This document shows, piece after piece, positions 1 through 64,000 of a stretch of DNA of 64,000 nucleotides. Origin of the DNA: Escherichia coli (GTDB lineage Bacteria; Pseudomonadota; Gammaproteobacteria; Enterobacterales; Enterobacteriaceae). The translations under genes and the position numbers were made by a program. Location of the stretch: NCBI GenBank assembly GCA_025544715.1, contig GCA_025544715.1_4109.1; one strand, 5' to 3'. Every line of letters begins with the position of its first letter. Position 1 is the stretch's first letter. The notes beneath the pieces were generated by a model. The model was not told where the DNA came from. It worked only from the letters and a program-made list of their open reading frames with translations, and did no database searches.

Positions 1-1773
1 CTAGAAATATAATCACCAAATGAATTCATTTTTTCTTCAAAATAATTATTAACTTTTTCTGCACCATCGGTAACAGAATTGTTTTCTACTTTTACTTTGT
101 CGTCTGAACCACCAAACCAACCTTTAACAGAATCCCAAAGTTTACCAGGAAGATCCATTAGGTTATTCATAAAGCTATCAAATGCTTCTGAAACTTTATT
201 ATATCCACTACCAAAAATTTCAGTACCTAACCCTTCTAACCACTGCTCAAACTCACCACCAATCCTATCCAAATACGCAACTGCATCTTTCGCAATAGGA
301 ACCAAACCAAAACCATCAAGTGCTAACTCTCCGATAAATTCCCATGCACCATCAGTACGGTCTGCAATATCAGTAAGGTAATCCGCAATAGAATTTTGTG
401 TATCTGCATACATTTTATTAAATGGTTCAGTAAATTCTTTACTAATCCATCTATTGAATCTATCAGTGAATTGTGTTAGTTTATCTGCTGGTTGACTCTT
501 AGGATCATTAATCGCAGCTTCCATATCAAGTAGCTGTTGGTTGAAGGTTGCTGCCGTAGTATTTCCTAATTGTATCTGATTTAATAAATCTTGCTTTATT
601 AGTTCTTTGTTCTTTTTAACAAATTCCAATTGTTGACGGCGAATTTCTTGTGAATCAGTAACGCCACTACGTACCAAGTTCTCACCTAAATCAGCAAATT
701 GGTTCAGTACTGGAGTCAATAAATCATCTGGTACTCCACCAATAGTTAAACGATGTGAAATTAAACGTAGAAAATCTGCACCAGCATCACCCATACTGGC
801 AGCAGCTTCGTTAAATGCTTTTGATGTTGCAACTGCTGCTTTACTAGATAATCCAGAATAGTTTTGTAATGCGATTTGCATTGAACGTGTGTCTAATGAT
901 TTATCTAAGTTTTGTGTTTTATTTAATAGTGCATCAACTGACTCACCCATACTTTTACTGAACTTAGTCATGCTCATGATAAACTGTTCAGTACTTTTTG
1001 CTTGATCCATACTACGTAACATTTCTCTTCCACCAAATTGCTTTTGGAATTTAATATTACGTGCAGTTAAATCAGTTAATGTTTTTTGTGAAACACCATA
1101 TAAACCTAATTGATTTTGTGCTTGTTGCACAGTACCCAATAATTTACCAAATGTAGAAACACCATCACCATATGCACCATCTAATTGTGCAACAACGGCA
1201 CTATGAGTTTGTAATGCTTCACCAAATGCATCAATACTCATCATTGATGCACCAGCACCTTTTAATATGGAGCCGTAACCTTCAGATAGAGCGACACCAG
1301 CACTGTTTATTCTATTATAAACTTCAAGCTGTGCATTTAACACATTATAAACTGCTAAACCAGCGTCAGCAACCAATTTGAAGGCAGATGCTGCTGCACC
1401 AACTGGACCTGGGATCATTGCTAATGAACCAGCAAATGAAGATGCACTCATTCCTAGTGAGTTTACAACATTGCTAACGTTTGCAGACGTACTCATCATA
1501 GTTTTGCCGACATTCGATACTTCAGATGATAATGATTTAAATATTTTTCCAAATTCTTTACCATCATCAGCTTTGTTATTTGTTCGAGAGCCACGGTTTC
1601 CAGTACTTGATGAATTACTTCCATTACGTTTTCCACTTTTAGAACCGGATTTCTTTCTATCATTTTTTATATTTTCAGCCAATAACTCACGTATAGCACT
1701 CAAACTATCGTTGTTATCTTTAGTTTGATTAACCAACTGCTGGAGTAGGTAATCACTTGTATTTCCAGCCATA
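1..1773 (-). CDS. Large tail structural protein, partial (tape-measure / tail-length-determinator-like); N-terminal ~590 aa in window, C-terminus beyond window start
   Basis: Minus-strand frame is open from ATG at 1771-1773 to the window edge by manual translation (MAGNTSDYLLQQLVNQTKDNNDS...), no stop in ~590 codons. Gly/Ala/Ser-rich and helical segments resemble tape-measure proteins. Absent from ORF track because it has no in-window stop. Confidence 0.5.
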
Positions 1774-1860
1774 ACATTCCCTTTTAATAGATGTATTATA
1801 GAAATATTTATGAAACTATAGAGAATATAAAAATTAGTTTAATTTAATCTTTTTTGGTCT

Positions 1861-1868
1861 TATAAATA
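1861..1868 (+). promoter_or_regulatory. T4-type late promoter motif TATAAATA
   Basis: Exact TATAAATA about 35 nt upstream of ATG 1903. Confidence 0.55.
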
Positions 1869-1902
1869 CTAAAACACATTTATTACATGGAGATTTAATA
1901 AA

Positions 1903-2739
1903 ATGGCTATGAATCCACTTGCTAAGTACACTAAAATTGAAGAGATCAGTACTAAGTTAGTTACAAACGGCGTTATTCCTTATAAAGAAGGAGTTCTAGG
2001 TCCAAAAGGTGTCAAATGTGGAGTTTGTGCACGTAGTGCACGTGATGAAATGACACTTAATACCCCCGATATGTTACTAAACGGAGATGCAGTATCCCGT
2101 GTTATTGAAAACTGTGTTCCTAATGTAATTGACGCTGATGAGTTGTATGTAAATGACGTTGAAATGCTTCTTATTGCTATTAAAGTTGCTTCTAAAGAAG
2201 AAACATATGATATTAACGTTGTATGTCCTGAATGTGAAAAAGAAGGTCGATTTGAACGTAATCTATCATATCTTCTTGAAACTGCACAAGCATTTGAAGA
2301 AATCCCATCAATTGATTTAGATAATGGGCTACGTTTGGAATTTAGACCACTGACATGGAAAGAATATTCATCGTTTGCTGAACGCATGTTCAGTGAGCAG
2401 CAGAAGACTAAGTTTCTTGAAACTGCTGATATTGATAAAGATGAAAAAGTAAAAATATTTTCTGAAGTATTTGAAAACATGGCTCAACTTAACTTCGATA
2501 TGATTGGTGGAGTTATTGCAAAAATTATAACACCAGATGGTGATGAAGTAGTTGAAAAAGAATTTATTAATGAATGGCTTGGACAACAATCGAAGGGAGT
2601 ACTTAAACTAATTCGTGAAAAAATGGATGAAGTACTTGAAATTGGAGTATCACATAGTATGGAAGTAGAATGTGATGGATGTAATCATCAATGGGAAATT
2701 GATGGACTAAAATATGATCCTAGTCATTTTTTCGAGTAA
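1903..2739 (+). CDS. Hypothetical protein with three CxxC pairs (zinc-ribbon-like), late-expressed
   Basis: 278 aa ORF; GGAG 10 nt upstream of ATG; exact TATAAATA at 1861-1868; motifs CGVC, CPEC, CDGC. Confidence 0.6.
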   Translation: MAMNPLAKYTKIEEISTKLVTNGVIPYKEGVLGPKGVKCGVCARSARDEMTLNTPDMLLNGDAVSRVIENCVPNVIDADELYVNDVEMLLIAIKVASKEETYDINVVCPECEKEGRFERNLSYLLETAQAFEEIPSIDLDNGLRLEFRPLTWKEYSSFAERMFSEQQKTKFLETADIDKDEKVKIFSEVFENMAQLNFDMIGGVIAKIITPDGDEVVEKEFINEWLGQQSKGVLKLIREKMDEVLEIGVSHSMEVECDGCNHQWEIDGLKYDPSHFFE

Positions 2740-2948
2740 TGCTTCTCCAGTCATCTCCTGAAGAAATACAAGAAGTACTGAAGGAGATAGAACTGAATAA
2801 GTCAGAAATCAAAAATGCACTAATGGAATGTTCTGTATATATGGATAACATTGACTATGGAACACTCCTTAATATGCCATTAATAGATAGAGACTTATTA
2901 GTTAAGTCTTTTAATAAAAAAATTAAAAAACAAAACGAGAAGCACTAA
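2739..2948 (+). CDS. Small hypothetical protein (69 aa), translationally coupled to upstream gene
   Basis: ATG overlaps the upstream TAA stop (TAATG); followed by a hairpin plus T8 terminator. Confidence 0.45.
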   Translation: MLLQSSPEEIQEVLKEIELNKSEIKNALMECSVYMDNIDYGTLLNMPLIDRDLLVKSFNKKIKKQNEKH

Positions 2949-2959
2949 TTTTCATATAG

Positions 2960-2985
2960 CCAGCACATTGTTGCTGGTTTTTTTT
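2960..2985 (+). terminator. Rho-independent terminator
   Basis: Hairpin CCAGCA-cattgt-TGCTGG followed by T8. Confidence 0.7.
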
Positions 2986-3159
2986 GGTTTTAAACTACAG
3001 AATTATTTGAATTGAATTATGAAAGGATTAATTTTAATATTATTGGATTCATCTAACTCATTTCATTCGTTAGCTGAAGAATATTCGTTACTACGTAACT
3101 CATATTCATTTAATTAAATTAATTATAAAGAACTTTAAAAGATTTAATACTTGACGGGA

Positions 3160-3620
3160 TTTGTTGAGGACATTTTCATCCCCCCGCAGGGGAATGAAGA
3201 CAATAAAAAAGAGACAATGAAGTCTCTATTTCTTGACGCTGATGGTTTCAGCATTTATTGTATTGCGAATTTCTTAAAAATATATTAAGAACGAAAGCGG
3301 GTTGCTCTGTTTCTCTCTATCGCAGTCATGTGCAACGGTCGTCAGTCTTAATCATCCTGACACTCACCTGAAAGTCTATACAATCAAACTTCAGGCTGTT
3401 TATTAAAATCACTTAATAAACTCCCTTAGCAAATCTGGTAAGGTGCGATCCTTATATGTCTATCGAGGAACTCTCTGTATGCTTATCGGAGTTCTTTATT
3501 GAGCCGCATTGCCGTGAGGGGTTCAAACTATGCCCACATCTAACGGGTTTCTTTTGCTCATCGCACTGTTGAACTGCTCATCTGCCATCTACATTTTCGA
3601 TAGGATCAGGTTCTAATTTA
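3160..3620. other. Structured ORF-free segment; candidate non-coding RNA or regulatory region
   Basis: No ORF of 60 aa or more between 2949 and 3784; locally higher GC than flanks; several dyad symmetries (e.g. AGAGAC-AATGAA-GTCTCT at 3209-3226; AGGAACTC...GAGTTCTT around 3468-3502). No tRNA cloverleaf recognised. Confidence 0.25.
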
Positions 3621-3784
3621 TATGCATTTCTGCATTCAACAGGATTGTCATTACTACAACAAACATTATAGCACAAACTTTAAAGTTGTCTCACTATTTT
3701 TATAAAAATATTCATTAAGTACTTAAAATATTGCAAATAACTAATCCATAAATATTTTGATAACAAATAGTTTGGTGAGGAATT

Positions 3785-4276
3785 ATGAAAAAAAGATTAA
3801 AAGATAGTAAGGATGCTGCAAACTATCGAAACGAATTGCTAAAGAAACAAAATGGAATAGATCCTATAATTAACGAACCAATAACTAAACCAGTACTGGA
3901 TCACTACCACTATGGTAACCAACATTGTAGACAAGTTCTTCAAAATGAAGTCAATGCTTGGGAAGGAAAGGTGCAAAACAGCTTCAATCGATATATGAAG
4001 CACTTAACTGATAAACCATTATATGAGGTACTCAGAAATCTTGCTGATTACCTAGAGCGTAATAACAGCATTCCTGACGATGAACAAGTTATACATCACA
4101 CTGCACTAACTGTTGATGTTAATAAGTTTAAAAGGCTCCCAGCAACACAGCAAAACGCGATTCTGGAAGGGTTAGGAGTTGTCCCTGGTAGCAACACTAC
4201 TGCTCGTGTAAAGCAAGCTAGAAAGCTGATTAAAGACGGTAAATTAAATATGGTTGATATAAAAAAAGGGAGCTAA
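3785..4276 (+). CDS. HNH / endonuclease VII-like domain protein (zinc-binding cysteines not conserved)
   Basis: 163 aa ORF with GAGGAA RBS; segment LDHYHYGNQHCRQVLQNEVNAWEG aligns by eye to the endonuclease VII core (DHDH...RGLLCxxCNxxEG) with Cys positions replaced. Confidence 0.45.
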   Translation: MKKRLKDSKDAANYRNELLKKQNGIDPIINEPITKPVLDHYHYGNQHCRQVLQNEVNAWEGKVQNSFNRYMKHLTDKPLYEVLRNLADYLERNNSIPDDEQVIHHTALTVDVNKFKRLPATQQNAILEGLGVVPGSNTTARVKQARKLIKDGKLNMVDIKKGS

Positions 4277-4292
4277 GGCTCCCTTTATCTTT
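4268..4292. terminator. Bidirectional Rho-independent terminator between convergent genes
   Basis: GGGAGC-taag-GCTCCC with A7 upstream and TTTATCTTT downstream; the plus-gene stop codon lies in the loop. Confidence 0.75.
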
Positions 4293-4294
4293 AA

Positions 4295-6442
4295 TTAGAA
4301 AACATCATCAAGAGTTGCATATTCAACAGTACTGAAACCGTCTTCTTTAACAACTTTGAGGATTTTTTCAGTCTTAGAAAGTAACTCTTCTCTATGGGAA
4401 ATAGCATAAACGTTCTTACCACGTACAGCAGCCATATCTTGGAAGATAGACCACACACGTAGAACACCACTTGAGTCAAGACCTTGGTCAATCATCTCAT
4501 CAATGATAAGAATATTAATACTTTGGTATAATGACTCATATGTATCACGGAAAGCACAAGATAATGCGATGTTTACCCTTGTACGCTCACCTCTACTAAG
4601 CTGTTTATAGTCAAAGTACTGCCCACTCTTCTCAATTTCAACACTCAAATCATTCAAAAACACAACATTATGCTCAGAACCGCACATATCGATATAGTAC
4701 TGAAGTCGTGTATTCAAATATGAGATATTTTGCTCAATAATACGTTTACGGACATAAGAATCCTTGTTTAAAAGTAATTTAACCAAGAAATCTTGGTGAT
4801 TTGACATTTTATCAAGATTATTATAGTCGCTATAATCGATTGGTACTAAAGAATCAGTCTTCAGAGTATTAATTTGGCTAATAAATGTGTTAGTAGTCTT
4901 CAATTCACGATCTAATTGCTGTGATAATGAATTTACAGTCATTTCTAACTCTTTAACTTCATATTTGTTTAATGTATCTGGAACTTCCATTAGTTCATAT
5001 GAGTTAAGTTCATCATATGATGACATAAGTTCATTTGCATAGATGTTTATTGGTTCTTCTTCACTCTTTCTGACCAATTCTTGAAGCTTATGTTCATGCA
5101 TTTGTGCTTCCGAAAGTGTATTATAATATGTCACAGGTTTAGGTGGCATATCAAAAATCTCAATACTATCAATTTCTTGAAGTAATGTTTCAATTTCAGA
5201 AGAAGAACTATCAATTTTAGCTTGAAGATCATTAATAGTACTTTGGATTTTGTCTTTAATTGAAGAAGTATGTTCGTTATGTTCCAATTCAGACATACAA
5301 AGTGGACATTTGCTGTTTTCAACTGTTGATAATTTGTCAATTTCAGCATTAATTGAACATTCATATCCTTTTAAAGCTATTTTTAGTGAGTTTAGTTTTT
5401 GTTCTTTGAAACGTTTTTGGTTATTATTCTCTTTTAGAATACCCTCTAACTGTTTCCATATCTCCAACTCATTATGATTTTCCAATTCTGCACTAATATC
5501 AATAGTTTTTAGCTTATCAATGCTTAGATTTAATGCTCTTTTAGATCTTTCAAGTTCACGGTCATATGCATCAAATTTTAAAGCCAACTCTTGTACACGG
5601 CGTTCAATTTCACCACGCTTTGCGTTATGAATAAGAGCTTTCTCTTTTATGTCAGCAGCTTCATAGAGGTCATTAAAGTCTAAAGTTTTATATATATTCA
5701 ACTCTTCATTTAACTTAGATACTCTATTATTTTTATCAATTTCAAACTGGTTTGCCTGTTCTTGTAGTGCCTCAATACTTTTTTGAATACGTTCATTACT
5801 TGCAGCTACAGTTTCATTTTTGAACTTTTCTTGTTCGGCTAAACGTTTAGTATCCTTATACATCTCCTTTAGCATTTCAGCTTTTTCCGTCAACTGTGTT
5901 ATTCCAAGAAGTTCTTCTATCATATCACGTTGTTTTTGTGTGGATAAAGCTAAGAAAGGTTCAACGTTAGCATTCAGTACTACAATATGTTCAAATAATA
6001 ATTGAGATATACCAAGAATTTCATTCAAATCTTCTTGTGTGTCTTTCTTTTCTCCCCTTGATTCATCTTCAATTTTATTATCTTTCCCTAAAGTAACAAA
6101 ATTGAAATACGTGGGACTTCTCCCACGTTCAACCAAATATTGTACACCATCTTTTTCAAACTCTACAACTACTTCACAATTTTTTCCATTAGTTTTATTG
6201 ACTAGGTTAGGAATTTTAATATCGTTACCAATACTTTTACCAAATAATCCAAAAACTAATCCTTGAATAATAGCACTTTTCCCTACACCATTTCGACGTC
6301 CGGTACTGTCACCACCTTCAATAACTGCATCATTATTTTGACCCAGTACTAATGAAATGTCGGAACCATTCAAGTCAATTGATTGTGGTGCATTACCAAA
6401 TGAAAAGAAGTTCCTCATAGATATACGTGTAATGTTTAGCAT
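4295..6442 (-). CDS. Rad50/SbcC-like recombination ATPase (T4 gp46-like)
   Basis: 715 aa; Walker A RNGVGKSA, long coiled-coil middle with CPLC zinc-hook, signature LSRGE, Walker B LIIDE. Confidence 0.85.
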   Translation of the reverse strand: MLNITRISMRNFFSFGNAPQSIDLNGSDISLVLGQNNDAVIEGGDSTGRRNGVGKSAIIQGLVFGLFGKSIGNDIKIPNLVNKTNGKNCEVVVEFEKDGVQYLVERGRSPTYFNFVTLGKDNKIEDESRGEKKDTQEDLNEILGISQLLFEHIVVLNANVEPFLALSTQKQRDMIEELLGITQLTEKAEMLKEMYKDTKRLAEQEKFKNETVAASNERIQKSIEALQEQANQFEIDKNNRVSKLNEELNIYKTLDFNDLYEAADIKEKALIHNAKRGEIERRVQELALKFDAYDRELERSKRALNLSIDKLKTIDISAELENHNELEIWKQLEGILKENNNQKRFKEQKLNSLKIALKGYECSINAEIDKLSTVENSKCPLCMSELEHNEHTSSIKDKIQSTINDLQAKIDSSSSEIETLLQEIDSIEIFDMPPKPVTYYNTLSEAQMHEHKLQELVRKSEEEPINIYANELMSSYDELNSYELMEVPDTLNKYEVKELEMTVNSLSQQLDRELKTTNTFISQINTLKTDSLVPIDYSDYNNLDKMSNHQDFLVKLLLNKDSYVRKRIIEQNISYLNTRLQYYIDMCGSEHNVVFLNDLSVEIEKSGQYFDYKQLSRGERTRVNIALSCAFRDTYESLYQSINILIIDEMIDQGLDSSGVLRVWSIFQDMAAVRGKNVYAISHREELLSKTEKILKVVKEDGFSTVEYATLDDVF

Positions 6443-6450
6443 ATAGTCCC

Positions 6451-7500
6451 TTATAACGATCTGTAAATTTGGATTAGAAGATTTTTATCAAACATTGGTG
6501 AATCAATTTCCATAATTTGCTGCAAAACTATCTCATCAACTGATTCAGTACTTTCAAAACTAACACCATCTTCGATTAATTCTGAAATACTTTGCTTGCT
6601 TGTCACAACATTAAACTCTCTAATGTTATAAAGTTTAGTAAATGTATCACGAATAAAACTAATCTCATCAGTTGTTATTGATATATCAACTTGAACTTTT
6701 GATATTGTGTTATCTTGTAGATAATAGCTTGGATCAGTCAACAATTCAGAAAGTGTGAATGTTCTATATTTTGGTGCATTATCCCATGACTTGAAAATAG
6801 GTTCTTTGCCATGTTCAAGAATCATCACACCTCTTGCATCATCCCATGTATCGGAAAAATTATGTGGAAAACAATTACCAGTATAAACTACACGAGTTCC
6901 TTTTGAAGTTGTTTTTGACTGTCGTTTATGAAAATGTCCACTAAAAACATACTCACATCCACCAAAAGAACCTTCTGTTTCTTTTCCATGATCAGGCATT
7001 TCTACCATCTTGTTAAGTAAGTAACCTGGTAACTCTAAGTGACCAAAAACATACTTACTTTTTAGTTGAGGTAACAACTTATATTCATCTTCAATCATAA
7101 ATGGAATGAAAGTACAATCATCAAAGGTTGTAATTTCATTAATGAATTCTATATTTTCATAAACTTGAGCCATATTGATACTTGTTATATCACGTTTGTT
7201 TTTATGATACATATCATGGTTGCCTACTAAAAAATATACTTTTTCAAAATTATCATTTAATAATTGAAGAATTTGTAAACCATAGTTTAGTGTTTGAATA
7301 TTGATATTACTTCTATTATGAAAATAATCTCCCATAAAAACACAAACTTTGATATTATTTTTTTTAGCTACATCAATCATGAATTTAATGAAGTTTAAAC
7401 AATCTTCATTGTGTTGCTTGCTGTTATTCTTTAAACCTAAGTGAATATCAGTGAATGTAATTGCTTTATCAAACAGAGCCATCTTCATTTTTCCTTTCAA
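6451..7500 (-). CDS. Mre11/SbcD-like nuclease (T4 gp47-like)
   Basis: 349 aa; phosphoesterase motifs DIHLG, GDYFH, GNHD, GHLE, GHFH; directly upstream of the Rad50-like gene. Confidence 0.85.
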   Translation of the reverse strand: MKGKMKMALFDKAITFTDIHLGLKNNSKQHNEDCLNFIKFMIDVAKKNNIKVCVFMGDYFHNRSNINIQTLNYGLQILQLLNDNFEKVYFLVGNHDMYHKNKRDITSINMAQVYENIEFINEITTFDDCTFIPFMIEDEYKLLPQLKSKYVFGHLELPGYLLNKMVEMPDHGKETEGSFGGCEYVFSGHFHKRQSKTTSKGTRVVYTGNCFPHNFSDTWDDARGVMILEHGKEPIFKSWDNAPKYRTFTLSELLTDPSYYLQDNTISKVQVDISITTDEISFIRDTFTKLYNIREFNVVTSKQSISELIEDGVSFESTESVDEIVLQQIMEIDSPMFDKNLLIQIYRSL

Positions 7501-8308
7501 TCATGTTCAATTCAATTTCAATTTGACGTGTATGTGATGGCGTAAAGCCATGCATTTCAAGTAAATCATCACGTATATTTCGAACATTTTTCTCACTATT
7601 CAATATAGAACGAAAACTATTGTTTACGAATGATGTATAGTAAGAGAAAGGATTTAGCTGAACTGCTGGTTTATCTTTTTTATAAAGAATGCTCTCTTTA
7701 AAGAGAAGTGCGTTTTTAACTAATTGTATTCTTGCATCACCCATCATTTCATCTAAGTATGTATAGTTTCTGTAATTAGATTTATGAGAGATTTCCTCAG
7801 CAAGTTTAATGAACATCTTCCCTAGTTCATTTGTAATTTTACCATGAACAGTACTGAATTCACCAGTTTCAAGATCTCCTTTCCAATGAGAACGACATAC
7901 TTCATAGAGAATTCCTTCATTATCTACAATGTAATGCTTGAATGGTTCAAAGTTAACTCTAGTGTCGGGTGGAATATGTTCATCAGTGATAACACGAATA
8001 ACAACTTCATCGATTGGAACATCAGTGATAACTAAATTATTTTCATCTGCATATTCTTTAGCTTTTTTAGCACTCATACTTTCCTTTTCACGAATACTAT
8101 CAAGCATTTCATTGTTTAGTCGTTTGATTCGTGCTGCTTTGGCTTTTTCAAGTAACTCAGCAGTAATTTCTGACTCATGAAAAACAATATAATCATACAT
8201 ACTATATGATTTGTCTAATAACCAGCAGTATGAAATCTTACTTTTTTGTATTTCACGAAGTAAATCAGCATTATTGAGATACTTTTTACGCTTTGGCCTA
8301 TTTGTCAT
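7469..8308 (-). CDS. Late-transcription sigma factor, T4 gp55-like (with insertions)
   Basis: 279 aa; N-terminal KYLNNADLLREI and C-terminal NPFSYYTSFVNNSFRSILNSEKN resemble T4 gp55 segments as recalled from memory; supported by exact TATAAATA motifs upstream of structural genes. Overlaps the Mre11-like gene by about 30 nt. Confidence 0.55.
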   Translation of the reverse strand: MTNRPKRKKYLNNADLLREIQKSKISYCWLLDKSYSMYDYIVFHESEITAELLEKAKAARIKRLNNEMLDSIREKESMSAKKAKEYADENNLVITDVPIDEVVIRVITDEHIPPDTRVNFEPFKHYIVDNEGILYEVCRSHWKGDLETGEFSTVHGKITNELGKMFIKLAEEISHKSNYRNYTYLDEMMGDARIQLVKNALLFKESILYKKDKPAVQLNPFSYYTSFVNNSFRSILNSEKNVRNIRDDLLEMHGFTPSHTRQIEIELNMIERKNEDGSV

Positions 8309-8396
8309 TGTATTTTACTCTCCATGTTTAAATCCAATAGGTACAATCCTTGTACCATCAATGTTATTATAGCACCAAAAAGCATTTTGTCCCACG

Positions 8397-8404
8397 TATA
8401 AATA
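8397..8404 (+). promoter_or_regulatory. T4-type late promoter motif TATAAATA
   Basis: Exact TATAAATA 36 nt upstream of ATG 8440. Confidence 0.55.
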
Positions 8405-8439
8405 CATCAAATGTTCCCTTATTATGGAGAATCAAAAAG

Positions 8440-9171
8440 ATGATTGATCGTAGAATTCGATTACGACCTAAAGCCGCAGGTGCTAACTATGTATATGGTG
8501 ATTTCGGAGATAGCTCCGAACCAACACTACTTTCGTTTCTGCGTCCAACTAATGGGTTGGTTTGGACTGTAACACCAACAATTACTGAACAAAGGTCAAT
8601 TCAGTATGAAACACAGTCTCCTATACATACCAACAGTAACTATAACAACTATAAGAACACTACTAATACAGTTTTCACGATTCAGGGTGAATTTTATGCA
8701 AATACAGCAGCAGAAGCTATGTATGCATTGGCATGTGTTCATTTTATACGTTCTGTTTCATTGATGGATTTTGGTAGACAAGCTGCTTCGGCTAATAACC
8801 CCGAACTCGCAATTGCGGGTGCACCACCACCAATCTTACTTCTAAGTGGATATGGTCGTTATACATATAATGATATTCCTGTTATTTTAAAATCTTATAA
8901 TTTTACTTACCCAAATGATGTTTCTTATATTCAAGTTCCGTTGAATAGTAGCGATAGTACTTTTAATTTATCCGACATGGATAGTAGAAAATTCTTCGAA
9001 CAACTTAGAAGTACTGGGTACATGAATCCACAAGATGAAGTTTGGGTTCCACAAAAAATTTCAGTTATGTTACAACTTGAAGAACAACCTACATCTGATT
9101 ATATGACTAAAACGTTCAACCTAAATGCATTTAAACGTGGTGAACTATTACGTAAAGGAGGATTTATTTAA
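8440..9171 (+). CDS. Putative baseplate/tail protein (late gene)
   Basis: ORF track starts at TTG 8350, but the exact late promoter TATAAATA at 8397-8404 lies inside that extension; ATG 8440 with GGAG RBS is taken as the start. Confidence 0.5.
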   Translation: MIDRRIRLRPKAAGANYVYGDFGDSSEPTLLSFLRPTNGLVWTVTPTITEQRSIQYETQSPIHTNSNYNNYKNTTNTVFTIQGEFYANTAAEAMYALACVHFIRSVSLMDFGRQAASANNPELAIAGAPPPILLLSGYGRYTYNDIPVILKSYNFTYPNDVSYIQVPLNSSDSTFNLSDMDSRKFFEQLRSTGYMNPQDEVWVPQKISVMLQLEEQPTSDYMTKTFNLNAFKRGELLRKGGFI

Positions 9172-9485
9172 TGTCCAACTATAGTCAATACTCACCTTAC
9201 GCTAAGGTGAAACAAACATGGTATCTTGGGTATAATTTACCACGTGATATTGTTCCGGCTGATACTGATGATTTTTATGAGATCCCATTGAAATATGAAT
9301 ATCAACCTTGGCGTTTAGCATACGAAATGTATGGTAATGAACGCTTATATTATATTTTCGCATTGTTAAATCCAGACATACTAGGAGAAGATCCTATATA
9401 TAATTTTAAAAGTGGAGTAACAATTAGAATACCAGCAAATCAAAGAGTACAAAATTATCTTAATGGTACTCGAAACATAGGCTAA
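9171..9485 (+). CDS. LysM-like small baseplate protein (P2 gpX / T4 gp53 LysM-like)
   Basis: 104 aa; start overlaps upstream stop (TAATG) with AGGAGG RBS; C-terminal pattern ...NPDILGEDPIYNFKSGVTIRIP resembles the LysM-like tail protein X fold. Confidence 0.45.
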   Translation: MSNYSQYSPYAKVKQTWYLGYNLPRDIVPADTDDFYEIPLKYEYQPWRLAYEMYGNERLYYIFALLNPDILGEDPIYNFKSGVTIRIPANQRVQNYLNGTRNIG

Positions 9486-9496
9486 TGGAGTAACGT

Positions 9497-11746
9497 ATGG
9501 CAGATTTACGAAGTACAGTTGATAATTTTCAAAATGATATTACAAGTATTACTGGTAAGGCTAAAACCACCACATCTAATGCACTTGATAGTTTGAAAGC
9601 TACAGCAAATACATTACAAAATGATGTAAAAACTATTACAAAAAATAATTACAAAGCAAATGTAAGTAATGTAGTATCATTACCAAAACAAAGTGCTAGT
9701 GTCGATCAAGTTTATGAAGATCTAGATTTAAGTCAGTTTGTAATACCGTATGACAATAAATTATTGAAATATGATAATCCAACATGGCACTTTTGTTTAT
9801 TTGCCTTAGATAAAGATGATTTTAAAAACTTTTGGCTTTACCCAGATGCAGAAGTGCAACGACATGTAATATCAGAAAGTGGTGTTACTGGCAAATATAA
9901 TATCACTAGTGTACAAATGACACAAGCTGGCCCGTCAACACCAGGAATGACAACAAACTATTGCTTTAATACAGCAGTACTTAATATGTCTGAAAATAAT
10001 AGTATGAGTCTATATGACGAATTAATTTCGTTAAGTAACAAACTTAGATATCATAAATTCATGGACTTGCCATTGATCTTGGAATTAAAGTTTATTGGCT
10101 TTAATAAAAATGGAATACCTGAAATTATCCCAGAAACAACAAGACGCTGGTCAGTTAAAATTAATAGTGTTACTGCAAGTGCTTCACAAAGTGGTAGTAC
10201 TATGATGTATACTATGAACTTAGTTCATAATAGAGCAGCTTTAGTTGATAACATTGAATGGACATTAAAAGAACCATTCAATTGTACTGCTGAAAACTTT
10301 GGTGACTTCTGTTTTGATTTAGAAGATAAATTAAATCAGATGGCTGACCAACAATATGGTTATCTTAGATATAAATTTGGTGAATTATCCGAAGGTAAAT
10401 TTTTCGAATTTAAAGTAGCTCCTGATTTGCAAGATTTGTTTATAAACTATGATTCTAAACAAATGGCAGAGGCTGGAACAACTAAAAGTGGTGCACAAGG
10501 TTCTAAAAACTTTTCATGGAACCCAAGTACTCCTATATCTCGAATTATTGATGACGTTATTGATACATGTACTGTACAAGCAGATGATAGTACTAGTGTG
10601 CGTCAATTTGTAAACATTATACCAGTTAAACAATACGTTGGTTTTGATAATTATCGTAATACTTCTGTTTATAAAGTAATTTTTTACATTGTTAGATTTA
10701 AAATAGGTGATATTGTTCATGAATCTGATTTACAACCTGAAAATTTCACATTTGAGTACTTTTTTGAGAACGCAGAAAAATACGTAGATCCTAATGATCA
10801 AAAACCAAAAATAAACATGAAAACTTATAATTATCAATTTAGTGGGCTTAATAGTGAGATACTTGATTTGGATTTGAAATTTGATCAGCAATTTTTCGTA
10901 GCCACTACACGTAACCCTGGTCCGATACAAGATGTAGCGAACCATGCAGGTACACATACATCCCAAGAACTCAATATTCAAGGTGTACAATACAATAGTA
11001 TACCAGACGCATGGGCAAAAACAAGTGATTTACGTGTAACTCGTGATTTAGGAGGGATGTTAACACAAGCCCAACAACAATTGTTAACTGAAGTTGAAAC
11101 TTTAGCAAAAAATCAAATGCAGGTTGGTAACGCAGAAGAACAAGACCGTTATAATAACTATCAAGTCAATGTTTTACCTCAATATATTGAAGATTATGTA
11201 ACCACTTATGAAGAAAACGATGGCGGTACTGATGGTGTTGGTCACCGTTATGGTGAAGTGTTCACAATGCCAACCGAAGCAACTAACAATGAAACAACGT
11301 TATCCGCTTCGTTAAACGATAACAGCAGCACATATGAAATGGATAGACGTAAAATACGTGACAACTATTACAATAGACCTTTTTTGTGTAAACTCGATAT
11401 GCGTGTAGTAGGCGACCCGTACTGGTTAGGGTGGAGTGATTACTCTTACTTACAATATCTAGAACAAGTAATTAATGGTGAAGATATGGAAATTAACCCA
11501 GATGATTATCATGTAGCAAATTATATAACATCTGAAGCGTATCTATTACTAAAATTACAACCAGTAATATCAATAAATGATAACACTGGTGTTTTGGATA
11601 TTAATACACCAACTACATTTAACCAAACAATTTATCGTGTTAATAAAATTGTTCATGATTTTGGTGCAGGTGGTTCTTTTACACAACAAATTCAAGCTGC
11701 AATTGTAATTCGTGCACTCAAACGTCACGATAGTATAGTTGATTAA
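9497..11746 (+). CDS. Structural protein, candidate baseplate hub component
   Basis: 749 aa ORF immediately upstream of the central spike gene, same operon; helical N-terminus. Function assigned by position only. Confidence 0.45.
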   Translation: MADLRSTVDNFQNDITSITGKAKTTTSNALDSLKATANTLQNDVKTITKNNYKANVSNVVSLPKQSASVDQVYEDLDLSQFVIPYDNKLLKYDNPTWHFCLFALDKDDFKNFWLYPDAEVQRHVISESGVTGKYNITSVQMTQAGPSTPGMTTNYCFNTAVLNMSENNSMSLYDELISLSNKLRYHKFMDLPLILELKFIGFNKNGIPEIIPETTRRWSVKINSVTASASQSGSTMMYTMNLVHNRAALVDNIEWTLKEPFNCTAENFGDFCFDLEDKLNQMADQQYGYLRYKFGELSEGKFFEFKVAPDLQDLFINYDSKQMAEAGTTKSGAQGSKNFSWNPSTPISRIIDDVIDTCTVQADDSTSVRQFVNIIPVKQYVGFDNYRNTSVYKVIFYIVRFKIGDIVHESDLQPENFTFEYFFENAEKYVDPNDQKPKINMKTYNYQFSGLNSEILDLDLKFDQQFFVATTRNPGPIQDVANHAGTHTSQELNIQGVQYNSIPDAWAKTSDLRVTRDLGGMLTQAQQQLLTEVETLAKNQMQVGNAEEQDRYNNYQVNVLPQYIEDYVTTYEENDGGTDGVGHRYGEVFTMPTEATNNETTLSASLNDNSSTYEMDRRKIRDNYYNRPFLCKLDMRVVGDPYWLGWSDYSYLQYLEQVINGEDMEINPDDYHVANYITSEAYLLLKLQPVISINDNTGVLDINTPTTFNQTIYRVNKIVHDFGAGGSFTQQIQAAIVIRALKRHDSIVD

Positions 11747-11759
11747 GGAATAAAATATT

Positions 11760-14423
11760 ATGGCAGATACAAGTAAAAAGTATGCACAACAGCAGTTGGG
11801 TCGTTTTGACCCATCTTATCCGCAGTTAGCAACTGTTATGGATAACAGAGATCCAACTAAATCAGGAAAACTGAAAGTTTGGATACAAGGTTCACAGAGT
11901 GATAAAAACTCAAAAGAATCATGGATAGAAGCATCTTACATGTCTCCTTTTGCTGGCAAAACACCAGGCATTCCAAGTGCTGATGCATATGGTCAATATC
12001 CAAAAGGATACGGTTTTTGGGCAGTACCACCAGATGTAGGGTGTACAGTTGTTGTAATTTTTGCACAAGCCCGTACATTCCAAGCATATTGGATTGGTTG
12101 TGTATATGACCAGCGTATGAATACTATGGTTCCAGGTATGGCAACTGAAGTAAGTAATTATGGTGGAACTGATATGCCACTTCCTGTTACTGACTATGAT
12201 CGTAACACTATCACTACCGATATGCAAGACAAATATGCTAACGTTCCAATCATCGCAGGTCTTAAAAAGCAAAACCTTTTATATGACGAAGAAGCTGGGT
12301 TGGCGAATCGTAGTAGTACTCGACAAACCACAAGTACTGTATATGGGATGTCATCACCGCGTGGAAATAGTTTCATTATTGATGATGGATATACTGAAGA
12401 GGAATTAACTGCACCCACATGGGATCAAGACCCAGATGGATATCAAGATACGCAATTTAATAACCCAGTAAACGATACCCGTGTTGGTTCTCGTAAAAAT
12501 GAAGGTGTTGTAATAAAAACACGTAGTGGTGCACAACTTCTTTTATCAGAAGCAACTGGTGATGTTCTTTTAATTAACCGTGACGGTACTGCACGTATTA
12601 AATTCACTGGTGAAGGTGATATTGACATGCATTGTGACAAGAATATCAATATTCGTGCAGGACAAGATATTAATATTACGGCTGGACGTTCATACAACAT
12701 TGAAACCGGACAAGATTTCAATGCACGCGTTGGTGCAAATACTAAATTAGATCTAATTGGTGCTCTTGATGCAAAAGTTGGTGGACAAGTGGTGGTTAAT
12801 TCAGGTGCTGACCTTCGTTTAGTTACGGCTGCATCATTGCGTATGCAAAGTGGTAGCAGTACTGATATTACTGCTGGTTCAAATGCGTCTATTTCTGCTT
12901 CTACATCTGCAAACTTAATTGGTTCATCTTCAGCAATTGTTAGTGGTGGAGGTCAAACATTAACAGTTAATAGTGGTGGTAATAGCGGTACTGCTGAATT
13001 TACTGCACCAAATTTCAGAACACCATCTGCTGGTCTTAATGAACACATTCATGATATTGCCGCTTGGGTTAATGCTGAAAATCATGGTAGTTATGTTGAA
13101 CCACCAAGACAAGGTGGGGGGAGTGGCTCAAGTGAATCACCAGTTCAACCCCAGCCAGCAAACGATGTATCACCAGAACTACCAGTTGCACAAGATACAG
13201 AAGCTGTTCAGTTTGTAAACTATACATCAGAAACTGAACAAGTGCAATCTCAAGATTTAATGACATCTGACCCTGGAATGACTGGATATAGTATTACATA
13301 TGAAGGTTTACATATGTTCATGCCATGTAGTGGTACTATTCGCCAATATGGTTATTGGGGGAAAGGTGTTCCAACACAAAGTGGTGGGAAGTCAGATCGT
13401 TCTGGATGGGAAATACAATGTAAAGGTGACATAGTTGCACCCGATGGTGGTGTAATAGTAATTACTAATGGTGCACTGTTAATACAACATAAGTCAGGAT
13501 ATAAATCTGTATTTTATAATATTCAATCTGATTTATTAAACAAAGATGTTGTTCAAAAAGGACAAGTTGTTGGTAAAGCAAATGGTGTTATACAGTTTGA
13601 AATACGTGTTACATCAGCTAACGTGCTTGGTTTTAGCGGTTCAGTTGATCCTGGTCTATTTTATGCATCTCAAACTGGTACTGGTTCTGACGCAGCCAAT
13701 AAAACATTAATTGCAGGAAAAGCAACCAATCAATCTGCACCTCAAGCAGTAGTGCAACCTTCTGTTGATAGTGATGAATTAGTAGTTACTACAAAAATTA
13801 AAACAATTGGTACAGGTTATTCACAACGTGGTTCACGACATGTTCCTCGTCGAAGAAGAACACAAAGAAGTGGTGTTTCAACTACGCCAGTTGAGCAACC
13901 AACTTATAATATAGGTAATGTTGATAAAACAGCCATAGATTGGAAAGTTGTTCCAGGTGATGCTCAGTTTATTTCTGAATTAAAAGAATATGAGGGTACA
14001 TTACAATATCAACAAGCAAAGGGATATTATCGTAATGGTAAGTTCTGGCGTTATTTAGACAGTCGTGGATATCCAACTATTGGTTACGGTCACTTAATTG
14101 TTAGCGGTGAAAACTTCTCTGATGGAATAACTGAACAACAAGCAAATGATATGTTAGTTCGTGATAGTAGTAAAGCAATTTATGATGCCAAATCAATTTA
14201 TGCTTCATATAACATGAAAACTCCTTATCTTGCTCAACAAGTACTATGCCAAATGGTATTTCAGATGGGTAAAGGTGGTGTATTGAAATTTAAAACTATG
14301 TTATCAGAAATGGCAAAAGGTAATTATAAACAAGCAGCGGCACAAATTCGTAATTCTGCTTGGTATCGCCAAACCACACGCCGTGCGGAGTTAATGGCTC
14401 GTCGTTTGGAGGCATGTCAATAA
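11760..14423 (+). CDS. Central baseplate spike (gpV/gp5/VgrG-like) with beta-helix, degenerate M23-like domain and C-terminal GH24 lysozyme
   Basis: 887 aa. N-terminal OB-like region (GKLKVWIQG...GFWAVPPDVGCTVVVIF...YWIGCVY); repeat-rich beta-helix-like stretch (NINIRAGQDINITAGRSYNIETGQDFNARVG...); Gly/Ser/Pro linker; LytM-like segment lacking the HxxxD and HxH zinc ligands; C-terminal lysozyme (EYEGT...YLDSRGYPTIGYGH). Confidence 0.8.
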   Translation: MADTSKKYAQQQLGRFDPSYPQLATVMDNRDPTKSGKLKVWIQGSQSDKNSKESWIEASYMSPFAGKTPGIPSADAYGQYPKGYGFWAVPPDVGCTVVVIFAQARTFQAYWIGCVYDQRMNTMVPGMATEVSNYGGTDMPLPVTDYDRNTITTDMQDKYANVPIIAGLKKQNLLYDEEAGLANRSSTRQTTSTVYGMSSPRGNSFIIDDGYTEEELTAPTWDQDPDGYQDTQFNNPVNDTRVGSRKNEGVVIKTRSGAQLLLSEATGDVLLINRDGTARIKFTGEGDIDMHCDKNINIRAGQDINITAGRSYNIETGQDFNARVGANTKLDLIGALDAKVGGQVVVNSGADLRLVTAASLRMQSGSSTDITAGSNASISASTSANLIGSSSAIVSGGGQTLTVNSGGNSGTAEFTAPNFRTPSAGLNEHIHDIAAWVNAENHGSYVEPPRQGGGSGSSESPVQPQPANDVSPELPVAQDTEAVQFVNYTSETEQVQSQDLMTSDPGMTGYSITYEGLHMFMPCSGTIRQYGYWGKGVPTQSGGKSDRSGWEIQCKGDIVAPDGGVIVITNGALLIQHKSGYKSVFYNIQSDLLNKDVVQKGQVVGKANGVIQFEIRVTSANVLGFSGSVDPGLFYASQTGTGSDAANKTLIAGKATNQSAPQAVVQPSVDSDELVVTTKIKTIGTGYSQRGSRHVPRRRRTQRSGVSTTPVEQPTYNIGNVDKTAIDWKVVPGDAQFISELKEYEGTLQYQQAKGYYRNGKFWRYLDSRGYPTIGYGHLIVSGENFSDGITEQQANDMLVRDSSKAIYDAKSIYASYNMKTPYLAQQVLCQMVFQMGKGGVLKFKTMLSEMAKGNYKQAAAQIRNSAWYRQTTRRAELMARRLEACQ

Positions 14424-14435
14424 ATATTTTAGCAC

Positions 14436-14443
14436 TATAAATA
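14436..14443 (+). promoter_or_regulatory. T4-type late promoter motif TATAAATA
   Basis: Exact TATAAATA 17 nt upstream of the lysozyme ATG at 14460. Confidence 0.5.
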
Positions 14444-14459
14444 AAACGAGGATATCTTT

Positions 14460-14948
14460 ATGAGTAAATGGGAAATTAAAAATACAGATGAGCAATTTTT
14501 TAAGGAAATTAAAGAATTTGAAGGAACTATTGCTTATCAGAAAAAACTTGGTTATTTTAAAAATGATAAGTTTTGGGTATATAAAGACAGTTTAGGTCTT
14601 GATACTATTGGTTATGGTCATCTAGTTCTTCCTGGTGAAAATTTCAAGAATGGTTTGACCGAAGCTCAAGCTGACCAACTTCTTCTCAAAGATGCTCAAA
14701 CTGCGTACAATGATGCAAAATCAATTTATGAACAATTCGGTATGACCGCACCAGTACAGGTACAACGTGTATTATGGTTAATGGTATTCCAAATGGGAAA
14801 AACCAAAGTTTTGAAATTTAAAAAAGCAATGACCGCATTAGGTAAAGCTGATTACAAAACTGCTGGTAAAGAATTGCGTGATAGTACATGGTATAAACAA
14901 ACCACTTCACGAGCGGAAAAGATGGCACGTATCGTTGAATCCGTATAA
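14460..14948 (+). CDS. Lysozyme, glycoside hydrolase family 24 (T4/P22 type); probable endolysin
   Basis: 162 aa; EFEGT...YKDSLGLDTIGYGH catalytic region; paralogous to the C-terminal domain of the spike; TATAAATA at 14436-14443 and GAGG RBS upstream. Confidence 0.85.
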   Translation: MSKWEIKNTDEQFFKEIKEFEGTIAYQKKLGYFKNDKFWVYKDSLGLDTIGYGHLVLPGENFKNGLTEAQADQLLLKDAQTAYNDAKSIYEQFGMTAPVQVQRVLWLMVFQMGKTKVLKFKKAMTALGKADYKTAGKELRDSTWYKQTTSRAEKMARIVESV

Positions 14949-14963
14949 TAAAGGAAATAGACA

Positions 14964-15359
14964 ATGGCAGTTGTTTTTAAAGGGTTTTCTACCCCTGTAG
15001 TTGGTAGAACTGAAACATTGTATGATAGTGAATTGGTTCGCCAAGATTTAATGAATCATTTCAATACAAAAAAAGGTGAACGAGCATTTGATGCTGACTA
15101 TGGGTTTATTGCATGGGATTTGCTATTTGAATTGGAAGGTTATAATACTATCAACCTTTTAGAAGCAGATGCCCGTAGAATAATTAGCTTAGACCCACGT
15201 TTAAATCTTAAAAAATTACAAATTTCAAGAATAGAATATGGATACCAAATGAATATTGTATTACAGTACGTAGTATTGGACACATTAGAAGAACTTACTA
15301 TAGTATTTGATGCAAGAAGTAATAATCGAATGGCAACATATTCAGTTTCGTCTTTATAA
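14964..15359 (+). CDS. Baseplate wedge protein, gp25 / P2 gpW-like
   Basis: 131 aa; segment TKKGERAFDADYGFIAWDLLFE resembles the gp25 family core (RKGSRPFDPEFG...LFE, recalled from memory); sits between spike and gp6/J-like gene as in P2 (V-W-J). Confidence 0.65.
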   Translation: MAVVFKGFSTPVVGRTETLYDSELVRQDLMNHFNTKKGERAFDADYGFIAWDLLFELEGYNTINLLEADARRIISLDPRLNLKKLQISRIEYGYQMNIVLQYVVLDTLEELTIVFDARSNNRMATYSVSSL

Positions 15360-15365
15360 TTATAA

Positions 15366-15393
15366 AAGCACTCTTCGGAGTGCTTTTCTTTTT
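15366..15393 (+). terminator. Rho-independent terminator
   Basis: AAGCACTC-ttcg-GAGTGCTT followed by TTCTTTTT. Confidence 0.8.
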
Positions 15394-15460
15394 GAATAAA
15401 TATTTCTATATATAATTCCCAGTACTGAACTAGTACTTTACTGATTTAAAGGAATAAATT

Positions 15461-18400
15461 ATGTCACAACAAAAAAGGCAATCAAATTTATACGCTGGTG
15501 AGGATTGGACTCAAGTATATGAAAGTTTTTATAAAATCAATCTAACAGCTTATGATTTCGATACTATCCGTCAGAGTATGATTGATTATCTACGTGCAAC
15601 TTACCCAGACTCATTCAACGACTGGATCGAAAACGACCAGTTTATTTTTATTTTAGATACGATTTCTATGCTAGGTCAGAACTTGGCATTTCGTATGGAT
15701 TTGAACACACGTGAAAACTTTTTAGATACTGCAACTCGTCGTGCATCAGTACTAAAACTAGCTAAAATGATTTCTTACTCACCACGCCGCTCATATCCAG
15801 GTCGTGCAGTTGCTAAATTAACCGAAATTAAAACAAACCAAGATGTTCGTAATAGTTTTAATGAATCATTAAAAGATAAAATCATTCGTTGGAATGACCC
15901 GATGGATGCTAACTGGTATGAAAACTTTATTCTAGTAATGAACAGTTCATTTGTCAGTACTAACCAATTTGGTAATCCAGTCAAGCGTATTGATGTTAAT
16001 GGTGTCTCCCGTCAACTATATCGAATGAACACCATCCCAATGACAGCACCCAGTATTCCATTTATTGCAACTGTCAATGGTGAATCTATGACATTTGAAG
16101 TAGTGAATCCTGACATTACGTCTGTTGGTGTTGAAGAACGACATCCAGAACCACAAGAGCAAAAATATATTGTTTATCAAAATGATGGTAATGGATTTAG
16201 CTCACCAAATACTGGGTTTTTTGTATATTTCGTACAAGGTACATTAACATATCAAGATTATCAATATGCTATCCGTGAAGAGAACCGTATACAAGATATT
16301 AACGTTGATAATATCAACGAAACTGATGTATGGGTTCAAGAAATAAATGAAGATGGTATTGTTCGTACCAAATGGACAAAAGTTCCATCAATGGAAAGTA
16401 TTGCATATAACACTGTTAATCGTCAATTAAAAACAATTTTTGCTGTTACTACTCGTGATAAAGACCAAATAACAATTAAGTACCCAGACTCAAGAAGTGG
16501 TGTTGTTCCCCGTGGGACGTTCCGTGTATGGTATCGTGTTAGTAATGGTAAAACATATAACATTAAAACTTCTGAAATTCAAAACAAAAGCGTAAAATAT
16601 ACATATCGCACAAAAACACAGTCAAGTTATGAATCTAGTACATTGGATATACGTTTTTCATTACAATATGAGTCTGACCGTGCACAAAGTGCCGAAACTA
16701 TTGAGCAAATTAAAGCACGTGCACCACAAATGTACTATACCCAAAACCGTTTTGTCAATGGTGAAGATTATAATATAGCACCACTTAGTTTAGGAAATAC
16801 TGTACTTAAATCTAAAGCTATTAATAGAATTTATAGTGGTCAATCAAGGTTCATTGATATCAATGATCCTACGGGTAAGTATCAGAATACCGACGTTTTT
16901 AGTGATGATGGTGCATTATATCAAGAAAACACGCAATTTAATAGATCGTTATTGCTCCCAACTACAAAAACAAATGCTAGTATTGTTATTGACAATATTC
17001 AACCATTGATTGGGGAAAATGCAGTAATACAACGTTACCAAGCGTATCCATCCAATACAATTGGTATTGAAATACAACAAGCATGGACTCCTGTGTACAA
17101 TTCAAATTACACAACCAATACATATGGCAGAATTTTGGGTTCGTCTGGAACAGTGTATGGTTCGTATCAGGTAGGTACTCTTATTAAATTTTCTAATTCT
17201 GGTACTACGATATGGGCAAGTGTTGTAAGTGTGTTAGATAATGGTTTTTATGTACTAAGCACATCTGTTCCTAGTGGAATGCAAGCAATAGAGTACATAT
17301 TACCATATAGAACTAGATTTAACACAGTTGAAGTTCAGTCTATTTCTGCTATGTTGGATAAAAAAACCGATTTTGTAATTGTACATGATAAAGAAACAAC
17401 TTCATGGGTTCCAATCGAAGCAAGTACTAATGACGATACTATTGTGTATAATGGTAATGAAGTTTTAATTATAATAAATGTAAAATATACTGCTGAAACT
17501 TGGGAATTTGATGCTAATGGTATTGAATATATATTTGTGGGTGGGGATAAAGTAAGATTTTATTTTGTATCATCTAAAAAAATCACTGATATAAGTACTG
17601 GTACAGTTCAAAGTGATAAGATTGAAATTTTATCATCTAACACTACTAGTAGTAGTAATTCAGGATTGACAAGTAATATAGATTTTCAAATTTATGACAC
17701 AATTCAACAAGAGAATGGCTATCTAGATGGTTCTCGTGTTATTGTTACATCTAGAAAAGTAGATAGTAATGGTATACCGTTGGAACCAAACCAATTTAAA
17801 GAAATTGTTCCTACCTGGACAGGAACTGATGCATTAAAATATGGTGGTATTTTGGTATTTCAGGAAAATAGTGATTTCACTATATCAGTACTGTCTTTAC
17901 CAAATGATACCTTCACACTTCTTGATTCATCGTGGTCTTATACAATGGAACAAGCCTTGGCAGAGCCGAATGCATATAAAAGAACTGAATTTGTTAGAAA
18001 TAACGCAATTCGTTCAACCACATTGAGTGGATTATATAGTAAAGGTTCTGGATTTTTAGTTGGTTTTAACTATGATGGTAAATATTATTTTATTGAACAA
18101 ACAGTTGGCAATAACAATGATCGTTTGGGACAACTAATTAGTAATTTAACTTATTCCGATGATACTGGCACTGTTAGTCCTGAATTGGCTTTTTATCGTG
18201 CAATTAATAACATGGGAACTAATGCTGACGAGAATCAGAAGCTAGATTATTATGGATACAAAGATGTTACTTCACAGTACACTGTTAAAACTAATGCACG
18301 TACTAGTATAGACTTCCATTGGAAACACTATGCACCTGACGACAATAGAATTGATCCTAGTAGAACAAACTTAATTGATATGTATGTATTAACCAATTCA

Positions 18401-18922
18401 TATAAAACTGAAGTTGACGTTTGGTTGAAAAATAATGCTGTTGGTAGTATTCCTAAACCACCAACATCGGTTGAATTGAAAGATATGTTCAAAGATGTTG
18501 AACAAAAAATAGTCATTAGTGATAGTATCATTTGGCATAGTGCTGAGTACTTACCTTTATTTGGAAACAGTGCTGCTGAAGATTACAAAGCTGATTTTAA
18601 AGTAGTGAAATTACCAAACAGCACAATGAGTGATGATGAAATTCGTCAAAATGTCATAGCATTAACTAATGAATACTTCAATGTTGATAACTGGGATTTC
18701 GGTGAAAGTTTCTATTATACTGATTTGTGTACTTACATACACTCACAGTTAGGTAGACATATTAGTACTATTGTTATAGTTGCACAAAATCCAAATTCAA
18801 AATTTGGCTCTCTATTTGAAATCCCTTCACGTTCAGACCAAATATTCTTGAGTACTGCATCTGTTGAAAATGTTCAAATTGTTAACTCACTAGCTAAAAG
18901 TAATATTAATATCGGTTCTTAA
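15461..18922 (+). CDS. Large baseplate wedge protein, candidate gp6 / P2 gpJ-like
   Basis: 1153 aa ORF with AAGGA RBS; follows the gp25/W-like gene; strong terminator downstream. Confidence 0.5.
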   Translation: MSQQKRQSNLYAGEDWTQVYESFYKINLTAYDFDTIRQSMIDYLRATYPDSFNDWIENDQFIFILDTISMLGQNLAFRMDLNTRENFLDTATRRASVLKLAKMISYSPRRSYPGRAVAKLTEIKTNQDVRNSFNESLKDKIIRWNDPMDANWYENFILVMNSSFVSTNQFGNPVKRIDVNGVSRQLYRMNTIPMTAPSIPFIATVNGESMTFEVVNPDITSVGVEERHPEPQEQKYIVYQNDGNGFSSPNTGFFVYFVQGTLTYQDYQYAIREENRIQDINVDNINETDVWVQEINEDGIVRTKWTKVPSMESIAYNTVNRQLKTIFAVTTRDKDQITIKYPDSRSGVVPRGTFRVWYRVSNGKTYNIKTSEIQNKSVKYTYRTKTQSSYESSTLDIRFSLQYESDRAQSAETIEQIKARAPQMYYTQNRFVNGEDYNIAPLSLGNTVLKSKAINRIYSGQSRFIDINDPTGKYQNTDVFSDDGALYQENTQFNRSLLLPTTKTNASIVIDNIQPLIGENAVIQRYQAYPSNTIGIEIQQAWTPVYNSNYTTNTYGRILGSSGTVYGSYQVGTLIKFSNSGTTIWASVVSVLDNGFYVLSTSVPSGMQAIEYILPYRTRFNTVEVQSISAMLDKKTDFVIVHDKETTSWVPIEASTNDDTIVYNGNEVLIIINVKYTAETWEFDANGIEYIFVGGDKVRFYFVSSKKITDISTGTVQSDKIEILSSNTTSSSNSGLTSNIDFQIYDTIQQENGYLDGSRVIVTSRKVDSNGIPLEPNQFKEIVPTWTGTDALKYGGILVFQENSDFTISVLSLPNDTFTLLDSSWSYTMEQALAEPNAYKRTEFVRNNAIRSTTLSGLYSKGSGFLVGFNYDGKYYFIEQTVGNNNDRLGQLISNLTYSDDTGTVSPELAFYRAINNMGTNADENQKLDYYGYKDVTSQYTVKTNARTSIDFHWKHYAPDDNRIDPSRTNLIDMYVLTNSYKTEVDVWLKNNAVGSIPKPPTSVELKDMFKDVEQKIVISDSIIWHSAEYLPLFGNSAAEDYKADFKVVKLPNSTMSDDEIRQNVIALTNEYFNVDNWDFGESFYYTDLCTYIHSQLGRHISTIVIVAQNPNSKFGSLFEIPSRSDQIFLSTASVENVQIVNSLAKSNINIGS

Positions 18923-18929
18923 TATAACG

Positions 18930-18955
18930 GGCGTTCTTCGGAACGCCTTTTTTAT
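18930..18955 (+). terminator. Rho-independent terminator
   Basis: GGCGTTC-ttcg-GAACGCC followed by TTTTTTAT. Confidence 0.85.
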
Positions 18956-19001
18956 ATCATAAATAAATCAAATGAATGAACGAATTATATGGAGTCCAAA
19001 A

Positions 19002-22000
19002 ATGACTAATAATTTTAAGTTTCAACCTACACAGATGGCTGAAGCAGTACAGAAGAAGCTTTTTATTAAAAGATTGCCTGAGTGGATGCAAGGCTTAGAA
19101 GATATTCAAAAAGTCAGTGATGATGTTATTCAACAATGGTTTAATCCGGCTGAAAACGAATTAGTTGACGGCTATATTGGTGATATGGGTTCTCCTGCCG
19201 CTGCTGGTAATATCTTCTTACATGAAAGTACTGTAGCACGTCAACTTTATCAGTTGTCCACTGCTTACGTCTCAAAAAATGATGATTCGACAATTCGTTC
19301 AATTCAATTTTATGATGATCTAGTTGGATACATGAATCATTATGGAGCACTAACCGATAATGAAAGCCGTTTGTTCAACGGTAAGTTTTATGCATGGACT
19401 CCAGCTATTAACCCAAATAAAATGAACAATTTTAGCTCATATCTTTGGGACACTAAAAACTCTTATAATATTACTTCACCTGATTACATTGTAATGGAAC
19501 GTGGAGCACTTAATGGTAATACATGGTCACTACAAAACTTTTGGTATACTTTAGGTGAAACTTTAGAAGATGGTTCAATTTTAACTGAAGAATTAATGCA
19601 AGATTCTCGCTTTATTCGTGCCCGTGCTCCAATTATCGAATATAATAAAAATATTGAACTAATTAACTACGGTACAAAATTCCGTGGAACTGTCGATCTA
19701 TTCTCAGATATAATCAAACCTGAAGATATCGTACAAAAAGATATTAATAGTGGCATCCGTATTGATGGTATTATTCCACAAGATGGTATGCGTATTCTAT
19801 TCACCAGTATTGGTAACAATGGTGAAAATAATAGAATTTATAATGTATATGTCAAAAAAATGCAGGATGGTACTCGTGTTTATGGTTTGGCATTAGATCC
19901 AGAAGAAGAAACCGAATCACGCCCAAGTGGTGAACCTCAAGATGGTGATGTTGTTCTAATCACCAAAGGTAATGAGTATGGTAACAGTTCTATGTACTGG
20001 AATGGTTCTTTGTGGGTTCGTGCACAATCAAAAACTAGTGTTAACGTATTCCCTAAATTCCAACTTTATGATCGTAATGGTATCAAACTTGACAACAGTA
20101 CTACATATCCATCCAGTAACTTCAACGGTTCACAATTGTTTGGATTTAAAATAAATTACAACTATGCAACTGATAGTGTATATGGATATAACATCGAACT
20201 TGGTGATTACAATTATTACATGTATGAAAACTTTTTACAATCACAACGTTATACCTATGACCATCTTGGAATTGAAGTTGAAATTGATGGTTTATACTAT
20301 TATAATATTATTGATGAAAATAATGAAATGAATCTCCAAACTGATTGGGTTCGTTCAGAAGAGTACTCTAAACAATATGTAAAACAAACACCACAAGTAC
20401 AACGTACTGACATGTATCGTGTGTTCAGCACTGTTTATGATATGGAAGTTTTTAAAGAACCTGTTGATGGTATGTATGCATATGTTGTTGAAGTTGATAG
20501 AACCTATCAGTACTATAAAGCAGACCGCGAAACTTATCTAGACTGGCATCCAATCACTGGTGATGGTGTTCAGATTGTAAAATATGACCACACATTCGAA
20601 TTAGCACAAAAAGTTTTAGATAATGATTCTGACATAATTGAAGTTGTTGTTGATGGTGTTGATGTATCAAAATATACCAAAAATGTATCAAAAGGTCAAG
20701 TTCAAAGTATCACCTTAGATAGCACTGTAGATTTGGATGAAGATTCAGTTATTCAAATTAGAACTTATAGCAGTACTGTAACTCCTAATAAAGAATTAGG
20801 TGCATATGAAGTTCCAATTAACTTACAAAATAACCCATACAATTCCAATATTATATACATTAACCAAGGAGACTACACTCTACATTTTCAGGATATTATT
20901 CAAAAGAACATTACAAGTGGTTCATCTGACGATTTTAATGATTATGAAGAACGTTTAGCGAAAGGATTGGTTAATAATGGTGTTGGCACTAAAATTATCC
21001 AAAATGAAGCATCTATGCTTCCATTGATGGCACATACTGCAAATGAAGACATTGATTTGTTTGAAGCAACTATGTTTATGCAATCTGAATATTTTAGATT
21101 TATTAATAAGTTTAATACTCAAATGCTTCGTATGTATGATGAAAATCCATCAGATTTTTTGCAAAATAGTGCTGCAAATATTGTTGATTCTATTTTAACT
21201 ACTATCAATATGGGGCGTGATAGTTCATTCCCATTCTATTATGATAATGTTGGGAGTACTTCTGGATTTATTCGTGCATTTATACCACCAACACCACAGT
21301 TCTTGGGTATTCTACAAGCATATGTTCCAGAAAAAGCGACATTCCTTACTGCTGGTAGTAAACCAAGCTGTTATAACATCAGTCATACTGGTATTATTTC
21401 GAAAGCATATCGTGTCATCAATGGTGTTGATAAAATGGATGATGTTGTATATGAATTAGAAAATAGAATTTTTAATAGTATCGATAATAAATTCAAAGAT
21501 GTTGATTATGTTCCAGTTTTGAACAGTGATGATCTTTTTCCTACACCATATTTCACAAAAACCGAATATAGTGCAGAAGAGAAACAAACGCTATTGTTAC
21601 GTGGTTATATTAACTTTACTGCATCTAATGGTATCAGTAATAGTACACATGATTATGATCCTAATAATTGGAGAACTTGGAACTATACCGGAACCTATTA
21701 TGTAGTTAATGGTCAAAGTACTGAAATTCCTGCTCGTGGTTCATGGCGTGCAATTTATACTGACCAATATGGTACATATCGCCCTGCAACACATCCGTGG
21801 GAAATGTTTGGCTTTTCACAGCGTCCAACTTGGTGGAACCAAGAATATGAACCAACTGCTGTTCAAGTTGGTGAGCGTGATAGTGATGTGGTATATGTAT
21901 ATGAAGCACTTGTTATGAATGAACAAGGAGATTTAGTTCCTAGTGGTCTATGGGATATCGACGGCACTATCGGAGATAGTAGTACTGGTACTATTTTGTC

Positions 22001-25000
22001 TGGTGATCGCCGTGGACAGTATGACAAATATAAAAGATTTGGTGTACAGCCATTTAAAATCACAAAAACTGGTAATAAAACATCTTCCGGTATTGATATT
22101 TGTGTTGTTGAATATATTGCACCTGAAATTTTAGGTTTAGTGTCTGGTTCTTTAAATCATAGAGCAGAACCTTGGGCATATGGTGACATGGGTGACATGG
22201 AATTTACATACATGAACACTACATTGTTTGCATATGACCAAATGCTACTTTTGTATAAAGCTAAACCTGCACAATTTGCTAACTATTTTTGGGATACCCG
22301 AAATGACAATTTAAAAGAAGTATTCACTGATGGTTCACAATTCCTTTATGGTGATACACGTAAGCGTATTAATTTTGATAAAAACACTGTAGTTCATGGT
22401 GAAAATAACACAAGAACAATTGGTTATCAAATGTTTGTTAGTGATTATTTGATGTATCAAAATAAAAACATTACAACCAAATATGGGGATGTAGTTCGTT
22501 CTTCTTATATAAATGTTGGTCATAAAATTGGTGGTTTTACTAAAGCAGATCAGCTAACATTCAATGCTAAATCATTTGGTCTTATTTCACAAGAAAACCA
22601 AACTATTGGTCTTGTTCGCTCGAATAATATTCGTGATGAACAAATGAGTGCTATCAAAATTACTTGGAATGGTAGTGCATATCAGATTGATGGATATGAT
22701 TTAGTTGGTGCTAAATTCAAATATAAACTGCCAGTGAAAAATGGTAGAAAAGTAACTCTTAAATTAGAAAACCGCAATGTTGTTCATTATAACGAATGGA
22801 AATCTGAAGCTTCCATTGAATATGGTAAAGTTTTTAATAGTTACCAAGAAGTTTATACTTTTATTTGTGGTTATGGTGAATATCTTAAAGAACATGGCTG
22901 GATTTTTGAAGATGTAAATGATAGTGGTGCTCAACAAGATTGGAACACTATTGCTAAAGATTTTGTGATCTGGAGTCAGAATTCTCTGGTAACGGGTGAA
23001 TTTATTTCTTGTACACCAAGTGCAGCAAATGCTAAATTTGGTGCAGACTTTGGTTCAGTTCAATCTATTACACAAAATAACGGTGGTGTGTGGTCATTAC
23101 TTGATGATAACAACCAAGGTATACGTCAATATGAAATTGAAACTTCTCGTATTGGTAATATCTTTACTGTTAGAACTTTAGAATCCAATAAACGTATAGC
23201 ATTAATTCGTTTAAGTTTGTGTTCATATGAACATGCTGTTATTTTTGATGATAAGACTATTTTTGGTGATTATATCTATCAGCCAACTTATGGTTCTATT
23301 CAAGAATTAATTAAAATGTATGGCTACATTACTGGTTCATGGACTGGTCGTCTACAAGCTCCTGGATTTATTATCTTGGAAGCTGGAACACTACCATCAT
23401 TTGAAAAATTAGTGTCGGATTTCCAACATTATTATGATAGTGAAACTCCAGTAAGTGATGTACAATTACAAGAGTTGTCAAACCATTTGATTGGTTATCA
23501 ATCTCGTGATTATCTACAGCGTATGATTAGTAGTGATGTTAGTCGTGTTGATTTCTATAAAGGATTCATTCATGATAAAGGTACTAACCAAGTTTTAGAA
23601 CGTGTACTTCGTGTTTCTAAATCATATGACACTGATGAATATAAAGCATTACAAGAATGGGCATTTAAAATTGGTACATATGGTAATATTGATGGTAAGA
23701 AAAATCTTCAATTTAAATTGATTAATGACCAATTTAAACAACAACCTCAAATGGTTTCTTTTGATGTAAATGCAACTTCAAATGGTAATGGTAATCATAT
23801 TGTATACTTTGGTGAGCAGGGTAAAGATCCTCGTTGGATTACACGTCCAAATGGTAAGTTCTCATTCCCAATGCGTAGTGGAAGAAGTGAAAATATCCAA
23901 CTTCCAGATATTGGTCCAGTAACATTGGATGAAGTATCGTACACAACAAAAGATTTCAGTACTGCATATAATGACCGCATAACTTATACTAATGGTAAAG
24001 GTGAAAATCCTGAATCTGTGTGGATGTTTAAAGACGGTAATGGCTTGTGGAACATTTTTGAATTGGTTGATACTAATGTGCAAATGGTTTCTATAACACC
24101 TATTGAAAATACCGATGTGTATGCTGAACAATTTTGTAAAGTAACTTTAACTGATAATGTACCACTTGAAGATGGTGATTATTATTATTTTGTTGATGAA
24201 ACTAACTTTATGCCAGATACTTTAACAGTAGAAAGTCAATATTATACTGCTGGTTCTGATCCTAAAGTTATGGTAGTTCCATTTGACACTTCTATTGATA
24301 TTGAATTTACTGATCCAGATACACGCCCACGTTTGTATCGTTATGTATCACGTTTTGTCAGTACTGATGAACGTCAAGCTTACATTGACAAGAAATATAG
24401 TTTTAAAGCACCACAAAGTACTTTATTTGATCGTCCAACAACATATGACGAACGTACTAACATTACTGAGCTATATCTAAACGTTTATGACCCAATTAAT
24501 GGTGTTATTCCAGGTGCGGCTATGCAAAACGTAACATATACTTCACCAGTTGATCCTGCACAGTATAATAGTAATGGAGAGTTAATCCAAGCTTGGGGTG
24601 CTGATAAAGTTGGTCAAGTATGGTGGAACACTAGCACTGCATTTTATTTGGATTATACTCGTGCAATTTATGACGCAGACGGTAATGTTGACATTGATGC
24701 AACAAATGAATACAAACGTTACAACTGGGGTCGTTTATTACCACATAGTACAATTGATGTGTTAGAGTGGGTTTGTTCACCAGTTGAGCCATATAACTGG
24801 GACAAATACTGTAAAGATGTTGCTAAGAAAAACAAAAATAATACTATGTATCTACCAAGTGGAACTGCACTTGAAGATAATTATAGTACATTTTTGGAAT
24901 ATGATAGTTCAACTGATAGTTATGTGACAAAATACTATTTCTGGGTACGTGATACAATTTATGTACCACCACTACATACCAGAACAAAATCATGTACTGA

Positions 25001-28000
25001 CATTGCTCGTATTATTAAAGATCCAACACAGCTAAACATTCCTTGGTTCGCTCCAATCAATGAAAACTCGTTTATTCTTAGTAATATGCAATTTAAAGTT
25101 AATGATGATACCAGTATTTTAACTGTTTCTTATTACATGGATAGTACTGAAGTTGTTAAACATGACCAGTATCAACTATGTAAAGAAGGTGACAGCTATA
25201 ACTTTAACCCACTAATTTGGGATTCAATGTGGAACTCACTAATTGGTCAAGAAACAACTGAATCAGGTTCTGTGATTAATTTATTATATCCAGATGTTGA
25301 TAACGGTTTAGGATCAAACAAAACTTGGTTCCAAAATGTTATAGAAGCTCGTAGAAACTTTGTAGAAAGTGCTAATAATTATTATAGGTCACAAAACATA
25401 ACCACTAATAGTGTTGTTATGGAAGATGTGTTTAATGTTAAAACCACTGAAGTTAACCCGAATGAAGTTTCTTTCCGTGTATTGTCTTACAATAATGAAT
25501 TAGTTATTGCAGTTGAAAGTGATAAATTTAAAGAAAATGACGCTGTTATTTTAAGTACTAGTGGATATCTACCAAATCCATTAACTTCTAGTGCTGTTTA
25601 TTTTATTCACTTCGACGAAAATGGATATATTCAGTTAATGAATAGTCCAGCAAACGCGGGTAGTGTTGTTACTATAACGTTAGAGAACAAAGGTGAGGGT
25701 CAACATAAAATGATTAAACAATCTGATTATGTTGAATCACTAGGAACTTCATTGGACATGACTCAGTACTGGTCATATGCTGATTGGTATGATGTTGGGT
25801 ATGATAGTAACACGACTTATACTCAAGAGTCAAGCTTAGAAGATGCTAATACTAAAAACTACCAAGTTGGTGATATTATCAGAGTTACCGATAGTGAAAA
25901 CATTTGGACATTGTATATTAAATCACAATCACGCGATTCAATTTATTGGAAAGCGATTGGTCGTGAAAACAGTACAGTTGAACTCAATGATATGCTTTAC
26001 GCAGATTATAGTGTTCATAATGATAATGGTTCACTAAGCAATCGTGAAATCAACGTTCGTAAAGCACTCGCTTTACTCAAAAATTCTTTCGATTTACATC
26101 AAAGCGAAATTGTTTTTGATATGGTCAAATATGTACATGTTGAACAAAGTGTTGTGGATTGGGTATTTAAAACATCATATATCTATATTGTTGGTTTGGA
26201 ACAATCATTAGTTCAAAACTATTCAAACGATAATTTGATTAATCAAATTGTTGAATATTTTGAAGAAGTTAAACCTTATAGAACTAAAATTCGTTCACAA
26301 ATAGAGCAAAAGACATCTGATGATGATTTAATAAAAGGTCTGTGTAATGATTTAGATCCTAATGGATATATTTTCGTTGACGGTTCTTGGGTCAAAACTG
26401 AAAAAGATATTTGGGATTATGAGTACGCTCAATTTAATGAAATTACCCAAAAATGGGAACAGGTAGGTTCACTACCAAGCGATTTCATTACACCAAATAG
26501 AAGATTCCAAGAAATTGATATTATTATGCATTACGATAACATTCAATGTAAACCAAATGCAGATTTGGCAAGCATAAATGAATTAGTAAGTGTTAATAAC
26601 AAATATCAATCCAATGAAAAGGATGCTGTTAGTAACTATGAATTACAACGTTATATATATTCTTTCCCAGAATATAGTGAAGAAACTTTCGATCTTCTTA
26701 TTGCTTATCAAATGCAAATCTACTATCCAGAATTGGATGTAACACTAGGAACAGCATATGGCGTTAACCAGTGGTATAAAGACCATGCGGAAGATTTAGA
26801 AGCAACTGATGAATTTACTGCTACATTGGAGCGTGTTTATAAAGAATCAACGCAGAACGATATGTTTACTGACCTTAGACAATATGTTCAGTATAACACA
26901 TTGGCAAACCGTTTGAAACTTTATAAAGATATAAGTGATGAGAAAATTCACGATGAAGTTGGTTGTGGATTTAGTGGACTTACTTATAATGACAATCCTA
27001 GTACTAGACTTCCATTAGGCTTTTCTTCTAGTAATGATTATAACTATGGATATTTTGAAATAAGCAGTGAACTGTATCAAAAATATATTTCATTAATTAA
27101 AGATAAAAATCCTGACGCATCAGACTATGAAGTAAAAGTTAAACTTGAAGTTGAGTATGGTGTATATGTTTATCGTTATGATGAAGTCGGTGGTGATACC
27201 CGTTTCTATACTGATGCTATTCACGTATTAGCAGGTATGAGAGGGTTATTCGACAAAGACGCTACTGATAAGTACGAAAAAGCTGAAGAGATTCTTAGTA
27301 AAACCCCAATTGATATCTATGCAATTACAATGATTCCAAGAAAATATGTTTACTTAAATGTTAACGGTGTATATCAAAGTATACCTGATGAACAAAGTAT
27401 TGATGATTTCATGGAAGATTATTTTATCACAAATGGTGAAATGATTGAACTAGCTGAAATAAATCTAGATGATTTACCACTAGATCAAAATAACCCAATG
27501 TATTCAGATTATCAATATATACTTGATAGTATTACTGAAGCTAAGTACTTCAATGATATGAATGCATTTGATAACCTAGCATTAGAATCTCAAACTTCTT
27601 CAATAAAATGGGAAGTTAAAGATGATGAAGTTGATCCTTATATTGTGGATATATCTGATATAAACCCTTCTGGGCGTGATGTTGGTCAAATTAGATTTAC
27701 AGTTGATGGATATGGGTTTGACAATGTATCTCTTGTACAACTACGTGATAACAGCAGATATCAAACTGAAGGTATGGCAATTATCAATCCATATAAACAT
27801 ACAGAAGCAATTGTTAGTATTCCTTCATATGCTAAGATTGAAAATGATATTAATAAAACAACATCGAAGTTTGATGAAAAATATTTCTATCGTGTGAGAT
27901 CTATTAATAGCTTAACTGAAGCAGAAATAGTTGACAATGACCTATCTGATGGTGATAAGGTGATGATTTTCACTCCTGATGGTGAAGATTTTGTGAGATA

Positions 28001-28973
28001 TCAAAATCACACATGGGAAACAATCTTGCGTGTATCTAATATCAAAAACAATACAACTCCGATCCTATTCACTGTAAGAAATACAGGTAAAGAAACGATT
28101 GAATTGATTGATGAGAGTACTGGTGCAGTTCTCCGTTATGATAATATCACTCTTGCACAACAAAATGAGCCAGTACAGCCTCTTGCATTGAACATTGTTC
28201 GTGTTAGAACATTTGCTGACCCAGAATTTGTGAAGAATGGTATCAAATTGTACGAACAAAATAGAAATTACACAATTGATGTAATTAATTATGATGTTTT
28301 CTACGATACTACTTTAAATGGTGGTAAGTACAATGACGGAATAACACCAGATGACGTTGACGTTTGGGTAATCTCTAACGAAATATTTGATGTTGATGGA
28401 ATTACTATCGACAACGGTTATAACCTACCAATTACTGGTGCGGGAGTTCTTAGTGAATTAGCAAGAACTAAAATGACTGATAGTTTAGAAATCAACGTTA
28501 TTGAATATGATTCAAGTGTTATTCAACCGTTTAGAAATAATGAAGGTATATGGGTTTATGGATATCCAATGGTTGACGGTATGTACATCGGTGTTGTTGG
28601 TGGTACGGTTACTAACATCACAACCATTAGTGAAGAAAATACAACCTATGTTTCTCAACCTAAATCAATAAGTCCTTATAGTATTAGAAATAATGTTTTA
28701 TCCGGTTCAGCCGCGAACATGAATGATATTATATCGATTGGATATGAAAAAGTTGAAGTTAGAAATGCAAATAATTTACTTCGTGGAGTAATGTATAGTG
28801 CAGAACATGATTTTAAACTTAATACTACATATTCATTCAATGGAATTAATTTAGGTAATTATGATATGTTAAAACGTTACACACAAAATAGTTACACTAT
28901 AGATCTTTCAGTATACACTGATAGTCTACAAGTTAGTGGTAATGATATTAAAAATATATTATTAGTTAAGTAA
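19002..28973 (+). CDS. Giant virion structural protein (~3,323 aa), candidate expanded baseplate/host-recognition protein
   Basis: Uninterrupted ORF; ATG 19002 has a GGAG RBS 7 nt upstream (ATG 18972 has none); bounded by strong terminators. Confidence 0.7.
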   Translation: MTNNFKFQPTQMAEAVQKKLFIKRLPEWMQGLEDIQKVSDDVIQQWFNPAENELVDGYIGDMGSPAAAGNIFLHESTVARQLYQLSTAYVSKNDDSTIRSIQFYDDLVGYMNHYGALTDNESRLFNGKFYAWTPAINPNKMNNFSSYLWDTKNSYNITSPDYIVMERGALNGNTWSLQNFWYTLGETLEDGSILTEELMQDSRFIRARAPIIEYNKNIELINYGTKFRGTVDLFSDIIKPEDIVQKDINSGIRIDGIIPQDGMRILFTSIGNNGENNRIYNVYVKKMQDGTRVYGLALDPEEETESRPSGEPQDGDVVLITKGNEYGNSSMYWNGSLWVRAQSKTSVNVFPKFQLYDRNGIKLDNSTTYPSSNFNGSQLFGFKINYNYATDSVYGYNIELGDYNYYMYENFLQSQRYTYDHLGIEVEIDGLYYYNIIDENNEMNLQTDWVRSEEYSKQYVKQTPQVQRTDMYRVFSTVYDMEVFKEPVDGMYAYVVEVDRTYQYYKADRETYLDWHPITGDGVQIVKYDHTFELAQKVLDNDSDIIEVVVDGVDVSKYTKNVSKGQVQSITLDSTVDLDEDSVIQIRTYSSTVTPNKELGAYEVPINLQNNPYNSNIIYINQGDYTLHFQDIIQKNITSGSSDDFNDYEERLAKGLVNNGVGTKIIQNEASMLPLMAHTANEDIDLFEATMFMQSEYFRFINKFNTQMLRMYDENPSDFLQNSAANIVDSILTTINMGRDSSFPFYYDNVGSTSGFIRAFIPPTPQFLGILQAYVPEKATFLTAGSKPSCYNISHTGIISKAYRVINGVDKMDDVVYELENRIFNSIDNKFKDVDYVPVLNSDDLFPTPYFTKTEYSAEEKQTLLLRGYINFTASNGISNSTHDYDPNNWRTWNYTGTYYVVNGQSTEIPARGSWRAIYTDQYGTYRPATHPWEMFGFSQRPTWWNQEYEPTAVQVGERDSDVVYVYEALVMNEQGDLVPSGLWDIDGTIGDSSTGTILSGDRRGQYDKYKRFGVQPFKITKTGNKTSSGIDICVVEYIAPEILGLVSGSLNHRAEPWAYGDMGDMEFTYMNTTLFAYDQMLLLYKAKPAQFANYFWDTRNDNLKEVFTDGSQFLYGDTRKRINFDKNTVVHGENNTRTIGYQMFVSDYLMYQNKNITTKYGDVVRSSYINVGHKIGGFTKADQLTFNAKSFGLISQENQTIGLVRSNNIRDEQMSAIKITWNGSAYQIDGYDLVGAKFKYKLPVKNGRKVTLKLENRNVVHYNEWKSEASIEYGKVFNSYQEVYTFICGYGEYLKEHGWIFEDVNDSGAQQDWNTIAKDFVIWSQNSLVTGEFISCTPSAANAKFGADFGSVQSITQNNGGVWSLLDDNNQGIRQYEIETSRIGNIFTVRTLESNKRIALIRLSLCSYEHAVIFDDKTIFGDYIYQPTYGSIQELIKMYGYITGSWTGRLQAPGFIILEAGTLPSFEKLVSDFQHYYDSETPVSDVQLQELSNHLIGYQSRDYLQRMISSDVSRVDFYKGFIHDKGTNQVLERVLRVSKSYDTDEYKALQEWAFKIGTYGNIDGKKNLQFKLINDQFKQQPQMVSFDVNATSNGNGNHIVYFGEQGKDPRWITRPNGKFSFPMRSGRSENIQLPDIGPVTLDEVSYTTKDFSTAYNDRITYTNGKGENPESVWMFKDGNGLWNIFELVDTNVQMVSITPIENTDVYAEQFCKVTLTDNVPLEDGDYYYFVDETNFMPDTLTVESQYYTAGSDPKVMVVPFDTSIDIEFTDPDTRPRLYRYVSRFVSTDERQAYIDKKYSFKAPQSTLFDRPTTYDERTNITELYLNVYDPINGVIPGAAMQNVTYTSPVDPAQYNSNGELIQAWGADKVGQVWWNTSTAFYLDYTRAIYDADGNVDIDATNEYKRYNWGRLLPHSTIDVLEWVCSPVEPYNWDKYCKDVAKKNKNNTMYLPSGTALEDNYSTFLEYDSSTDSYVTKYYFWVRDTIYVPPLHTRTKSCTDIARIIKDPTQLNIPWFAPINENSFILSNMQFKVNDDTSILTVSYYMDSTEVVKHDQYQLCKEGDSYNFNPLIWDSMWNSLIGQETTESGSVINLLYPDVDNGLGSNKTWFQNVIEARRNFVESANNYYRSQNITTNSVVMEDVFNVKTTEVNPNEVSFRVLSYNNELVIAVESDKFKENDAVILSTSGYLPNPLTSSAVYFIHFDENGYIQLMNSPANAGSVVTITLENKGEGQHKMIKQSDYVESLGTSLDMTQYWSYADWYDVGYDSNTTYTQESSLEDANTKNYQVGDIIRVTDSENIWTLYIKSQSRDSIYWKAIGRENSTVELNDMLYADYSVHNDNGSLSNREINVRKALALLKNSFDLHQSEIVFDMVKYVHVEQSVVDWVFKTSYIYIVGLEQSLVQNYSNDNLINQIVEYFEEVKPYRTKIRSQIEQKTSDDDLIKGLCNDLDPNGYIFVDGSWVKTEKDIWDYEYAQFNEITQKWEQVGSLPSDFITPNRRFQEIDIIMHYDNIQCKPNADLASINELVSVNNKYQSNEKDAVSNYELQRYIYSFPEYSEETFDLLIAYQMQIYYPELDVTLGTAYGVNQWYKDHAEDLEATDEFTATLERVYKESTQNDMFTDLRQYVQYNTLANRLKLYKDISDEKIHDEVGCGFSGLTYNDNPSTRLPLGFSSSNDYNYGYFEISSELYQKYISLIKDKNPDASDYEVKVKLEVEYGVYVYRYDEVGGDTRFYTDAIHVLAGMRGLFDKDATDKYEKAEEILSKTPIDIYAITMIPRKYVYLNVNGVYQSIPDEQSIDDFMEDYFITNGEMIELAEINLDDLPLDQNNPMYSDYQYILDSITEAKYFNDMNAFDNLALESQTSSIKWEVKDDEVDPYIVDISDINPSGRDVGQIRFTVDGYGFDNVSLVQLRDNSRYQTEGMAIINPYKHTEAIVSIPSYAKIENDINKTTSKFDEKYFYRVRSINSLTEAEIVDNDLSDGDKVMIFTPDGEDFVRYQNHTWETILRVSNIKNNTTPILFTVRNTGKETIELIDESTGAVLRYDNITLAQQNEPVQPLALNIVRVRTFADPEFVKNGIKLYEQNRNYTIDVINYDVFYDTTLNGGKYNDGITPDDVDVWVISNEIFDVDGITIDNGYNLPITGAGVLSELARTKMTDSLEINVIEYDSSVIQPFRNNEGIWVYGYPMVDGMYIGVVGGTVTNITTISEENTTYVSQPKSISPYSIRNNVLSGSAANMNDIISIGYEKVEVRNANNLLRGVMYSAEHDFKLNTTYSFNGINLGNYDMLKRYTQNSYTIDLSVYTDSLQVSGNDIKNILLVK

Positions 28974-28974
28974 T

Positions 28975-29011
28975 AAAAAAGGAGAGCATATTGCTCTCCT
29001 TTTCTTTTTTT
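28975..29011. terminator. Bidirectional terminator between the giant structural gene and the ClpA-like gene
   Basis: A6 then GGAGAGC-atatt-GCTCTCC then TTTTCTTTTTTT. Confidence 0.85.
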
Positions 29012-31298
29012 ATGCCAGTGCTTTATCTACAGCTTTGGAACGTTTCGGTTTAATACCGATTTTACCATCAATAACATCAAATGTAATGTTACCACCATTC
29101 ACAAGTGAACCACACAACATTTCTTTAGCTAGTGGTACACGAATGTTTTGTTCAATGGTACGTTTCATTGGACGTGCACCCATGCCAACTTTTACCCCAT
29201 TTTTCGCAAGCCATTCACGTGCAGCTTTTGTCAATGTAACTTTAACATTGCGGTCTTTGACTTGTTCATTCAAACTGCCCATGAACTTATCAATGATGCT
29301 GTCAATAGCTTCACTGCTTAGGTCTTTAAACGTAACGATACTATCAATACGGTTAATGAACTCTGGTGGCAAGAATGCTTTAATTGCCTTGTCTTGTGCA
29401 GTATCACTACCGCTCATACCAATGCTACGCTTCGTTGAATCTGCCGCACCAAGGTTTGTAGTCATAATAACAGTTACGTTATTAAAATATACAGTTTTAC
29501 CTTGTGAACCAGTCAGGCGACCTTCATCCAAAACCTGTAGGAAGGTTAGTAGTACTTTACGATCTGCTTTTTCAATTTCATCAAGTAACAGTACTGCATT
29601 AGGGAACTGCTCAATTTTATCCAACAGTAAACCGTTACCAGAATCATGACCAACATAACCTGGAGGTGAACCAATTAGTTTAGAAACAGTATGTTCTTGA
29701 GAAAATTCTGACATATCAAAGCGAATCAGTTCCGCACCAGTTGCATCTGCTAATGCTTTGGTAATTTCTGTTTTACCAGTACCAGATGGTCCAACAAACA
29801 TAAATGCACCCTGAACACTAGATTTGTCACGCAGTCCTGCACGAGCTACCATCACGTTATCAACTAATTTTTGAATAGCTTCCTCTTGACCGTATACACG
29901 TGAGCGTAGTGCATCTGGTAGATTACGCATACGATCACTTTCAGTACATGCAACCACGTTGATATCCAAATTGGCAATGCCAGCAACAACTTCTTGAATC
30001 AAATTGGCAGTAATAAGCTTACTATTGTTGTCACGTGAACGAACTTTAGCAGCAGCAGCGTCCATTAGATCAATCGCTTTATCTGGGAAGTGCTTATTCT
30101 TCAGGAATTTATCACTGAGAGAAATTACAGCATCCATTGCATCAGTTGTGAACTCAACATTATGGAATTTTTCATAAGTTGGTTTCAAACCATTAACAAT
30201 TGCACGAGTTTCATCAATTGTCGGCTCAACTACATCAATTTTCATAAAACGACGAGTTAATGCACTATCTTTCTCGATATTTTTACGATATTCATCATAT
30301 GTTGTTGCACCAATTACACGAATCTCACCACGTGAAAGTGCTGGCTTAAGCATATTGCTCATGTCCATAGAACCATTACTTGCGGAACCAGCCCCAACCA
30401 TAATATGAATTTCATCAATGAAAACAATAGTATTTTCACGTTTCTTTAGTTCTTTTAGCAAATTGTCGATACGTTCTTCAAACTCACCACGATACTTAGT
30501 ACCAGCAGTCAATGCACCAACATTTAGTGAAAGAATTTCAACGTCTTTCAGGTGTTCAGGTACGTTGCCGTCAGCAATAGCTTGTGCAAGACCGTCGATG
30601 ATTTGTGTTTTACCTACACCAGCTTCACCAGTGAGAATAGCATTCTTTTTGGTCTTGCGAGCAAGAGTCTCAATCAATGCAGACAATTCTTTCTGGCGAC
30701 CAATCATAGGATCTAGTTTGCCTTCTTTTGCAAGAGCAGTTAGATTCGTTGTATAGTCTTCCAAACCTTTTTGTTTAGATGATTGCTGCTGTTGGGCCAC
30801 TTTTTTATCTCCAATCGGTTCGTCATTAATGCTTTGTAAGTTGATACCCTTATCAAGTGACTCAACGTGTTTTTGTAATGCACGTGCAGCTTCAGTACAG
30901 CTAACACCTTCTTCTTTTAACGCAGCTTCTAGTGCTGTGTTAGGGAAAGACAGACATTCGAATAGAACAAAATATGCATCAATCGAAAAATCATCACTTT
31001 TTAGTTGTTCAATAACTGATTTTTTAGAAAGCTCATGTACAACGCGATTCACTAGAAGTGAAGTACGATTCGCGTCTTCATCTTTAACACTTTTTGGTGC
31101 ATGTGGAACTGTTGTATTTTTAAGATAGTTCATCAGGCGGTTGTGCAGTTTGTCTGCATCAATGTTCATATCTTCAAATACGTTCTTGATGCTATCAATA
31201 GTCAGTACTGTGGCACTTACGTGGTCAATAGTCAAGAATGTATGACCTAGAGATGTTGCCAGTTCGTCGCTTTTTTTGAACAATTGAGTAAGATTCAT
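29010..31298 (-). CDS. clpA: ClpA-like two-ring AAA+ unfoldase (Clp N-domain, D1 and D2)
   Basis: 762 aa; D1 Walker A GEAGVGKT, Walker B IVFIDEIH; D2 Walker A GPSGTGKT, Walker [10 protein letters not shown]; collinear similarity to E. coli ClpA (recalled); IGM tripeptide (SIGMSGSD) at the position of the ClpA IGL ClpP-docking loop. Start taken as ATG 31298 with AGGAG RBS; ORF track GTG 31319 overlaps the RBS. Confidence 0.85.
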
Positions 31299-31338
31299 GT
31301 ATTCTCCTATGTGATTCACGTCACTCTAATTAATAAAC

Positions 31339-31366
31339 ATTATATCACATTCTTACGGTTTGTCTA
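31339..31366 (-). promoter_or_regulatory. Sigma70-like promoter (-35 TAGACA, 16 nt spacer, -10 TATAAT with upstream TGTGA) for the ClpA-like gene
   Basis: Minus-strand reading: TAGACA-aaccgtaagaatgtga-TATAAT; about 40 nt upstream of ClpA ATG 31298. Confidence 0.6.
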
Positions 31367-31408
31367 CAAGGTAAATAAAGATATACCCGATTTATTTTGG
31401 AGACAAAC

Positions 31409-32902
31409 ATGACATATAGAATGTGGAAAAAAGGTAGAACCAATGATTACAAGTTCATTGATTCTGCCATTGCTGAACAATACAACATTGGTGGAGTTGA
31501 CATGTGGCTTTATGCATATGTCGGTCCAAAACAAGTTGCTGACAACACTGACTTATCCTATGGAGGTGATTATACATCTTCAGGATCAGTTGTGTCAAGT
31601 ATTGGCGATTTAATTTTTGGTGACACACCAAACAGAAACTACAACCTTGAAGCTATCACACTTAGTTGTGTCTATCAAGTTCAAGAAGCAACTCCAGACT
31701 TGAAAATCCCAGGATTGTTCTTTAATTTCAACACTATGGACATCACAATCCATTATAATACAATGATGCAGCGTTTAGGTAGAAAAATCATGCCAGGGGA
31801 TGTGATAGAACTACCAAATTTACGTGATTTTGATGTATTGGGTAAAGATACAGGTCTAAACCGCTTCTATGTCGTCCAAGATGCATTTCGTACATCTGAG
31901 GGATACTCGGTTACGTGGCAACATCACATTTATAAACTTAGAGTTAAACCGCTAACCGACTCACCTGAGTACTCCGATTTACTCGGTAACAATAATTATC
32001 CTGATAATCCAGATGACCCTAATAATGGTAATGGAAATACCGATGATGGTTCGTCGGAAAACAGTAACTATGACAATGAAATGGATATCATGAACCGTAT
32101 CATCATGCAAGCTGATGATGAAGTACCCTACATTCATTTTACAAATGAACATTTGTATGATGATCGACCTGATACTGTAGATTTATCAAAATATATGCTT
32201 AATGGTTATGATTTCCCAGAAGAACCTGCCGATGGAATGTATTTTTTGAAAAAAACATACCCAGTACTCAAAGAGTTTGTTAATGATACATGGATTTCTG
32301 TGGAAGTCAAGCGTGGAACTATCTTTCCCAGAAAACCAATGGATGGTGACTTCTTCTTTAAAGAAAATGACGCAGATGTGACAGGTTATACGTTGTATCA
32401 ATATGATAAAAGTGCTAAAAAATGGTTAAATTGTGATGTAGAATATACTACCAGTGATGTTCCACCAGAAGATGTGGAAGATTTTTGTATTTTTTATAAA
32501 GAACCACACATTTATCAGTATAATGATGACAAGTGGGGGGAACCAAAGGTAACTTATGTCAATGAACCATTCACGTCCAATTGTGTATATGGTAATATTG
32601 ATTCCCAACAAGATTATCGTCCTAAAATTCCACCAGCACGAGGTACTGTCCCTGAAGGAAATATGTTCCCGACTGATGCAGTAGATGGTGACTATTTCTA
32701 TCGTACCGATTATACCCCAGTTACGTTATGGGAATTCAATGCAACTAAGAATTCATGGGTTATTTTTGATTATGGTGGAAGAAAACCGTGGGAAGGTGCA
32801 GACCTAGCACTTACACAGTTTGTAAATAGTGATAACAAAGTTCCATTACATGACGCAGTTAAACCTAATACTGTTTATCGCATACATAAGGACACAGAAT
32901 GA
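31409..32902 (+). CDS. Hypothetical protein (497 aa), probable virion/baseplate component
   Basis: ORF with GGAG RBS 6 nt upstream of ATG 31409 (ORF track begins at TTG 31397). Confidence 0.5.
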   Translation: MTYRMWKKGRTNDYKFIDSAIAEQYNIGGVDMWLYAYVGPKQVADNTDLSYGGDYTSSGSVVSSIGDLIFGDTPNRNYNLEAITLSCVYQVQEATPDLKIPGLFFNFNTMDITIHYNTMMQRLGRKIMPGDVIELPNLRDFDVLGKDTGLNRFYVVQDAFRTSEGYSVTWQHHIYKLRVKPLTDSPEYSDLLGNNNYPDNPDDPNNGNGNTDDGSSENSNYDNEMDIMNRIIMQADDEVPYIHFTNEHLYDDRPDTVDLSKYMLNGYDFPEEPADGMYFLKKTYPVLKEFVNDTWISVEVKRGTIFPRKPMDGDFFFKENDADVTGYTLYQYDKSAKKWLNCDVEYTTSDVPPEDVEDFCIFYKEPHIYQYNDDKWGEPKVTYVNEPFTSNCVYGNIDSQQDYRPKIPPARGTVPEGNMFPTDAVDGDYFYRTDYTPVTLWEFNATKNSWVIFDYGGRKPWEGADLALTQFVNSDNKVPLHDAVKPNTVYRIHKDTE

Positions 32903-34242
32903 AAATAGATTATTATTATGACGGTCAATTTCGCAGAGTACTGAAACATCTTATCAGAGTTTTTGGTGAATTTCAAGTACAAAATGGTGTTGATGCTAAT
33001 GGAAACCCAAAATACAAAAAGGTTCCATGTCGCTATGCCGATATTTCAAGAATGGCAGCAGCAATTATAAATGGGAATAGTGAAAATGTTCTCCCATCAG
33101 CACCTATAATGACCATAAGTGTTAATCAACTAAAGTTGGATCGTAAAAATATTCGTTCTAATGCCAACGAAACTATAGTAATGGGGTCTAACAAGACCCC
33201 TGCTATTAATGAGTACACAAAAGAACTTGACACACAATACAAAATTGTAAGACATAACCCAGTACCTTGGACTTTTACGTTTGATTTGAATATTTGGGTA
33301 ACTCAAACTCAAACTAAAATGGAATTATTCGAACAAATCTCAACTTTGTTTGCACCTAGTATACAACTTCAATTATCTGATAACCCGTTAGATTGGACAT
33401 CGCTTAGTGATGTTGAACTAATAGATTGTCAGTTTTCTACTCGTGGTTTTCCACAAGGAACTGACCCAGATTTGGATATAATGGTTTTAACATTTGAAAC
33501 GACAATATGGTTTTCTTTACCAGCTATTGTTGAAAAACCAAAATTAATTCAACAGATTACTACAAATATTAAAGGTGCTCGTGACGAATTTGATTTTGAA
33601 ATGGGAAATTATTCAGATATAATAACAGATGTTTTTACACCAAAGAACTTATGTATTAAAGTTGAAGAAATTACTAATTCCAAGTATAATTTACCTGATA
33701 CATACCAACTTACCTTGGTTAGCCAATCGCTATCTGCGGTTTCTCCCAACGGTGGAATATATTCATGGGAAAAATATCTTAAATATCTAGAACCAAATTT
33801 TGATGATAAAAAAGTAGGGATTAAATTTCAACAATCTATTGAAGAAGACAACCCACTAAAAGGTCATATAGCGTCGTATGGTGAAAATGAAGATGCCAAC
33901 AAAATTATAGTACAGCTTGATAATACAAATTATACTGTTGATTATACTATACATGGGTTTGTGCAGAAAGATTCAGTACTTTCAAATGCATTACCTGAAC
34001 AATATTATGTAAATAACAGTATACATAACATCATTTATAAAGAAACCGAAATCCCATCAAATTATTTGTTTAAAATTACAAATGATGGTGCACAATTAAT
34101 TGAACCATCTACTGTACGAAATTACATTTATAATAAAGAAGACAATGGTTATTATAGATATAATGACAAATTTAAATGGCATAAAAGTATAATGCCTGTG
34201 TATCGTCAGGGATATTGGAAAATAACTTTCACTGACAAATAA
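32899..34242 (+). CDS. Hypothetical protein (447 aa), probable virion component
   Basis: Start overlaps upstream stop (ATGA), indicating translational coupling. Confidence 0.5.
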   Translation: MKIDYYYDGQFRRVLKHLIRVFGEFQVQNGVDANGNPKYKKVPCRYADISRMAAAIINGNSENVLPSAPIMTISVNQLKLDRKNIRSNANETIVMGSNKTPAINEYTKELDTQYKIVRHNPVPWTFTFDLNIWVTQTQTKMELFEQISTLFAPSIQLQLSDNPLDWTSLSDVELIDCQFSTRGFPQGTDPDLDIMVLTFETTIWFSLPAIVEKPKLIQQITTNIKGARDEFDFEMGNYSDIITDVFTPKNLCIKVEEITNSKYNLPDTYQLTLVSQSLSAVSPNGGIYSWEKYLKYLEPNFDDKKVGIKFQQSIEEDNPLKGHIASYGENEDANKIIVQLDNTNYTVDYTIHGFVQKDSVLSNALPEQYYVNNSIHNIIYKETEIPSNYLFKITNDGAQLIEPSTVRNYIYNKEDNGYYRYNDKFKWHKSIMPVYRQGYWKITFTDK

Positions 34243-34255
34243 AGGAGGTGTTGTT

Positions 34256-34720
34256 ATGAATGAAGCGGTTGGTGCTATATTTTTATCAAAAAGTACTGGA
34301 CATATGATGTTAAACTTGCGTTCTGAAAGAAGTACCTATTCTAACAACTGGGCATTTGTTGGTGGAAAGCTTGAACATAACGAAACACCATTACAAGGTC
34401 TGATGAGAGAAATTAAAGAAGAGTTGGGCAACTCAATACCTAACATTATTGATATTATACCGTTTGATGTATTTTGTACAAAAAATGGTAAATTTAAATA
34501 TTATTCATTTGTTATTGTAGTTGAGAATGAATTTGTACCGACTTTAAATCATGAAAGCTCTGGTTATGCTTGGGTTAGAATTGGTTCTTGGCCTAAACCA
34601 TTACACCCTGGTGCTAAAAATACTTTACTTAACACAAACTTAATGAAAGATTTTTACTCACTATGGGAAAGTATACGTGAAGGTACACAGTTTGTCAACA
34701 GTTTACCATATAGATATTAA
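34256..34720 (+). CDS. Nudix hydrolase
   Basis: 154 aa; exact Nudix box GGKLEHNETPLQGLMREIKEELG (Gx5Ex7REUxEExGU); AGGAGG RBS. Confidence 0.8.
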   Translation: MNEAVGAIFLSKSTGHMMLNLRSERSTYSNNWAFVGGKLEHNETPLQGLMREIKEELGNSIPNIIDIIPFDVFCTKNGKFKYYSFVIVVENEFVPTLNHESSGYAWVRIGSWPKPLHPGAKNTLLNTNLMKDFYSLWESIREGTQFVNSLPYRY

Positions 34721-34723
34721 AAC

Positions 34724-34752
34724 AAAAAGGAGCCGTGTGGCTCCTTTTTTTA
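34724..34752. terminator. Bidirectional terminator between the Nudix gene and the minus-strand cassette
   Basis: A5 then GGAGCC-gtgt-GGCTCC then T7. Confidence 0.85.
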
Positions 34753-35850
34753 TACTCCAATAATCGGAATACCTGTAATATTTAACAACACGGATGCTTG
34801 TAGTTTAACGGATTCACCAGCAGTTAGATTACTAATGCTACCATCAACTCGAAAACCTAAATTTTTATTTGAGTTTAGAGAATTGATAACCCAATTTTCA
34901 TAATCAGCTTTAGATGTTCCATTAGGATTTGGAATAGATGGATCTACACCATTAATAACAATATTTACGTCCCAGTTTGGGCGACTACTGGTAATAACAT
35001 CTTTTATGGATTCTAATTGTGTAATCCTACGTGGGTCTGGCATTTGACTTGCCCCAACCGAACCAGGAACAAAAGTTCCTTGATTATCTACATAGAATTG
35101 CCCTTTTATAAAAAAGGTTTTTGAATTATAGGGAAGAGAAACTATCTCACCAGAAGAATCATTTACTTCTCTAATCATAATTTTTAATTCATAGAAATAG
35201 TTGCTACCAAATTCAAATACACCAGTACCATTAGTTAATGTTGTCCAGTTATTTGTATCTACTTGTGAAGTACCACCTAAGTTAAAATACGCAATTGGTT
35301 TAGTACTGTTACTTTGTGTGAACTCTATATATTTTTTACCATTATCATAGTTAATATCTAATAATGATGAATACTCTTTGTTTTCTGGTCTAGATGTTTG
35401 AATTTCACGCCATTCTTTGTTTTTCATTAACACACGAAGAGAATCACCGTTACTAGTTAATACCATACGACCCATAACACTATTTTCACCATCAGGTACT
35501 GTGTTAAAAACAGTAATCATAGGTATAGACGCCCATTCAGCTTCAGTTACAATATCAGCAGGTTGTCTAGCATTATCAACTAATGATATCAATAACTCAC
35601 CAGTACTACCAGTGTTTCTATACCAAAGTTGACCATTGACGTTACCACGTGGTGCAGATGCTGAACTGAAATTTTCAACTAAATGTAAAAAGTTTTCGTT
35701 CCATGCTTGACCATAACTTACTTTGTTTCTACCAACTAAATTTAACGGAACTGGGTTACTTCCTGGCTGGTTTGGTCCTAAAATAACATTATTTGGAATG
35801 GTAGCATAAACACTACCATTACTTCTATAAATTGTATAATTAACACTCAT
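34750..35850 (-). CDS. Hypothetical protein (366 aa)
   Basis: First gene read into the 34724-34752 bidirectional terminator; part of a three-gene minus-strand cassette. Confidence 0.5.
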   Translation of the reverse strand: MSVNYTIYRSNGSVYATIPNNVILGPNQPGSNPVPLNLVGRNKVSYGQAWNENFLHLVENFSSASAPRGNVNGQLWYRNTGSTGELLISLVDNARQPADIVTEAEWASIPMITVFNTVPDGENSVMGRMVLTSNGDSLRVLMKNKEWREIQTSRPENKEYSSLLDINYDNGKKYIEFTQSNSTKPIAYFNLGGTSQVDTNNWTTLTNGTGVFEFGSNYFYELKIMIREVNDSSGEIVSLPYNSKTFFIKGQFYVDNQGTFVPGSVGASQMPDPRRITQLESIKDVITSSRPNWDVNIVINGVDPSIPNPNGTSKADYENWVINSLNSNKNLGFRVDGSISNLTAGESVKLQASVLLNITGIPIIGV

Positions 35851-35862
35851 TATATGTCCCCA

Positions 35863-36471
35863 TTATTGTAATTGTACACGAACTGTGTATTTAATTTGTA
35901 AGACACGGTTTGCACTTTTCTCAACTGGGTGAAAAATGATATGGGTTAAAGGAATACCACTATCTCCATCCGTGTACAATCCCAATTCATCAAATACATA
36001 AGTTCCATCCATGCTTGTCCCTGAGCTTACACCTTGGTCGGATGGTTCACCTAACCCTAGAGTACAAATACATACAATATCAGTATAGGACTGACCTGGT
36101 ATATGTACAGTTGTAATATTATTGTATTGTGAATCAATACCTGCCGTAATTCGTGGGTTGATTTTTTTCAAATATGTTTGTGAATACAAACCACCAAATG
36201 ATGTAACACGTGGTTTTTTATAAGTAACACGCCCAGTACTTAAAACTACTGTACCACCATTACCAAAACGCATCTCGCTAATAGAACCAATAGGAATACC
36301 AGTACTGTCTTGATTATATGCTAACGCATTAGCAATGGCAGTACTCATATTTTCAGGGTGAATAGCGTTAGATTTATCTAAAACGATTTTTTGATTTGAT
36401 GGATCAGTAACGTCAGTAATTAGGACATGACCTTTAACAAATAGTTTTGGTTGTTCTGTTTCTAATTTCAT
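35863..36471 (-). CDS. Hypothetical protein (202 aa)
   Basis: Tightly packed ORF in the minus-strand cassette. Confidence 0.5.
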   Translation of the reverse strand: MKLETEQPKLFVKGHVLITDVTDPSNQKIVLDKSNAIHPENMSTAIANALAYNQDSTGIPIGSISEMRFGNGGTVVLSTGRVTYKKPRVTSFGGLYSQTYLKKINPRITAGIDSQYNNITTVHIPGQSYTDIVCICTLGLGEPSDQGVSSGTSMDGTYVFDELGLYTDGDSGIPLTHIIFHPVEKSANRVLQIKYTVRVQLQ

Positions 36472-36480
36472 TTCTAATCC

Positions 36481-36978
36481 TTAGTAGTTAATTAAAATTT
36501 GTTCTAACTTCCCAGCTAAACTTTTTTGGACATCTGATGGATACTTACTAATATAATCACGGTCTATACCAACTTTAAGGTAAGTAAAATTACCAGTTAC
36601 TGTTTCAGCAAATGTTCCGGTAGTTCCTTGTTGTCTAATTAAATCCCCACCATTTGGATTTAAAATAACCATATCAGTAAATTCAAGATAATAATTACAA
36701 CTTTCAGTGAATTTAATTGGAAACCAATCATCATCAGTAGGATTACTAGCTAATGTAGCTAACACATAAATTCTACCAATAAAATTACGTAGTGTAAATG
36801 AAATCGTATGTAAACCTGTAGTACAGCCATAGTAGCCACCACTAGCAAGTGGTAACGTTTGTTCATTCCAGTGATAATCCAAGTTAGCTGGATACCAGCT
36901 ATCAGATTCAGGAAAATCTTGCCATGAACCATCTTTTGTTTTTCTTCTGAAGAGAAAGTCTTTTGATCTTAATGCCAT
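36481..36978 (-). CDS. Hypothetical protein (165 aa)
   Basis: First ORF of the minus-strand cassette; divergent from the fibre gene at 37089. Confidence 0.5.
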   Translation of the reverse strand: MALRSKDFLFRRKTKDGSWQDFPESDSWYPANLDYHWNEQTLPLASGGYYGCTTGLHTISFTLRNFIGRIYVLATLASNPTDDDWFPIKFTESCNYYLEFTDMVILNPNGGDLIRQQGTTGTFAETVTGNFTYLKVGIDRDYISKYPSDVQKSLAGKLEQILINY

Positions 36979-37088
36979 TGTTTAAGCCCTTTTAGTAGTG
37001 AACTTTCATTTATTTATTAATGATAACGAAATGTATTTTGTACTGATAAATATTGGTATATGACATTAACTCATACAAGGGAAATATT

Positions 37089-38204
37089 ATGACAATTTCA
37101 TTTAATGGTTCATGTAATAACTCCGGCATCAAAAGTCTAGTTATTAATGGTGCTGGGCATTTAATTGTAACCTATGCAGATAACACAATTCAAGATTTAG
37201 GTCTTGTTGTAGGACAGAATGGCGAGAATGGTAAAAACTTTTATCCTAATGAGATTGGTTTTGAAATTCCTTCCGAACAATTTAAAGTTGGTGAACCACT
37301 TGGGTGGTGCTACTTAAGCTTGGCTAACAACACCAGTACTCTATACTTTAAATCAAACGATGCACAAGATCCGACAAGTACATGGATTAGTGTTGAGTTT
37401 GGTAAAGGTGATACTGGTGAAGCGGGTAAGCCGTTCCACATTGATAGTGCTGGGACTTCTTTCCCAACAACTGGTCTTTTTAATAACTATACATTTTATA
37501 ATACTCAAGATGGTAAGCTTTATTTCTATCAAAGTGTAACTGCCACTTGGAGTGATGGTATCCCTTTCCGTGGTGAACAAGGTCCGCGTGGTCGTTTCCA
37601 TATTGATAGCAGTGGTGATCAATTTCCAAGTATTGAAAATCTTCCAGTTGATTATTGTTTTTATAACAACACTGATGGAAAACTATATTATGTTGATGAA
37701 GTAACTACAACTACCCCTCCTTCAAAAGAGTGGAGTGATGGTATTCTATTCCGTGGTAAAGAAGGTCAGCAAGGTATTCAAGGTATACAAGGCGAACCAG
37801 GTGCACCAGGTAAAGATACAATTTCTATTAGAAATACCATAGATAGCTCATGGACTAACGCACTATTAGTTATTGGTACATGTCCTGCTGGATATGTAGT
37901 TTCTAATATTGATGTAAACGTTATACAACCTTATTCTCTTCCTGTAACTGATATGTTTGTACGTTTTGGTGGTGAAGCACAAGAAGATATTGGCGGGACG
38001 GTAATTGCACCAACTTCCTACTTTGATATCAATCGTCAGATGCGTTTTATTGTTAATGAAACTAATCATGCAGCATCCGATGTTGATGAAATTATTTCAT
38101 GTGTATTCAACGATTCTGTTAACAACAGTCCTTATGGAAAAATGGAAATTATTTGTACTCTTTCATGGCAAGCTCCTATCCAACCGATTCAAGATAATAT
38201 TTAA
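37089..38204 (+). CDS. Tail fibre-like protein with short collagen-like (Gly-X-Y) stretch and internal duplications
   Basis: ATG 37089 with AAGGGA RBS (ORF track TTG 37053); GKEGQQGIQGIQGEPGAPGKD; duplicated FHIDS(A/S)G...DGKLY(F/Y)...WSDGI(P/L)FRG units. Confidence 0.55.
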   Translation: MTISFNGSCNNSGIKSLVINGAGHLIVTYADNTIQDLGLVVGQNGENGKNFYPNEIGFEIPSEQFKVGEPLGWCYLSLANNTSTLYFKSNDAQDPTSTWISVEFGKGDTGEAGKPFHIDSAGTSFPTTGLFNNYTFYNTQDGKLYFYQSVTATWSDGIPFRGEQGPRGRFHIDSSGDQFPSIENLPVDYCFYNNTDGKLYYVDEVTTTTPPSKEWSDGILFRGKEGQQGIQGIQGEPGAPGKDTISIRNTIDSSWTNALLVIGTCPAGYVVSNIDVNVIQPYSLPVTDMFVRFGGEAQEDIGGTVIAPTSYFDINRQMRFIVNETNHAASDVDEIISCVFNDSVNNSPYGKMEIICTLSWQAPIQPIQDNI

Positions 38205-38218
38205 GGGAGGATGTCATA

Positions 38219-40360
38219 ATGGCAGTATTTTCTAATTTTGAAGGAACTATGCAGCCCAAATTCATATTGGGGAAAAAAGGTGCTTCAATAAATTTTATCA
38301 ATGATTCAGTTTCTATAAAAGATTATCTAGGAGAACAGTTCCTGCCACTTAAGGTAGGAACTTCATCTGATCCTAATTCAGCAGTTAACGTAAAATATCT
38401 TGAAGATAATCCTAATGCATTATTTGGTGTTGTACCACCTACCGATGATATAGGAAAGAACAATAATACGTATTTTCAAATTGATGAAGATGGTATTGTT
38501 GATATTTTTGCAAAAAGCAATGGTACATGGGTAAAATCATTATACATTAATAAAAAAGTTCTATCCAGTAAAAATGGTGGAGATTTCATCGGACTTATTA
38601 CTGGAGGTACAGTTCAACAGGCACAGTTTTATATAACACCAGAAGAATTTGGTGCTAAAGGTGATGGTGAAACTGATGACACTGCTGCTGTAAATTTATG
38701 TGCTGCTTATGCTAAAGAAAATAAAATCCAAATTCAGGCTGGTGGTAATTACCGTATCAAAACTGCAATATATCTGGAAGATGTAACTTGGTTTGGGGGA
38801 ACTATTACTGGTAACGGTGGTACTATGGTATCCGTTATTAATTCCCAAATACAATTTGCAACACTTACTGGATGTTATTTAAAATTCTTCGGTGGCGATG
38901 GTAAGTTTTATTTTAATAAATTTATAAACATCACAAGTACTGCTGCATTTTTAATGCAAGGCATGACACAACCAGGTACAATAGATTTTTGCTTTAATGA
39001 AATGACCCAATGTAAGTATGGTGTTCTTCAACAAGGTACTGGTGAGAAAATGAAGGTTGGTAGATATTCATATAACCACATACATGATATATATGGTGAT
39101 GCAATTGAACTAAACGTAATTAACTCACACTATCCTGATGGTTTTGTTATTGAAGGGAACATAATTGAAAACGTTGATGGTTCTAACGCTCCAATCCCAC
39201 TTTCAAACTGGGGTATTGGTATTGGTGTTGCTGGTTCTGGTCCTTATGGTTTAGATGCACCAGATACACAATATGTCAGAAACTTTGTTATTAAAAATAA
39301 CAGACTATATAATGTTAGACAATGTATCCACGTTGAATTAGGCATGGACTTTAAAATACTTAATAATGAAGTTTATCCATCATCTTTAGTTTCTGTTGGT
39401 ACTGGATTAACCACTGCTGGTGTTATAACTTATGGTTCAAAGGAATTCATTATTGATGGATTGACTGGTCATTTGCTTAATGATCCTTCTATCACAAATA
39501 GAATGGTTTCAATAAACTGGGGTGTAACTTCTGGTCGTTTTGCTGGACCACCTAGAAACTTTAAAATTTCTAATCTCTATATTCCAGAGTCTTCTATACT
39601 TGTTTATACTTCCGGTTCTGACAATTGGTTAAATAATACAGAATTGAGCAATATCACCTGTTCTAAAATTCTTTGGCGTGGTTTACCATCATCATCTAAA
39701 TTTAGTGATATTAGAACTAAAGAATTAGATGTAATTGGTCAACATCTCTCTACAGAAGGCGAAGGTGGTGGTATCTATACTCGCTCTAAATATACTTATA
39801 CTAATTGGACTAACTGTGTTGTTCAAGATGATTGTAATGTTTCAAAATATAGTTTTTCTAAAATGTATGTAGACAGAATAGACCAATCATCTAATAACTT
39901 TAAAGTTACAACTGCAATCGATGGTACAGGTCACCGTGGCCCAGTACTGATACCTGTAGTTGAGCAATATTATATTCCATACGATACTTTTCCTGGGGGA
40001 CGCTATTTCTCTGAAGGTACGATTATTCATAAACAATCGGGTGGAAAATATATTGTAACTGTTGGTGGTTCTTTTTTCGGAAAATATGACACAATTAGAC
40101 AAACGGTAGCAGGACAAACATACATAGAAGCATTGGGTGTGTCATGGGGTGAAAACCAATATGCAAAAGCTGCTGGTACTGAGATTATTATATCTGGTGC
40201 TGGTGAAAATGGTGGTGATTTGAGAACGTATATAACTCGTGCAGTGTATGTTGTAAACAACGTATATAGAATTGATATTGCAGATCCTATCATAACAGCA
40301 ACTGCCGCTGGTGCAGCATTAAAAGCCGCCCAACCCGTAACTTACATAACCCTACCATAA
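38219..40360 (+). CDS. Tailspike with pectate-lyase-like right-handed beta-helix (putative polysaccharide depolymerase)
   Basis: 713 aa; conserved N-terminal anchor (MAVFSNFEGTM...) followed by FGAKGDGETDDTAAV, a hallmark of pectate-lyase-fold tailspikes. Confidence 0.7.
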   Translation: MAVFSNFEGTMQPKFILGKKGASINFINDSVSIKDYLGEQFLPLKVGTSSDPNSAVNVKYLEDNPNALFGVVPPTDDIGKNNNTYFQIDEDGIVDIFAKSNGTWVKSLYINKKVLSSKNGGDFIGLITGGTVQQAQFYITPEEFGAKGDGETDDTAAVNLCAAYAKENKIQIQAGGNYRIKTAIYLEDVTWFGGTITGNGGTMVSVINSQIQFATLTGCYLKFFGGDGKFYFNKFINITSTAAFLMQGMTQPGTIDFCFNEMTQCKYGVLQQGTGEKMKVGRYSYNHIHDIYGDAIELNVINSHYPDGFVIEGNIIENVDGSNAPIPLSNWGIGIGVAGSGPYGLDAPDTQYVRNFVIKNNRLYNVRQCIHVELGMDFKILNNEVYPSSLVSVGTGLTTAGVITYGSKEFIIDGLTGHLLNDPSITNRMVSINWGVTSGRFAGPPRNFKISNLYIPESSILVYTSGSDNWLNNTELSNITCSKILWRGLPSSSKFSDIRTKELDVIGQHLSTEGEGGGIYTRSKYTYTNWTNCVVQDDCNVSKYSFSKMYVDRIDQSSNNFKVTTAIDGTGHRGPVLIPVVEQYYIPYDTFPGGRYFSEGTIIHKQSGGKYIVTVGGSFFGKYDTIRQTVAGQTYIEALGVSWGENQYAKAAGTEIIISGAGENGGDLRTYITRAVYVVNNVYRIDIADPIITATAAGAALKAAQPVTYITLP

Positions 40361-40376
40361 AGGAGATTATATTAAA

Positions 40377-41273
40377 ATGGCAGTTTTTTCTAATTTAGAA
40401 GGAACCATGAAGAAGTCCTTCATTCTTGGGAAGAATGGTGCACAGATTACCACAAATGGTAGTGTTGTGCAAATTCAAAACTACTCAGGAACACAACTTC
40501 TTCCAATTTCAGCAGGTGAACCAACTGCAAACACACACTTGGTTACATTGGGATATTTAAACGCACACAGTGGTGGTGGTAGTTCTGGTATCTTACGTGG
40601 AACAACAGCACCATCCGATTCTATTGGCCTAGATGGTGACGTTTACTTTTTGGTTGATAGTACTAATGTTCTTCAAATTTATATTAAAGATCTTGGTATT
40701 TGGAAACCATTTAAAGGTAGCTCACCTGGAACTGATAGCTCATATGTAACTACTGAAATAGTTCCTGTTTCTGCATTTACATTAGTACCAGATACTACTG
40801 ATCATTATACTTACACACTACCAGAATCAGTTCATGGTAGAGGTTCTGATATTATGATTCAACTACAAGGTGACCCAGGTAATGTTGCATTGGAATCAGT
40901 ATTCCAAACCACAGTAACAGTTAGTGGTATTGGGGATATAACAATTGATGTGATTGGTCAAATCACAGATTATGCAAGTGTTAAAGTAAACATTATAGGA
41001 GCAACCACAATGACAGTACCTTATAGTAAATTAGTAAACCAAGCAGATTGGGTTTCTAGTGCTGGTGATTTCACAATCACTATTCCAGCATCCGAACACA
41101 ATCAAACCCCAGATAATTTGTATATTTCAATTTATGCAAATAAAACACCTGGAAGTGTTGCGTCATCTCCATTCGAGTTGGTAGTGACTGATACACAAAT
41201 TAGTAGTACTGGTGATGTAATCTTCACTTCTGATATTTCTTTCAGTGGTAAGATTGTCATCTCCGGTAAGTAA
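40377..41273 (+). CDS. Tail fibre/spike protein sharing the N-terminal anchor of the preceding tailspike
   Basis: 298 aa; N-terminus MAVFSNLEGTMKKSFILGKNGAQ... is homologous to the 38219 gene, C-terminus unrelated; strong terminator downstream. Confidence 0.55.
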   Translation: MAVFSNLEGTMKKSFILGKNGAQITTNGSVVQIQNYSGTQLLPISAGEPTANTHLVTLGYLNAHSGGGSSGILRGTTAPSDSIGLDGDVYFLVDSTNVLQIYIKDLGIWKPFKGSSPGTDSSYVTTEIVPVSAFTLVPDTTDHYTYTLPESVHGRGSDIMIQLQGDPGNVALESVFQTTVTVSGIGDITIDVIGQITDYASVKVNIIGATTMTVPYSKLVNQADWVSSAGDFTITIPASEHNQTPDNLYISIYANKTPGSVASSPFELVVTDTQISSTGDVIFTSDISFSGKIVISGK

Positions 41274-41280
41274 AAAATTA

Positions 41281-41315
41281 ACCAGACTTGTTCTAAATAA
41301 GTCTGGTTTTTTATT
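41281..41315 (+). terminator. Rho-independent terminator
   Basis: ACCAGACTT-(9 nt loop)-AAGTCTGGT followed by TTTTTATT. Confidence 0.8.
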
Positions 41316-41410
41316 ATATTTGCTTTTGTCAAATAATGTATTAATTGTTGGATAACAGCATAATAAAACTAAATATATACATATTAACAAGGTTATAATG
41401 GAGGGTATAA

Positions 41411-44400
41411 ATGTACTCAATAAAAACTGACTTAGATATTACTGGTGCTGGTACGGTTGGTAAGGATCTTTTAGTCAAAGGAAATGCTGTTTTCAATAAT
41501 AACCTAACTGTAAATGGTACTGTAACTTTTGCAAATGCAACTTTTACTGCCATTGAATCATCAACTGCCAACATTACATCTACTTTAGATGTTGGTGGCA
41601 AAGCAACACTTTCTGGTGGTCTTGGTGTTGAGGGTAATACTACAATCGGTAGTGCAGTTGTCGGGTCTGATACAGCAACAATTAATTCAAACGCTACCTT
41701 TAACGGTACTGTATCAGTTGGTTCTGATTTTACACAAACTGCTGGTACAACCACTCTACAAGCAACTAAAGTTAAAAACTTAGAAGTTGCTGAAACAACA
41801 GCATTTAAAGGTAATATTACTGCTGATGTTGGCACTACTGCTGCATTTGATAAAATTACTGCTAATACCGCAGAAATTACTAATGTAAGTACAACCGATA
41901 TTAGTAGTACTGGAACTGCTACTTTTAAAGATGTAACCATTAGTGGTACATTAGGTGGTCAGTTTAATCTTTCTGACTTAAATGCAGTAACATTGAACGT
42001 TTCTGGTGCATCTAACCAACAAGGTGCAGTAACTTTCGGTGCTAACGTAACTGGTATTAACAGTACTGCTACTTTTAAAGACATTCGTATTGGTTCTAAC
42101 TCTGAATCACAAACCTTCAGATTAAGCTTCCCTTACACTGCTCCTGGTAAACGCCCAACTGTTATTCTACAAAACGAAATTCAGTCCGAGCTAATGTCAC
42201 CTGCAAACTTGACAGTATTGACCTCTGCTTCTTTTGGTAATGCGTCATTATCTTCTTATGGTATTACTGGTAATGGTCTAAACAAATTGGATTATCTAAC
42301 AGTTTCTGGTAACAACACACAATCTCCAGACACACCACTATTAGAAGTTCAAAAAGGCAAAACCAAAGTTGCTGACTTTGAAGTAACCGGAACTGCAACT
42401 ATTCCAAATATTGAAAGTACTGGGACTGCTAATTTTAATAACATTAATGTTTCTGGTCTTCTTGGTGGATCATTCCAACTAGACGATATTAATGCAGTAT
42501 CATTGAACGTTACTGGTGCAACTTCATTAGTTGGTGGTGTTACTCTTGGTTCTAATATTACTGGTTATAACAGTACTGCATCCTTTAAATCTATCAGCTT
42601 AGGCCAAAATAGTCAAGATGCGGCAGTGAAACTAGGTTTTGGATATACTGCACCTGGTCAACGTCCAACAGTTATTCTACCTAACGAAGTTCAATCAGAA
42701 GTCGTTTCTCCTTCTACATTGAACGTTCTTAAAACAGCAACTTTCGGTAACGCTTCGCTTTCCACTTATGGTATTACTGGTAACGGTCTAAACAAACTAG
42801 ATTATCTAACTATTACTGGTAACGAAACACAAGCTCCAGGTACACCATTCCTACAAGTTGGTGGTAAAGCAATTCTTAATGATGTTGATTTTACTGGTAC
42901 AGTAACTGGACTAACTGTTGATGTTAGTGGTCAGGATCTAACACCTAATTCTGTTGTCGCGGCAGCAAATATTAAAGGTGCAACACTTGAAAGTACTGGT
43001 AACACTACTGTGGGTGCTAAACTAACTGTTACTGGTGATATTGCTGGTACAACTGCAACTCTTTCTGGTGCATTATCTGCTGGTTCAGTAAGTTCTGGTA
43101 CTATTACTGGTACAACTTCAGTTTCAGCACCAACAATTAGTGCATCTACTGAAGTAACTGCTCCTACTATCACTGCTAGTGGAACTTTAAGTGGTCAAAC
43201 CATTAACGGAACTAATATTAGTGCAACAACTCTTACTGCACCAACTATTAGTGGTAATACAAACTTTACAGAAAATGTTGATATTACTGGAAATCTAACA
43301 GTTACTGGTACAGTAACCCCAGGTACAATTGATTTGAGTACTACTGATGTTAGTGCTAAATCAATCACTACTACCGCTGGTGCAAATATTGGTGGCGATC
43401 TTGTGGTTCAAGGTTCTTTTGATTTATCAGCAGCAGACATTAACGTTAAATCACTAACTTCTTCTGGTATTGTTAAAAGTAATGACCTTGTTAATGCTAA
43501 CGTACTTCCAGTACTTAATAGTACAACAGTCACATCAACAACTGTTAATGCTGATGATATAACTGTTACTGGTTCTGCAACTCTTGGAACTGTATATGCA
43601 AGTACATCTGTTCTAGTTGGGTCAACTTTAACTGTAACTGGTGAAACTACAACTGCATCTTTGGTTACCCCAACCATTTCAAATGCAAGTGGTGTCACTA
43701 TTTCCAATAATACAAATGTAACTGGTGATCTAACCGTTACTGGTGCAGTTATTCCAGGCTCTATCGATCTAGCAACAACTGATGTAAGTGCGAAATCTAT
43801 TACTACTACTGCTGGTGCGACTATTGGTGGTAACCTAACTGTTAATGGTACAGTAGATCTTACTACTGCTGATGTTACTGTCAAATCTTTAACTAGTACT
43901 GGTGCAATTGTTAGTAATGAATCCACAATTAGTAGTGTTCTACCTAAACTTCAAAGTACTGATGCAACTATTGCAACCCTTGGTTCAACAACTGCAAATA
44001 TTACTAATTTGAATGTTACTGGTGCATCTACCGTAGCTGACGTAACTTCTTCAGGTAAAGTTAAAGCAGTTTCTGTAGAAACCCCAACAATTAGTAACGT
44101 TGATGGTGTATCTATTTCCAATAATACATCTATTACTGGTGACCTAACAGTTTCTGGTACAGTAACCCCAGGTGCGATTGATTTGAGCACAACTGATGTA
44201 AGTGCGAAATCTATTACTACTACCGCTGGTGCAAATATTGGTGGTGATCTTGTTGTTTCTGGTACAGTTGATTTAAGTGGTGCTGATGTATCTGTTAAAT
44301 CTCTAACAAGTACTGGTATTATTACAGTTAGTAGTGCAGAAGGTATTAACGTTCTACCTAAAGTTCAAAGTACTGAAGTTACAGTGTCTGCTCTAAATGC

Positions 44401-47390
44401 AACAAATGCAGTAGTTTCTGGTGATGTTTCAGCAGCAACAGCTTCAATCTCAGGTGCAATTACTGGTGGTTCAGCAACACTATCTGGTGCTGGAACTGCT
44501 CTAAATGTAACTAATAATGCAACTGTCGGTGGTACACTTACTGTTGGTTCTATTACTTCAGCGGCAGAAAATGTATCCATTACTAAAAATACCGCTGTCA
44601 CTGGTAATTTAGCAGTATCTGGAACTCTAACTGCTGGTGTTATTGATTTGAGCACAACTGATGTTTCTGTGAAAACTTTAACTTCTCTTGGTGACGCAAC
44701 AGTTCGTGGTAACTTAACTGTTGATGGTTCTATTGACCTAAGTTCCGCAAACATCGTTGGTGTAACACTAGAAAGTACTGGCTCCACTACCGTAGGTACT
44801 GATTTGATACTAACTACTGGTAACATTACAGGTAGTCCATCTATTTCTGGTAACTTAGGTGTAACTGGAACTACAACTTTAACTGGTGCAACAACAGTTT
44901 CAAACACATTGAATACTGCTGGTAAACTAACAGTTAATGCTGGGGGAATTCAGGTTGTTGCAGGTGATATACAAGTTGATTCTGGAACTATTAATGCTCC
45001 TAGTGCTAATATTTCTGGTAGTTCAACACTTAATAGTGCTACTGTAACCACTACACTCGGTGTTACTGGGGCAGCAAGTATGAATGGTGGTTTAACTGCT
45101 TCTACTTTGGATGTAACAGGTGATAGTACAGTACAAAAACTAACTGTTAAAGGTGTATTTGTTCCTGAAGGTGGTTTGGACCTTTCCGGTGCTGATCTTA
45201 ACGTGAATAGCGTAACTGCTGCAACCACATTAAGTGTTACTGGTGCTAGTACTCTGACTGGTGGTGTTTCCACTTCAACAGTATCTGCATCCGGTAAGGT
45301 AACCGCACAAGAACTAAGTACTGGTACATTGGATGTAACCACAAATGGAACTGTTGGTGGAACTTTAGGTGTAACTGGTAAAGCAACTGTTGGCTCACTA
45401 GATTCAGGTGCAATATCTGCTACATCTGGTACATTTAGTACTACACTGGATGTAACTGGAGCAGCAACATTTGGTAATAATGTTAATATTACTGGCACAT
45501 TAACACCAGGTGCATTGGATTTAACTAGTACTGATGTAGTTGCTAACAGTCTTTCTGTTGCATCAACCCTACATTCAGATGGCAATGCAACAATTGGTGG
45601 TACATTAGGTGTAACTAGTGCAGTAACTGCTCCATCAATCGCTCTTAATGGTGAAGGTACTGCGTTGGCAGTTACTAATAACGCAACCATTGGTGGTACA
45701 TTAGGCGTAACTGGTAAAGCAACTGTTGGATCACTAGATACAGGTGCAATCTCTGCAACATCTGGTACATTTAGTACTACATTAGATGTGACTGGTGCAG
45801 CAACCTTTGGTAATAATGTTAATATTACTGGCACATTAACACCAGGTGCATTGGATTTAACTNNNNNNNNNNNNNNNNNNNNNNNNNNNNNNNNNNNNNN
45901 NNNNNNNNNNNNNNNNNNNNNNNNNNNNNNNNNNNNNNNNNNNNNNNNNNNNNNNNNNAACTAGTACTGATGTAGTTGCTAACAGTCTTTCTGTAGCTAC
46001 AACTCTACATTCAAATGGTAACGCAACCATTGGTGGAACATTAGGCGTAACTGGTGCAGTAACTGCTCCATCAATCGCTCTTAATGGTGAAGGTACTGCA
46101 TTAGCAGTTACTAATGACACAACGATTGGTGGTACATTAGGCGTAACTGGTGCTACAACTTTAGGTTCTCTAACAACCTCTGGTGCAGTTAAAACTGGTG
46201 CTAATGTTATTATCGGTACTAAAATTGGTGAACAACCAGAGACAGTTCAGATTTTCCCTAATACTTACATTGCAGGCTCCTTGCGTGTAGATGGTGGTAT
46301 CAACGCTGATATTGACGTTAGTGGTCAAACAATTGAACCTTATGCAGTTGTTGCGGCTGACACTATTAGTGCAGCGGGTAATATTACTTCTGGTGCAGAG
46401 TTGATTTCCAAATCAGCAACTATTGGTGATGTTGGTTCACAAAACAACAACTTAACAATCAATGGTAACGTAGTTAACAACGGTAACTTTACAGTAACTG
46501 GTCTACTAAACGCAACACTAAACCAAGCAAACTCTGACGTGGCTGTTAAATCATTAACTGCAACCAACAGTGTTGCTGCTGGTACTAGTATTACCGCAGG
46601 TACAAGTATTACTGCAACTGGTCTACTAAAAGGGAACACCCTTGAAGTAACTACTACTGGTTCATTTGGTGGTGCAGTAACAATGTCAAGTGGTGCTAAC
46701 ATTACTGGAACCGTTGGAATTACTTCTGGTAACCTAACTGTTGGTGGTGATATTTCTGCAACAGGTACTGCAACCCTAGCAGCAACTTCAGTAACTACCA
46801 TTACTACTTCTGGTGCAGCAACACTTGCTAGTGCATCTGTTACTGGAGCAGCAACAATCGGTGGTACTTTAACTGTTACTGGTTTAATGACTGCAAATGG
46901 TAGTGTTGTTTTAGGTGACGCTGCTGCTGATACATTAACTGTCAATGCAACATCTTCTTTCAAAGAAAATGCAGTATTTGATAAAGATGTAACTGTAACT
47001 GGTCAATTAACAACTACTAATGCTGACCTAACTACTACAACAGTAACTACTAAAAAATATGATGTTATTCCTAATCAAGTAACTTCTTCTGTTATCGCAC
47101 CAACTGGTACTTGGACCCCAGACGGTACTAGCAACGTATACTTTATCACTCTAGATCAAGATACCACTCTAGCACCAATCACTGGTCTAATCGGTGGTGG
47201 TAAAGCATCTTCAGTATACATTTATGTGAAACAAGATGCAACAGGTAATAGAAACTTTACTACTGATGGTACTTATGCGGTTGTTGATGGCACACTGAAC
47301 AAAACTGCAAACTCTGTAACTATCTACCAAGTCATTTATGACGGTGTGAGTCCAGTAACAGATATGTTTATTGCACAACGTACTGCTTAA
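41411..47390 (+). CDS. Giant repetitive tail fibre protein (about 2,000 aa or more), interrupted by an assembly gap
   Basis: ORF track splits this into 41411..45964 and 46281..47390, but the stop after the N-run is a frame artefact: sequence after the gap continues the same repeat in an open frame (TSTDVVANSLSV...). Thr/Gly/Val-rich beta-strand repeats of about 112, 140 and 155 aa. Confidence 0.65.
45377..46150 (+). repeat. Tandem 336 bp (112 aa) near-identical repeat units within the fibre gene, copy number unresolved
   Basis: Unit starting GGTAAAGCAACTGTTGG at 45377 recurs at 45713, and a third partial copy follows the gap. Confidence 0.8.
45863..45958. other. Assembly gap (96 N) inside the tandem-repeat region of the giant fibre gene
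   Basis: Run of N; flanking sequence is the same position in consecutive 336 bp repeat units (pre-gap ends ...GGATTTAACT, post-gap begins AACTAGTACT...). Confidence 0.95.
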
Positions 47391-47406
47391 TAATTATAAT
47401 AATAAA

Positions 47407-47431
47407 GGTGTCACTCATTTTGGGTGACACC
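47407..47431 (+). terminator. Stem-loop after the giant fibre gene (no clear U-tract)
   Basis: GGTGTCAC-(9 nt)-GTGACACC; downstream sequence is not T-rich. Confidence 0.35.
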
Positions 47432-47454
47432 ATCATAACAAGTGAGGTAGTTAT

Positions 47455-48234
47455 ATGTTCACATATGTGAAAGGAAATTCAAAAGAAAATTATGAATTGG
47501 GAAACATTATTTCCAATCCAATTGGTGTAAAAGGACTCAAAGAACGTCCTGGTGCAACACCAGAAGATCCACAAACCTATCGTTATCTTTATAGTGATAT
47601 TAGAACTCTTTATGGTATTTCAAGTAAAGATGGTTCACCAGTAGAACCAAATGATGCTGTTAGAAAAGAAGAAGGTTTTTGGTGGTTAGTGTATAAAAAT
47701 GTTGGAAATGTTAATGCTATTGAACAACCGTTGGAGTTTATTAAATTAAAAGATGAAAATCAACCTATTGTTGAATTTTTTGAAGATGCCACAGAAGAAT
47801 ATAAAGCACTAACTGTTCTTAAAACATATCATTATATTGATATACCAATAGCAGATGTTAAAGCTGATTTAAAAGCAAGAACTATTTCAGAACGTACAAA
47901 TCGTATGAATTCTGGTTATATGTTCAATGGTCATCGTTACAGTACTGATATGTCTGGTCGTCAAATGCTTCTTAATTATTATACACAAGTCACTTCAGGT
48001 TCTGAAAGTGTTTCTATTTTTCTTGATGACGCAATTGTAAAATTATCTGCTGCTGAAATGACACAACTATACACTGAAGCCTTTGCTATGATTGAGCAAT
48101 TGTTTACAGAATGTGACAATCAGTGTGCTGCAATTGACGCAGTTGATGATTTAGATCCTGATGCAATTTATAAGGCACAACAAGCTGCAACTTGGGTATA
48201 TGAAGGTGTTGATATTCCTGAACGTATACGTTAA
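47455..48234 (+). CDS. Hypothetical protein (259 aa), possibly fibre-associated (assembly/chaperone?)
   Basis: ORF with GAGGT RBS between two fibre genes; function assigned by position only. Confidence 0.45.
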   Translation: MFTYVKGNSKENYELGNIISNPIGVKGLKERPGATPEDPQTYRYLYSDIRTLYGISSKDGSPVEPNDAVRKEEGFWWLVYKNVGNVNAIEQPLEFIKLKDENQPIVEFFEDATEEYKALTVLKTYHYIDIPIADVKADLKARTISERTNRMNSGYMFNGHRYSTDMSGRQMLLNYYTQVTSGSESVSIFLDDAIVKLSAAEMTQLYTEAFAMIEQLFTECDNQCAAIDAVDDLDPDAIYKAQQAATWVYEGVDIPERIR

Positions 48235-48242
48235 TTAATAAT

Positions 48243-48275
48243 AAAGGTCAACTATGGTTGGCCTTTATTTGTTTC
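48243..48275 (+). terminator. Rho-independent terminator (AAGGTCAA...TTGGCCTT family)
   Basis: AAAGGTCAAC-tatg-GTTGGCCTTT (one G-U pair) followed by ATTTGTTT. Confidence 0.7.
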
Positions 48276-48291
48276 AATATAAGGAAAATAT

Positions 48292-49905
48292 ATGTATAAT
48301 ATAAGAACAGATATTATTGTAAATGGTGATATCAGCTATGACGGTGATCTAATAGGTAAGATTCCAGTACCTGATATTAGTTCTAAAAATAAAAATATTT
48401 TAATTCATGAAAGTGATGGTTTATATGTTCCAGATAACACTATTAACTATCAAGGTGGTACTGGTATATCAATATCCTCTAATTTAATATCTACAAAAAT
48501 CAGTTCAACTGAAGGTAATATCCTTAGTAATGATTCTAACGGGTTGTATGTTCCTGATAATACGGCAAGCTACATAGCTGGAAATGGTATCAATGTTAAT
48601 ACAAATGTTATATCTGCTAAAGTGAGTTTAAATTCTGGAAACATTCTGATTTCTGATACTAATGGTCTGTATGTTCCTAATACATCAATTGTGTATTCTG
48701 AGGGAACTGGTGTAGAAATAAGTAATAATACTATTTCAGCTAAAATAAGTACATCTCCTAATAACATAGTTACTATTGCAGAAGGTGGTTTATATGTCCC
48801 TGATAATACAGTAACATATACAGGTAGTGACAGTATTAAAATAGATAATAATATTATATCATCAAAAGTAAGCACATCTTTAGGAAATATCCTTACAACT
48901 GATAGTACGGGTCTATTCGTACCTGATAATTCGATAACGTACAATGCGGGTAATGGGATTGTAATTAGTGATGAAGTGATTAGTGTTGAGGTTGACCCTA
49001 CGCCAGAAAATATATTATCTTCTACTAGCAATGGTTTATTTGTTCCTAACAATACTGTAACTTATAATGCTGGCAACGGAATTTCAATTAACTCTGATAT
49101 AATAAGTGCTAAAATTAGTTCTACTTCTGGTAATATACTATCTACTGACAGTACTGGATTGTTTGTGCCTAATACAAGAATAAATTACGTTGGTGGTACT
49201 GGTATATCAATTAGTTCAGAAACAATTTCAACCAAAATAAGCACAACACCAGGAAATACTTTAACAACTGACGTAAATGGGTTATATGTACCGACTGGTC
49301 CATCCTCATATACTGCTGGAAATGGTATAACTATTGACAGTAATGTTATTTCGTCTAAAATAAGTAATACCTCTGGTAATATATTAACATCAGATAGTTC
49401 TGGATTATTTGTTAATGGTAATAATACTACTAACCTAGTTCGTAGAAAAAGAGAATTATATTATTCAAACTTAAATATACAATTCACAGATGGAATTGAA
49501 CAGAATTTAATTCAAATACTTAAATCATTGACCCCCACTAGTGGAACACTAGATAGTTTCTTCAATACAACAAGTAATAAGCTAAATGTTTATAATTTCA
49601 ATTCATCTCTAAATTTCAAATTAAATATATACGGTACATGGACTACTAGTTCATCTAATATGAGTTTTGCTATTAATTTTACAAATACTCAATTTAATAA
49701 TATTAACCAAGTTAGAACACCAACAATCACAGTTGATACTATTTCATTTAATACATTTTTAAGTGTTGATGAAAATGGTAACCTAGTAACTAATGGAACA
49801 CCTATTACGTTAATGTCACATGGTGGCAAGTTTACAGTCACTAATTTATTATTAATTGCTGAGCAAATCGTTCCACCTTCAATGAGTGGGGTTTCTGTAG
49901 TGTAA
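48292..49905 (+). CDS. Tail fibre-like protein with about nine tandem ~40 aa repeats
   Basis: 537 aa; repeated unit ...S(D/N)GLYVPDNT..Y.(A/G)GNGI.I..N.IS.K(I/V)S...GNIL...; N-terminus MYNIRTD... resembles the giant fibre N-terminus MYSIKTD.... Confidence 0.55.
   Translation: MYNIRTDIIVNGDISYDGDLIGKIPVPDISSKNKNILIHESDGLYVPDNTINYQGGTGISISSNLISTKISSTEGNILSNDSNGLYVPDNTASYIAGNGINVNTNVISAKVSLNSGNILISDTNGLYVPNTSIVYSEGTGVEISNNTISAKISTSPNNIVTIAEGGLYVPDNTVTYTGSDSIKIDNNIISSKVSTSLGNILTTDSTGLFVPDNSITYNAGNGIVISDEVISVEVDPTPENILSSTSNGLFVPNNTVTYNAGNGISINSDIISAKISSTSGNILSTDSTGLFVPNTRINYVGGTGISISSETISTKISTTPGNTLTTDVNGLYVPTGPSSYTAGNGITIDSNVISSKISNTSGNILTSDSSGLFVNGNNTTNLVRRKRELYYSNLNIQFTDGIEQNLIQILKSLTPTSGTLDSFFNTTSNKLNVYNFNSSLNFKLNIYGTWTTSSSNMSFAINFTNTQFNNINQVRTPTITVDTISFNTFLSVDENGNLVTNGTPITLMSHGGKFTVTNLLLIAEQIVPPSMSGVSVV
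48409..49420 (+). repeat. About nine tandem ~120 bp coding repeats (approximate bounds)
   Basis: Recurring GLYVPDNT / GLFVPDN-containing units in the translated ORF. Confidence 0.6.
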
Positions 49906-49914
49906 TAACATATT

Positions 49915-49946
49915 AAGGTCAAGCCTATGCTTGGCCTTTTCTTTTA
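49915..49946 (+). terminator. Rho-independent terminator (same family as 48243)
   Basis: AAGGTCAAGC-ctat-GCTTGGCCTT followed by TTCTTTT. Confidence 0.75.
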
Positions 49947-49992
49947 ACTAAAATAAATACATCATATAAATCTATTCTGAGGAAATATTTAA

Positions 49993-51957
49993 ATGAGTAT
50001 AAATCGAATTAGAGGTGATGGTGGTGTAATTATCGATAGTAAATCTTTTTTAGAGTTACCGAAAGCACCATCAAAAGAAACCGCTGATGTAATAAGATCA
50101 GGGATGATTAGATACAATAAGGAATGGAAATCATTTGAAGGTGTTCTGGATTTTGAAGATGGTACTATGGCATATCGCCGCTTTGCAAACTTAGATGCAA
50201 ATGGTAAACTTCTTACTTCCCAATTACCAGATTCAGTAACTAGTGGTTTACAGTTTGTTGGTACATACAATCCTATCCCAGATGATATTGATCCACCTTT
50301 AGCACAAACACCACTACCAGCACCAGCAGCATCACTAAATGGTGATTATTATGTTGTTCGTGGTATTATGGATGCAGCACAAGCACACTTTGAAGCAAAT
50401 AACCCACAAACAAGTCCGGTTACATTTACACCTACGAACCCAACTGGTCAAGGTAATTGGATTGAAATTTTATATTATATTGACTCCAATCCAAATATAT
50501 CTGGTGCTAAACTTGTAACATACGCTTTTGCAAGAATTATTACTGCATCTATTCCTAGTACTGGTCATGAAGGTCTTGAAAATTTAGCAACTGATGCTGA
50601 CTTAACTAAACCATTTGCTTCTGGCGTTCCAATGAACCAGACCGCACTATCAGATGGTGATTGGATCATTATAACTGAAGATAAAAACATACGTCTACGC
50701 CAGTCAAGAACAAGCATTTCTGCTGCTTCTGTATTATATGACAATACAGTAATGATTGCAAACCATCGTCAATTTAGAACGAACGCAGGAACCGTACAAA
50801 CATCCATAGATAACGTTGTGATTGAATGTTTGCGTAGAACTGGCGATTCCATGTATAATGATGGAACAAGCGGCTCAGGGCGTTTTGGTGTGGTCTATGG
50901 TAGTGCAGCAGCACCAGCATTGACATTTAATAACAATCCATTTGATCCAACCAATAACCCAGGTAATGATCCTACCAAATGGTCAGACGCTAATACTGGT
51001 ATATTTCATCCAGCAGATGATGCAATTGGTTTCAGTACTGCTGGAACTGAACGTATTAGAATTAATAATTCAACATTAACATTATACCAAACAACTTCAA
51101 CCCCAGCATCAACCCCAGTACTAAGATTTGATAATGCAACCAATACTAATGTTGGACTAAGTGCTAGTAGTAATATTATTTCATTTAGTTCAATGAATAA
51201 AGTACAAGTTGAATTTAAAAATGGTGAAAGTGCGTTTCATGGTAATATTGTGGTTGATGGTACAAGCACATTGACTGGTGATACATCAGCTAGTAATATC
51301 ACTGCTAGTGGTAATTTGAACATTCAAGGTAATACCATATTAGGCGATGCTGCATCAGATACAATTACAGTTAATGGAGTTAGTACGTTTACAGCAAACA
51401 CCAATTTCAATGGAACAACTAATAAATTTAAAAATATAAATCTATTAGCTAATGGTATAATTACATTAGAAAGTACTACTAACCAAAGTACAATCCAATT
51501 AGTTAGTTCTGATTTAAAACTATCAATGGGTAATTATGCTGATGTAAGTATCTATGATAATGGAACTATAAGAGCACGTTTTAATAGATATGGTATCCAA
51601 TTACCAGTACTAGCTACTATTGATAACTCTGTTGGCGTTGATGGTATGATTGCATACTCCAATACCGAGCGTACTTCAATGCAAAAAGTTCAAGGTCAAT
51701 GGGTTCCAATTGGTTCAGGTTCAGTGAGAACCGATGCTTTTACCATTTCATCTTGGGTATTAAGTGGTAACTACTACACCCTTACTGTAACAGCCTCAAA
51801 CATCGTCACAGCAGAGATACAGGAACAGGTTAGTCCTGGTGTCTATACTCGTGTTGAGGTCGATAGCGTTACGTTTAACGGCACTAACGTAGTGTTTAGT
51901 ATACCTTCAACTCCTGATGTACGTTTCGACGGAAGAACATTGGTAACAATTAGATAA
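49993..51957 (+). CDS. Tail fibre protein (654 aa)
   Basis: Last gene of the plus-strand fibre block; Thr/Ser/Asn/Gly-rich C-terminal half; strong bidirectional terminator downstream. Confidence 0.5.
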   Translation: MSINRIRGDGGVIIDSKSFLELPKAPSKETADVIRSGMIRYNKEWKSFEGVLDFEDGTMAYRRFANLDANGKLLTSQLPDSVTSGLQFVGTYNPIPDDIDPPLAQTPLPAPAASLNGDYYVVRGIMDAAQAHFEANNPQTSPVTFTPTNPTGQGNWIEILYYIDSNPNISGAKLVTYAFARIITASIPSTGHEGLENLATDADLTKPFASGVPMNQTALSDGDWIIITEDKNIRLRQSRTSISAASVLYDNTVMIANHRQFRTNAGTVQTSIDNVVIECLRRTGDSMYNDGTSGSGRFGVVYGSAAAPALTFNNNPFDPTNNPGNDPTKWSDANTGIFHPADDAIGFSTAGTERIRINNSTLTLYQTTSTPASTPVLRFDNATNTNVGLSASSNIISFSSMNKVQVEFKNGESAFHGNIVVDGTSTLTGDTSASNITASGNLNIQGNTILGDAASDTITVNGVSTFTANTNFNGTTNKFKNINLLANGIITLESTTNQSTIQLVSSDLKLSMGNYADVSIYDNGTIRARFNRYGIQLPVLATIDNSVGVDGMIAYSNTERTSMQKVQGQWVPIGSGSVRTDAFTISSWVLSGNYYTLTVTASNIVTAEIQEQVSPGVYTRVEVDSVTFNGTNVVFSIPSTPDVRFDGRTLVTIR

Positions 51958-51995
51958 TAAAAAAGGGAGAACATTAGTTCTCCCTTTTCGTTTAT
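51958..51995. terminator. Bidirectional terminator between the last fibre gene and thyA
   Basis: A-run then GGGAGAAC-atta-GTTCTCCC then TTTTCGTTT. Confidence 0.85.
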
Positions 51996-52921
51996 ACAGC
52001 CATAGGTGCTTTAATTGTTGGCATTGGGTTGTAATTCACTAATTTGAAAGAATCCATTGTGAAATCTTCAATATTAGTAATTGTAGGATCAAGCCACAAT
52101 TCAGGTAATTCACGAGGTTTTCGCTGTAGTTGTTCTTTTACTTGTTCAACGTGGTTTTTATAAATGTGACAATCACCACCATTCCAAATAAATTCACCAA
52201 CATCTAAACCAGTAATTTGTGCAATCATATGAGTTAGTAGTGAGTAACTACTGATATTAAATGGAACTCCCAAAAATAGATCAGCGGAGCGTTGATGTAG
52301 AATGCAGCTTAGTTTCCCTTGTACTACACAAAATTGCACAAAGCTATGACAAGGTGGCAACGTCATATCATCAAGCTCACCAACGTTCCAGGCACTTAGA
52401 ATGTGGCGACGACCATATGGATCGGAATGTATACCTTTGATTAGTTCTTGTAATTGGTCAGTTGTACGTTTCATAACAACACCATGTGAACCAGTATAAT
52501 CGATAACTTTGTATCCTTTATCTTTTAATTCTTGAATTTCTTCAGTACTGGAACTAAATTTATAATCTTCCCATTCACGCCATTGCTTACCATACACTGG
52601 ACCCAATTCACCATCAGTATAACCAAGAGCAACGCCTTGATTTAGGTAATTATCTGTCCAAATTGTTTTCTTTTCAGTATCACGAGTTCCATGCAAAATT
52701 TCACAAAGGCGACGCTCATCATGGGAACCTTCAATAAACCATAGTAATTCTGAAGTCATTGCTTTCCAAGCTAGACGTTTTGTCGTCACTGCTGGGAAAC
52801 CATCGTTAAGGTCGAAACGCATTTGTTGACCGATAAGTTTGATTGTCCCAACACCAGTACGGTCAACGCTTTCTACGCCTTCATCTAGAATTTTTTGATA
52901 TAGTTCTTGTAGTTGTTTCAT
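51992..52921 (-). CDS. thyA: Thymidylate synthase (ThyA family)
   Basis: 309 aa; catalytic LPPCH, HQRSADLFLGVPFNISSYSLL, GGDCHIYKNH, C-terminal IKAPMAV; Asn in the PFNI motif implies a uracil-type substrate. Confidence 0.9.
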   Translation of the reverse strand: MKQLQELYQKILDEGVESVDRTGVGTIKLIGQQMRFDLNDGFPAVTTKRLAWKAMTSELLWFIEGSHDERRLCEILHGTRDTEKKTIWTDNYLNQGVALGYTDGELGPVYGKQWREWEDYKFSSSTEEIQELKDKGYKVIDYTGSHGVVMKRTTDQLQELIKGIHSDPYGRRHILSAWNVGELDDMTLPPCHSFVQFCVVQGKLSCILHQRSADLFLGVPFNISSYSLLTHMIAQITGLDVGEFIWNGGDCHIYKNHVEQVKEQLQRKPRELPELWLDPTITNIEDFTMDSFKLVNYNPMPTIKAPMAV

Positions 52922-53514
52922 TATACTTCCTTGAAAAATGTAATAAAATGTTCCATATGTTTTTCTGTGGCATTGCGTGAACCAATACCAGTCCAGTTTC
53001 CATGTGGAGGTGGAACCACGAATGATTGTTGGAACTCTTTCAGTACTGTATCGAAATAAAATACTGAACGTGAATTCATATCATAACAATAAATTTCAGG
53101 ATTTTCAACTGAATCCATATACATCTGTACTGCCCATGCAGTACCACCACTTACCTTAGTTGGTGATGTGATATTTGCAATACAATATATTCTTTCTGTA
53201 TTAAGTATCTGATAACTATTCCTTGCAAGTAAGTTGTAAACATAAGAACCAGGCTTCGGTACTTTTCGCTGTAACGAGTAACATGCAATGTTTAGTTGAT
53301 TTAATATAGAAATATCAGATAGAATATTGGATGGTATTTCTAATATAGTACTTTCATCTACACTATGCTCATGACCTTTGAATGAAAAATTAATAACTTC
53401 AAATCCATTATTTTTTGCATAGATAGAAAAAAGGCGGTCAGCACCTGCTGCCCCGCCACTAAAACATACATTAGATAAACCTTTTATTGCTTCATCTAAT
53501 TCATTCTTTTTCAT
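52921..53514 (-). CDS. Hypothetical Rossmann-like protein with SGGAAGAD loop (SLOG/DprA/YpsA-like?)
   Basis: 197 aa; stop overlaps the thyA start (TAATG); Gly-rich loop FSGGAAGADRLFS resembles the DprA/YpsA/LOG nucleotide-binding loop. Family assignment is a guess. Confidence 0.5.
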   Translation of the reverse strand: MKKNELDEAIKGLSNVCFSGGAAGADRLFSIYAKNNGFEVINFSFKGHEHSVDESTILEIPSNILSDISILNQLNIACYSLQRKVPKPGSYVYNLLARNSYQILNTERIYCIANITSPTKVSGGTAWAVQMYMDSVENPEIYCYDMNSRSVFYFDTVLKEFQQSFVVPPPHGNWTGIGSRNATEKHMEHFITFFKEV

Positions 53515-53517
53515 ATT

Positions 53518-54174
53518 TTATTTTGCTTTACGTTCTGCAAATAGTTGTTTTACTTTCTCAATAGCTTTAGTCTGTGAAATACCTTCTGGAATTTCTAGAT
53601 AAATTGTTTTACTATCTTTCGGTTGTTCAACAACTTGTGTTTGTGGACGCAAACTTGGCTCTAAATTATATGCACGTTCATAATGTTCTTTAGCCAGTTT
53701 TTCATATTTTTGTGCATCAGTGAGAAGTTGTTCTACAATAGTAGCTTCTTCTACTTTAGTGTCAGCTTCTTGTGGATTGAATGGGTTAAAGTCTTTTACT
53801 TTACCATCTTCTTGTACTTTTGCTTGATTTTCATCTAATGCTTTGTTTAGAACATCAAGAGAAATTTTATTATTACCACCAGTGTGCATATCAATGTCAC
53901 AAGTACGAACGCGACGTAGATGCTGCATATTGTGTAGAACATCTAGCATTTTGCGTCCATCGAGATAACCAATTTTATGCATTACTTCCCACAAATCAAT
54001 ATTAGATTGACCATGACCCATAACAATATCAGTTACTGCGTGAACATATGCTTCTGGTAGTGAATCACGATAAACAATAAGGCAGTGTTCAGGATCATCT
54101 GGTAGTGAACGCCAAACAACAAAAACACGAGAACCTGTATTACGCATTACACCAACATGACGAATAGCTGCCAT
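53518..54174 (-). CDS. Hypothetical protein (218 aa)
   Basis: Tightly packed in the same minus-strand operon. Confidence 0.5.
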   Translation of the reverse strand: MAAIRHVGVMRNTGSRVFVVWRSLPDDPEHCLIVYRDSLPEAYVHAVTDIVMGHGQSNIDLWEVMHKIGYLDGRKMLDVLHNMQHLRRVRTCDIDMHTGGNNKISLDVLNKALDENQAKVQEDGKVKDFNPFNPQEADTKVEEATIVEQLLTDAQKYEKLAKEHYERAYNLEPSLRPQTQVVEQPKDSKTIYLEIPEGISQTKAIEKVKQLFAERKAK

Positions 54175-54176
54175 AA

Positions 54177-54437
54177 TTATTCTCCTTTATCTTCTTGAGT
54201 TTCACTATCTTGTGATTCAGCTTCTTCTTTAGCTGCATCTTCTTGTGCTTTAATATCTTCAAGAGCTACATTTGCAAAAGAAACAAATTTAGATACAACT
54301 GGAGCAACCTCAACAAGTTCTTCAACTTTAAAGGTGTTTCGTGCAACAGCAGCTTCCATAATTTTTGCAGCATTGATTAGGTCTAGAAGGGTTAGTTGAA
54401 TTTGATTATTTTCTTGTTCCATTTTAATACTCTCCAT
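54177..54437 (-). CDS. Small acidic hypothetical protein (86 aa; may start at internal Met, 54422)
   Basis: Second ATG has a GGAGAG RBS; sigma70-like promoter immediately upstream. Confidence 0.4.
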   Translation of the reverse strand: MESIKMEQENNQIQLTLLDLINAAKIMEAAVARNTFKVEELVEVAPVVSKFVSFANVALEDIKAQEDAAKEEAESQDSETQEDKGE

Positions 54438-54445
54438 GTATATTG

Positions 54446-54473
54446 GTACATTAACTATTATATCATATTTTTA
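54446..54473 (-). promoter_or_regulatory. Sigma70-like promoter (-35 GGGACA, 16 nt, -10 TATAAT), same family
   Basis: Minus-strand reading: GGGACA-acttataaaaatatga-TATAAT; just upstream of the 86 aa gene and downstream of a minus-strand terminator. Confidence 0.5.
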
Positions 54474-54486
54474 TAAGTTGTCCCAC

Positions 54487-54520
54487 TTATAAAAAGAAGA
54501 GAACGGAAAATTCCGTTCTC
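54487..54520 (-). terminator. Rho-independent terminator (minus strand) after the vWA gene
   Basis: Minus-strand reading: GAGAACGG-aatttt-CCGTTCTC followed by TTCTTTTTATAA. Confidence 0.7.
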
Positions 54521-54532
54521 ATTATTTAGTAC

Positions 54533-55957
54533 TTAACTACGTTGACGCTTTTTATCAGCTTCATATTCGTAGTGTACAGTCTCACCAAATGGTGCAACTT
54601 TATTTGGGTTACTGTGAATCACGAACAGTGTTTTACAGTAGTTTGGATCACCCCACGACTGCCACGGTTCACCATCTGTAAACATTACAAGCTGTTTAGG
54701 CTTGTAGTTGTCGTTCTTCATATGAACCCATACTGCTTCAAAGTCAGTACCACCACCACCTTTTACTGGATATTCCAGAATCTTACGTTCTTCGCCAGTT
54801 TTGTAATCCTTTACAGTATAAACTTCAGTATCAAAAGTCATGATACGAATCTTAAACTGTTTGAATTGTTTAGTGATACCTAGAACTTCACTAATGAAAT
54901 CACGAAGCATATCTTCAGAAATAGATCCAGAAGCATCTAGTGCAATCGCAATATCAATGTCATCATCTGGTTTCATCCCTGGGTAAATTGGATTACCATA
55001 GAATGAACCATTAGAACCAAAACCTGCACCCCAAGAACGACGATTCGGATTTTGATATGTTGCATCAGACTTCAACCAACTACGAAGTGTGCGTTGAAGT
55101 TTTGAACGCCAGTCAATCTTTGGTTCTTTAAAGTTGTTAATCATACGAGCGATTTCTGCTGGTGTACCACCTGCACGAGCAGCATTCATCATTGCTGTTT
55201 TGAAATCATCCATGTAATCACGTTTTTGTTTCTCACTTGAACCACCCTCTTGACCTTCTTGTGGAACGTCATGCTGGTCAATTGTAGTACCTTTTGGTTT
55301 ACCCTTACCATCTTTAATATCGCCAAAAGTACCGCGATTTTTACCTTCACCTTCGCTACCACCACTTTGTGGTTGACCTTCACCTTCACCATCTTCTTTT
55401 TGTTCTTCTTCTTCAAGAAGAATGTAAATCTCTTCTGCGGTCATACCTTCATATTTTTTATCATACAACCATGAACTTTGGATTTTTCCAATTTTCTCAC
55501 GAACGATGATTTGGTTAATGGCATAATCCGCTGCACGGTTATAACGTTGTGGATCACGCATACCACGACGAAGGAAGTGATCGTAAGCACAGTGTAGAAT
55601 TTCATGACAAATTACAGCAATAAGGTTTTCATCAGTCAAACCTTCAGTCATTTCTTTTAATTGTTCGTCTGTAACTTCAGGGTGCTTTTCACGAATAGCT
55701 TCTTCATATTCTTTCTTTTTAGATGGGTCTTGAATGCCCATTACAAATTCTACGTTGTAGAATAGATGTTTACCATCCACTGCTAGAGTACGACACCATG
55801 TATTATTAGGAACTGGACGTAAACGTGAAGCGAGTACGCCAAAGAATGGTGCAGTTAACATCAAAGATGTACGAGCCAGAACCAGACGATCTTGACATTC
55901 TTTCTGAAGTGCAGGAGATACTTCATTGAATATGGAAGTAGATTTGTTATCTGACAT
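54533..55957 (-). CDS. vWA-domain protein with N-terminal zincin-like metallopeptidase motif (DUF2201-vWA type)
   Basis: 474 aa; HEILH (HExxH) in N-terminal half; vWA MIDAS motif DASGS in C-terminal half; acidic Gly-rich linker. Confidence 0.75.
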   Translation of the reverse strand: MSDNKSTSIFNEVSPALQKECQDRLVLARTSLMLTAPFFGVLASRLRPVPNNTWCRTLAVDGKHLFYNVEFVMGIQDPSKKKEYEEAIREKHPEVTDEQLKEMTEGLTDENLIAVICHEILHCAYDHFLRRGMRDPQRYNRAADYAINQIIVREKIGKIQSSWLYDKKYEGMTAEEIYILLEEEEQKEDGEGEGQPQSGGSEGEGKNRGTFGDIKDGKGKPKGTTIDQHDVPQEGQEGGSSEKQKRDYMDDFKTAMMNAARAGGTPAEIARMINNFKEPKIDWRSKLQRTLRSWLKSDATYQNPNRRSWGAGFGSNGSFYGNPIYPGMKPDDDIDIAIALDASGSISEDMLRDFISEVLGITKQFKQFKIRIMTFDTEVYTVKDYKTGEERKILEYPVKGGGGTDFEAVWVHMKNDNYKPKQLVMFTDGEPWQSWGDPNYCKTLFVIHSNPNKVAPFGETVHYEYEADKKRQRS

Positions 55958-56031
55958 GTATATTTCCTCGTTTAGTTAAGATAAAAGAAGGATACCATTA
56001 GGCATCCTTCTTGTCAACAACTCTTTGTTAA

Positions 56032-57357
56032 TTAGCCAAGAGAGCGTGCTTTACGTACAAGTTCAGAGTACTTAGCGATGAAATCTTTAAACGCTGGTAC
56101 ATCTTTAATGGAAATCGCAACCTTATGAAGCGTGATGGTACGAATTGCCAGTACTGCCAGTTCTGCTTGAGTTGCAGAGAAGTTATGGTCTAGGAAGGTG
56201 ATGAAGTTGTTACACAGTTTACCCCATTCTTCCACTGGTAGACGTTGTTCTTGCTTCTCATTGAACAGGTCGATAATTTTATAAACCAAGTTCAGAGTGA
56301 TAAAGTAGTTCGCAGAAATATCCAGCGTTGCGTCGATTTCTTTGATTTCACCAGACAGAATAGACATAGTATCTGGTAGTTTAGCAACGTTCTCAACGTA
56401 CTCAATGTATTCAGTCGCAACACCTTCACCAACACGACCAGCAATCATTGCACGGAACACTTCTTTATCAATTGTCTTATTTTTCTTGAGATCTTCGTAG
56501 CGTGCTACTGCTTCCCATGAACGTGGAGAAGTACCACCGCTGTGAGAAGGATCTTGTGGGCTAAGTGTGTTAAAGTACTTAGAACCAGTGTTGTTGATGA
56601 ACGCAACAGTTGCTGGGTTCAAACGTTTTGCAATCGCATAATCGTTAATCCAATCTTGATGATAAGGAATCATCTCAATGTGAGTCATACGGTCACGCAG
56701 TGGTGTAGCAAGAGAGAACGTTACACCGCCATCAGTTTCACGGTTACCTGCTGCAAGAATCAGTGCAGTCTTAGGTAGCTTCATCTCACCAACACAACGG
56801 TCGAGGATTAGCTGATAAGACGCTGCCTGAACAATAGGCATTGCAGAGTTAATTTCGTCAAACAGAATAACACCTTTCCAATCTTCGGACAATTTCAGTA
56901 CTTTAGGTGCAGCCCATACTACCGCTGTTTCAGCTACATAATCTTTTGCTTCGGCAAGCTCAGATTCTTTCAGAAGAGAACCGTCAGTTTTACGGAAAAG
57001 CTTCTCTGGAACTGGAATACCGCGAAGGTCACTTGGTTCAATTTGAGACAAACGGAAATCGATAAAGTTAGTATCTTGGTCGATTAGTTTTGCTTCAAAT
57101 GCAGCCAGTTCACGGCGTAGCTGATCAGCATTTTCAGGGTCAGCTTCGATTTGTTGTTTCATGAACTCGATTTTAGCTACGTTATCTTTACGCAGTGGGT
57201 AATTTTCATCAGCATATTGACGAGCGATAGCAGACTTACCGATACCTGGGCTACCCCAAATCATCAGGCTATCTTGAATCATGTCAGCCAGTGCCATTGC
57301 TTCTTTAGCTTTCTTTGGAGTCAGTTTAACGTTCAGGATATCGTTTTGAGTAGTCAT
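56032..57357 (-). CDS. MoxR/CbbQ/CobS-like AAA+ ATPase (AAA_5 type)
   Basis: 441 aa; Walker A GSPGIGKS, Walker B ILFDEINS; AGGAAA RBS; immediately upstream of the vWA gene. Confidence 0.8.
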   Translation of the reverse strand: MTTQNDILNVKLTPKKAKEAMALADMIQDSLMIWGSPGIGKSAIARQYADENYPLRKDNVAKIEFMKQQIEADPENADQLRRELAAFEAKLIDQDTNFIDFRLSQIEPSDLRGIPVPEKLFRKTDGSLLKESELAEAKDYVAETAVVWAAPKVLKLSEDWKGVILFDEINSAMPIVQAASYQLILDRCVGEMKLPKTALILAAGNRETDGGVTFSLATPLRDRMTHIEMIPYHQDWINDYAIAKRLNPATVAFINNTGSKYFNTLSPQDPSHSGGTSPRSWEAVARYEDLKKNKTIDKEVFRAMIAGRVGEGVATEYIEYVENVAKLPDTMSILSGEIKEIDATLDISANYFITLNLVYKIIDLFNEKQEQRLPVEEWGKLCNNFITFLDHNFSATQAELAVLAIRTITLHKVAISIKDVPAFKDFIAKYSELVRKARSLG

Positions 57358-57526
57358 GTATATATTTCCTTTTGTTGGATAAAATCGTTTAAGTTTCTAT
57401 TATAGCCAATCCGTGGGCAAAAGTAAAGGAACTGTGTTAAAATAATTTAACTTATCAGTTCCTTTGTTACTTCATGAATCATCCGTGTGTTTAAAAGGTA
57501 AATCTCTTTGCTGTCTTGATGTGAAC

Positions 57527-57554
57527 ATTATATCACATCGTTTCAACTTGTCAA
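57527..57554 (-). promoter_or_regulatory. Sigma70 consensus promoter (-35 TTGACA, 16 nt, -10 TATAAT), proximal copy
   Basis: Minus-strand reading: TTGACA-agttgaaacgatgtga-TATAAT; about 170 nt upstream of the AAA+ ATPase start. Confidence 0.65.
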
Positions 57555-57621
57555 TCACTTTTTTTCTTTTTTTTTTCAAACTCACATCTTGTGACGCTTG
57601 AAAACTTTATGTATGATGCTT

Positions 57622-57649
57622 ATTATATCACATCATTCTATCTTGTCAA
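57622..57649 (-). promoter_or_regulatory. Sigma70 consensus promoter (-35 TTGACA, 16 nt, -10 TATAAT), distal tandem copy
   Basis: Minus-strand reading: TTGACA-agatagaatgatgtga-TATAAT; 95 bp upstream of the proximal copy. Confidence 0.65.
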
Positions 57650-57672
57650 CATTTATTTTTAATTCATTTTTC

Positions 57673-58053
57673 TTACATATGAATAGAAAATAACTGTTTA
57701 AAATCATCACAACACAATGTTAATTCAGTTATTATCATTGCATCTGTCAGATATATGTACTGACCTTCAACATAGTAAGGTGAAGTACATATTCTGTCAA
57801 GTGATGTAAACATTATAGAACTTTTAAATTCTCTTTGCAAGGGGATTTTTGTAAATTCATAAAGATTATTTTCTTTACAAATTCCATATCCAAACTTACT
57901 AAGACGTAAACCACCGCCAGTTCTGAAATTTTCAAAAATTGACATCAGAAGCATACGGTCTGTTATTTCTGAATCTGATTCATGTACTTCCCTAACTTTG
58001 GAAAGTACATTATTTTGATATTCAGTACTGTTATGTGATGGTTCTGGAAACAT
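57673..58053 (-). CDS. Hypothetical protein (126 aa)
   Basis: ORF in the minus-strand cluster. Confidence 0.45.
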   Translation of the reverse strand: MFPEPSHNSTEYQNNVLSKVREVHESDSEITDRMLLMSIFENFRTGGGLRLSKFGYGICKENNLYEFTKIPLQREFKSSIMFTSLDRICTSPYYVEGQYIYLTDAMIITELTLCCDDFKQLFSIHM

Positions 58054-58056
58054 ATA

Positions 58057-58452
58057 TTAGTCTCCAACAAAACCTTGACGTGCAGCATAAGATGGTGCAC
58101 CAGGTTCATTATAGTGTTGTACACCTTCTTTGTCAATTGTTGGTCCCATACCTTCAGTACCAAAACAACCTGCAATGGCTTCCAACACTTCATCATCAGC
58201 AACTTCAGTACTTTCATCATTATATCGAATGTCAGACAAAATGTCACAGGCTTTTTGTAGTTTATCTACAATTTCTTTTTGGTCTTCACCAGATTTAATC
58301 TTATCAACAATGTTAATAAGACATTTGGTAATATCCTTAAGAACATCAACTGCTACAACATCGGATTCAACTTCAACTGAAAAACTTTCGTCTTCATCTC
58401 TTCCGGTAATTTCGTCTAACGCTTCAACTAGTTCACGATAATTATATTGCAT
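58057..58452 (-). CDS. Hypothetical acidic protein (131 aa)
   Basis: ORF in the minus-strand cluster; Asp/Glu-rich. Confidence 0.45.
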   Translation of the reverse strand: MQYNYRELVEALDEITGRDEDESFSVEVESDVVAVDVLKDITKCLINIVDKIKSGEDQKEIVDKLQKACDILSDIRYNDESTEVADDEVLEAIAGCFGTEGMGPTIDKEGVQHYNEPGAPSYAARQGFVGD

Positions 58453-58453
58453 A

Positions 58454-59434
58454 TTATTTGTCTCCTAAAAATTTCTTGTATTTTTCTTGGAGACTTTCAA
58501 AAATATCTTCTACTTCTTCATCAGAATCATCTTCCAAGTCAATGTTACCTTCAGGTGAATCATCTTCTTCACTTTCATTAACATTTAGTGGGTTATCTCC
58601 TAATGCAGTGCCTGGGAATTTTGGTTCAAATTTATGAACACGATTTTCGTTCCCTTCATTATCATAATACTCAGGTTCTGGACGATTGTCAAGATCTTCA
58701 TCTACAACACGTCTCCAATAAAACTGATTGCCTTTTGCAATTACAACAAAATGGTCACCTTCAACACCATTAGTCTTTAGTTGACCATCACGAACTGCAT
58801 CAGCTTCTGTTCCATATGGACCGTAATCAGTACTGTTAGATGGTTCTTCATCTTCAGAGATACTTAGATCTGGTAGAAATTGGGTATCTTTCATTTCTTT
58901 ATCGGTGGCAGGATTACCCTCTACGGAAAAATCTTCGTCTTCTTCTTCGTTAATACCAGCAAGGGATAGCATACGACTAAAATCGAATTCTTCTTCAATA
59001 ATTTCTTCTTCTTCCTCATCGTCTTCTTCAACTGATTCTAGTTGAGGTTGACCACTAAGGTCAAGAGAAAAATCTTCTTCACCTTCTACACCTGGTTCTG
59101 AAAATTCAGCATCCATACTAACTTCATCTGAGTCAGCACCAAAATCACCAACATCAGCGGAAAGATCATCAACTGCCGCTGCTAGTGGGTCTTCAACTGA
59201 AGTTTCAATTCCACCAATTTCTTCTTCAGCACCAATAGAATCTAGATCTAGTGGAGCAATAGGTGGAAGAGATGGAGTCATAGACCCCATTGATGGTACT
59301 GGAGCAGCAACAACTGGGTCTTGACGTTCAGCTTGACCAGCAAGTGCTAACATACGTGATAGTGTTTCCAAATCATCAGATTCTAAACCTGCGATATCGA
59401 TTTTAACTTGTGCTTCATTAATTTTTTTAGCCAT
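58454..59434 (-). CDS. Highly acidic hypothetical protein (326 aa) with repeated RML(A/S)LAG motif
   Basis: Long Asp/Glu runs (EEDDEEEEEIIEEE); two copies of SRMLALAG / SRMLSLAG. Confidence 0.5.
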   Translation of the reverse strand: MAKKINEAQVKIDIAGLESDDLETLSRMLALAGQAERQDPVVAAPVPSMGSMTPSLPPIAPLDLDSIGAEEEIGGIETSVEDPLAAAVDDLSADVGDFGADSDEVSMDAEFSEPGVEGEEDFSLDLSGQPQLESVEEDDEEEEEIIEEEFDFSRMLSLAGINEEEDEDFSVEGNPATDKEMKDTQFLPDLSISEDEEPSNSTDYGPYGTEADAVRDGQLKTNGVEGDHFVVIAKGNQFYWRRVVDEDLDNRPEPEYYDNEGNENRVHKFEPKFPGTALGDNPLNVNESEEDDSPEGNIDLEDDSDEEVEDIFESLQEKYKKFLGDK

Positions 59435-59456
59435 TTTAAATAAATCCTTTTAGTTA

Positions 59457-60962
59457 TCAATCATTATTATTTAATGATTTTAAAATTTGCACTGTTTCAT
59501 CCTTTTTACCTGAAAGTAAAATGTCAGCAGCAAGTAGAGAAACCTCATCACCACGAGTTAGAAGTACTGTGATTTTTTTAGCATAAGGTGACTCTTTAAT
59601 TTTAGAAGCTAATGATTGTACGTCATCACCAGCAATTGTTTCAGATTTAGTTTCTGGTTCGGAAACTTCGTCTGGTTTTTCTTCAGACTCTGGTTCTTTC
59701 TTAGGTTCTTCTTTTGATTGAATTTGATCAGTACTAGAATCATCTGGTTTTACATCATCTTTATCTTCTTCATACTTAGCAAGTAATTTAGCTGCGGTTG
59801 CTTTCGGAATAAATTTACCATCAGCACTAATGAATCGGTCACCACCAACATAAAAATATTCTTTGCCTTGTTTGGATTTAACTTTTGTTCCAATTTTCAT
59901 AGCACCAGAATTGTTATGACGGAAAATGTCACGTTGGGCTGCTCTTTCAACACTTTTAGAAGCACTCGTGTTAAGTTGCTTTTTACTTTCAATATCATAC
60001 CACAAGTTATTTTTCTTAGTGTATGTTTTTCCTTTAGAAGAAGTCATTCTATAACCATCAGGTACTGTAATACTTTCAAATTCTTCAATTTCTTCATCTG
60101 CTTCATTAATTGATTCTTTGGTTGCAAATACAGGCTGTTTAACAGGTTGTGTTGATTGTTGTGGCTTTTCACCTGATCCAAAACGCTGTTCACTGTGTTC
60201 TTGTTCACCAGTTAAGGTAGGAAAATCACTTGGGTTGTTCTTCACAAATTGCTGATATGCATTAATAATGGAATGTGCACTTTGTTCAGGAATTACAACG
60301 TTGCCATCATTATCACAAAATTCTTTACCATTCCACTCACAACGGGTATTGCCTTGAACTAATGTTGATTTGATTGGAATTAATTTATTTTTTGAAGCCA
60401 ACTGACGAGCAATACGCATACCTTCATCGGAAAGCTTACGAGTCATTGCTGGATCAACTGGTCGGCCTGATTTTATATCAACAAAACGATGATTCTTTGG
60501 AATAAATTTAAAACCACTAACTTCCATACCTGCTGGAATTGAAATATCATCAGCATATGGTGGAAGAATATAGAATTTTAGTGCATTCCATTCTTTTTGA
60601 AGTGTTTCTTTCGAAACATTATATACTCGATGGTCATCAGCCATTAATTCTGTGATGAATTCACTTTCTGTTAATAGAATTCCATCTTTTGAGTTGAAAC
60701 GGTTTTCACCAATAAATGTACACTCTTTACCTTCAACAATATATTTGTTACCAATTTTATATTCATTTGAAGCTAGATTGTGCTCGACAATCTGTTGTCG
60801 AGCACTTGCGTACATGGATGGGTATTTTCTAGGGTCTACCATTAACATATTACAGTCATTGAACCAGAATCCTTCAAGAAATACATATTTTGCACCAGTA
60901 TGTGACGTATATACATATCCATTAGGAACGGTGGTAGTTTCAGTACTGAAAAAATTATCCAT
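59457..60962 (-). CDS. Hypothetical protein (501 aa) with internal duplication and acidic C-terminal region
   Basis: Two similar modules (VPNGYVYTSHTGAKY / VPDGYRMTSSKGKTY; YKIGNKYIVEGKE...DGILL / MKIGTKVKSKQGKE...DGKFI). Confidence 0.55.
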   Translation of the reverse strand: MDNFFSTETTTVPNGYVYTSHTGAKYVFLEGFWFNDCNMLMVDPRKYPSMYASARQQIVEHNLASNEYKIGNKYIVEGKECTFIGENRFNSKDGILLTESEFITELMADDHRVYNVSKETLQKEWNALKFYILPPYADDISIPAGMEVSGFKFIPKNHRFVDIKSGRPVDPAMTRKLSDEGMRIARQLASKNKLIPIKSTLVQGNTRCEWNGKEFCDNDGNVVIPEQSAHSIINAYQQFVKNNPSDFPTLTGEQEHSEQRFGSGEKPQQSTQPVKQPVFATKESINEADEEIEEFESITVPDGYRMTSSKGKTYTKKNNLWYDIESKKQLNTSASKSVERAAQRDIFRHNNSGAMKIGTKVKSKQGKEYFYVGGDRFISADGKFIPKATAAKLLAKYEEDKDDVKPDDSSTDQIQSKEEPKKEPESEEKPDEVSEPETKSETIAGDDVQSLASKIKESPYAKKITVLLTRGDEVSLLAADILLSGKKDETVQILKSLNNND

Positions 60963-60975
60963 GTGTTGATTCTCC

Positions 60976-61518
60976 TTAAGAAAGCATACGTAACAGTTGG
61001 TCGCGTTGCTCTGGACTTAATTTTTGTAGAGCATCAGGGATACTGGAACCTTGTGCTTTTGGTTGTTCTTGTTGTGCTGGTTGCTCTGGTGCATTTGTTT
61101 GTGACTGTTGTGGTTCGGAACGTTCTTCTTCCCCTTGTTGGTCACGGTAATCATTCATTAAATCACGAGCCGCATTTAATAGAGCACTACCTACATCTTT
61201 TGGTGTAAAAGAACGACGAGGATTGTTCCCTAAATGTTTAATATCAAGATTGTTACCTTTAAAAAACTGTGCAACATCAGCGTAAGGCACTGATGGTTGA
61301 GCTTTACCATATTTACGTCCAACATATCGTTTAAACTCGGCCCACAATCGGTTAGCTTCAGCACCAACCTCTTGTGCACCTTGTTCTATCTGTCCACTAC
61401 CAAAAAAGCCTTTTACTTTTCCTTTTGCACTATCAACTGCACTTTGTGAACGACTATAAGGACGAGCTTCATTTAACTCATTGTCTTCATAATCTAACAT
61501 TTCATTAAGTATACTCAT
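60976..61518 (-). CDS. Hypothetical protein (180 aa)
   Basis: ORF; Gln/Pro/Glu-rich C-terminal tail ending LLRMLS. Confidence 0.5.
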   Translation of the reverse strand: MSILNEMLDYEDNELNEARPYSRSQSAVDSAKGKVKGFFGSGQIEQGAQEVGAEANRLWAEFKRYVGRKYGKAQPSVPYADVAQFFKGNNLDIKHLGNNPRRSFTPKDVGSALLNAARDLMNDYRDQQGEEERSEPQQSQTNAPEQPAQQEQPKAQGSSIPDALQKLSPEQRDQLLRMLS

Positions 61519-61521
61519 GTG

Positions 61522-62058
61522 TTAATCCTTTTTACCAAAACCAGCACTCATATATTGAGAGTATTTATTGTCTTTTTTAGATGCTTCAATTGCATCATCA
61601 ACTGCTGTTTCAGCACGTTGTTGACCAGCTAAATCATAACTGTCTTCTGGTTTACCAAAATCTACACCAATAATTGGCTCATCAACATCATCAAAATCGA
61701 TATCATCTTCTAGGTCAGTCATTTCAATTTGACGAGGTTCATCTTTACTGCGTACACGAATCAGTGCTTCGGTCATACTTAGTAAATTACCGATTTCATA
61801 CATTAGTACGTTTGATTGAACACCACGATGACATTTAAAATCAAACATCCAAATTTCACCACAATCTAATTCATAGAAATCTAATGGTTTTTCCATAAAA
61901 ATTGTTTTCTTAAGTGCACCAATTTCAAATGCATCATAGCGGTCCATTAGTCGCTGTGTTACTTTACTAAGTTGTTCCGGTGATGGTTCAACTGCAAACT
62001 TAACTCGGTATTCATAAACTGGTTTTTTTTCAGTTAGGATTTGTTGTAATCTATTCAT
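61522..62058 (-). CDS. Hypothetical protein (178 aa)
   Basis: ORF in the minus-strand cluster. Confidence 0.5.
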   Translation of the reverse strand: MNRLQQILTEKKPVYEYRVKFAVEPSPEQLSKVTQRLMDRYDAFEIGALKKTIFMEKPLDFYELDCGEIWMFDFKCHRGVQSNVLMYEIGNLLSMTEALIRVRSKDEPRQIEMTDLEDDIDFDDVDEPIIGVDFGKPEDSYDLAGQQRAETAVDDAIEASKKDNKYSQYMSAGFGKKD

Positions 62059-62085
62059 TTTAATAACTCCATAAGGTCGTTTAAG

Positions 62086-64000
<1,915 letters not shown>

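Follow-up and report, generated by a model that had tools for sequence, protein, structure and literature searches.

Predicted extended -10 promoters of the ClpA-like, ATPase/VWA and thyA units of an Asteriusvirus jumbo phage belong to a genome-wide family already predicted in related phages

Gene organization of the window

The window, i.e. the whole 64,000-nucleotide stretch of DNA that was analysed, originates from an Asteriusvirus, an Escherichia coli jumbo phage of the PBECO4/121Q type (about 98% identity). The identities given in an earlier note on this DNA to the genes located downstream of the promoters considered here were upheld, the products being assigned as a ClpA/ClpB-like double AAA+ protein, an AAA+ ATPase of the MoxR/N4 gp24 type, a DUF2201/VWA protein and ThyA (Table 1). 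The last three had been assembled into a single operon. They are in reality distributed between two units, which are divided by an intrinsic terminator and an internal promoter. The first gene of the thyA unit begins at 54422 rather than 54437, which gives a protein of 81 aa. The scans of the window, weight matrix included, returned no separate promoter for the VWA-like gene.

Table 1. Promoters, genes, hairpins and RNA locus discussed in the text, with their positions in the window.
Feature	Position	Strand	Description
P1, upstream tandem promoter of the ATPase unit	57622..57649	-	TTGACA-16-TATAAT, TGn, A-rich upstream tract
P2, downstream tandem promoter of the ATPase unit	57527..57554	-	TTGACA-16-TATAAT, TGn, long upstream A tract
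Terminator-like hairpin, ATPase leader	57418..57465	-	AAAGGAACUG...CAGUUCCUUU, then ACUUUUG
P3, possible third ATPase promoter	57399..57427	-	TTTACT-17-TATAAT, no TGn, overlaps the hairpin tail
MoxR/N4 gp24-like AAA+ ATPase gene	56032..57357	-	441 aa
Hairpin between the ATPase and VWA genes	55985..56012	-	weak T tail
DUF2201_N (putative metallopeptidase) + VWA-like gene	54533..55957	-	474 aa
Strong intrinsic terminator closing the ATPase/VWA unit	54499..54520	-	9-bp stem and T run
Class-B promoter of the thyA unit	54457..54485	-	TGGGACA-16-TATAAT, TATGA before the -10, 27.7 bits
Four-gene thyA unit	51992..54422	-	81-aa, 218-aa, 197-aa DprA/SLOG-like, thymidylate synthase
Terminator after thyA	51960..51989	-	13-bp stem
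Promoter of the ClpA-like gene	31339..31367	-	GTAGACA-16-TATAAT, ATGTGA before the -10
ClpA/ClpB-like double AAA+ gene	29010..31298	-	762 aa; ATG at 31298, AGGAG ribosome-binding site
Class-B promoter of the gp55-like late sigma gene	8366..8394	-	TGGGACA...GGTGCTATAAT
Class-B promoter without downstream ORF	3665..3693	-	TGAGACA...TGTGCTATAAT; 29.0 bits, top score in the window
Core of the ~510-nt structured non-coding RNA	3150..3658	-	from the 3693-3665 promoter

Transcription is predicted to start near 54450 for the thyA unit and near 57615 (P1) and 57520 (P2) for the ATPase unit, the latter position lying 163 nt ahead of the ATPase ATG. The corresponding predictions are 31331-31334 for the ClpA-like gene, about 8359 for the late sigma gene and about 3658 for the promoter without downstream ORF. 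A terminator-like hairpin stands between P1/P2 and this ATG, and the two promoters may therefore mainly yield short leader RNAs. Four genera have the hairpin at an equivalent position, although their stem sequences differ; in Asteriusvirus its loop is large and its U tract weak. Its counterpart in phage CBB is listed as terminator Torf215 (PMC5259590). P3 is conserved within Asteriusvirus, but RaK2 does not retain its -10, and this third promoter is consequently doubtful. The promoter-terminator-gene layout ahead of the MoxR/VWA pair is conserved across the four genera.

Promoter family in the window

The earlier note had drawn attention to four sites, namely P1, P2 and the promoters of the ClpA-like gene and of the thyA unit, described as sharing an xxGACA box, a 16-nt spacer, TATAAT and a TGTGA/TATGA element on the minus strand. 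This architecture, with a TRTGn extended -10, was recovered at all four; the coordinates of one of them required correction, as the GGGACA-16-TATAAT sequence given as 54446-54473 spans 54457-54484 (an offset of 11 nt). The pattern GACA-N16-TATAAT matches six times in the window where 0.39 matches are expected, a number reached in 0 of 100 shuffles. All six matches are located on the minus strand, in intergenic DNA, each facing a downstream gene or locus, which brings the family in the window to six sites instead of four, the additional members being found at 8391-8366 and 3690-3665 (minus strand). A weight matrix was trained on 13 independent 121Q sites, from which the region orthologous to the window was excluded. 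At a threshold of at least 12 bits it retrieved exactly these six sites, compared to 0.1 in shuffled sequences. A loose sigma-70 consensus scan, on the other hand, produced 73 promoter-like sites for 67 expected, which is the background rate, so that only the strict pattern is informative.

The -10 hexamer is a perfect TATAAT at the four noted sites and at the two extra ones. All six carry TG at -15/-14, as TGATATAAT or TGCTATAAT, with (A/G)TGn directly before the -10; at the four noted sites, ATGTGA or ATATGA precedes TATAAT and forms a classical extended -10 element. The agreement of the -35 with TTGACA amounts to 6/6 for P1 and P2, 5/6 for the ClpA site and 4/6 for the thyA-unit site.

Virtually no credit is given to the reading of these sites as chance AT-rich look-alikes or as relics of local duplication devoid of promoter function. 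The GC content of the genome (33-37%), the background numbers returned by the loose scan and the possibility that P1 and P2 derive from a tandem duplication speak in its favor, but the enrichment of the strict pattern reaches 15-fold in the window and exceeds 10-fold over the genome, the strand and intergenic bias is complete, and the boxes have been maintained from one genus to the next amid diverging flanks.

Two classes in the 121Q genome

The 121Q genome contains 37 matches to the pattern for 3.0 expected, all on the main coding strand and 35 of them in non-coding DNA. The four noted sites are thus part of a genome-wide family, whose promoters also serve the late sigma gene and a non-coding RNA. 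The more restrictive TG(A/G)GACA-N16-TATAAT is found 11 times (0.10 expected). Two classes occupying different genome regions could be distinguished. The first displays TTGACA without TGn and is found in the small-ORF early region, along with an AGTACTG element; the second combines TG(G/A)GACA with TGn and stands ahead of replication and nucleotide-metabolism genes. TTGACA without TGn was counted 15 times and a non-TTGACA box with TGn 16 times, for mixed combinations of 2 and 2 (Fisher p = 5e-6). The T and G positions of the box are rich in information in the TG(G/A)GACA class and carry none in the early class. The small-ORF early class is in this way separated from the replication/late-sigma class, and a usable promoter map becomes available for Asteriusvirus genomes, so far annotated only with terminators.

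The members of the TG(G/A)GACA class in the window are 54485-54457, 8394-8366 and 3693-3665, and all three fit the broader consensus TGRRACR. P1, P2 and the ClpA site associate a TTGACA-type -35 with TGn; their 7-mers either do not fit TGRRACR (GTTGACA for P1, ATTGACA for P2) or are borderline (GTAGACA for the ClpA site). The four noted sites, presented as uniform, are thus split between the TG(G/A)GACA subclass (54484-54457) and TTGACA-type promoters (the other three).

Conservation and published relatives

In the relatives TH47 and Turkey5 (78-86% identity), the -35 and -10 boxes are kept while the spacers diverge. The boxes have likewise been maintained at the orthologous positions of the RaK2, GAP32, CBB and pEa44 genomes. 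P1 and P2 are both retained in TH47 and Turkey5; the 121Q copy of P1 reads TACAAT, and RaK2 displays one TTGACA/TGn promoter orthologous to P2. The -35 of the ClpA site, TAGACA here, is TTGACA in TH47, Turkey5 and RaK2. The upstream box can be summarized as TGRRACR across genera, with TGAAACG in Mimasvirus, and TGAAAC(G/A) replaces TTGACA upstream of the ATPase gene in GAP32, CBB and pEa44.

Promoters of Pectobacterium phage CBB were predicted as 'divergent RpoD-like' (Promoter 1, Table S6) by Buttimer et al. 2017 (PMC5259590), who state the same motif for Cronobacter phage GAP32. Comparison with this table (PMC5259590) revealed an identical 29-nt architecture for Porf_218, Porf_235 and Porf_244, which are the orthologs of the promoters of the thyA unit, the ClpA-like gene and the late sigma gene (8366..8394), respectively; CBB_218, CBB_235 and CBB_244 are themselves orthologs of the first gene of the thyA unit, of ClpA and of the gp55-like late sigma. 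The two sets, both of them predicted, share a 7-mer ending 16 nt ahead of TATAAT, (A/G)TGn at the -10 (in all 18 CBB Promoter 1 sites), the same genomic positions and the same lean towards DNA-metabolism genes. They differ by the box, TG(G/A)GACA in Asteriusvirus and TG(A/G)AAC(G/A) in CBB, and by the TTGACA-type boxes that the ClpA and ATPase promoters of Asteriusvirus and RaK2 carry, unlike those of CBB. The CBB ATPase promoter is present in the sequence and missing from the published Table S6. The RaK2 genome paper contains no promoter analysis, the Asteriusvirus papers (Sharanji, UE-S1) report no promoters, and the searched literature yielded no transcript data for any Asteriusvirus. Since the family is genome-wide and was already predicted in related phages, the finding is considered sound but ordinary.

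Recognition of the promoters

The four sites are very probably genuine promoters, belonging to a set of about 35-40 sites, that start pre-replicative units and are read through the -10/extended -10 by host sigma-70; the motifs, their statistics, placement and conservation and their orthology to the published class are observed, and the dependence on sigma-70, the start sites, the strength and the timing are predicted from the DNA. Host sigma-70 would read TRTGnTATAAT together with the -35-like xxGACA box located 16 nt upstream, and the four promoters would open pre-replicative transcription units of the jumbo phage. The perfect TATAAT and the TG at -15/-14, which mostly follows T(A/G), are shared with E. 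coli sigma-70 extended -10 promoters and with the TRTG '-16 region' known from Bacillus sigma-A promoters. P1 and P2 also resemble sigma-70 promoters by their exact TTGACA at 16-nt spacing, a distance uniformly observed here and differing from the 17-nt optimum. Being two consensus promoters separated by 95 nt and preceded by A-rich tracts, they are comparable to the strong tandem early promoters A1, A2 and A3 of T7. The unmodified host holoenzyme should be capable of firing the P1/P2 pair, which has these tracts in addition to TTGACA and TGn, as well as the ClpA site, once the DNA enters the cell. In T4, early promoters placed before terminators lead to delayed-early expression; by sequence layout alone, the terminator-like hairpin ahead of the first gene of the unit recalls this arrangement.

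The earlier note had gone further and placed the ClpA-like, AAA+/VWA and thyA genes under common control, in an early regulon recognised by host polymerase. In the form of one uniform early regulon, all four promoters of which are fired by unmodified sigma-70 immediately after infection, we regard this as rather unlikely. GACA-N16-TGnTATAAT is indeed common to all four sites, Mimasvirus has a single promoter type at the orthologous sites of the three units, and sigma-70 normally needs no more than a perfect extended -10. However, the separate class in the small-ORF region, with TTGACA, no TGn and the AGTACTG element, fits the term 'early' better than do the four sites. The -35 types differ among the latter and the difference is conserved in RaK2. 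Moreover, members of this family are also found ahead of the late sigma gene and of replication genes, functions that belong to the middle or delayed-early phase in T4, and hairpin terminators stand between the units, which speaks against a single operon or regulon.

Under the preferred sigma-70 reading, the TG(G/A)GACA subclass, with its window sites ahead of the thyA unit, of the late sigma gene and of the non-coding RNA, corresponds in Asteriusvirus to the 'divergent RpoD-like' promoters of CBB and GAP32 and marks replication, nucleotide-metabolism and late-sigma genes. Compared to TTGACA, TG(G/A)GACA is altered at the two positions that E. coli promoters conserve best. As neither this box nor TGAAACG of Mimasvirus corresponds to the sigma-70 -35 consensus, the subclass may need a phage factor. 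These would then be middle promoters, with sigma-70 reading the extended -10 and a phage activator or sigma-remodelling factor the box, in the manner of T4 MotA/AsiA without homology to them, and sites bearing TTGACA would escape the requirement. This reading is plausible, if short of probable. It agrees with the information content of the box, with its TGRRACR form across genera and with the situation in Mimasvirus, where the middle-type box is far from TTGACA and the early class keeps TTGAC. SSB, primase, exonuclease, thyA and late sigma also resemble the T4 middle regulon. T4 middle promoters likewise associate a host-type -10, often with TGn, with a phage-specific upstream box replacing the -35, and precede replication, nucleotide-metabolism and late-transcription genes, the analogy being functional only. 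The T4 MotA box, (a/t)(a/t)(a/t)TGCTTtA, is however centred near -30 while TG(G/A)GACA or TTGACA lies at -35, and no MotA box was encountered. A low-sensitivity search of 121Q for AsiA and MotA (local tblastn with T4 sequences) returned no homolog (best E = 0.055, no Pfam support). T4 early promoters carry a phage-specific -35 variant and need no factor. Finally, orthologous promoters have TTGACA in place of the box, an indication that the latter may be no more than a variant -35.

An extension of the middle-promoter reading, in which TG(G/A)GACA-N16-TGnTATAAT defines a factor-dependent middle class of all Rak2-like jumbo phages with a regulon including the thyA unit, late sigma, replication genes and the ~510-nt RNAs, is advanced tentatively. 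If true, it would amount to sigma appropriation without MotA or AsiA in these phages.

Another candidate for reading the family is the phage RpoD-like sigma (121Q gene 167 or its ortholog) acting on host core polymerase. Rak2-like phages do possess a sigma-70-family protein that comprises regions 2, 3 and 4, published genome papers assume that the phage sigma redirects transcription, and phiEco32 and 7-11 are precedents for promoter classes depending on a phage sigma. In sigma-70, residues W433, W434, Q437, T440, H455 and E458 read and melt the -10 and contact the TG. Aligned to them, the phage protein has S, S, M, Y, Y and V, and such a divergent sigma would probably not require TGnTATAAT, the exact host consensus. 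Furthermore, promoters dependent on a phage sigma of the phiEco32 gp36 or 7-11 gp47 type are expected to have elements that differ from the host consensus and match that sigma, whereas the -10 is here exactly the host consensus. The comparison with RpoD disfavors this candidate, which is judged quite improbable.

Late promoters and late sigma gene

Three exact copies of TATAAATA are present in the window, all on the plus strand and ahead of structural genes. This element is depleted genome-wide, and the T4-type late element (TATAAATA at -10, no -35 box) is absent from all the sites described above; the distinction from late promoters made in the earlier note is thereby upheld. One TATAAATA, at 8397-8404 on the plus strand, adjoins the late sigma promoter (8366..8394) in a back-to-back arrangement. 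The whole suggests a three-step cascade leading from the TTGACA class to the TGRGACA class and then to TATAAATA.

Structured non-coding RNA

The larger pay-off of the analysis is indirect, as the promoter family led to the MoxR/VWA upstream layout and to a big, heavily covarying non-coding RNA. This RNA of about 510 nt is present in multiple copies in every Rak2-like jumbo phage, with 4-5 paralogs per genome and strong covariation. A coding function was rejected, no ORF exceeding 36 aa and the indels not being multiples of three. Rfam and ARAGORN searches over the whole window returned nothing at gathering thresholds, and an Rfam search with six copies, at E up to 1, produced unrelated weak sRNA or leader matches only. 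Homology to the RNA-seq-defined lncRNAs of PA5oct was also considered; the nhmmer match reached just 5.6 bits, at the level of a hairpin, and was consequently counted as no evidence of homology. The paralogous structured RNAs are absent from Rfam and would form a previously undescribed family. The 'repeat_region' annotated under one match is presumably the terminal repeat described in the Asteriusvirus genome paper.

Origin of the sequence

According to megablast, the window is about 98% identical to the PBECO4/121Q/G17 group of E. coli jumbo myoviruses (genus Asteriusvirus), and the complete, annotated 121Q genome (348,532 bp) was used as the reference. The window matches roughly 268-332 kb of 121Q in reverse complement, so that the main coding strand of the phage is the window minus strand. 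At 45863-45958, within the long tail-fibre-like ORF, 96 consecutive characters are not A, C, G or T (masked or unknown bases).

Promoter sites in the window

Direct reading of the minus strand showed that the four promoters of the earlier note are all present, the site of the thyA unit (four genes including thymidylate synthase) having been placed 11 nt too low. The conserved TGTGA/TATGA element reported with them does form the last five spacer bases in all four; as it places TG at -15/-14, it is an extended -10 element (TGn) and no new motif. Two members of the family had been missed. The strict GACA-N16-TATAAT pattern occurs six times in the window versus 0.39 expected, none of 100 shuffles reaching six, and all six sites are intergenic and on the minus strand. 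A weight matrix trained on 13 sites, taken only from 121Q parts non-orthologous to the window, retrieved these six sites and no others when at least 12 bits were required, versus 0.1 in shuffles. The TG(G/A)GACA sites score 22-29 bits, with the family's top score in the window at the 3693-3665 promoter, and the other three 15-17 bits. The motif does occur, and well beyond what chance would give. The -10 of P1, one of the tandem promoters of the ATPase unit, is a perfect TATAAT in the window (57622-57627) and in the relatives TH47 and Turkey5, and TACAAT in 121Q (274057-274062).

Positions of promoters, hairpins and RNA in the window
Feature	Position	Strand	Context	Located by
TTGACA-16-TATAAT (P1)	57649-57622	minus	ATPase unit	direct reading
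TTGACA-16-TATAAT (P2)	57554-57527	minus	ATPase unit	direct reading
Terminator-like hairpin, then ACUUUUG	57465-57425 (to 57418 with ACUUUUG)	minus	between P2 and ATG, inside 163-nt leader	
Strong intrinsic terminator	54520-54499	minus	end of ATPase/VWA unit, adjoins 54484 promoter	
GGGACA-16-TATAAT	54484-54457	minus	thyA unit	direct reading
TAGACA-16-TATAAT	31366-31339	minus	upstream of ClpA-like gene; 7-mer GTAGACA	direct reading
GACA-N16-TATAAT	8391-8366	minus	extra site, before gp55-like late sigma gene	pattern search
GACA-N16-TATAAT	3690-3665	minus	extra site, no ORF >36 aa downstream	pattern search
Non-coding RNA core, ~510 nt	about 3658-3150	minus	behind TG(G/A)GACA-N16-TGnTATAAT (class-B) promoter 3693-3665	

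Two promoter classes

In the whole of 121Q, GACA-N16-TATAAT is found 37 times versus 3.0 in dinucleotide shuffles, on one strand only and in non-coding DNA in 35 cases. The non-coding sites split into two classes, only 2 + 2 being mixed (Fisher p = 5e-6). The first (15 sites) displays TTGACA without TGn, has an A-rich tract upstream, bears an AGTACTG element and occupies 92-154 kb, where the ORFs are very small. The second (16 sites) pairs TGn with a box other than TTGACA, in most cases TGGGACA or TGAGACA, and its members are dispersed ahead of SSB, primase, exonuclease, ClpP-like protease, nudix, the thyA unit and the late sigma gene, among others; TG(A/G)GACA-N16-TATAAT alone occurs 11 times versus 0.10 expected. 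This split assigns the thyA-unit site to the TG(G/A)GACA + TGn class. P1 and P2, where TTGACA, the A tract and TGn occur together, are hybrids of a rare kind. The presumed early class at 121Q 92-154 kb reads aaAaaA-N4-TTGACA-N16-TATAAT, with AGTACTG conserved directly upstream of the -10 and the initial transcribed TTTACATCAA likewise conserved, and is repeated before dozens of 50-100-aa ORFs.

In TH47 (~81% identity) and Turkey5 (~78%), the -35 and (A/G)TGATATAAT blocks are kept and the spacers altered at both tandem ATPase promoters and at the ClpA and thyA-unit promoters. The ClpA -35 is TTGACA in both phages, so that three of the four sites first described are TTGACA-type. RaK2 (Alcyoneusvirus) carries a single TTGACA/TGn promoter with an A tract at the ATPase locus, TTGACA-18-TGATATAAT at ClpA and TTGAACA-16-TGATATAAT at the thyA unit. 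The ATPase and the thyA unit each have TGAAAC(G/A)-16-TGGTATAAT upstream in GAP32 and CBB (both Mimasvirus) and in pEa_SNUABM_44 (pEa44; Eneladusvirus), and the box upstream of CBB ClpA is TGGAACG.

Three promoter types were predicted in CBB (PMC5259590): 18 RpoD-like promoters, which have an UP-like element and cluster in a presumed early region; 18 of a 'divergent RpoD-like' type, with TGAAACG and a classic -10, mostly preceding DNA-synthesis genes and the gp55-like sigma, whose motif is reported to occur in GAP32 as well; and about 35 ATAAATA late motifs. Porf_218, Porf_235 and Porf_244 of its Table S6 are orthologs of three of the six window sites. The window sites are therefore new members of a promoter class that published work had predicted in sister genera. 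Neither a promoter analysis of an Asteriusvirus nor transcript mapping for a Rak2-like phage was found in the searched literature.

The sites are, as proposed, distinct from the late promoters: the window has three exact TATAAATA copies, and each lies on the plus strand a short way ahead of a structural gene. In 121Q this sequence is about four-fold depleted (17 copies versus 67 expected, 12 of the 17 non-coding), which fits selection against stray late promoters. The copy at 8397-8404 (+), which belongs to a structural gene, is separated by a few nt from the late-sigma -35 TGGGACA (8394-8388, minus), in a back-to-back divergent arrangement (8385-8404) shared by Porf_243/Porf_244 of CBB.

Recognition of the promoters

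The -10 region matches the host consensus exactly, and the host sigma-70 holoenzyme would most likely read these promoters; at TTGACA-type sites it should suffice alone. The RpoD-like sigma of the phage, 121Q gene 167 (regions 2, 3 and partial 4 in Pfam), was also considered. Aligned to RpoD, it displays S, S, M, Y, Y and V at W433, W434, Q437, T440, H455 and E458, which serve -10 reading and melting and TG contact in sigma-70. Lacking these residues, it is an unlikely reader, and its promoter specificity is probably unlike TATAAT.

The TG(G/A)GACA box may be a weak -35 for which TGn compensates. It may also be read by a phage factor, by analogy with T4 middle promoters, since it persists as TGRRACR in different genera, differs widely from TTGACA in Mimasvirus and precedes a gene set resembling that of the T4 middle promoters. 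However, TTGACA stands in for it at orthologous positions, T4 early promoters likewise have a phage-specific -35, and no AsiA/MotA homolog was detected in 121Q by local tblastn with T4 sequences, a weak test. Judged from sequence, the earlier interpretation is partly right, in that it sees host-type promoters and sets them apart from the late ones; its labels 'early', 'one regulon' and 'operon' overreach.

Downstream genes and transcription units

Thymidylate synthase is confirmed by Pfam and PHROGs, as are a 762-aa ClpA/B-like double AAA+ protein, a 441-aa MoxR/N4 gp24-like AAA+ ATPase, a 474-aa DUF2201_N plus VWA-like protein and a 197-aa DprA/SLOG-like protein. In the 121Q annotation, the late sigma gene behind 8391-8366 is followed by SbcD-like and recombination-endonuclease genes. 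The suggested 'AAA+/vWA/ThyA operon' is not a single operon, as the strong terminator closes the ATPase/VWA unit right before the thyA-unit promoter; a weaker hairpin separates the ATPase and VWA genes and a 13-bp terminator lies 3' of thyA. The mechanical ORF starts at 31298-31319 and 54422-54437 probably make the genes too long: the ClpA-like gene most likely begins at ATG 31298 (AGGAG upstream) rather than GTG 31319, and the '86-aa' gene at 54422 (81 aa, GGAGAG upstream) instead of 54437.

P2 and P1 are located 170 and 265 nt from the ATPase ATG. The intervening leader hairpin is annotated as a terminator in the G17 record, and the leader folds more stably than shuffles (z = -3.2). A hairpin with a U-rich tail is found at the matching position in TH47, Turkey5, RaK2, GAP32, CBB and pEa44, covering four genera, with differing stems (GGAACUG/CAGUUCC, GGACUG/CAGUCC, AAGCACUG/CAGUGCUU, GGCACUG/CAGUGCC); the CBB counterpart is listed as Torf215 (PMC5259590). 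The order promoter, terminator-like hairpin, gene is therefore conserved. Such a layout would imply attenuation or a short leader RNA of ~100 nt (P2) or 195 nt (P1), and makes simple promoter-level control less likely. CACGGAT is repeated on both flanks of the hairpin.

A structured non-coding RNA

The promoter finding itself is of modest interest; the RNA reached via the family deserves its own follow-up. The region has three paralogs in 121Q (67-71% identity), each with its own class-B promoter, and blastn retrieved from 71 Rak2-like phages, belonging to several genera, 4-5 copies per genome with ~70% nucleotide identity; the ATPase protein is only 58-60% identical in these comparisons. Five RNA orthologs of other species or genera each have a class-B promoter directly upstream. 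Six copies were compared with Rfam 15 and none matched a family, no sequence homology to the PA5oct lncRNAs was detected, and no description of the RNA was found in the searched literature. RNAalifold predicted 92 pairs in 16 helices from a nine-sequence alignment, with compensatory double changes at 42 pairs. In this predicted structure 96.9% of cells pair, versus 41-45% with partners slid, and the covariation score is 0.453, versus 0.06-0.09 slid and 0.16 shuffled (0/500 shuffles reach 0.453). In IMG/VR, a conserved 27-nt block of the RNA is found almost only in contigs of ~350-370 kb, with three exceptions of 23-174 kb.

Follow-up and report, generated by a model that had tools for sequence, protein, structure and literature searches.

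What a Nudix hydrolase does at the end of a block of phage structural genes, immediately behind the gene for a gp15-like tail terminator, is the question raised by this locus. The window (the whole stretch of 64,000 nucleotides that was analysed) belonged to an Asteriusvirus, a giant coliphage of the PBECO4/121Q/phAPEC6 type, with 99% identity. An identical protein (100%) was found in PBECO4 (gp542), 121Q (ORF578), phAPEC6 (gp249), and about 18 other records, and the homologs from RaK2 (gp066), CBB (CBB_232) and GAP32, and PA5oct (gp161) shared 79%, 71% (both), and 54% identity, respectively. The gene is already known: it carries the label "MutT/NUDIX hydrolase" in dozens of public GenBank/RefSeq jumbo-phage records, and the Asteriusvirus/Rak2-like MutT/NUDIX hydrolase (PHROG 1198) is the same gene in the same place behind the gp15-like gene, with no difference of substance. 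According to PMC9503650, about 45% of jumbo phages carry Nudix genes. In the literature searched, neither a biochemical characterisation of the Asteriusvirus/Rak2-like homologs nor a published assay of the family was found.

Nudix box, fold, and family-specific motifs

The coding sequence and its motifs were located as follows:

34256..34720, + strand: Nudix hydrolase CDS of 154 aa with an ATG start, the last of three genes in the unit (ORF list)
34364..34432, + strand: Nudix box, residues 37-59, GKLEHNETPLQGLMREIKEELGN (motif scan)
34529..34555, + strand: family-specific motif E92-F-x-P-x-x-N98-x-E100 (invariant columns in alignment A1)
34598..34612, + strand: family-specific motif P115-L-H117-P-G119, capping the C-terminal helix at its N-terminal end

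The ORF of 154 aa reported in the preliminary description was present in the ORF list at exactly these coordinates. Its Nudix box had the layout G37-x5-E43-x7-R51-E52-I53-x-E55-E56-x-G58-N59, in which E52, E55, and E56, plus R51 and E43, are the metal-binding and catalytic residues, and agreed with GX5EX7REUXEEXGU at 22 of the 23 positions. The exception was the final U, a non-catalytic position that is occupied by Asn (N59) and is variable across the family; all catalytic and metal-binding positions were kept, so that the earlier term "perfect" slightly overstated the match. By six-frame scan, no Nudix motif was found elsewhere in the window, and none of 200 shuffles yielded one. The protein matched PF00293 with 57 bits (E = 2.6e-15; residues 4-122, corresponding to profile positions 5-129 of 134), above the gathering threshold of 21.1 bits by which membership in this Pfam family is defined. 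Loss of the catalytic Glu residues on alignment, a possibility raised beforehand, was not seen: the box core was invariant in all 39 family members of alignment A1, and E43, R51, E52, E55, and E56 were intact in 80/80 IMG/VR relatives. In the AF2 model (pLDDT 90.7, pTM 0.85), the order of strands and helices was that of the Nudix fold (alpha/beta/alpha, with the box on a loop-helix-loop), and the C-terminal helix began at residue 118; no signal, anchor, or extra domain was found in the protein. These results suggested that the ORF very probably encodes an active Nudix hydrolase. An inactive or regulatory (NrtR-like) Nudix protein was ruled out because the catalytic residues were all invariant and there was no DNA-binding domain.

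Outside the box, EFxPxxNxE was found in 80/80 environmental relatives, and E100 was the sole extra-box residue still invariant when other Nudix paralogs were included (alignment A2, which takes in T4 NudE and the paralogs of PBECO4). L116, H117, and G119 of the second motif were invariant in alignment A1, and a PLHxG-like motif was present in 77 of the 80 environmental relatives. The PLHPG-type motif was also kept in the homologs from phiRSL1, BcepSauron, and SCTP-2 (alignment A2), and was missing from the bacterial NudG/MutT-like protein P0081, T4 NudE, and the PBECO4 paralogs. PLHPG may be regarded as a candidate element for substrate specificity, and the roles proposed for E100 and H117 are those suggested by alignment and (predicted) secondary structure.

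Relationship to the T4 NudE family

The protein was assigned over its full length to PHROG 1198 (E = 4.6e-45; residues 1-153), with the next PHROG family at 4.4e-10. PHROG 1185, the family of T4 NudE.1, matched residues 6-71 only (E = 1.2e-4), and BLASTP against T4 NudE gave 24% identity over 102 aa around the box (E = 6e-4). Reciprocally, T4 NudE was assigned to PHROG 1185 at 6.5e-74 and to PHROG 1198 at 4.5e-7. Membership in the T4 NudE family, with which the preliminary description had proposed a comparison, was ruled out by the BLASTP result and these reciprocal scores. T4 NudE (NudE.1) resembles the protein in being a phage-encoded, single-domain Nudix enzyme of roughly 150 aa with an intact box, whose gene adjoins late genes (e, ipII, and ipIII in T4), and is auxiliary, not essential, in T4. 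However, it belongs to the other family (PHROG 1185), and the PBECO4-type phage has its own member of that family: gp032 (E = 6e-47), which lies beside macro-domain and glutaredoxin genes. PBECO4 furthermore contains gp094, a Nudix gene next to Sir2, and gp467, encoding a MazG-like pyrophosphatase beside the ribonucleotide reductase genes. With three separate Nudix families in these phages, the biochemistry of T4 NudE.1 is not transferable to the PHROG 1198 member.

At least 599 relatives of the PHROG 1198-type Nudix protein were found in IMG/VR, and among representative genomes of 185,579 species a short-peptide-pattern scan, which is not exhaustive, gave only one weak cellular match. Judged from these matches, the family is phage-specific. 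PADLOC gave one match (E = 1e-13), to PDC-S07, a Nudix protein of a candidate defence system; this was taken as generic domain similarity.

Transcription unit and neighbourhood

The Nudix gene followed a virion protein gene and a gp15-like tail terminator gene, in this order, and the unit was delimited by the following features:

31370..31379, + strand: T4-late-promoter-like motif GGTAAATAAA, ~39 nt upstream of the first ATG in the unit; may serve all three genes as a late promoter
31409..32902, + strand: first gene, virion structural protein, homolog of PBECO4 gp540 (PHROG 11591 "virion structural protein", E = 5.6e-272; annotated in PBECO4)
32899..34242, + strand: second gene, T4 gp15-like tail sheath stabiliser/tail terminator (PF16724 T4-gp15_tss, E = 2.3e-20; PHROG 227/11196)
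34243..34248, + strand: Shine-Dalgarno sequence AGGAGG, 7 nt ahead of the Nudix ATG, a strong ribosome-binding site (read from the sequence)
34724..34749, no strand assigned: bidirectional intrinsic-terminator-like hairpin AAAAAGGAGCC-gtgt-GGCTCCTTTTT (terminator scan)

The second gene overlapped the first by 4 nt, and its stop codon (34240-34242) was separated from the Nudix ATG by a gap of 13 nt. The G+C-rich hairpin, symmetric owing to the A run and T run on its flanks, was called by the scan on the minus strand, and occupied the 29-nt gap between convergent stop codons, the convergent downstream gene ending at 34750. A related, relaxed motif of the TAAATA type ([A/T]ATAAATA) may mark other operons of the window as well, since several further structural genes that open an operon had it at a consistent distance of 36-43 nt on their upstream side, and ATAAATA precedes structural genes in CBB and GAP32 according to the CBB paper (PMC5259590). 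The exact T4 late promoter TATAAATA was present three times in the window vs ~10 expected (no enrichment), with none near the Nudix operon, and a scan for sigma-70-like promoters gave 50 sites vs 41 +/- 6 in shuffles (no excess). As a late promoter, the motif at 31370..31379 is suggestive only. No Asteriusvirus RNA-seq was found in the literature, and the Nudix gene goes unmentioned in the PA5oct paper. The weak promoter-like motif, together with the neighbouring genes, indicates that the Nudix gene is probably expressed late. Its earlier placement at the end of a late structural operon stood as regards position (last gene, after the gp15-like gene, with the hairpin behind it), while "late" derives from this context.

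Virion content and pairing with the gp15-like gene

Products of both upstream genes have been detected in virions: CBB_234, the CBB homolog of the first gene, by MS, and the gp15-like protein in phAPEC6 (gp248), CBB (CBB_233), and PA5oct (gp162). The Nudix protein was missing from all three proteomes. In phAPEC6, gp249 (the identical protein) was not in the list of 62 virion proteins, in which gp245, gp248, gp250c, gp251c, and gp253 were present; CBB_232 was missing from a list that contains CBB_230, 231, 233, and 234; and gp161 of PA5oct had no ESI-MS/MS note, nor had gp160 directly downstream, whereas gp159, gp162, and gp163 had one. Virion proteins of low copy number can escape shotgun MS, and absence from such a list is no proof; phAPEC6 gp247 and RaK2 gp067 (gp15-like) were also undetected. 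The Nudix protein is likely to be a non-virion late protein.

On the other hand, the association with the tail gene was strict. The gp15-like gene was followed by the Nudix gene on one strand in 80/80 environmental viral loci, down to 42% identity (directly adjacent in 68), in 5/5 metagenome contigs, and in 4 isolate genera, and the Nudix protein was more conserved than this adjoining core tail protein (median identity of 48% vs 31%). Such a lock to the tail-terminator gene, together with slower evolution than gp15, points to a function under strong selection. One explanation is that a few copies of the enzyme are packaged or tail-associated and used at infection, or are needed in tail/neck completion, the fixed gene position reflecting a physical or functional link. 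The known Portal-Nudix fusions (PHROG 15528 match; PMC9503650) and the blind spot of shotgun MS described above are in keeping with it. However, absence from three independent virion proteomes, each with several flanking products detected, and the lack of a signal, anchor, or extra domain argue against it. Moreover, the gene order of structural modules is inherited vertically in this clade, and synteny alone is no proof of coupling; distant members of the family (phiRSL1 and BcepSauron) are not beside tail genes and instead sit among nucleotide-metabolism genes, e.g. dCMP deaminase. We consider a low-copy virion or assembly-linked enzyme quite improbable.

Nearest characterised enzymes

The PDB profile search gave MutT (5x1x and 4v14), NudI, and NudG (2rrk) as the top matches (E values of 1e-9 to 1e-11), and NudI was the best structural match. 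Among NCBIfam models, the MutT-like fusion model PRK08999 ranked first, followed by MutT, NudG, and NudI. The closest cellular proteins, P0081 and its like, were 38% identical, and their own top-scoring models were those of NudG and MutT. In these comparisons, the family branches nearest to the MutT/NudG/NudI (d)NTP pyrophosphohydrolases. Nevertheless, none of the equivalog cut-offs was reached: 36.8 bits vs 148 and 35.2 vs 97.9 for MutT (NF008044 and TIGR00586, respectively; residues 4-63 only), 32.1 vs 156 for NudG (NF007834), and 31.8 vs 95 for NudI (NF012016). RppH (NF001936 and related models) likewise fell short of its equivalog cut-off, with 27.9 bits vs 118 at best (E = 1.8e-6), and the NudE and NadM models (E values of 0.04 to 6e-4) were far under theirs. 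Equivalence to MutT, NudG, NudI, RppH, NudB, NudE, or NadM was ruled out by scores far under the curated cut-offs. The phage protein shares with NudI (YfaO), NudG (ORF135), and MutT of E. coli/Salmonella/Klebsiella a single domain of 130-155 aa and the core W-x-F-x-G-G-K...E...RE.xEE.G. On the other hand, the alignment with E. coli MutT was confined to the N-terminal half, and the phage family alone has EFxPxxNxE, PLHPG, and a longer C-terminal helix.

An RNA 5'-end enzyme of the RppH/BdRppH or Dcp2 type was also considered, which late in infection would act on transcripts with a 5'-triphosphate or a cap, leave them with a 5'-monophosphate, and thereby accelerate mRNA turnover, as with the late poxvirus decapping enzyme D10. 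The top single-sequence PDB match was indeed an RNA pyrophosphohydrolase, BdRppH (Bdellovibrio Bd0714; PDB 3ees, E = 4e-7), and Dcp2 Nudix domains gave full-domain alignments, the longest obtained (residues 25-137), which persisted in the profile search. Weak Nudt16-like Pfam matches were found for this protein and some family members, and the RppH models matched as described above. However, all these matches were well under the family cut-offs and no better than those to MutT, NudI, and NudG, and BdRppH itself is of the MutT-like dNTPase type, so its match does not discriminate. Unlike BdRppH and Dcp2, the phage protein is acidic and has no RNA-binding extension. Most members of the family are acidic (median pI of 5.7 and median net charge of -3), as expected for an enzyme with a small molecule rather than RNA as its substrate, and they consist of a bare domain of 140-155 aa with no RNA-binding module added. 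An RNA 5'-end enzyme is an unlikely reading.

A second alternative, closer to the NAD-derived substrates proposed in the preliminary description, is an enzyme directed at ADP-ribose, NAD(H), RNA capped with NAD, or immune signals derived from ADPR (e.g. messengers of the Thoeris type or products of NADases), which would blunt NAD-centred immunity of the host or recycle AMP. Phage Nudix proteins are widely assigned to NAD-ADPr conflict networks, some of them within late/morphogenesis clusters (PMC9503650; PMC7824862). T4 NudE.1 cleaves ADP-ribose, Ap3A, FAD, NAD, and NAD-RNA in vitro, and a BFVD neighbour of the present protein (TM 0.82) is labelled COG1051 "ADP-ribose pyrophosphatase". In the ADPRase subfamily, a Pro is found 15-16 residues after the box, and NudC carries SQPWPFPxS. 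Neither motif was present in the 154-aa sequence: residues 74-76 were C-T-K (T75 and K76 at the ADPRase positions), the prolines were at 62 and 69, and there was no SQPWPFPxS-like string. Furthermore, the protein lies outside the NudE.1 family, its top sequence and profile matches were NTP pyrophosphohydrolases rather than NudE/NadM-type enzymes, and it is probably not packaged, so that it would be unavailable when the genome is injected. A role with NAD-derived substrates falls more naturally to gp032 and the Sir2-adjacent gp094, which this phage type has in addition, and the nearest characterised relatives are (d)NTP enzymes, not ADP-ribose/NADH ones. The suggested effect on nucleotide-based immunity is conceivable, but nothing in the analysis pointed to it. 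We regard an NAD/ADP-ribose enzyme as having a low probability.

Putative (d)NTP-type pyrophosphohydrolase

The reading that we tentatively prefer, at somewhat less than even chances, is a late-made, non-virion, small-molecule pyrophosphohydrolase of the (d)NTP type. Transcription would probably start from the T4-late-type promoter at ~31370 and run through the three genes to the hairpin at 34724-34749. The product, presumably not a stable virion component, would work in the cytoplasm of the infected cell as a soluble, single-domain, catalytically competent enzyme. By analogy with the superfamily, divalent cations bound in the Nudix helix (by E52, E55, and E56) would activate water, E43, R51, and the invariant E100 would assist, and a pyrophosphate bond in a nucleoside di- or triphosphate derivative would be cut, with NMP plus PPi or P-X as products. 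The likeliest substrate would be a small-molecule (d)NTP, be it a non-canonical one, a damaged one, or else a pyrimidine dNTP, with EFxPxxNxE and PLHPG setting the specificity, and the role may be sanitation or balancing of the nucleotide pool during replication and packaging of the 350-kb genome. As for the substrate alone, a (d)NTP type is plausible at best, on present sequence comparisons.

The other enzymes of PBECO4 (gp032, gp094, and gp467) and the location of the distant members among nucleotide-metabolism genes were counted in favour of the (d)NTP-type enzyme. Several points count against it: all matches to characterised enzymes were far under the family cut-offs, NTPs are already served by a MazG-like pyrophosphatase of the phage, and the strict place behind the tail-terminator gene in 80/80 loci is unexpected for a nucleotide-pool enzyme and is left unexplained. 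Nucleotide-pool enzymes are usually encoded by early or middle genes.

That the coupling with the gp15-like gene is functional, and not mere inherited gene order, appears distinctly unlikely. In such a case, a few virion copies (in the neck, tail, or head) may act at the start of infection, the enzyme may clear a nucleotide-type molecule that hinders late assembly or packaging, or it may destroy a defence-made nucleotide, for instance a (d)NTP that terminates chains or has a modified base, which would otherwise poison late replication. Any of these versions, if true, would make the protein the first of its kind among phage enzymes of late function or counter-defence. Identification of the substrate would close a gap in what is understood of how jumbo phages handle nucleotides or counter host defences, and the Nudix protein is small, soluble-looking, and confidently modelled.

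Nudix gene and three-gene unit

The Nudix gene was the third and final member of three co-oriented genes, and the following features were assigned:

31370-31379, + strand: promoter-like motif GGTAAATAAA in the sequence, 39 nt before the ATG of gene 1
31409-32902, + strand: gene 1, virion structural protein (PHROG 11591)
32899-34242, + strand: gene 2, T4 gp15-like tail sheath stabiliser/terminator (PF16724, E 2.3e-20), with a 4-nt overlap with gene 1
34243-34248, + strand: Shine-Dalgarno sequence AGGAGG, 7 nt 5' of the Nudix ATG
34256-34720, + strand: Nudix CDS, 154 aa, ATG start (a single exact ORF in the ORF list)
34364-34432, + strand: Nudix box, residues 37-59 (G37-x5-E43-x7-R51-E52-I53-x-E55-E56-x-G58-N59)
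34724-34749, both directions possible: perfect G+C-rich hairpin, 11 bp, flanked at one end by a run of A and at the other by a run of T
1861, 3747, 14419-14443, 31370, 37018 (- strand), 49952 and others in the window: TAAATA-type motif sites

The start of gene 1 was taken as ATG 31409, as annotated in PBECO4 and phAPEC6 (GGAG is found 7 nt 5' of that ATG); the ORF list instead opens this gene at TTG 31397. The stop codon preceding the Nudix gene (34240-34242) was separated from it by 13 nt, no terminator-like site was detected between the three genes in the terminator scan, and the hairpin occupied a 29-nt gap with a convergent virion-protein gene on its far side.

An [A/T]ATAAATA (TAAATA-containing) motif was also found 36-43 nt 5' of several further operon-first structural gene starts in the window; it resembles both the T4 late promoter and ATAAATA, which has been put forward as a candidate late promoter in CBB and GAP32 (PMC5259590). 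The GGTAAATAAA motif is no more than suggestive of a late promoter of the unit. Since exact TATAAATA was not enriched in the window, being rarer than chance (3 found versus ~10 expected), and sigma-70-like sites in the promoter scan were at chance level only, we infer late timing from the neighbouring genes and the motif. The position of the gene in the preliminary description, at the end of an operon inside the structural block, was borne out, while "late" is a reading of context.

The consensus GX5EX7REUXEEXGU was fitted at 22 of 23 positions, the final U being Asn (N59), so that the earlier term "perfect" was slightly generous; this position is non-catalytic and variable in the family alignment. 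The motif was unique in the 64-kb window (six-frame regular-expression scan; 0 in 200 shuffles), PF00293 scored 57 bits (cut-off, 21.1; E 2.6e-15), and the five catalytic residues, including the Glu residues whose loss would have spoken against the assignment, were intact in 80 of 80 IMG/VR relatives, the sole variation being at the last Gly of the box (7 loci). These sequence features suggest that the protein is very probably an active Nudix enzyme. The observation of a canonical Nudix hydrolase inside the structural gene block was confirmed, and its earlier interpretation was supported in part.

Prior annotation and family assignment

Positions 31000-38000 showed 98-99% identity to the genomes of ~20 Escherichia/Salmonella jumbo phages in the genus Asteriusvirus (PBECO4, 121Q, phAPEC6, UB, SP27, and G17 among them), and at least 19 records contain the same 154-aa protein (100% identity). 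Because these identical proteins are labelled "MutT/NUDIX hydrolase", "MutT-like protein" or, once, "nudG: CTP pyrophosphohydrolase", the finding as first written is already in databases, and the gene is not novel, being annotated in many public genomes. No biochemical study of the protein or its close relatives was found in the literature search.

The comparison with the T4 NudE family, proposed earlier, was negative: the protein matched PHROG 1198 (phage MutT/NUDIX hydrolase) along its full length (E 4.6e-45) versus E 1.2e-4 for PHROG 1185 (T4 NudE.1), and the scores of T4 NudE were reciprocal (6.5e-74 to PHROG 1185 and 4.5e-7 to PHROG 1198). NudE-family membership was ruled out by these scores and by an identity of 24% limited to 102 residues around the box.

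Other Nudix-type genes were surveyed in the PBECO4 annotation on both sides of 300-320.8 kb, covering the first 300 kb and everything beyond 320.8 kb:

NC_027364.1 26976-27374: gp032, NudE.1-family Nudix (PHROG 1185, E 6e-47)
NC_027364.1 65840-66391: gp094, third Nudix family (PHROG 9999)

The neighbours of gp032 were genes for a glutaredoxin, a macro-domain protein, and a tRNA nucleotidyltransferase. A Sir2 gene immediately adjoined gp094, the same sirtuin-Nudix linkage as that described for Serratia phage BF by Iyer et al. (PMC9503650). A MazG-like NTP pyrophosphatase (gp467) was encoded close to the ribonucleotide reductase genes, and neither NadV nor NMNAT was annotated in the surveyed parts. 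The PBECO4 Nudix-type genes show a predicted division of labour. As for the NAD or immune signalling role suggested in the preliminary description, nothing ties the protein specifically to either; an NAD/ADP-ribose enzyme is unlikely, since dedicated paralogs exist and ADPRase and NudC motifs were absent from the protein.

Fold and family-specific residues

The AlphaFold2 model, built from a 39-sequence family alignment, had a pLDDT of 90.7 and pTM of 0.85. The top PDB-sequence matches in a profile search were MutT (5x1x and 4v14), NudI, NudG (2rrk), and BdRppH (E 1e-9 to 1e-11); NCBIfam models ranked in the order of a MutT-like fusion model, MutT, NudG, NudI, and RppH, each far under its cut-off. 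In a 5.8-billion-protein collection, the nearest cellular proteins were P0081-P0091, of which P0081-P0086 matched ~68% of the query at 37-38% identity; the NudG and MutT models scored these proteins best. By these sequence comparisons, the family therefore branches from the part of the superfamily that holds the (d)NTP pyrophosphohydrolases, but is orthologous to none of the characterised enzymes. The BdRppH match, together with one to Dcp2, would also fit an RppH/Dcp2-like RNA 5'-end enzyme speeding late mRNA turnover; the NTPase matches were equally good and most family members are acidic (medians: pI 5.7, net charge -3), making this role improbable. Such a charge is a weak argument for a small molecule, rather than a polynucleotide, as substrate.

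Invariant residues outside the box were R22, F80, Y82, E92, F93, P95, N98, E100, G103, W106, L116, H117, and G119; an EFxPxxNxE motif was found in 80/80 and a PLHxG-like motif in 77/80 environmental relatives. Many Nudix enzymes have an extra metal ligand or catalytic base outside the box. E100, which stayed invariant in an alignment extended by T4 NudE and both PBECO4 paralogs, may fill such a role. PLHPG, which neither the bacterial NudG/MutT-like relative nor the other paralogs have in the alignment, caps the C-terminal helix starting at residue 118 in the model. As base recognition in MutT and MTH1 is carried out by residues at the corresponding site, H117 is a candidate specificity determinant.

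Distribution and linkage to the gp15-like gene

The family was found throughout the Rak2-like jumbo phages: RaK2 and K64-1 (79% identity), GAP32, CBB, BF, and Erwinia/Yersinia/Xanthomonas phages (~70%). Homologs of PA5oct-like Pseudomonas phages showed 54% identity, and SCTP-2, phiRSL1, BcepSauron/Saruman, BCSR5, and Motura carried distant recognisable members. Because at least 599 relatives were found in IMG/VR versus a single weak one among representative genomes of 185,579 bacterial/archaeal species (pattern scan), the family appears essentially phage-specific.

The Nudix gene lay directly 3' of the gp15-like gene in RaK2, CBB, and PA5oct. The gp15-like gene was also upstream in four metagenomic contigs (homologs with 41-52% identity), sometimes with inserted or a few small genes between; a fifth was too short to class its upstream gene. 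A gp15-like HMM from seven sequences was searched against ORFs of the best 80 of the at least 599 IMG/VR loci, whose Nudix proteins shared 42-70% identity with the query. Each of the 80 had a co-oriented gp15-like ORF 5' of the Nudix gene, with a gap of ≤68 nt in 68 and 350-770 nt in 12. Median identity to the window proteins was 48% for Nudix versus 31% for gp15-like (76 loci with a full-length gp15-like gene). In the most distant members, phiRSL1 and BcepSauron, the gene was located among nucleotide-metabolism/early-type genes (dCMP deaminase, NAD salvage, topoisomerase IB, and an RNA polymerase subunit). The pairing was not found described in the literature searched; the remaining interest is in an apparently phage-specific Nudix family without characterisation, tightly and anciently coupled to a tail-terminator gene and better conserved than it.

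In one subclade (~27/75 loci; L028, L030, L045, L056, L068, and others), a conserved hypothetical protein of ~210-250 aa with the motif INPV[RK]ALY[FY][ED] was encoded co-directionally 3' of Nudix, its gene often overlapping the Nudix stop codon; the window has the convergent virion gene instead, and PA5oct gp160 (6423-7031 of its locus, L002) is in the same place. At L002 5995-6420 of PA5oct (MK797984.1), the annotated Nudix CDS (gp161, 105 aa, start at locus position 6103) appears N-terminally truncated: family homology, first β-strands included, starts ~100 nt before that position, where the gp15-like gene ends.

Virion content and predicted function

The phAPEC6 virion list (its Table 1) contains gp245, gp248 (gp15-like), gp250c, gp251c, and gp253, but not gp249, which is identical to the window protein; that of CBB contains CBB_230, 231, 233, 234, and 236, but not CBB_232. 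In the PA5oct GenBank record, an "ESI-MS/MS" note is attached to gp159, gp162, and gp163, and to neither gp161 nor gp160 directly downstream. Nudix homologs were thus not found in these three published virion proteomes within their sensitivity, which low-copy proteins may escape (phAPEC6 gp247 and the gp15-like RaK2 gp067 were likewise missed). The protein probably does not form a stable part of the virion. A role as a low-copy virion enzyme or as one linked to assembly, in keeping with the extreme synteny with the gp15-like gene, is quite improbable given the three proteomes.

As the best-supported reading, we propose that the protein would be an active, cytoplasmic, and probably late-made pyrophosphohydrolase, and tentatively incline toward a (d)NTP-class substrate. 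This would be a (d)NTP of small-molecule type (non-canonical or damaged), or else a pyrimidine dNTP, and the role would be pool sanitation or balancing during replication and packaging of the 350-kb, 35% G+C genome. The main weakness of this reading is that nothing obvious explains why a pool enzyme should sit locked behind the tail-terminator gene; moreover, the phage already carries the MazG-like enzyme.

Other genes in the structural block

18972-28973, + strand: 3333-aa ORF (~382 kDa), homolog of PBECO4 gp538/phAPEC6 gp245
28977-29003: terminator-like hairpin after this ORF
29010-31319, - strand: ClpA/ClpB-type double AAA+ ATPase, 769 aa (Clp_N, AAA, AAA_2, and ClpB_D2-small)
51992-52921, - strand: thymidylate synthase (PBECO4 gp005 homolog), among virion genes

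The ClpA/ClpB-type gene stands mid structural block, between the 3333-aa virion gene, whose phAPEC6 homolog was detected in virions, and the tail-terminator operon. Thymidylate synthase (gp259c) is listed as particle-associated in the phAPEC6 virion proteome, reminiscent of the folate enzymes reported in early work on T4 baseplates.

Follow-up and report, generated by a model that had tools for sequence, protein, structure and literature searches.

Do three genes that run against the direction of the structural genes around them represent an acquired cassette, or are they part of the virion-building programme of the phage that carries them? The question is raised by three minus-strand genes, here called p366, p202 and p165 after the lengths of their products, in a 64,000-nucleotide stretch of DNA (the window) filed under an Escherichia coli assembly (GCA_025544715.1). 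The window belongs to an Asteriusvirus of the PBECO4/121Q-like kind, with a DNA identity of 99% to PBECO4, UB and G17, and of 97.8% to 121Q. A first-pass annotation, made from the sequence alone, had offered both possibilities, with either an accessory module that was acquired or a set of unusual accessory proteins of the virion. The evidence presented here argues for virion proteins, and the trio is probably a conserved operon for late structural proteins in a jumbo myovirus of the Rak2-like kind, with products at the baseplate periphery or in the layer where fibres are attached.

Organization of the locus

The three ORFs are tightly packed, exactly as first described, with spacings of 12 and 9 nt (Table 1), and each gene has a separate Shine-Dalgarno sequence (GGGGA, AAGGA). 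They are indeed inverted within a plus-strand structural block, but this block is not the simple run of baseplate genes followed by fibre genes that had been pictured. The baseplate genes proper (gp5-like, gp25-like, gp6-like, and a gene for a giant protein of 3333 aa) lie further upstream, at 11760-28973. The immediate upstream neighbours of the trio are a minus-strand gene for a ClpA-like ATPase, and genes for a 501-aa virion protein, a tail sheath stabiliser resembling T4 gp15, and a NUDIX hydrolase. The trio had also been said to carry no recognisable motifs. This holds for Pfam, where no family was found for any of the three proteins at E-values up to 0.1, but not for PHROG, where all three are assigned (phrog_14394, 11259 and 13657). 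A tblastn search found no paralogues of the trio within the window, and an Rfam scan of the whole window returned no match, and hence no RNA element that would explain the region.

Table 1. Genes and regulatory features of the inverted locus, in window coordinates.
Feature	Position	Strand	Size	Description
Bidirectional intrinsic terminator	34724-34750	both	11 pairs	Hairpin AAAAAGGAGCC-GTGT-GGCTCCTTTTT (34724-34749); A-run 5', T-run 3'
p366	34750-35850	minus	366 aa	ORF; 121Q gp577, phAPEC6 gp250c, RaK2 ORF065, CBB_231
p202	35863-36471	minus	202 aa	ORF; 121Q gp576, phAPEC6 gp251c, RaK2 ORF064, CBB_230, PA5oct gp357
p165	36481-36978	minus	165 aa	ORF; 121Q gp575, RaK2 ORF063, CBB_229, GAP32_223
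Divergent intergenic region	36979-37088		110 bp	Ends before the 37089 ATG, the start annotated in 121Q
Late-promoter-like block	36999-37017	minus		ATAAATAAATGAAAGTTCA; 5' end 39 nt upstream of the p165 ATG
Collagen-containing tail protein gene	37089-38204	plus	371 aa	Diverges from the trio

Terminator and proposed promoter flanking the trio

The trio had been described as bounded by a bidirectional terminator on one side and a divergent intergenic region on the other, and both boundaries were recovered. The hairpin downstream of p366 is an intrinsic terminator, with a GC-rich stem, A-run and T-run flanks, and a position between convergent genes; it is common to the trio on the minus strand and to the gp15-like/NUDIX operon on the plus strand. 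The stop codon of p366 overlaps the last base of the terminator, and the same hairpin is annotated as a terminator in phage G17 (ARNOLD, -12.4).

At the other end, the intergenic region contains both ribosome-binding sites and two back-to-back ATAAATA motifs, one at 37011-37017 on the minus strand for the trio, and one at 37046-37052 on the plus strand for the collagen-containing tail gene. The minus-strand motif is part of a longer block, (T/A)ATAAATAAgT.AAAGTTCA, that an alignment of three genera shows to be kept in RaK2 and CBB; in the case of CBB, the sequence upstream of the trio is an exact match to the T4 late consensus, TATAAATA. The conserved ATAAATA core and its distance from the start codon are thus features shared with T4 late promoters, whereas the extended portion found in Rak2-like phages, AAgT.AAAGTTCA, lies outside the T4 consensus. 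Across the window, ATAAATA is three-fold depleted (13 sites observed versus 36 expected), with 11 of the 13 sites preceding a gene start by 13-65 nt, on the coding strand. A sigma-70 promoter scan revealed no excess over shuffled sequence (25 versus 20.3). Motif, distance, conservation and depletion elsewhere suggest that the block is a promoter of the T4-late type. Transcription of the trio would then start at its own late promoter in the divergent region, and end at the hairpin that it has in common with the convergent operon.

Conservation and gene order in related phages

In Asteriusvirus, Alcyoneusvirus RaK2 and Mimasvirus CBB alike, the three genes are contiguous and lie inverted at the same location, with synteny and orientation kept in 121Q, G17, phAPEC6, RaK2 and CBB. 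A check of presence or absence in related phages, which the first-pass annotation had called for, found the trio in all 36 genomes matched by megablast, and in every Rak2-like genus matched by tblastn, the three tblastn matches being contiguous in all Rak2-like genomes listed. The trio is a core, syntenic operon across the Rak2-like genera examined.

Of the three genes, p202 is conserved most widely, as far as jumbo phages of Vibrio, Pseudomonas and Agrobacterium. In three outgroups (Vibrio phage 2.275.O, PA5oct and Atu_ph07), a gene for a giant baseplate protein is followed by p202 on the same strand, with a fibre-like gene next or one further along. For instance, the order in Vibrio phage 2.275.O is 424 (giant), 423 (p202) and 422 (the p366 orthologue). 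In PA5oct it is gp355, gp357 (p202), gp358 (gp10-like) and gp359 (fibre-like, with the N-terminal module of p366), and in Atu_ph07 it is gp180, 177 and 176. One or two small genes lie between the giant gene and p202 in PA5oct and Atu_ph07, and among the outgroups a gp6-like wedge gene before the giant gene is seen only in the Vibrio phage. The product of the gene upstream of the p202 homologue in Atu_ph07, gp178, was considered as a counterpart of p165 and found on comparison to be unrelated.

The outgroup order of wedge, giant, p202 and fibre-like genes resembles that of T4 genes 6-7-8-9, and also that of phage 812 (wedge, arm scaffold, arm segment, and tripod/RBPs). By gene order only, the giant 3333-aa protein may accordingly be viewed as gp7-like, or as an arm scaffold. 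Direct adjacency of the giant gene and p202 is absent from the window and from other Rak2-like phages, where the ClpA, 501-aa, gp15-like and NUDIX genes intervene and the orientation is inverted. Because the outgroups have p202 after the giant gene, with a fibre-like gene following and all on one strand, the trio most likely represents the displaced 3' end of a baseplate operon, that is, an old rearrangement without gene gain.

Presence of the homologues in virions of relatives

MS/MS of particles purified from related phages has detected homologues of all three proteins, in agreement with the virion-protein option of the first-pass annotation. Those of p366 were found in phAPEC6 (gp250c), CBB (CBB_231), GAP32 and RaK2; those of p202 in phAPEC6 (gp251c), CBB (CBB_230), GAP32 and PA5oct (gp357); and those of p165 in GAP32 and RaK2. 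In PA5oct, gp357-360 are all present in the virion. The literature on these homologues has thereby shown that, in relatives, each of the three products belongs to the virion; what is added here is a sharper proposed role for each, as argued below.

p202, a candidate baseplate adaptor

Neither profile nor single-sequence searches of p202 against all PDB chains gave a significant match, and hhalign with a 54-sequence p202 profile returned probabilities of 0.3% for T4 gp8 and 0.06% for phage 812 gp118. The fold matches of p202 include the HFTV1 hub, the phage 812 arm segment, T4-type gp8, a fibre-tail adaptor, and gp7. The closest systems are T4 gp8, phage 812 gp118 and gp105 of Listeria phage A511, small peripheral baseplate proteins that bind a gp7-like arm scaffold, although p202 differs from T4 gp8 and phage 812 gp118 in having no detectable sequence or profile homology to them. 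The arm-segment protein of phage 812 has been described as gp8-like, and its dimers as attached along the length of the arm scaffold through beta-sheet augmentation (PMC13433997). By analogy, p202 may be a small baseplate adaptor of the gp8 or arm-segment kind, which would bind the giant 3333-aa arm or scaffold protein, dock fibres to it, or both. In two MS studies, p202 homologues were represented by only 2 peptides, which does not fit a high-copy arm-segment role on the 3333-aa scaffold.

p366, a modular protein and candidate fibre or connector

Residues ~3-80 of p366 align with PA5oct gp359 (478 aa) and Atu_ph07 gp176 (607 aa), with no alignment beyond this point. The same N-terminal module also heads proteins of 500-617 aa, three of them with a Peptidase_S74 domain and one with Peptidase_G2. 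Thus, p366 is modular, with a conserved N-terminal anchor and an exchangeable distal part. A conserved N-terminal module joined to a lineage-specific C-terminal part is a likeness to T4 gp9 and to trimeric fibres and tailspikes, such as Klebsiella phage Kp9 gp42 and the tailspikes of Acinetobacter phages. Re-use of the module on longer proteins that carry intramolecular-chaperone domains (Peptidase_S74 or G2) is likewise shared with fibres and spikes, and the p366 orthologue of the Vibrio phage is encoded in the gp9 position, after p202.

The sequence of p366 shows no similarity to T4 gp9, gp10, gp11 or gp12, the hhalign probability of the p366 profile against gp9 to gp12 being at most 0.5%. 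Searches against PDB chains (single-sequence and profile) gave no significant match, and prediction indicates no shaft of beta-helix, collagen or coiled-coil type. The best fold matches are to a tail fibre, a tailspike and gp9, all weak and partial, and the N-terminus of the monomer model is of low confidence. We propose that p366, which is abundant in the virions of relatives, is a short fibre or connector-like peripheral baseplate protein, probably a trimer. Its N-terminal ~80 residues would serve as the plug, leaving a C-terminal part with a beta-sandwich fold exposed.

p165 and a domain that heads collagen-like tail fibres

The match of p165 to phrog_13657 extends over the whole protein (E 9e-96, positions 1-165 of 165), and a search with a profile of the p165 domain yielded 603 clusters (50% identity, representative library). 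Among the best 150 of these 603 clusters, the domain forms a stand-alone protein of 111-175 aa in ~100, and 42 carry it N-terminally in longer proteins, of 203-1649 aa. Pfam Collagen repeats were found downstream of the domain in 10 of 10 fused proteins tested, and directly after it in 8 of them, and six of the seven fused proteins scanned against PHROGs match tail-fibre families. The fused proteins reciprocally match phrog_13657 at 1e-25 to 1e-30. In other words, the N-terminal ~135 residues of collagen-like tail fibres (PHROG 5073, 819, 366 and 6320; Pfam Collagen) correspond to the p165 domain.

Judged from these alignments, p165 is a free-standing copy of a ~135-aa domain with which, in many uncultivated phages, collagen-like tail fibres begin, and is not itself a fibre. 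It differs from the fused proteins in that no collagen stretch or fibre shaft follows the domain, where the chain ends. Comparison of the 371-aa neighbour with the C-terminal regions of the fused proteins gave no significant similarity. That p165 and the divergent 371-aa protein are the two halves of a split fused fibre is retained as no more than a weak idea, as similarity is not significant beyond short motifs. In PA5oct (gp185 then gp184), as well as in one metagenomic contig, the gene for a stand-alone relative of p165 immediately precedes a very large tail- or fibre-like gene. Single-sequence and profile searches of p165 against the PDB gave chance-level matches only, and neither a Pfam family nor a solved structure was found for the phrog_13657 domain. 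We propose p165 as a fibre-base or adaptor protein, which would serve one neighbouring fibre protein.

A more tentative possibility, and one that we consider doubtful as it stands, is that the phrog_13657 domain defines a large family of fibre-base modules, either fused to collagen or free beside giant fibre genes. Free p165, together with p202 and p366, would then constitute a split modular docking system for several kinds of fibre on arms built on the 3333-aa scaffold. If this were true, the baseplate periphery would be much larger than any solved so far.

Alternative placements and origins

Comparison of the trio profiles with 15 T4 baseplate, neck and tail-completion proteins (gp2, 3, 4, 53, 6-15 and wac) by hhalign gave probabilities that were all <4%, and sequence searches of the PDB with the trio gave only chance matches, such as an E2 enzyme and IHF. 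Placement within the virion is argued from gene order and fold, and two other positions have to be weighed. In the window, as in every Rak2-like relative, the trio adjoins and converges with the 501-aa/gp15-like/NUDIX operon, as would suit a neck, collar or tail-surface decoration module that works with the gp15-like terminator or anchors the tail whiskers or decoration of phAPEC6 and CBB. Cryo-EM of phAPEC6 is reported to show decoration proteins at the collar and distal tail, the hairs have no assigned genes, and the collagen-like fibres headed by the p165 domain are possible whiskers. However, the hairs are ~119 nm long, far beyond the reach of a 366-aa protein, and RaK2 and GAP32, in which no hairs have been described, keep the trio equally well. 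The outgroup position of p202, between the giant baseplate gene and a fibre-like gene and away from neck genes, and its best fold matches, to baseplate or fibre-adaptor proteins, also make a decoration module unlikely. The cryo-EM structure of phiKp24 was considered as a guide and is uninformative, the phage being unrelated to Rak2-like phages. For p202 alone, the HFTV1 match could be taken to indicate a central, hub-associated baseplate component rather than a peripheral one. That match is to a 953-aa multidomain protein, any domain of which may be the aligned one. The next matches are all peripheral, and in every genome examined the p202 gene comes after the giant gene and never beside the gp5-like or gp25-like hub genes; a hub position is likewise unlikely.

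The remaining alternative, a horizontally acquired moron, host-takeover or defence-related cassette lying antisense in the structural block, corresponds to the accessory module of the first-pass annotation. An orientation opposite to both neighbours, a promoter region and terminator of its own, and the lack of any Pfam match are what such a cassette might display. Against this, all Rak2-like genomes searched have the trio at this site, with protein identities of 57-100%, and the convergence with gp15/NUDIX is found even in the distant Vibrio phage. Its composition is typical, with GC of 0.327-0.353 and GC3 of 0.181-0.197 compared with window means of 0.348 and 0.205, all within 1 sd of other window genes. 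The late-type promoter motif is one that other structural genes also have, and MS places all three products in the virions of relatives. With the wide conservation of p202 and its outgroup position added, an acquired origin is very improbable. Structural homologues at the same position in relatives, which the first-pass annotation had named as evidence against its reading, are essentially what is seen, although their description as standard baseplate or fibre components would draw on fold and synteny.

The reading of the trio as a late operon for the baseplate periphery and fibre-attachment layer does not overturn current understanding. It does allow three genes listed as 'hypothetical protein' in most GenBank records to be annotated as conserved virion proteins, probably of the baseplate periphery or fibre attachment, in a group of therapeutically relevant jumbo phages that includes PBECO4, 121Q, RaK2, K64-1 and their relatives. 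It also flags an unnamed domain family at the head of collagen-like tail fibres, and supplies three proteins that might account for unassigned density in baseplate maps still to be made.

Layout and conservation of the operon

When 4.3 kb around the trio, the three minus-strand genes whose products are called p366, p202 and p165 after their lengths, was used in a nucleotide search, 36 phage genomes matched full-length. Escherichia phages UB, PBECO4 and G17 share 99% identity with this query, and 121Q, an Asteriusvirus of the Rak2-like jumbo myoviruses, 97.8%. The three ORFs lie exactly where the first-pass annotation placed them, and are as tightly packed as it described, with gaps of 12 and 9 nt. 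A separate Shine-Dalgarno sequence precedes each of the downstream genes, which together with the short gaps gives the trio the look of an operon. The boundaries it named, a divergent intergenic region and a bidirectional terminator, are also present. The latter is an 11-bp hairpin, AAAAAGGAGCC-GTGT-GGCTCCTTTTT, that separates the p366 stop codon from the convergent NUDIX gene; flanked by A's to one side and T's to the other, it is predicted to terminate transcription both ways, and it is annotated as a terminator in phage G17. Placing the trio between the baseplate and fibre operons is broadly correct, but its closest upstream neighbours encode a minus-strand ClpA-like ATPase, a 501-aa virion protein, a T4 gp15-like sheath stabiliser and a NUDIX hydrolase. 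Similarly, the reported lack of recognisable motifs holds for Pfam, where p366, p202 and p165 have no match, but not for PHROGs, where each falls in a family, two of them related to 'virion structural protein' families.

Features of the trio and its surroundings (window coordinates)
Feature	Position	Strand	Description
Baseplate genes	11760-28973		gp5-like spike-lysozyme, gp25-like, gp6-like, 3333-aa giant protein
ClpA/ClpB-like gene	29010-31319	-	AAA+ ATPase
501-aa protein gene	31397-32902	+	virion protein
NUDIX/MutT gene	34256-34720	+	hydrolase
Trio	34750-36978	-	three genes
p366	34750-35850	-	366 aa; 121Q 577, phAPEC6 gp250c, RaK2 ORF065, CBB_231
p202	35863-36471	-	202 aa; 121Q 576, phAPEC6 gp251c, RaK2 ORF064, CBB_230
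p165	36481-36978	-	165 aa; 121Q 575, RaK2 ORF063, CBB_229
gp252c counterpart	36759-36932		57-aa, out-of-frame, internal to p165
Divergent region	36979-37088		110 bp
ATAAATA core, block 1	37011-37017	-	39 nt before p165 ATG
Tail protein gene	37089-38204	+	371 aa; fibre and spike genes begin at 37089
Tailspike gene	38219-40360	+	713-aa beta-helix, 'colanic acid-degrading'
298-aa protein gene	40377-41273	+	virion protein
Long tail-fibre gene	starts 41411
N run	45863-45958		96 N, masked or unresolved
ATAAATA copies, examples	1862, 3748, 14420, 14437, 15396, 18959, 37011(-), 37046, 49953, 61562(-), 62087(-)

With each trio protein, tblastn matched 87 to 92 phage genomes, and in every Rak2-like genome among the matches listed the genes are contiguous and in unchanged order, at 57-100% identity. 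The hosts of these phages are Escherichia, Salmonella, Klebsiella, Cronobacter, Pectobacterium, Erwinia, Yersinia, Serratia and Xanthomonas. RaK2 and CBB have the same flanking genes, with the trio inverted against them as in the window. Base composition (GC 0.327-0.353, GC3 0.181-0.197) is within one standard deviation of the 42 window genes (GC 0.348 +/- 0.029, GC3 0.205 +/- 0.043).

That the trio encodes virion proteins, one of two readings previously offered, agrees with published particle proteomics of relatives, where homologues of all three have been detected. For p366 these are phAPEC6 gp250c (9 peptides, 40% coverage; PMC7247149), CBB_231 (12 peptides, 53%; PMC5259590), GAP32_225 and RaK2 ORF065 (supplementary table S5, PMC5259590); for p202, phAPEC6 gp251c, CBB_230, GAP32_224 and, from the PA5oct annotation, PA5oct gp357; and for p165, GAP32_223 and RaK2 ORF063 (supplementary table S5, PMC5259590). 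In the case of phAPEC6 (MK817115), the annotation lacks the intact 165-aa ORF (8482-8979, corresponding to p165) and has the internal gp252c instead, so that a p165 homologue could not be found in the virion MS search. The other reading, an acquired accessory module, is contradicted on every feature tested, since the trio occupies the same site in Rak2-like relatives, is of typical composition, and specifies virion proteins. The trio is almost certainly a conserved virion structural operon, and that its genes are conserved virion genes of Rak2-like phages is already known.

Gene order in distant relatives

The most widely conserved of the three is p202, with 352 homologues, including those of Vibrio phage 2.275.O (48% identity), Agrobacterium phage Atu_ph07 (39%) and Pseudomonas phage PA5oct (35%; gp357, E 6e-40 against the p202 profile). 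In all three of these outgroups the p202 gene is downstream of, and on the same strand as, a gene for a giant protein; the window's 3333-aa baseplate protein is 37% identical to the Vibrio giant over 1797 residues, and matches PA5oct gp355 at E 6e-78. The Vibrio order is lysozyme, two further genes including that of a 1287-aa protein, giant 424, 423 (p202) and 422, a full-length p366 orthologue (E 1e-76), with the operon end convergent with gp15-like and NUDIX genes as in the window. PA5oct has giant gp355, a small ORF, gp357 (p202), gp358 (annotated T4 gp10-like), gp359 and gp360, and Atu_ph07 has giant gp180, gp179, gp178, gp177 (p202) and gp176; similarity of gp359 and gp176 to p366 is confined to the first ~75 residues.

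The Vibrio phage and the window are colinear over ClpA(-), X(+), gp15-like(+), NUDIX(+), p366(-) and p202(-), and differ in that the giant-protein operon flanks this block on opposite sides. The simplest reading of these gene orders takes 'giant, p202, fibre-like' as the ancestral state. Within the Rak2-like lineage, a rearrangement may then have cut the baseplate operon between the giant gene and p202, in which case the trio would be the old 3' end of that operon, with its own promoter and with p165 as a new first gene. This suggests a new evolutionary explanation for the orientation of the trio.

Probable location and structural class of the proteins

Fold hits to p202 are the HFTV1 baseplate hub (10.2), 9euf_b (6.9), 9f4a_A4 (6.4), phiKZ gp139 (6.0) and the fibre-tail adaptor of phage GP4 (5.9). 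When checked, 9euf_b proved to be the arm segment protein gp118 of phage 812, a homologue of A511 gp105, and 9f4a_A4 a close homologue of T4 gp8. The gp118 protein is described as gp8-like; as dimers it lines gp117, the arm scaffold protein that extends on from the wedge (PMC13433997). The gene order in phage 812 is wedge gp116, scaffold gp117, segment gp118, tripod and then RBPs, and that in T4 is 6-7-8-9-10-11-12; fold hits and gene order agree in giving p202 the position of gp8 or the arm segment.

The p366 model (pLDDT 81) is of low confidence over residues 1-60, and beta-rich and well predicted in its middle and C-terminal parts. More informative is its architecture: the first ~80 residues (NLxGRxxVxYGxAxNENFLxLxENFA...GQLWY) also head longer proteins, some with a Peptidase_S74 or G2 domain, the intramolecular chaperones of fibres and spikes. 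A conserved proximal module with exchangeable distal parts is likewise the architecture of fibre and spike proteins.

For p165, a profile search of 1.84 billion representative proteins gave 603 clusters. Among the best 150, about 100 are free-standing (111-175 aa), 42 have the domain at the very N-terminus of 203-1649-aa proteins, and four have it at the C-terminus. Pfam Collagen repeats lie downstream of the domain in all ten long proteins scanned (adjoining it in eight), and of seven long proteins compared with PHROGs six match tail-fibre families; in the Vibrio phage, the domain is the N-terminus of a 306-aa protein whose gene adjoins a beta-helix gene. Genes of free-standing relatives directly precede very large tail or fibre genes. 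For instance, PA5oct gp185 precedes the 2236-aa tail protein gp184, both MS-positive, and on a metagenomic contig the gene that follows specifies a 1387-aa protein rich in GGTGxTT and SWNGxxYxW fibre-type repeats. The fused collagen fibres and the free relatives before giant fibre genes suggest that p165 is a stand-alone fibre-base domain, and by these sequence comparisons it belongs to a large, unnamed family, which is a new observation.

The trio is likely to act at the baseplate periphery or in fibre attachment. Here, p202 would bind the giant arm/scaffold protein, or dock a fibre to it, like gp8 and arm-segment proteins; p366, probably a trimer, would plug into the baseplate periphery by its conserved N-terminal module, leaving its beta-sandwich part exposed; and p165 would serve one neighbouring fibre protein as a free fibre-base domain. 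Each individual role has roughly even chances of being right. The main alternative is a role in the neck, collar or tail decoration, to which the adjoining gp15-like gene lends some weight, as do the 'hairs' and collar decorations, unassigned, of phAPEC6 and CBB (PMC7247149, PMC5259590), but the outgroup synteny and the fold matches speak against it. A probable location and structural class for each protein is what is new in the peripheral reading; it is of use for annotation and for reading future baseplate maps, and will not surprise a specialist.

A likely late promoter

Alignment of the divergent region across the window, RaK2 and CBB reveals two conserved blocks. Block 1, on the trio strand, reads (T/A)ATAAATAAgT.AAAGTTCA, and in CBB has the exact T4 late-promoter consensus, TATAAATA; block 2, ATAAATATT, is on the other strand and precedes the tail-protein ATG by 43 nt. 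The heptamer ATAAATA, which is the T4 late-promoter core, occurs only 13 times on both window strands, against 36 +/- 6 in shuffles, a three-fold under-representation, and 11 of the 13 copies precede a gene start by 13-65 nt on the coding strand, with the gp25-like and gp6-like baseplate genes among these genes. Avoidance elsewhere and concentration before structural genes is the predicted signature of a functional late-type promoter, and judged from sequence ATAAATA is likely to be the late promoter motif of the Rak2-like group. Late in infection, this promoter would drive the trio, with termination at the shared hairpin.

Neighbouring genes

The ClpA/ClpB-like gene sits among tail and baseplate genes, and is also found next to a p165-family gene and large fibre genes as PA5oct gp186, Vibrio 2.275.O gene 418 and at metagenomic locus L010 (1256-3550), sometimes accompanied in distant relatives by DnaJ, which might point to a chaperone function during assembly of fibres or baseplate. 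The NUDIX/MutT gene closes the gp15-like tail-completion operon, a position kept in RaK2, CBB and even the Vibrio phage; its product is not one of the CBB virion proteins given as detected by MS in the entries consulted (MS table and supplementary table S5, PMC5259590).

The true start of the 371-aa tail protein is the ATG at 37089, with an AAGGGA ribosome-binding site, as annotated in 121Q, whereas the ORF-finder start, a TTG at 37053, gives 383 aa. This protein has a short collagen stretch, GKEGQQGIQGIQGEPGAPGKD, and its short repeats, like those of metagenomic collagen-like fibres, resemble a P.DGD.F[FY]......W-type motif of which several copies can be read in the translated 501-aa protein. 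The 713-aa tailspike and the 298-aa protein have their first ~110 residues in common (MAVFSN[FL]EGTM..., E 9e-20), and in sequence look like a common N-terminal docking module with two different distal parts. The N run lies within the long tail-fibre gene, so the ORF finder's 1517-aa fibre product is artificial at its C-terminal end.

Follow-up and report, generated by a model that had tools for sequence, protein, structure and literature searches.

We analyzed a 64-kb stretch of DNA (here, the window) that has ~97% DNA identity to the Asteriusvirus phages phAPEC6, 121Q, and G17. By homology, positions 37089 to 51957 are the known tail-fiber module of an Asteriusvirus-type phage, corresponding to 121Q gp574 to gp569 and phAPEC6 gp253 to gp258. 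The genes and features of the module are as follows.

37089 to 38204, + strand: 371-aa conserved "tail protein," homolog of 121Q gp574, phAPEC6 gp253, and RaK2 ORF062; first module gene.
38219 to 40360, + strand: 713-aa predicted colanic-acid depolymerase tailspike; anchor A (aa 1 to ~110) followed by a Phi92 gp150-type body (aa 96 to 712).
40377 to 41273, + strand: 298-aa virion protein, homolog of 121Q gp572; anchor A, then two predicted beta-sandwich domains.
41280 to 41308, + strand: intrinsic terminator closing the gene group at 37089 to 41273; 13-bp stem, then a T run.
41411 to 47390, + strand: long repeat-rich tail fiber, homolog of 121Q gp571 and phAPEC6 gp256; a single gene.
45863 to 45958, no strand: 96 N marking an assembly gap of undefined size, which falls within a 336-nt (112-aa) tandem repeat of the long-fiber gene.
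47455 to 48234, + strand: 259-aa DUF4376 protein, homolog of 121Q gp570.
48244 to 48265, + strand: terminator T1, type-1 allele AAGGTCAAC-TATG-GTTGGCCTT; upstream edge of the 48292 cassette.
48292 to 49905, + strand: 537-aa accessory knob fiber; 23-aa N-peptide (MYNIRTD...), 41-aa repeats, and an Sf6-type knob.
49915 to 49938, + strand: terminator T2, type-2 allele AAGGTCAAGC-CTAT-GCTTGGCCTT; downstream cassette edge.
49993 to 51957, + strand: 654-aa conserved protein, homolog of 121Q gp569 and RaK2 ORF060.
51960 to 51989, no strand: bidirectional terminator between the module and a convergent thymidylate synthase gene; 13-bp stem.

The preliminary description of this region as seven consecutive genes is correct; all are co-oriented on the plus strand, and baseplate and tail genes adjoin them. 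Across 88% of the 15 kb, the identity to 11 genomes is 97.1 to 97.3%; gene by gene, nucleotide identity to the Asteriusvirus relatives is 95 to 99%, and the modules of 121Q, phAPEC6, G17, PBECO4, and BAU.Micro_ELP-22 have the same gene order as the window. We accordingly regard the module as the host-recognition genes of a 121Q/PBECO4/phAPEC6-type, Rak2-like jumbo myophage. The window combines a 121Q-like backbone with a knob-fiber gene that is only 81 to 89% identical in nucleotides to its nearest relatives and, unlike the modules of the Asteriusvirus relatives, contains an assembly gap in its long-fiber gene. The RaK2 counterpart of the module is reduced to three genes. Mass spectrometry of phAPEC6 found only two of the module's proteins, gp253 and gp256, in the virion proteome (PMC7247149); RaK2 gp062 was not detected. 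A scan of the DNA for sigma-70 promoters returned 58 sites versus 67 in shuffles, i.e., fewer than in the shuffles, and hence we make no promoter claims.

The genes at the two ends of the module encode conserved proteins. The 37089 product is 99.5% identical in amino acids to 121Q gp574, matches phrog_13565 ("tail protein"; E = 6.7e-220), and has homologs in K64-1 (67% identical) and GAP32 (56%); its phAPEC6 counterpart gp253 (40.99 kDa) was recovered from virions with 65.6% coverage (PMC7247149). It contains a short collagen-like G-X-Y stretch, for which the Pfam Collagen match is weak and below threshold. The 49993 product, which matches phrog_14293, consists of a conserved N-terminal region of 365 aa, a variable, fiber-like middle, and a conserved C terminus (49% identity to the K64-1 homolog over aa 1 to 365 and 33% over aa 527 to 653; 54% identity to GAP32 gp218). 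It has a 38-aa segment in common with the long fiber (E = 3.9e-5), is longer by ~103 aa in UE-S1, and gave no match in a PDB sequence search. RaK2 gp098, an experimentally studied secondary receptor-binding protein, was considered as a homolog of this protein and found unsupported, the RaK2 homologs of the module being ORF060 to ORF062. The terminators at 41280 to 41308 (−16.2 kcal/mol; z = −5.8) and 51960 to 51989 (−17.5 kcal/mol; z = −7.0) are both annotated in G17, the former at the same place.

The products of the 38219 and 40377 genes had been described as sharing an N terminus and differing downstream, and both statements hold: BLASTP aligns aa 1 to 110 with ~38% identity (E = 9e-20), and nothing significant is recovered past this point. 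The shared MA(V/I)FSN module (anchor A) is ~110 aa long, being made up of an N-terminal part of ~65 aa and one short repeat unit, and its only two copies in the window lie at 38219 to 38548 in the colanidase gene and at 40377 to 40712 in the gene for the 298-aa protein. The possibility that the 37089 product also carries the short repeat of anchor A (aa 65 to 112) was dropped, neither a two-sequence HMM (at E <= 0.01) nor BLASTP giving a match. Anchor A was found in 72 phage records, and all those listed are jumbo (Rak2-like) phages, with two places per genome in the Asteriusvirus-type records and one in GAP32, CBB, and RaK2; in K64-1 and RaK2, it occurs as a stand-alone ORF of 115 aa. A homolog search with this 115-aa anchor returned just three short, partly frameshifted proteins, and an exhaustive profile search of 1.84 billion representative proteins was used instead. 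It placed the first ~65 to 70 aa of anchor A at the extreme N terminus of proteins of 113 to 1366 aa, with Beta_helix, Peptidase_S74, and BNR-propeller bodies among the distal parts. One uncultured Rak2-like contig encodes two anchor-A spikes.

A PDB search matched aa 96 to 712 of the 38219 product to Phi92 gp150 (PDB code 6e0v, chain positions 11 to 623; E = 1.8e-235), to which it is 57.5% identical in tblastn searches against phi92; it also matches phrog_6117. For degradation of colanic acid, the pointers were annotation names and a weak similarity to WcaM, far below the cutoff. Homology over the whole catalytic body identifies the 38219 product as a predicted colanidase of the Phi92 gp150 family, and as such it would presumably strip the colanic-acid capsule. 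Related colanidase bodies occur in Justusliebigvirus-type (phi92-like) phages and in other, unrelated phage groups. In JP4, a remnant of the colanidase gene keeps the anchor and has lost the body.

The long fiber (phrog_4549, "tail fiber") contains internal repeats of 336 nt and of 414 to 510 nt, with one 112-aa repeat more than its 121Q counterpart. Tandem Repeats Finder reported nothing at a score of >= 60, the repeats being too diverged at the DNA level, and a DNA repeat search and protein-level periodicity were used instead. The repeat spacing across the assembly gap is 436 nt (336 + 96 N + 4), and the interruption, with a +1 frame offset across it, causes ORF callers to split the gene into 41411 to 45964 and 46281 to 47390. 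That it is one gene is seen from tblastn, where aa 1 to 1444 and the post-gap part match a single 121Q gene, and from CRJP21, where the two parts abut (L004, 12723/12727); closed as in CRJP21, the gap would leave a protein of 1959 aa.

The gene at 47455 starts 64 nt after the stop codon of the long fiber. Its product, left as an unknown in the preliminary description and named a structural protein in the 121Q record, has a C-terminal Pfam DUF4376 domain (PF14301; aa 135 to 236; 39.2 bits versus a cutoff of 25), a fiber-chaperone domain according to PMC7882524 and PMC10579305; relatives of its N-terminal 130 aa were not detected outside the Rak2-like phages. With a DUF4376 domain at the C terminus and a gene directly 3' of a fiber gene, the protein resembles the Tfa-type chaperones (Mu U/TfaMu, gp27 of Alteromonas phage V22, and A5 gp9). 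The gene co-occurs with the long fiber in GAP32 and all of the Asteriusvirus loci, and K64-1 and RaK2 are without both. From domain content and gene context, the 259-aa protein is probably a Tfa-type assembly chaperone with the help of which the long fiber folds.

The 48292 gene differs from its neighbors in being accessory. It is absent from 121Q, G17, JP4, UE-S1, Turkey5, Ec-M-J, and GAP32, and homologs of 455 to 578 aa are present in PBECO4, UB, ELP-22, and CRJP21. Behind the N-peptide, its product has ~8.3 copies (aa ~31 to 385) of a repeat with an exact period of 41 aa (123 nt in the DNA), which are followed by a knob (aa 383 to 525) recovered by Pfam Phage_tail_NK (97.9 bits versus a cutoff of 27) and by PDB codes 3rwn and 4k6b (E = 4e-28; 4.1e-28 for 3rwn). 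This C-terminal region of 143 aa is that of the Sf6 gp9/HS1 tail-needle knobs (PF16532; 3RWN and 4K6B); it is 42 to 49% identical to many phage knobs, and it is the only part that aligns to needle-knob proteins. The N-terminal 380 aa, i.e., the 23-aa peptide and the 41-aa repeats, gave no hit to a needle family. Since the knob caps a repeat stalk behind a fiber-type N-peptide, the protein is best described as a knob-tipped side fiber rather than a P22 gp26-like needle.

The terminators on either side of this gene had been noted as near-identical, and they are indeed a duplicate pair that is unique in the window: the AAGGTCAA..TTGGCCTT hairpins at 48244 to 48265 and 49915 to 49938 (−15.1 and −14.0 kcal/mol, respectively) are the sole two matches in the 64 kb, against 0.00 expected from shuffles. 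All the carriers examined, namely, the window, ELP-22, CRJP21, and PBECO4, have the layout T1-gene-T2; in noncarriers, a single allele, T1 or T2, occupies this site. The T1 allele is the single terminator in Turkey5, Ec-M-J, and JP4, with a near-identical variant (loop TTAT) in GAP32; T2 is identical to the single terminator of 121Q; and in JP4, a T1 hairpin is joined to the T2 downstream flank. The duplicated terminators are the edges of a gene-sized indel and not of an exchange of receptor-binding domains. The knob fiber would be an accessory gene that carries a copy of the terminator before it and enters or leaves genomes as one piece, the simplest route being recombination between the two terminator copies.

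The direction of this change can be read in two ways. The gene may be ancestral to the 121Q/PBECO4 clade and repeatedly lost by T1 × T2 crossover rather than recently inserted in a PBECO4-like lineage, a serious contender that we would place a little short of even odds. Crossover in the left or the right stem arm would leave exactly the single alleles held by the knobless genomes (type 2 in 121Q, G17, and UE-S1; type 1 in JP4), and JP4 and CRJP21 have the same 2129-aa long fiber yet differ in the 48292 gene. On the other hand, the more distant Turkey5, Ec-M-J, and GAP32 lack the gene, their single terminator being of type 1, a pattern that a later gain would explain equally well.

A second N-terminal element had been claimed for the long fiber and the knob fiber, whose products begin with MY(S/N)I(K/R)TD (anchor B). 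The resemblance stands as an in-register outlier, but it extends over only ~23 aa (9 identities), the size of a short peptide and not of a domain, and BLAST searches do not reach significance (BLASTP E = 0.13; tblastn against the window, E = 0.28 to 0.85). These values, the shortness of the match, and the recurrence of "DL.V.G"-like strings within the long fiber itself would fit a chance or compositional likeness arising from A/T-rich 5' ends and DLxVxG-type beta-helical fibers, with no shared attachment element. We consider this unlikely for several reasons. In an in-register comparison of N termini, the pair ranks second of 1891 ORF pairs in the window, with an ungapped BLOSUM62 score of 38 against a mean of −18.5 (SD, 9.95; z = 5.7), and the next-best partner of the knob fiber scores 6. 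The first eight residues, MYSIKTDL, are invariant in all long-fiber orthologs and paralogs, out to GAP32, whose fiber is only ~30% identical overall. The codons differ synonymously and the upstream DNA is unrelated, so that the conservation lies in the peptide. Finally, a third protein family of a fiber cluster, found in the contig L013, begins with the similar string MAYNVKSDLDV; the version of the motif covering it was widened after this protein had been seen. L013 was itself considered as an unrelated lineage with both anchors, and this was rejected, as it is a fragment of a Rak2-like jumbo phage; it hence represents reuse of the anchors within the group and not their spread beyond it.

The module also resembles the branched multi-tailspike arrays (CBA120 TSP1 to TSP4, Phi92, RaK2 gp526 to gp534 [PMC10253068], and phiKp24 [PMC9700779]). 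As in these, there are several receptor-binding proteins per virion, and at least two of the genes have homologous N termini with unrelated distal parts; with Phi92, the module literally has the colanidase distal domain (gp150) in common. In RaK2, conserved N-terminal domains organize the fiber complex (PMC10253068), although these experimentally studied fibers are encoded elsewhere in the RaK2 genome than the counterpart of the module. KP32-type podophages provide a precedent for possible docking through a short peptide at the N terminus (PMC13352976). Anchor A has no detectable sequence similarity or confident fold similarity to the CBA120 D1/XD or T4 gp10-like domains. The principle of modular receptor-binding proteins on conserved N-terminal anchors is well established; the module is a good example of it, adds nothing new in principle, and leaves the general principles unchanged.

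We propose that the module supplies one virion with several different proteins that bind or destroy receptors, each with an N-terminal attachment element and a distal part that sets specificity (a probability of roughly 75%). A lineage-specific N-terminal element would dock each protein onto the tail, and the distal part would determine what is bound. There would be two such elements, anchor A in the 38219 and 40377 products and anchor B in the products of 41411 to 47390 and 48292. A broad receptor repertoire, as proposed earlier, is plausible as an inference.

The earlier idea of cassette-style exchange of receptor-binding domains is borne out only to the extent that one anchor carries unrelated distal domains, here a colanidase and a beta-sandwich protein; no swap at an anchor junction was seen among the sequenced Asteriusvirus relatives. 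Orthologs from seven relatives remain collinear throughout (76 to 100% amino acid identity); what varies is the presence of whole genes, the number of repeats, and, in one case, an internal segment that is deleted. The suggested switchable repertoire likewise finds no counterpart in the DNA: the three weak inverted-repeat pairs in the module (27 to 31 nt, 74 to 81% complementary) flank no gene, and the coding space is taken up by the seven named genes, so that neither an invertase nor a diversity-generating element would fit. With the module ORFs all accounted for, neither inversion of the Mu Gin/P1 Cin type nor a diversity-generating retroelement is seen. Active exchange of domains at anchor junctions, with the terminators as borders and a switchable repertoire, is thus highly improbable despite the shared anchor A with unrelated bodies, the colanidase body in other phage groups, and the genuine terminator pair, given that what lies between these terminators is not a domain but an entire gene, start codon and N-peptide included, besides the full-length collinearity, the inverted repeats of at most 81% complementarity over 31 nt, and the occupied coding space. 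In the multiprotein virion that we favor, diversity would arise from whole-gene indels, changes in repeat number, and the occasional fusion of a foreign distal domain to a resident anchor, and not from a programmed switch.

More speculatively, the Rak2-like jumbo phages may have a family-wide "plug and socket" code consisting of the ~65-aa MA(I/V)FSN domain and the MY(S/N)(I/V)(K/R)(T/S)D peptide, a generalization that we advance tentatively and consider rather doubtful as yet. If it were true, whole terminator-bounded genes for receptor-binding proteins could be added or dropped while the baseplate stayed as it is. RaK2 and K64-1, with their 115-aa anchor-only protein, would then have a blank plug filling a socket not in use, and the JP4 colanidase remnant would be such a blank plug caught forming. 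Of more immediate use, the analysis provides a map of likely attachment and specificity pieces, as needed for retargeting the jumbo coliphages proposed for therapy, and gives a probable fiber-chaperone role to a gene annotated merely as structural or hypothetical. Presence or absence of the knob fiber accounts for a difference between phages that are otherwise nearly identical.

Searched against the phage collection with megablast, positions 37000 to 52000 matched phAPEC6, E9.1, SP27, 121Q, G17, Sharanji, and others with 97.1 to 97.3% identity over 88% of the query, and all of these are jumbo coliphages of the genus Asteriusvirus. The annotated loci of 121Q and G17 have an identical plus-strand gene order, namely, gp574, gp573 (colanic-acid degradation), gp572, gp571 (long tail fibre), gp570, and gp569, after which comes a convergent thymidylate synthase gene. 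Together, the nucleotide identity and the matching gene order identify region 37089-51957 as the tail-fibre module of this known phage group. The seven genes that the preliminary description placed there are all present, as listed here with the features discussed below.

Genes (named by start position) and other features of the module
37089: first gene of the module
38219: colanidase tailspike
40377: second gene with the N-terminal anchor
41411-47390: long fibre
45863-45958: run of 96 N within the long-fibre gene
47407-47431: hairpin after the long fibre
47455: DUF4376 protein, putative fibre chaperone
48244-48265: first terminator (T1)
48292: knob fibre
49915-49938: second terminator (T2)
49993: last gene of the module

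Per-gene nucleotide identity to 121Q, ELP-22, and CRJP21 is 95 to 99%, with two exceptions: the first part of the long fibre (90 to 95%) and gene 48292 (81 to 89% or absent). The 37089 and 49993 products are kept in all of the Rak2-like phages examined, and virion mass spectrometry of phAPEC6 found homologues of the 37089 product and of the long fibre (PMC7247149). Upstream of the module, in the structural region, a single 3,333-aa ORF (18972-28973) corresponds to a very large virion protein of relatives (phAPEC6 gp245, 382 kDa in the proteome table).

The N-terminus described as common to the 38219 and 40377 products was recovered by BLASTP: their first ~110 aa align (E = 9e-20, 38% identity) and nothing else does. 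This anchor, which begins MA(V/I)FSN, occurs just twice in the window. With tblastn it was found in 72 phage records, those among the matches listed being all jumbo (Rak2-like) phages; Asteriusvirus-type records have it at two sites per genome, the others at one. In the Klebsiella Alcyoneusvirus phages K64-1 (locus L008, 18001-18348) and RaK2 (locus L010, 6001-6348), the gene at the gp572 position encodes a 115-aa anchor alone, with no distal domain, and the module has no long-fibre, chaperone, colanidase, or knob gene. A profile built from the two window copies and searched against 1.84 billion representative proteins splits the anchor into two subelements. Residues 1 to ~70 form the very N-terminus of proteins 113 to 1,366 aa long, with a Peptidase_S74 spike, a right-handed beta-helix, and BNR/sortilin-type propellers among their distal parts; residues ~65 to 111 form a short unit repeated many times within unrelated fibre proteins. 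An uncultured contig that is itself Rak2-like (SRR18476386, locus L013) has a second fibre cluster adjoining nrdD/nrdG (10001-20688), with two MAIFSN-anchored spikes (780 and 705 aa), a 199-aa ORF whose start, MAYNVKSDLDV, resembles that of the long fibre, and two large proteins with another common N-terminus, MSKKI.G.L.V. Precomputed Pfam annotation lists PF27114 (Phage_tail_beta) on both of these spikes, although our own Pfam scan did not report it. Weak profile matches (E = 0.08 to 0.3) of anchor residues ~43 to 65 (within 40377-40574; ..AGEPT..THLVTLGYL) to the DPTSGKHAATKDYVD motif of the phage hyaluronidase HylP and to trimeric-autotransporter neck motifs hint at a generic trimer-neck element as the terminal part of the anchor.

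Residues 96 to 712 of the 38219 product match the solved Phi92 gp150 colanidase (PDB code 6e0v; E = 1.8e-235). By tblastn, this body has 57% identity to counterparts in Phi92-like phages and 30 to 37% in several other phage groups, where the N-termini are different; the 38219 product is thus the resident anchor fused to a widely shared enzymatic body.

For the second proposed pair, 41411 and 48292, ordinary BLAST gave no significant match (E = 0.13), but 9 of the first 23 residues (MY(S/N)I(K/R)TD...) are identical and the pair is an outlier in register. Because both N-terminal matches start at residue 1, we compared all ORF N-termini in register. The 41411/48292 pair reaches a score of 38 (background, -18.5 ± 9.95) and ranks second among 1,891 ORF pairs, behind only 38219/40377; the knob fibre's next-best partner reaches 6. 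The two 5' ends show synonymous codon differences and have unrelated DNA upstream, which places the resemblance in the peptide. MYSIKTDL is invariant in 10 long-fibre orthologues and paralogues, including that of GAP32, a fibre otherwise only ~30% identical. The distribution of the anchor, the variety of its distal parts, its reuse in the uncultured contig, and the conservation of MYSIKTDL together support a reading in which two conserved N-terminal elements bear variable distal parts, an architecture that experiments have described in RaK2, for its other fibre cluster, and in CBA120 (PMC10253068). Both elements are putative attachment sites.

The further proposal that receptor-binding domains are exchanged on these anchors was not borne out: no swap was seen at an anchor junction, and in each of the seven related loci compared the orthologues align collinearly from end to end. 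The relatives differ in four ways, the first being the presence of whole genes.

Gene content of the module: minimal set and genes added in other genomes
RaK2, K64-1: minimal set of three genes
GAP32: full gp572, long fibre, chaperone
121Q: colanidase
Turkey5, Ec-M-J: second long-fibre paralogue
Window, PBECO4, UB, ELP-22, CRJP21: knob fibre

The others are repeat number (long fibres of 1,557 to 2,129 aa; knob fibres of 455, 537, or 578 aa), an insertion within the gp569 homologue of UE-S1, and an in-frame deletion in the JP4 colanidase gene (locus L011, 8379-8984). The last removes aa 152 to 662, between two G(D/A)GE motifs, and leaves 201 aa, in which the N-terminal anchor and the final ~50 aa retain 98 to 99% identity. 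Nothing indicates programmed switching: a repeat search found no meaningful inverted repeats in the module, and no part of its coding space is left unassigned.

The knob fibre, one of the genes that vary as a whole, consists of the 23-aa N-peptide, 8.3 exact-period 41-aa repeats, and an Sf6-type knob (97.9 bits in Pfam; PDB code 3rwn, E = 4e-28). The near-identical terminators noted on either side of it are real: in the whole window, AAGGTCAA(N2-12)TTGGCCTT matches only T1 and T2, where chance alone would give no match, and each copy forms a strong hairpin with a T-rich tail behind it. The hairpin that follows the chaperone gene has been kept in different genera and has two allelic forms.

Alleles of the hairpin after the chaperone gene
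Type 1: AAGGTCAAC-TATG-GTTGGCCTT; Turkey5, Ec-M-J, JP4; near-identical variant in GAP32
Type 2: AAGGTCAAGC-CTAT-GCTTGGCCTT; 121Q, G17; close variant in UE-S1

All of the knob-gene carriers examined (the window, ELP-22, CRJP21, and PBECO4) have a type-1-like hairpin before the gene and a type 2 hairpin after it, and in JP4, which has no knob gene, the type 1 hairpin runs directly into the sequence found downstream of type 2 in carriers. This arrangement, with a single allele in noncarriers, marks the duplicated terminator as the footprint of a single-gene indel. Crossover between the terminator copies would remove the knob gene and leave either allele, and both outcomes are observed among the genomes. 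The gene may have been gained once, or it may have been lost repeatedly.

The 259-aa product of 47455, previously entered as unknown, has a DUF4376 domain above the Pfam threshold. DUF4376 has been described as the conserved C-terminal domain of Tfa-type tail-fibre chaperones, which are encoded just downstream of their fibre (PMC7882524, PMC10579305). The DUF4376 gene follows the long fibre in every genome with a long fibre, and both are missing from K64-1 and RaK2.

Public records already contain the sequence, its gene order, and most of the product names, and the general design, with several receptor-binding proteins per virion, conserved N-terminal organizers, and horizontally shared distal domains, is well established. 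In the searchable literature, we found no explicit description of the MA(V/I)FSN anchor family, the short MY..TD peptide, a chaperone assignment for gp570, or the knob-fibre indel with its flanking terminators; these four points add useful annotation to a system of known kind.

The run of 96 N interrupts the long-fibre gene with a one-base offset in the reading frame. The two halves are parts of a single 1,841-aa gene in 121Q, and in CRJP21 the residues flanking the gap are adjacent. The gap sits within a 336-nt tandem repeat, and the repeat spacing over it is 436 nt (336 + 96 + 4). It looks like an unsized scaffold gap, which suggests that the assembly behind the window is a draft or is scaffolded. 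With the gap closed as in CRJP21, the protein has 1,959 aa, one 112-aa repeat more than in 121Q. Turkey5 (locus L005, 9399-20786) and Ec-M-J (locus L006, 16407-27443) have two tandem long-fibre paralogues with the same N-terminus, and only the second is followed by a DUF4376 gene. Frameshifts or sequencing errors divide both the colanidase and the first paralogue of Ec-M-J into two ORFs each. Downstream of the long-fibre stop codon in the window, and ahead of the DUF4376 gene, lies a strong hairpin with an 11-bp stem (GGTGTCACTCA...TGGGTGACACC) and no T run after it; in UE-S1, a terminator is annotated at the corresponding position. That phage's thymidylate synthase gene (locus L007, 17123-18676) is annotated as 1,554 nt, versus 930 nt in the window, and just 29% of the window gene aligns to it in one piece; the UE-S1 gene may contain an insertion, e.g., an intron or homing element.
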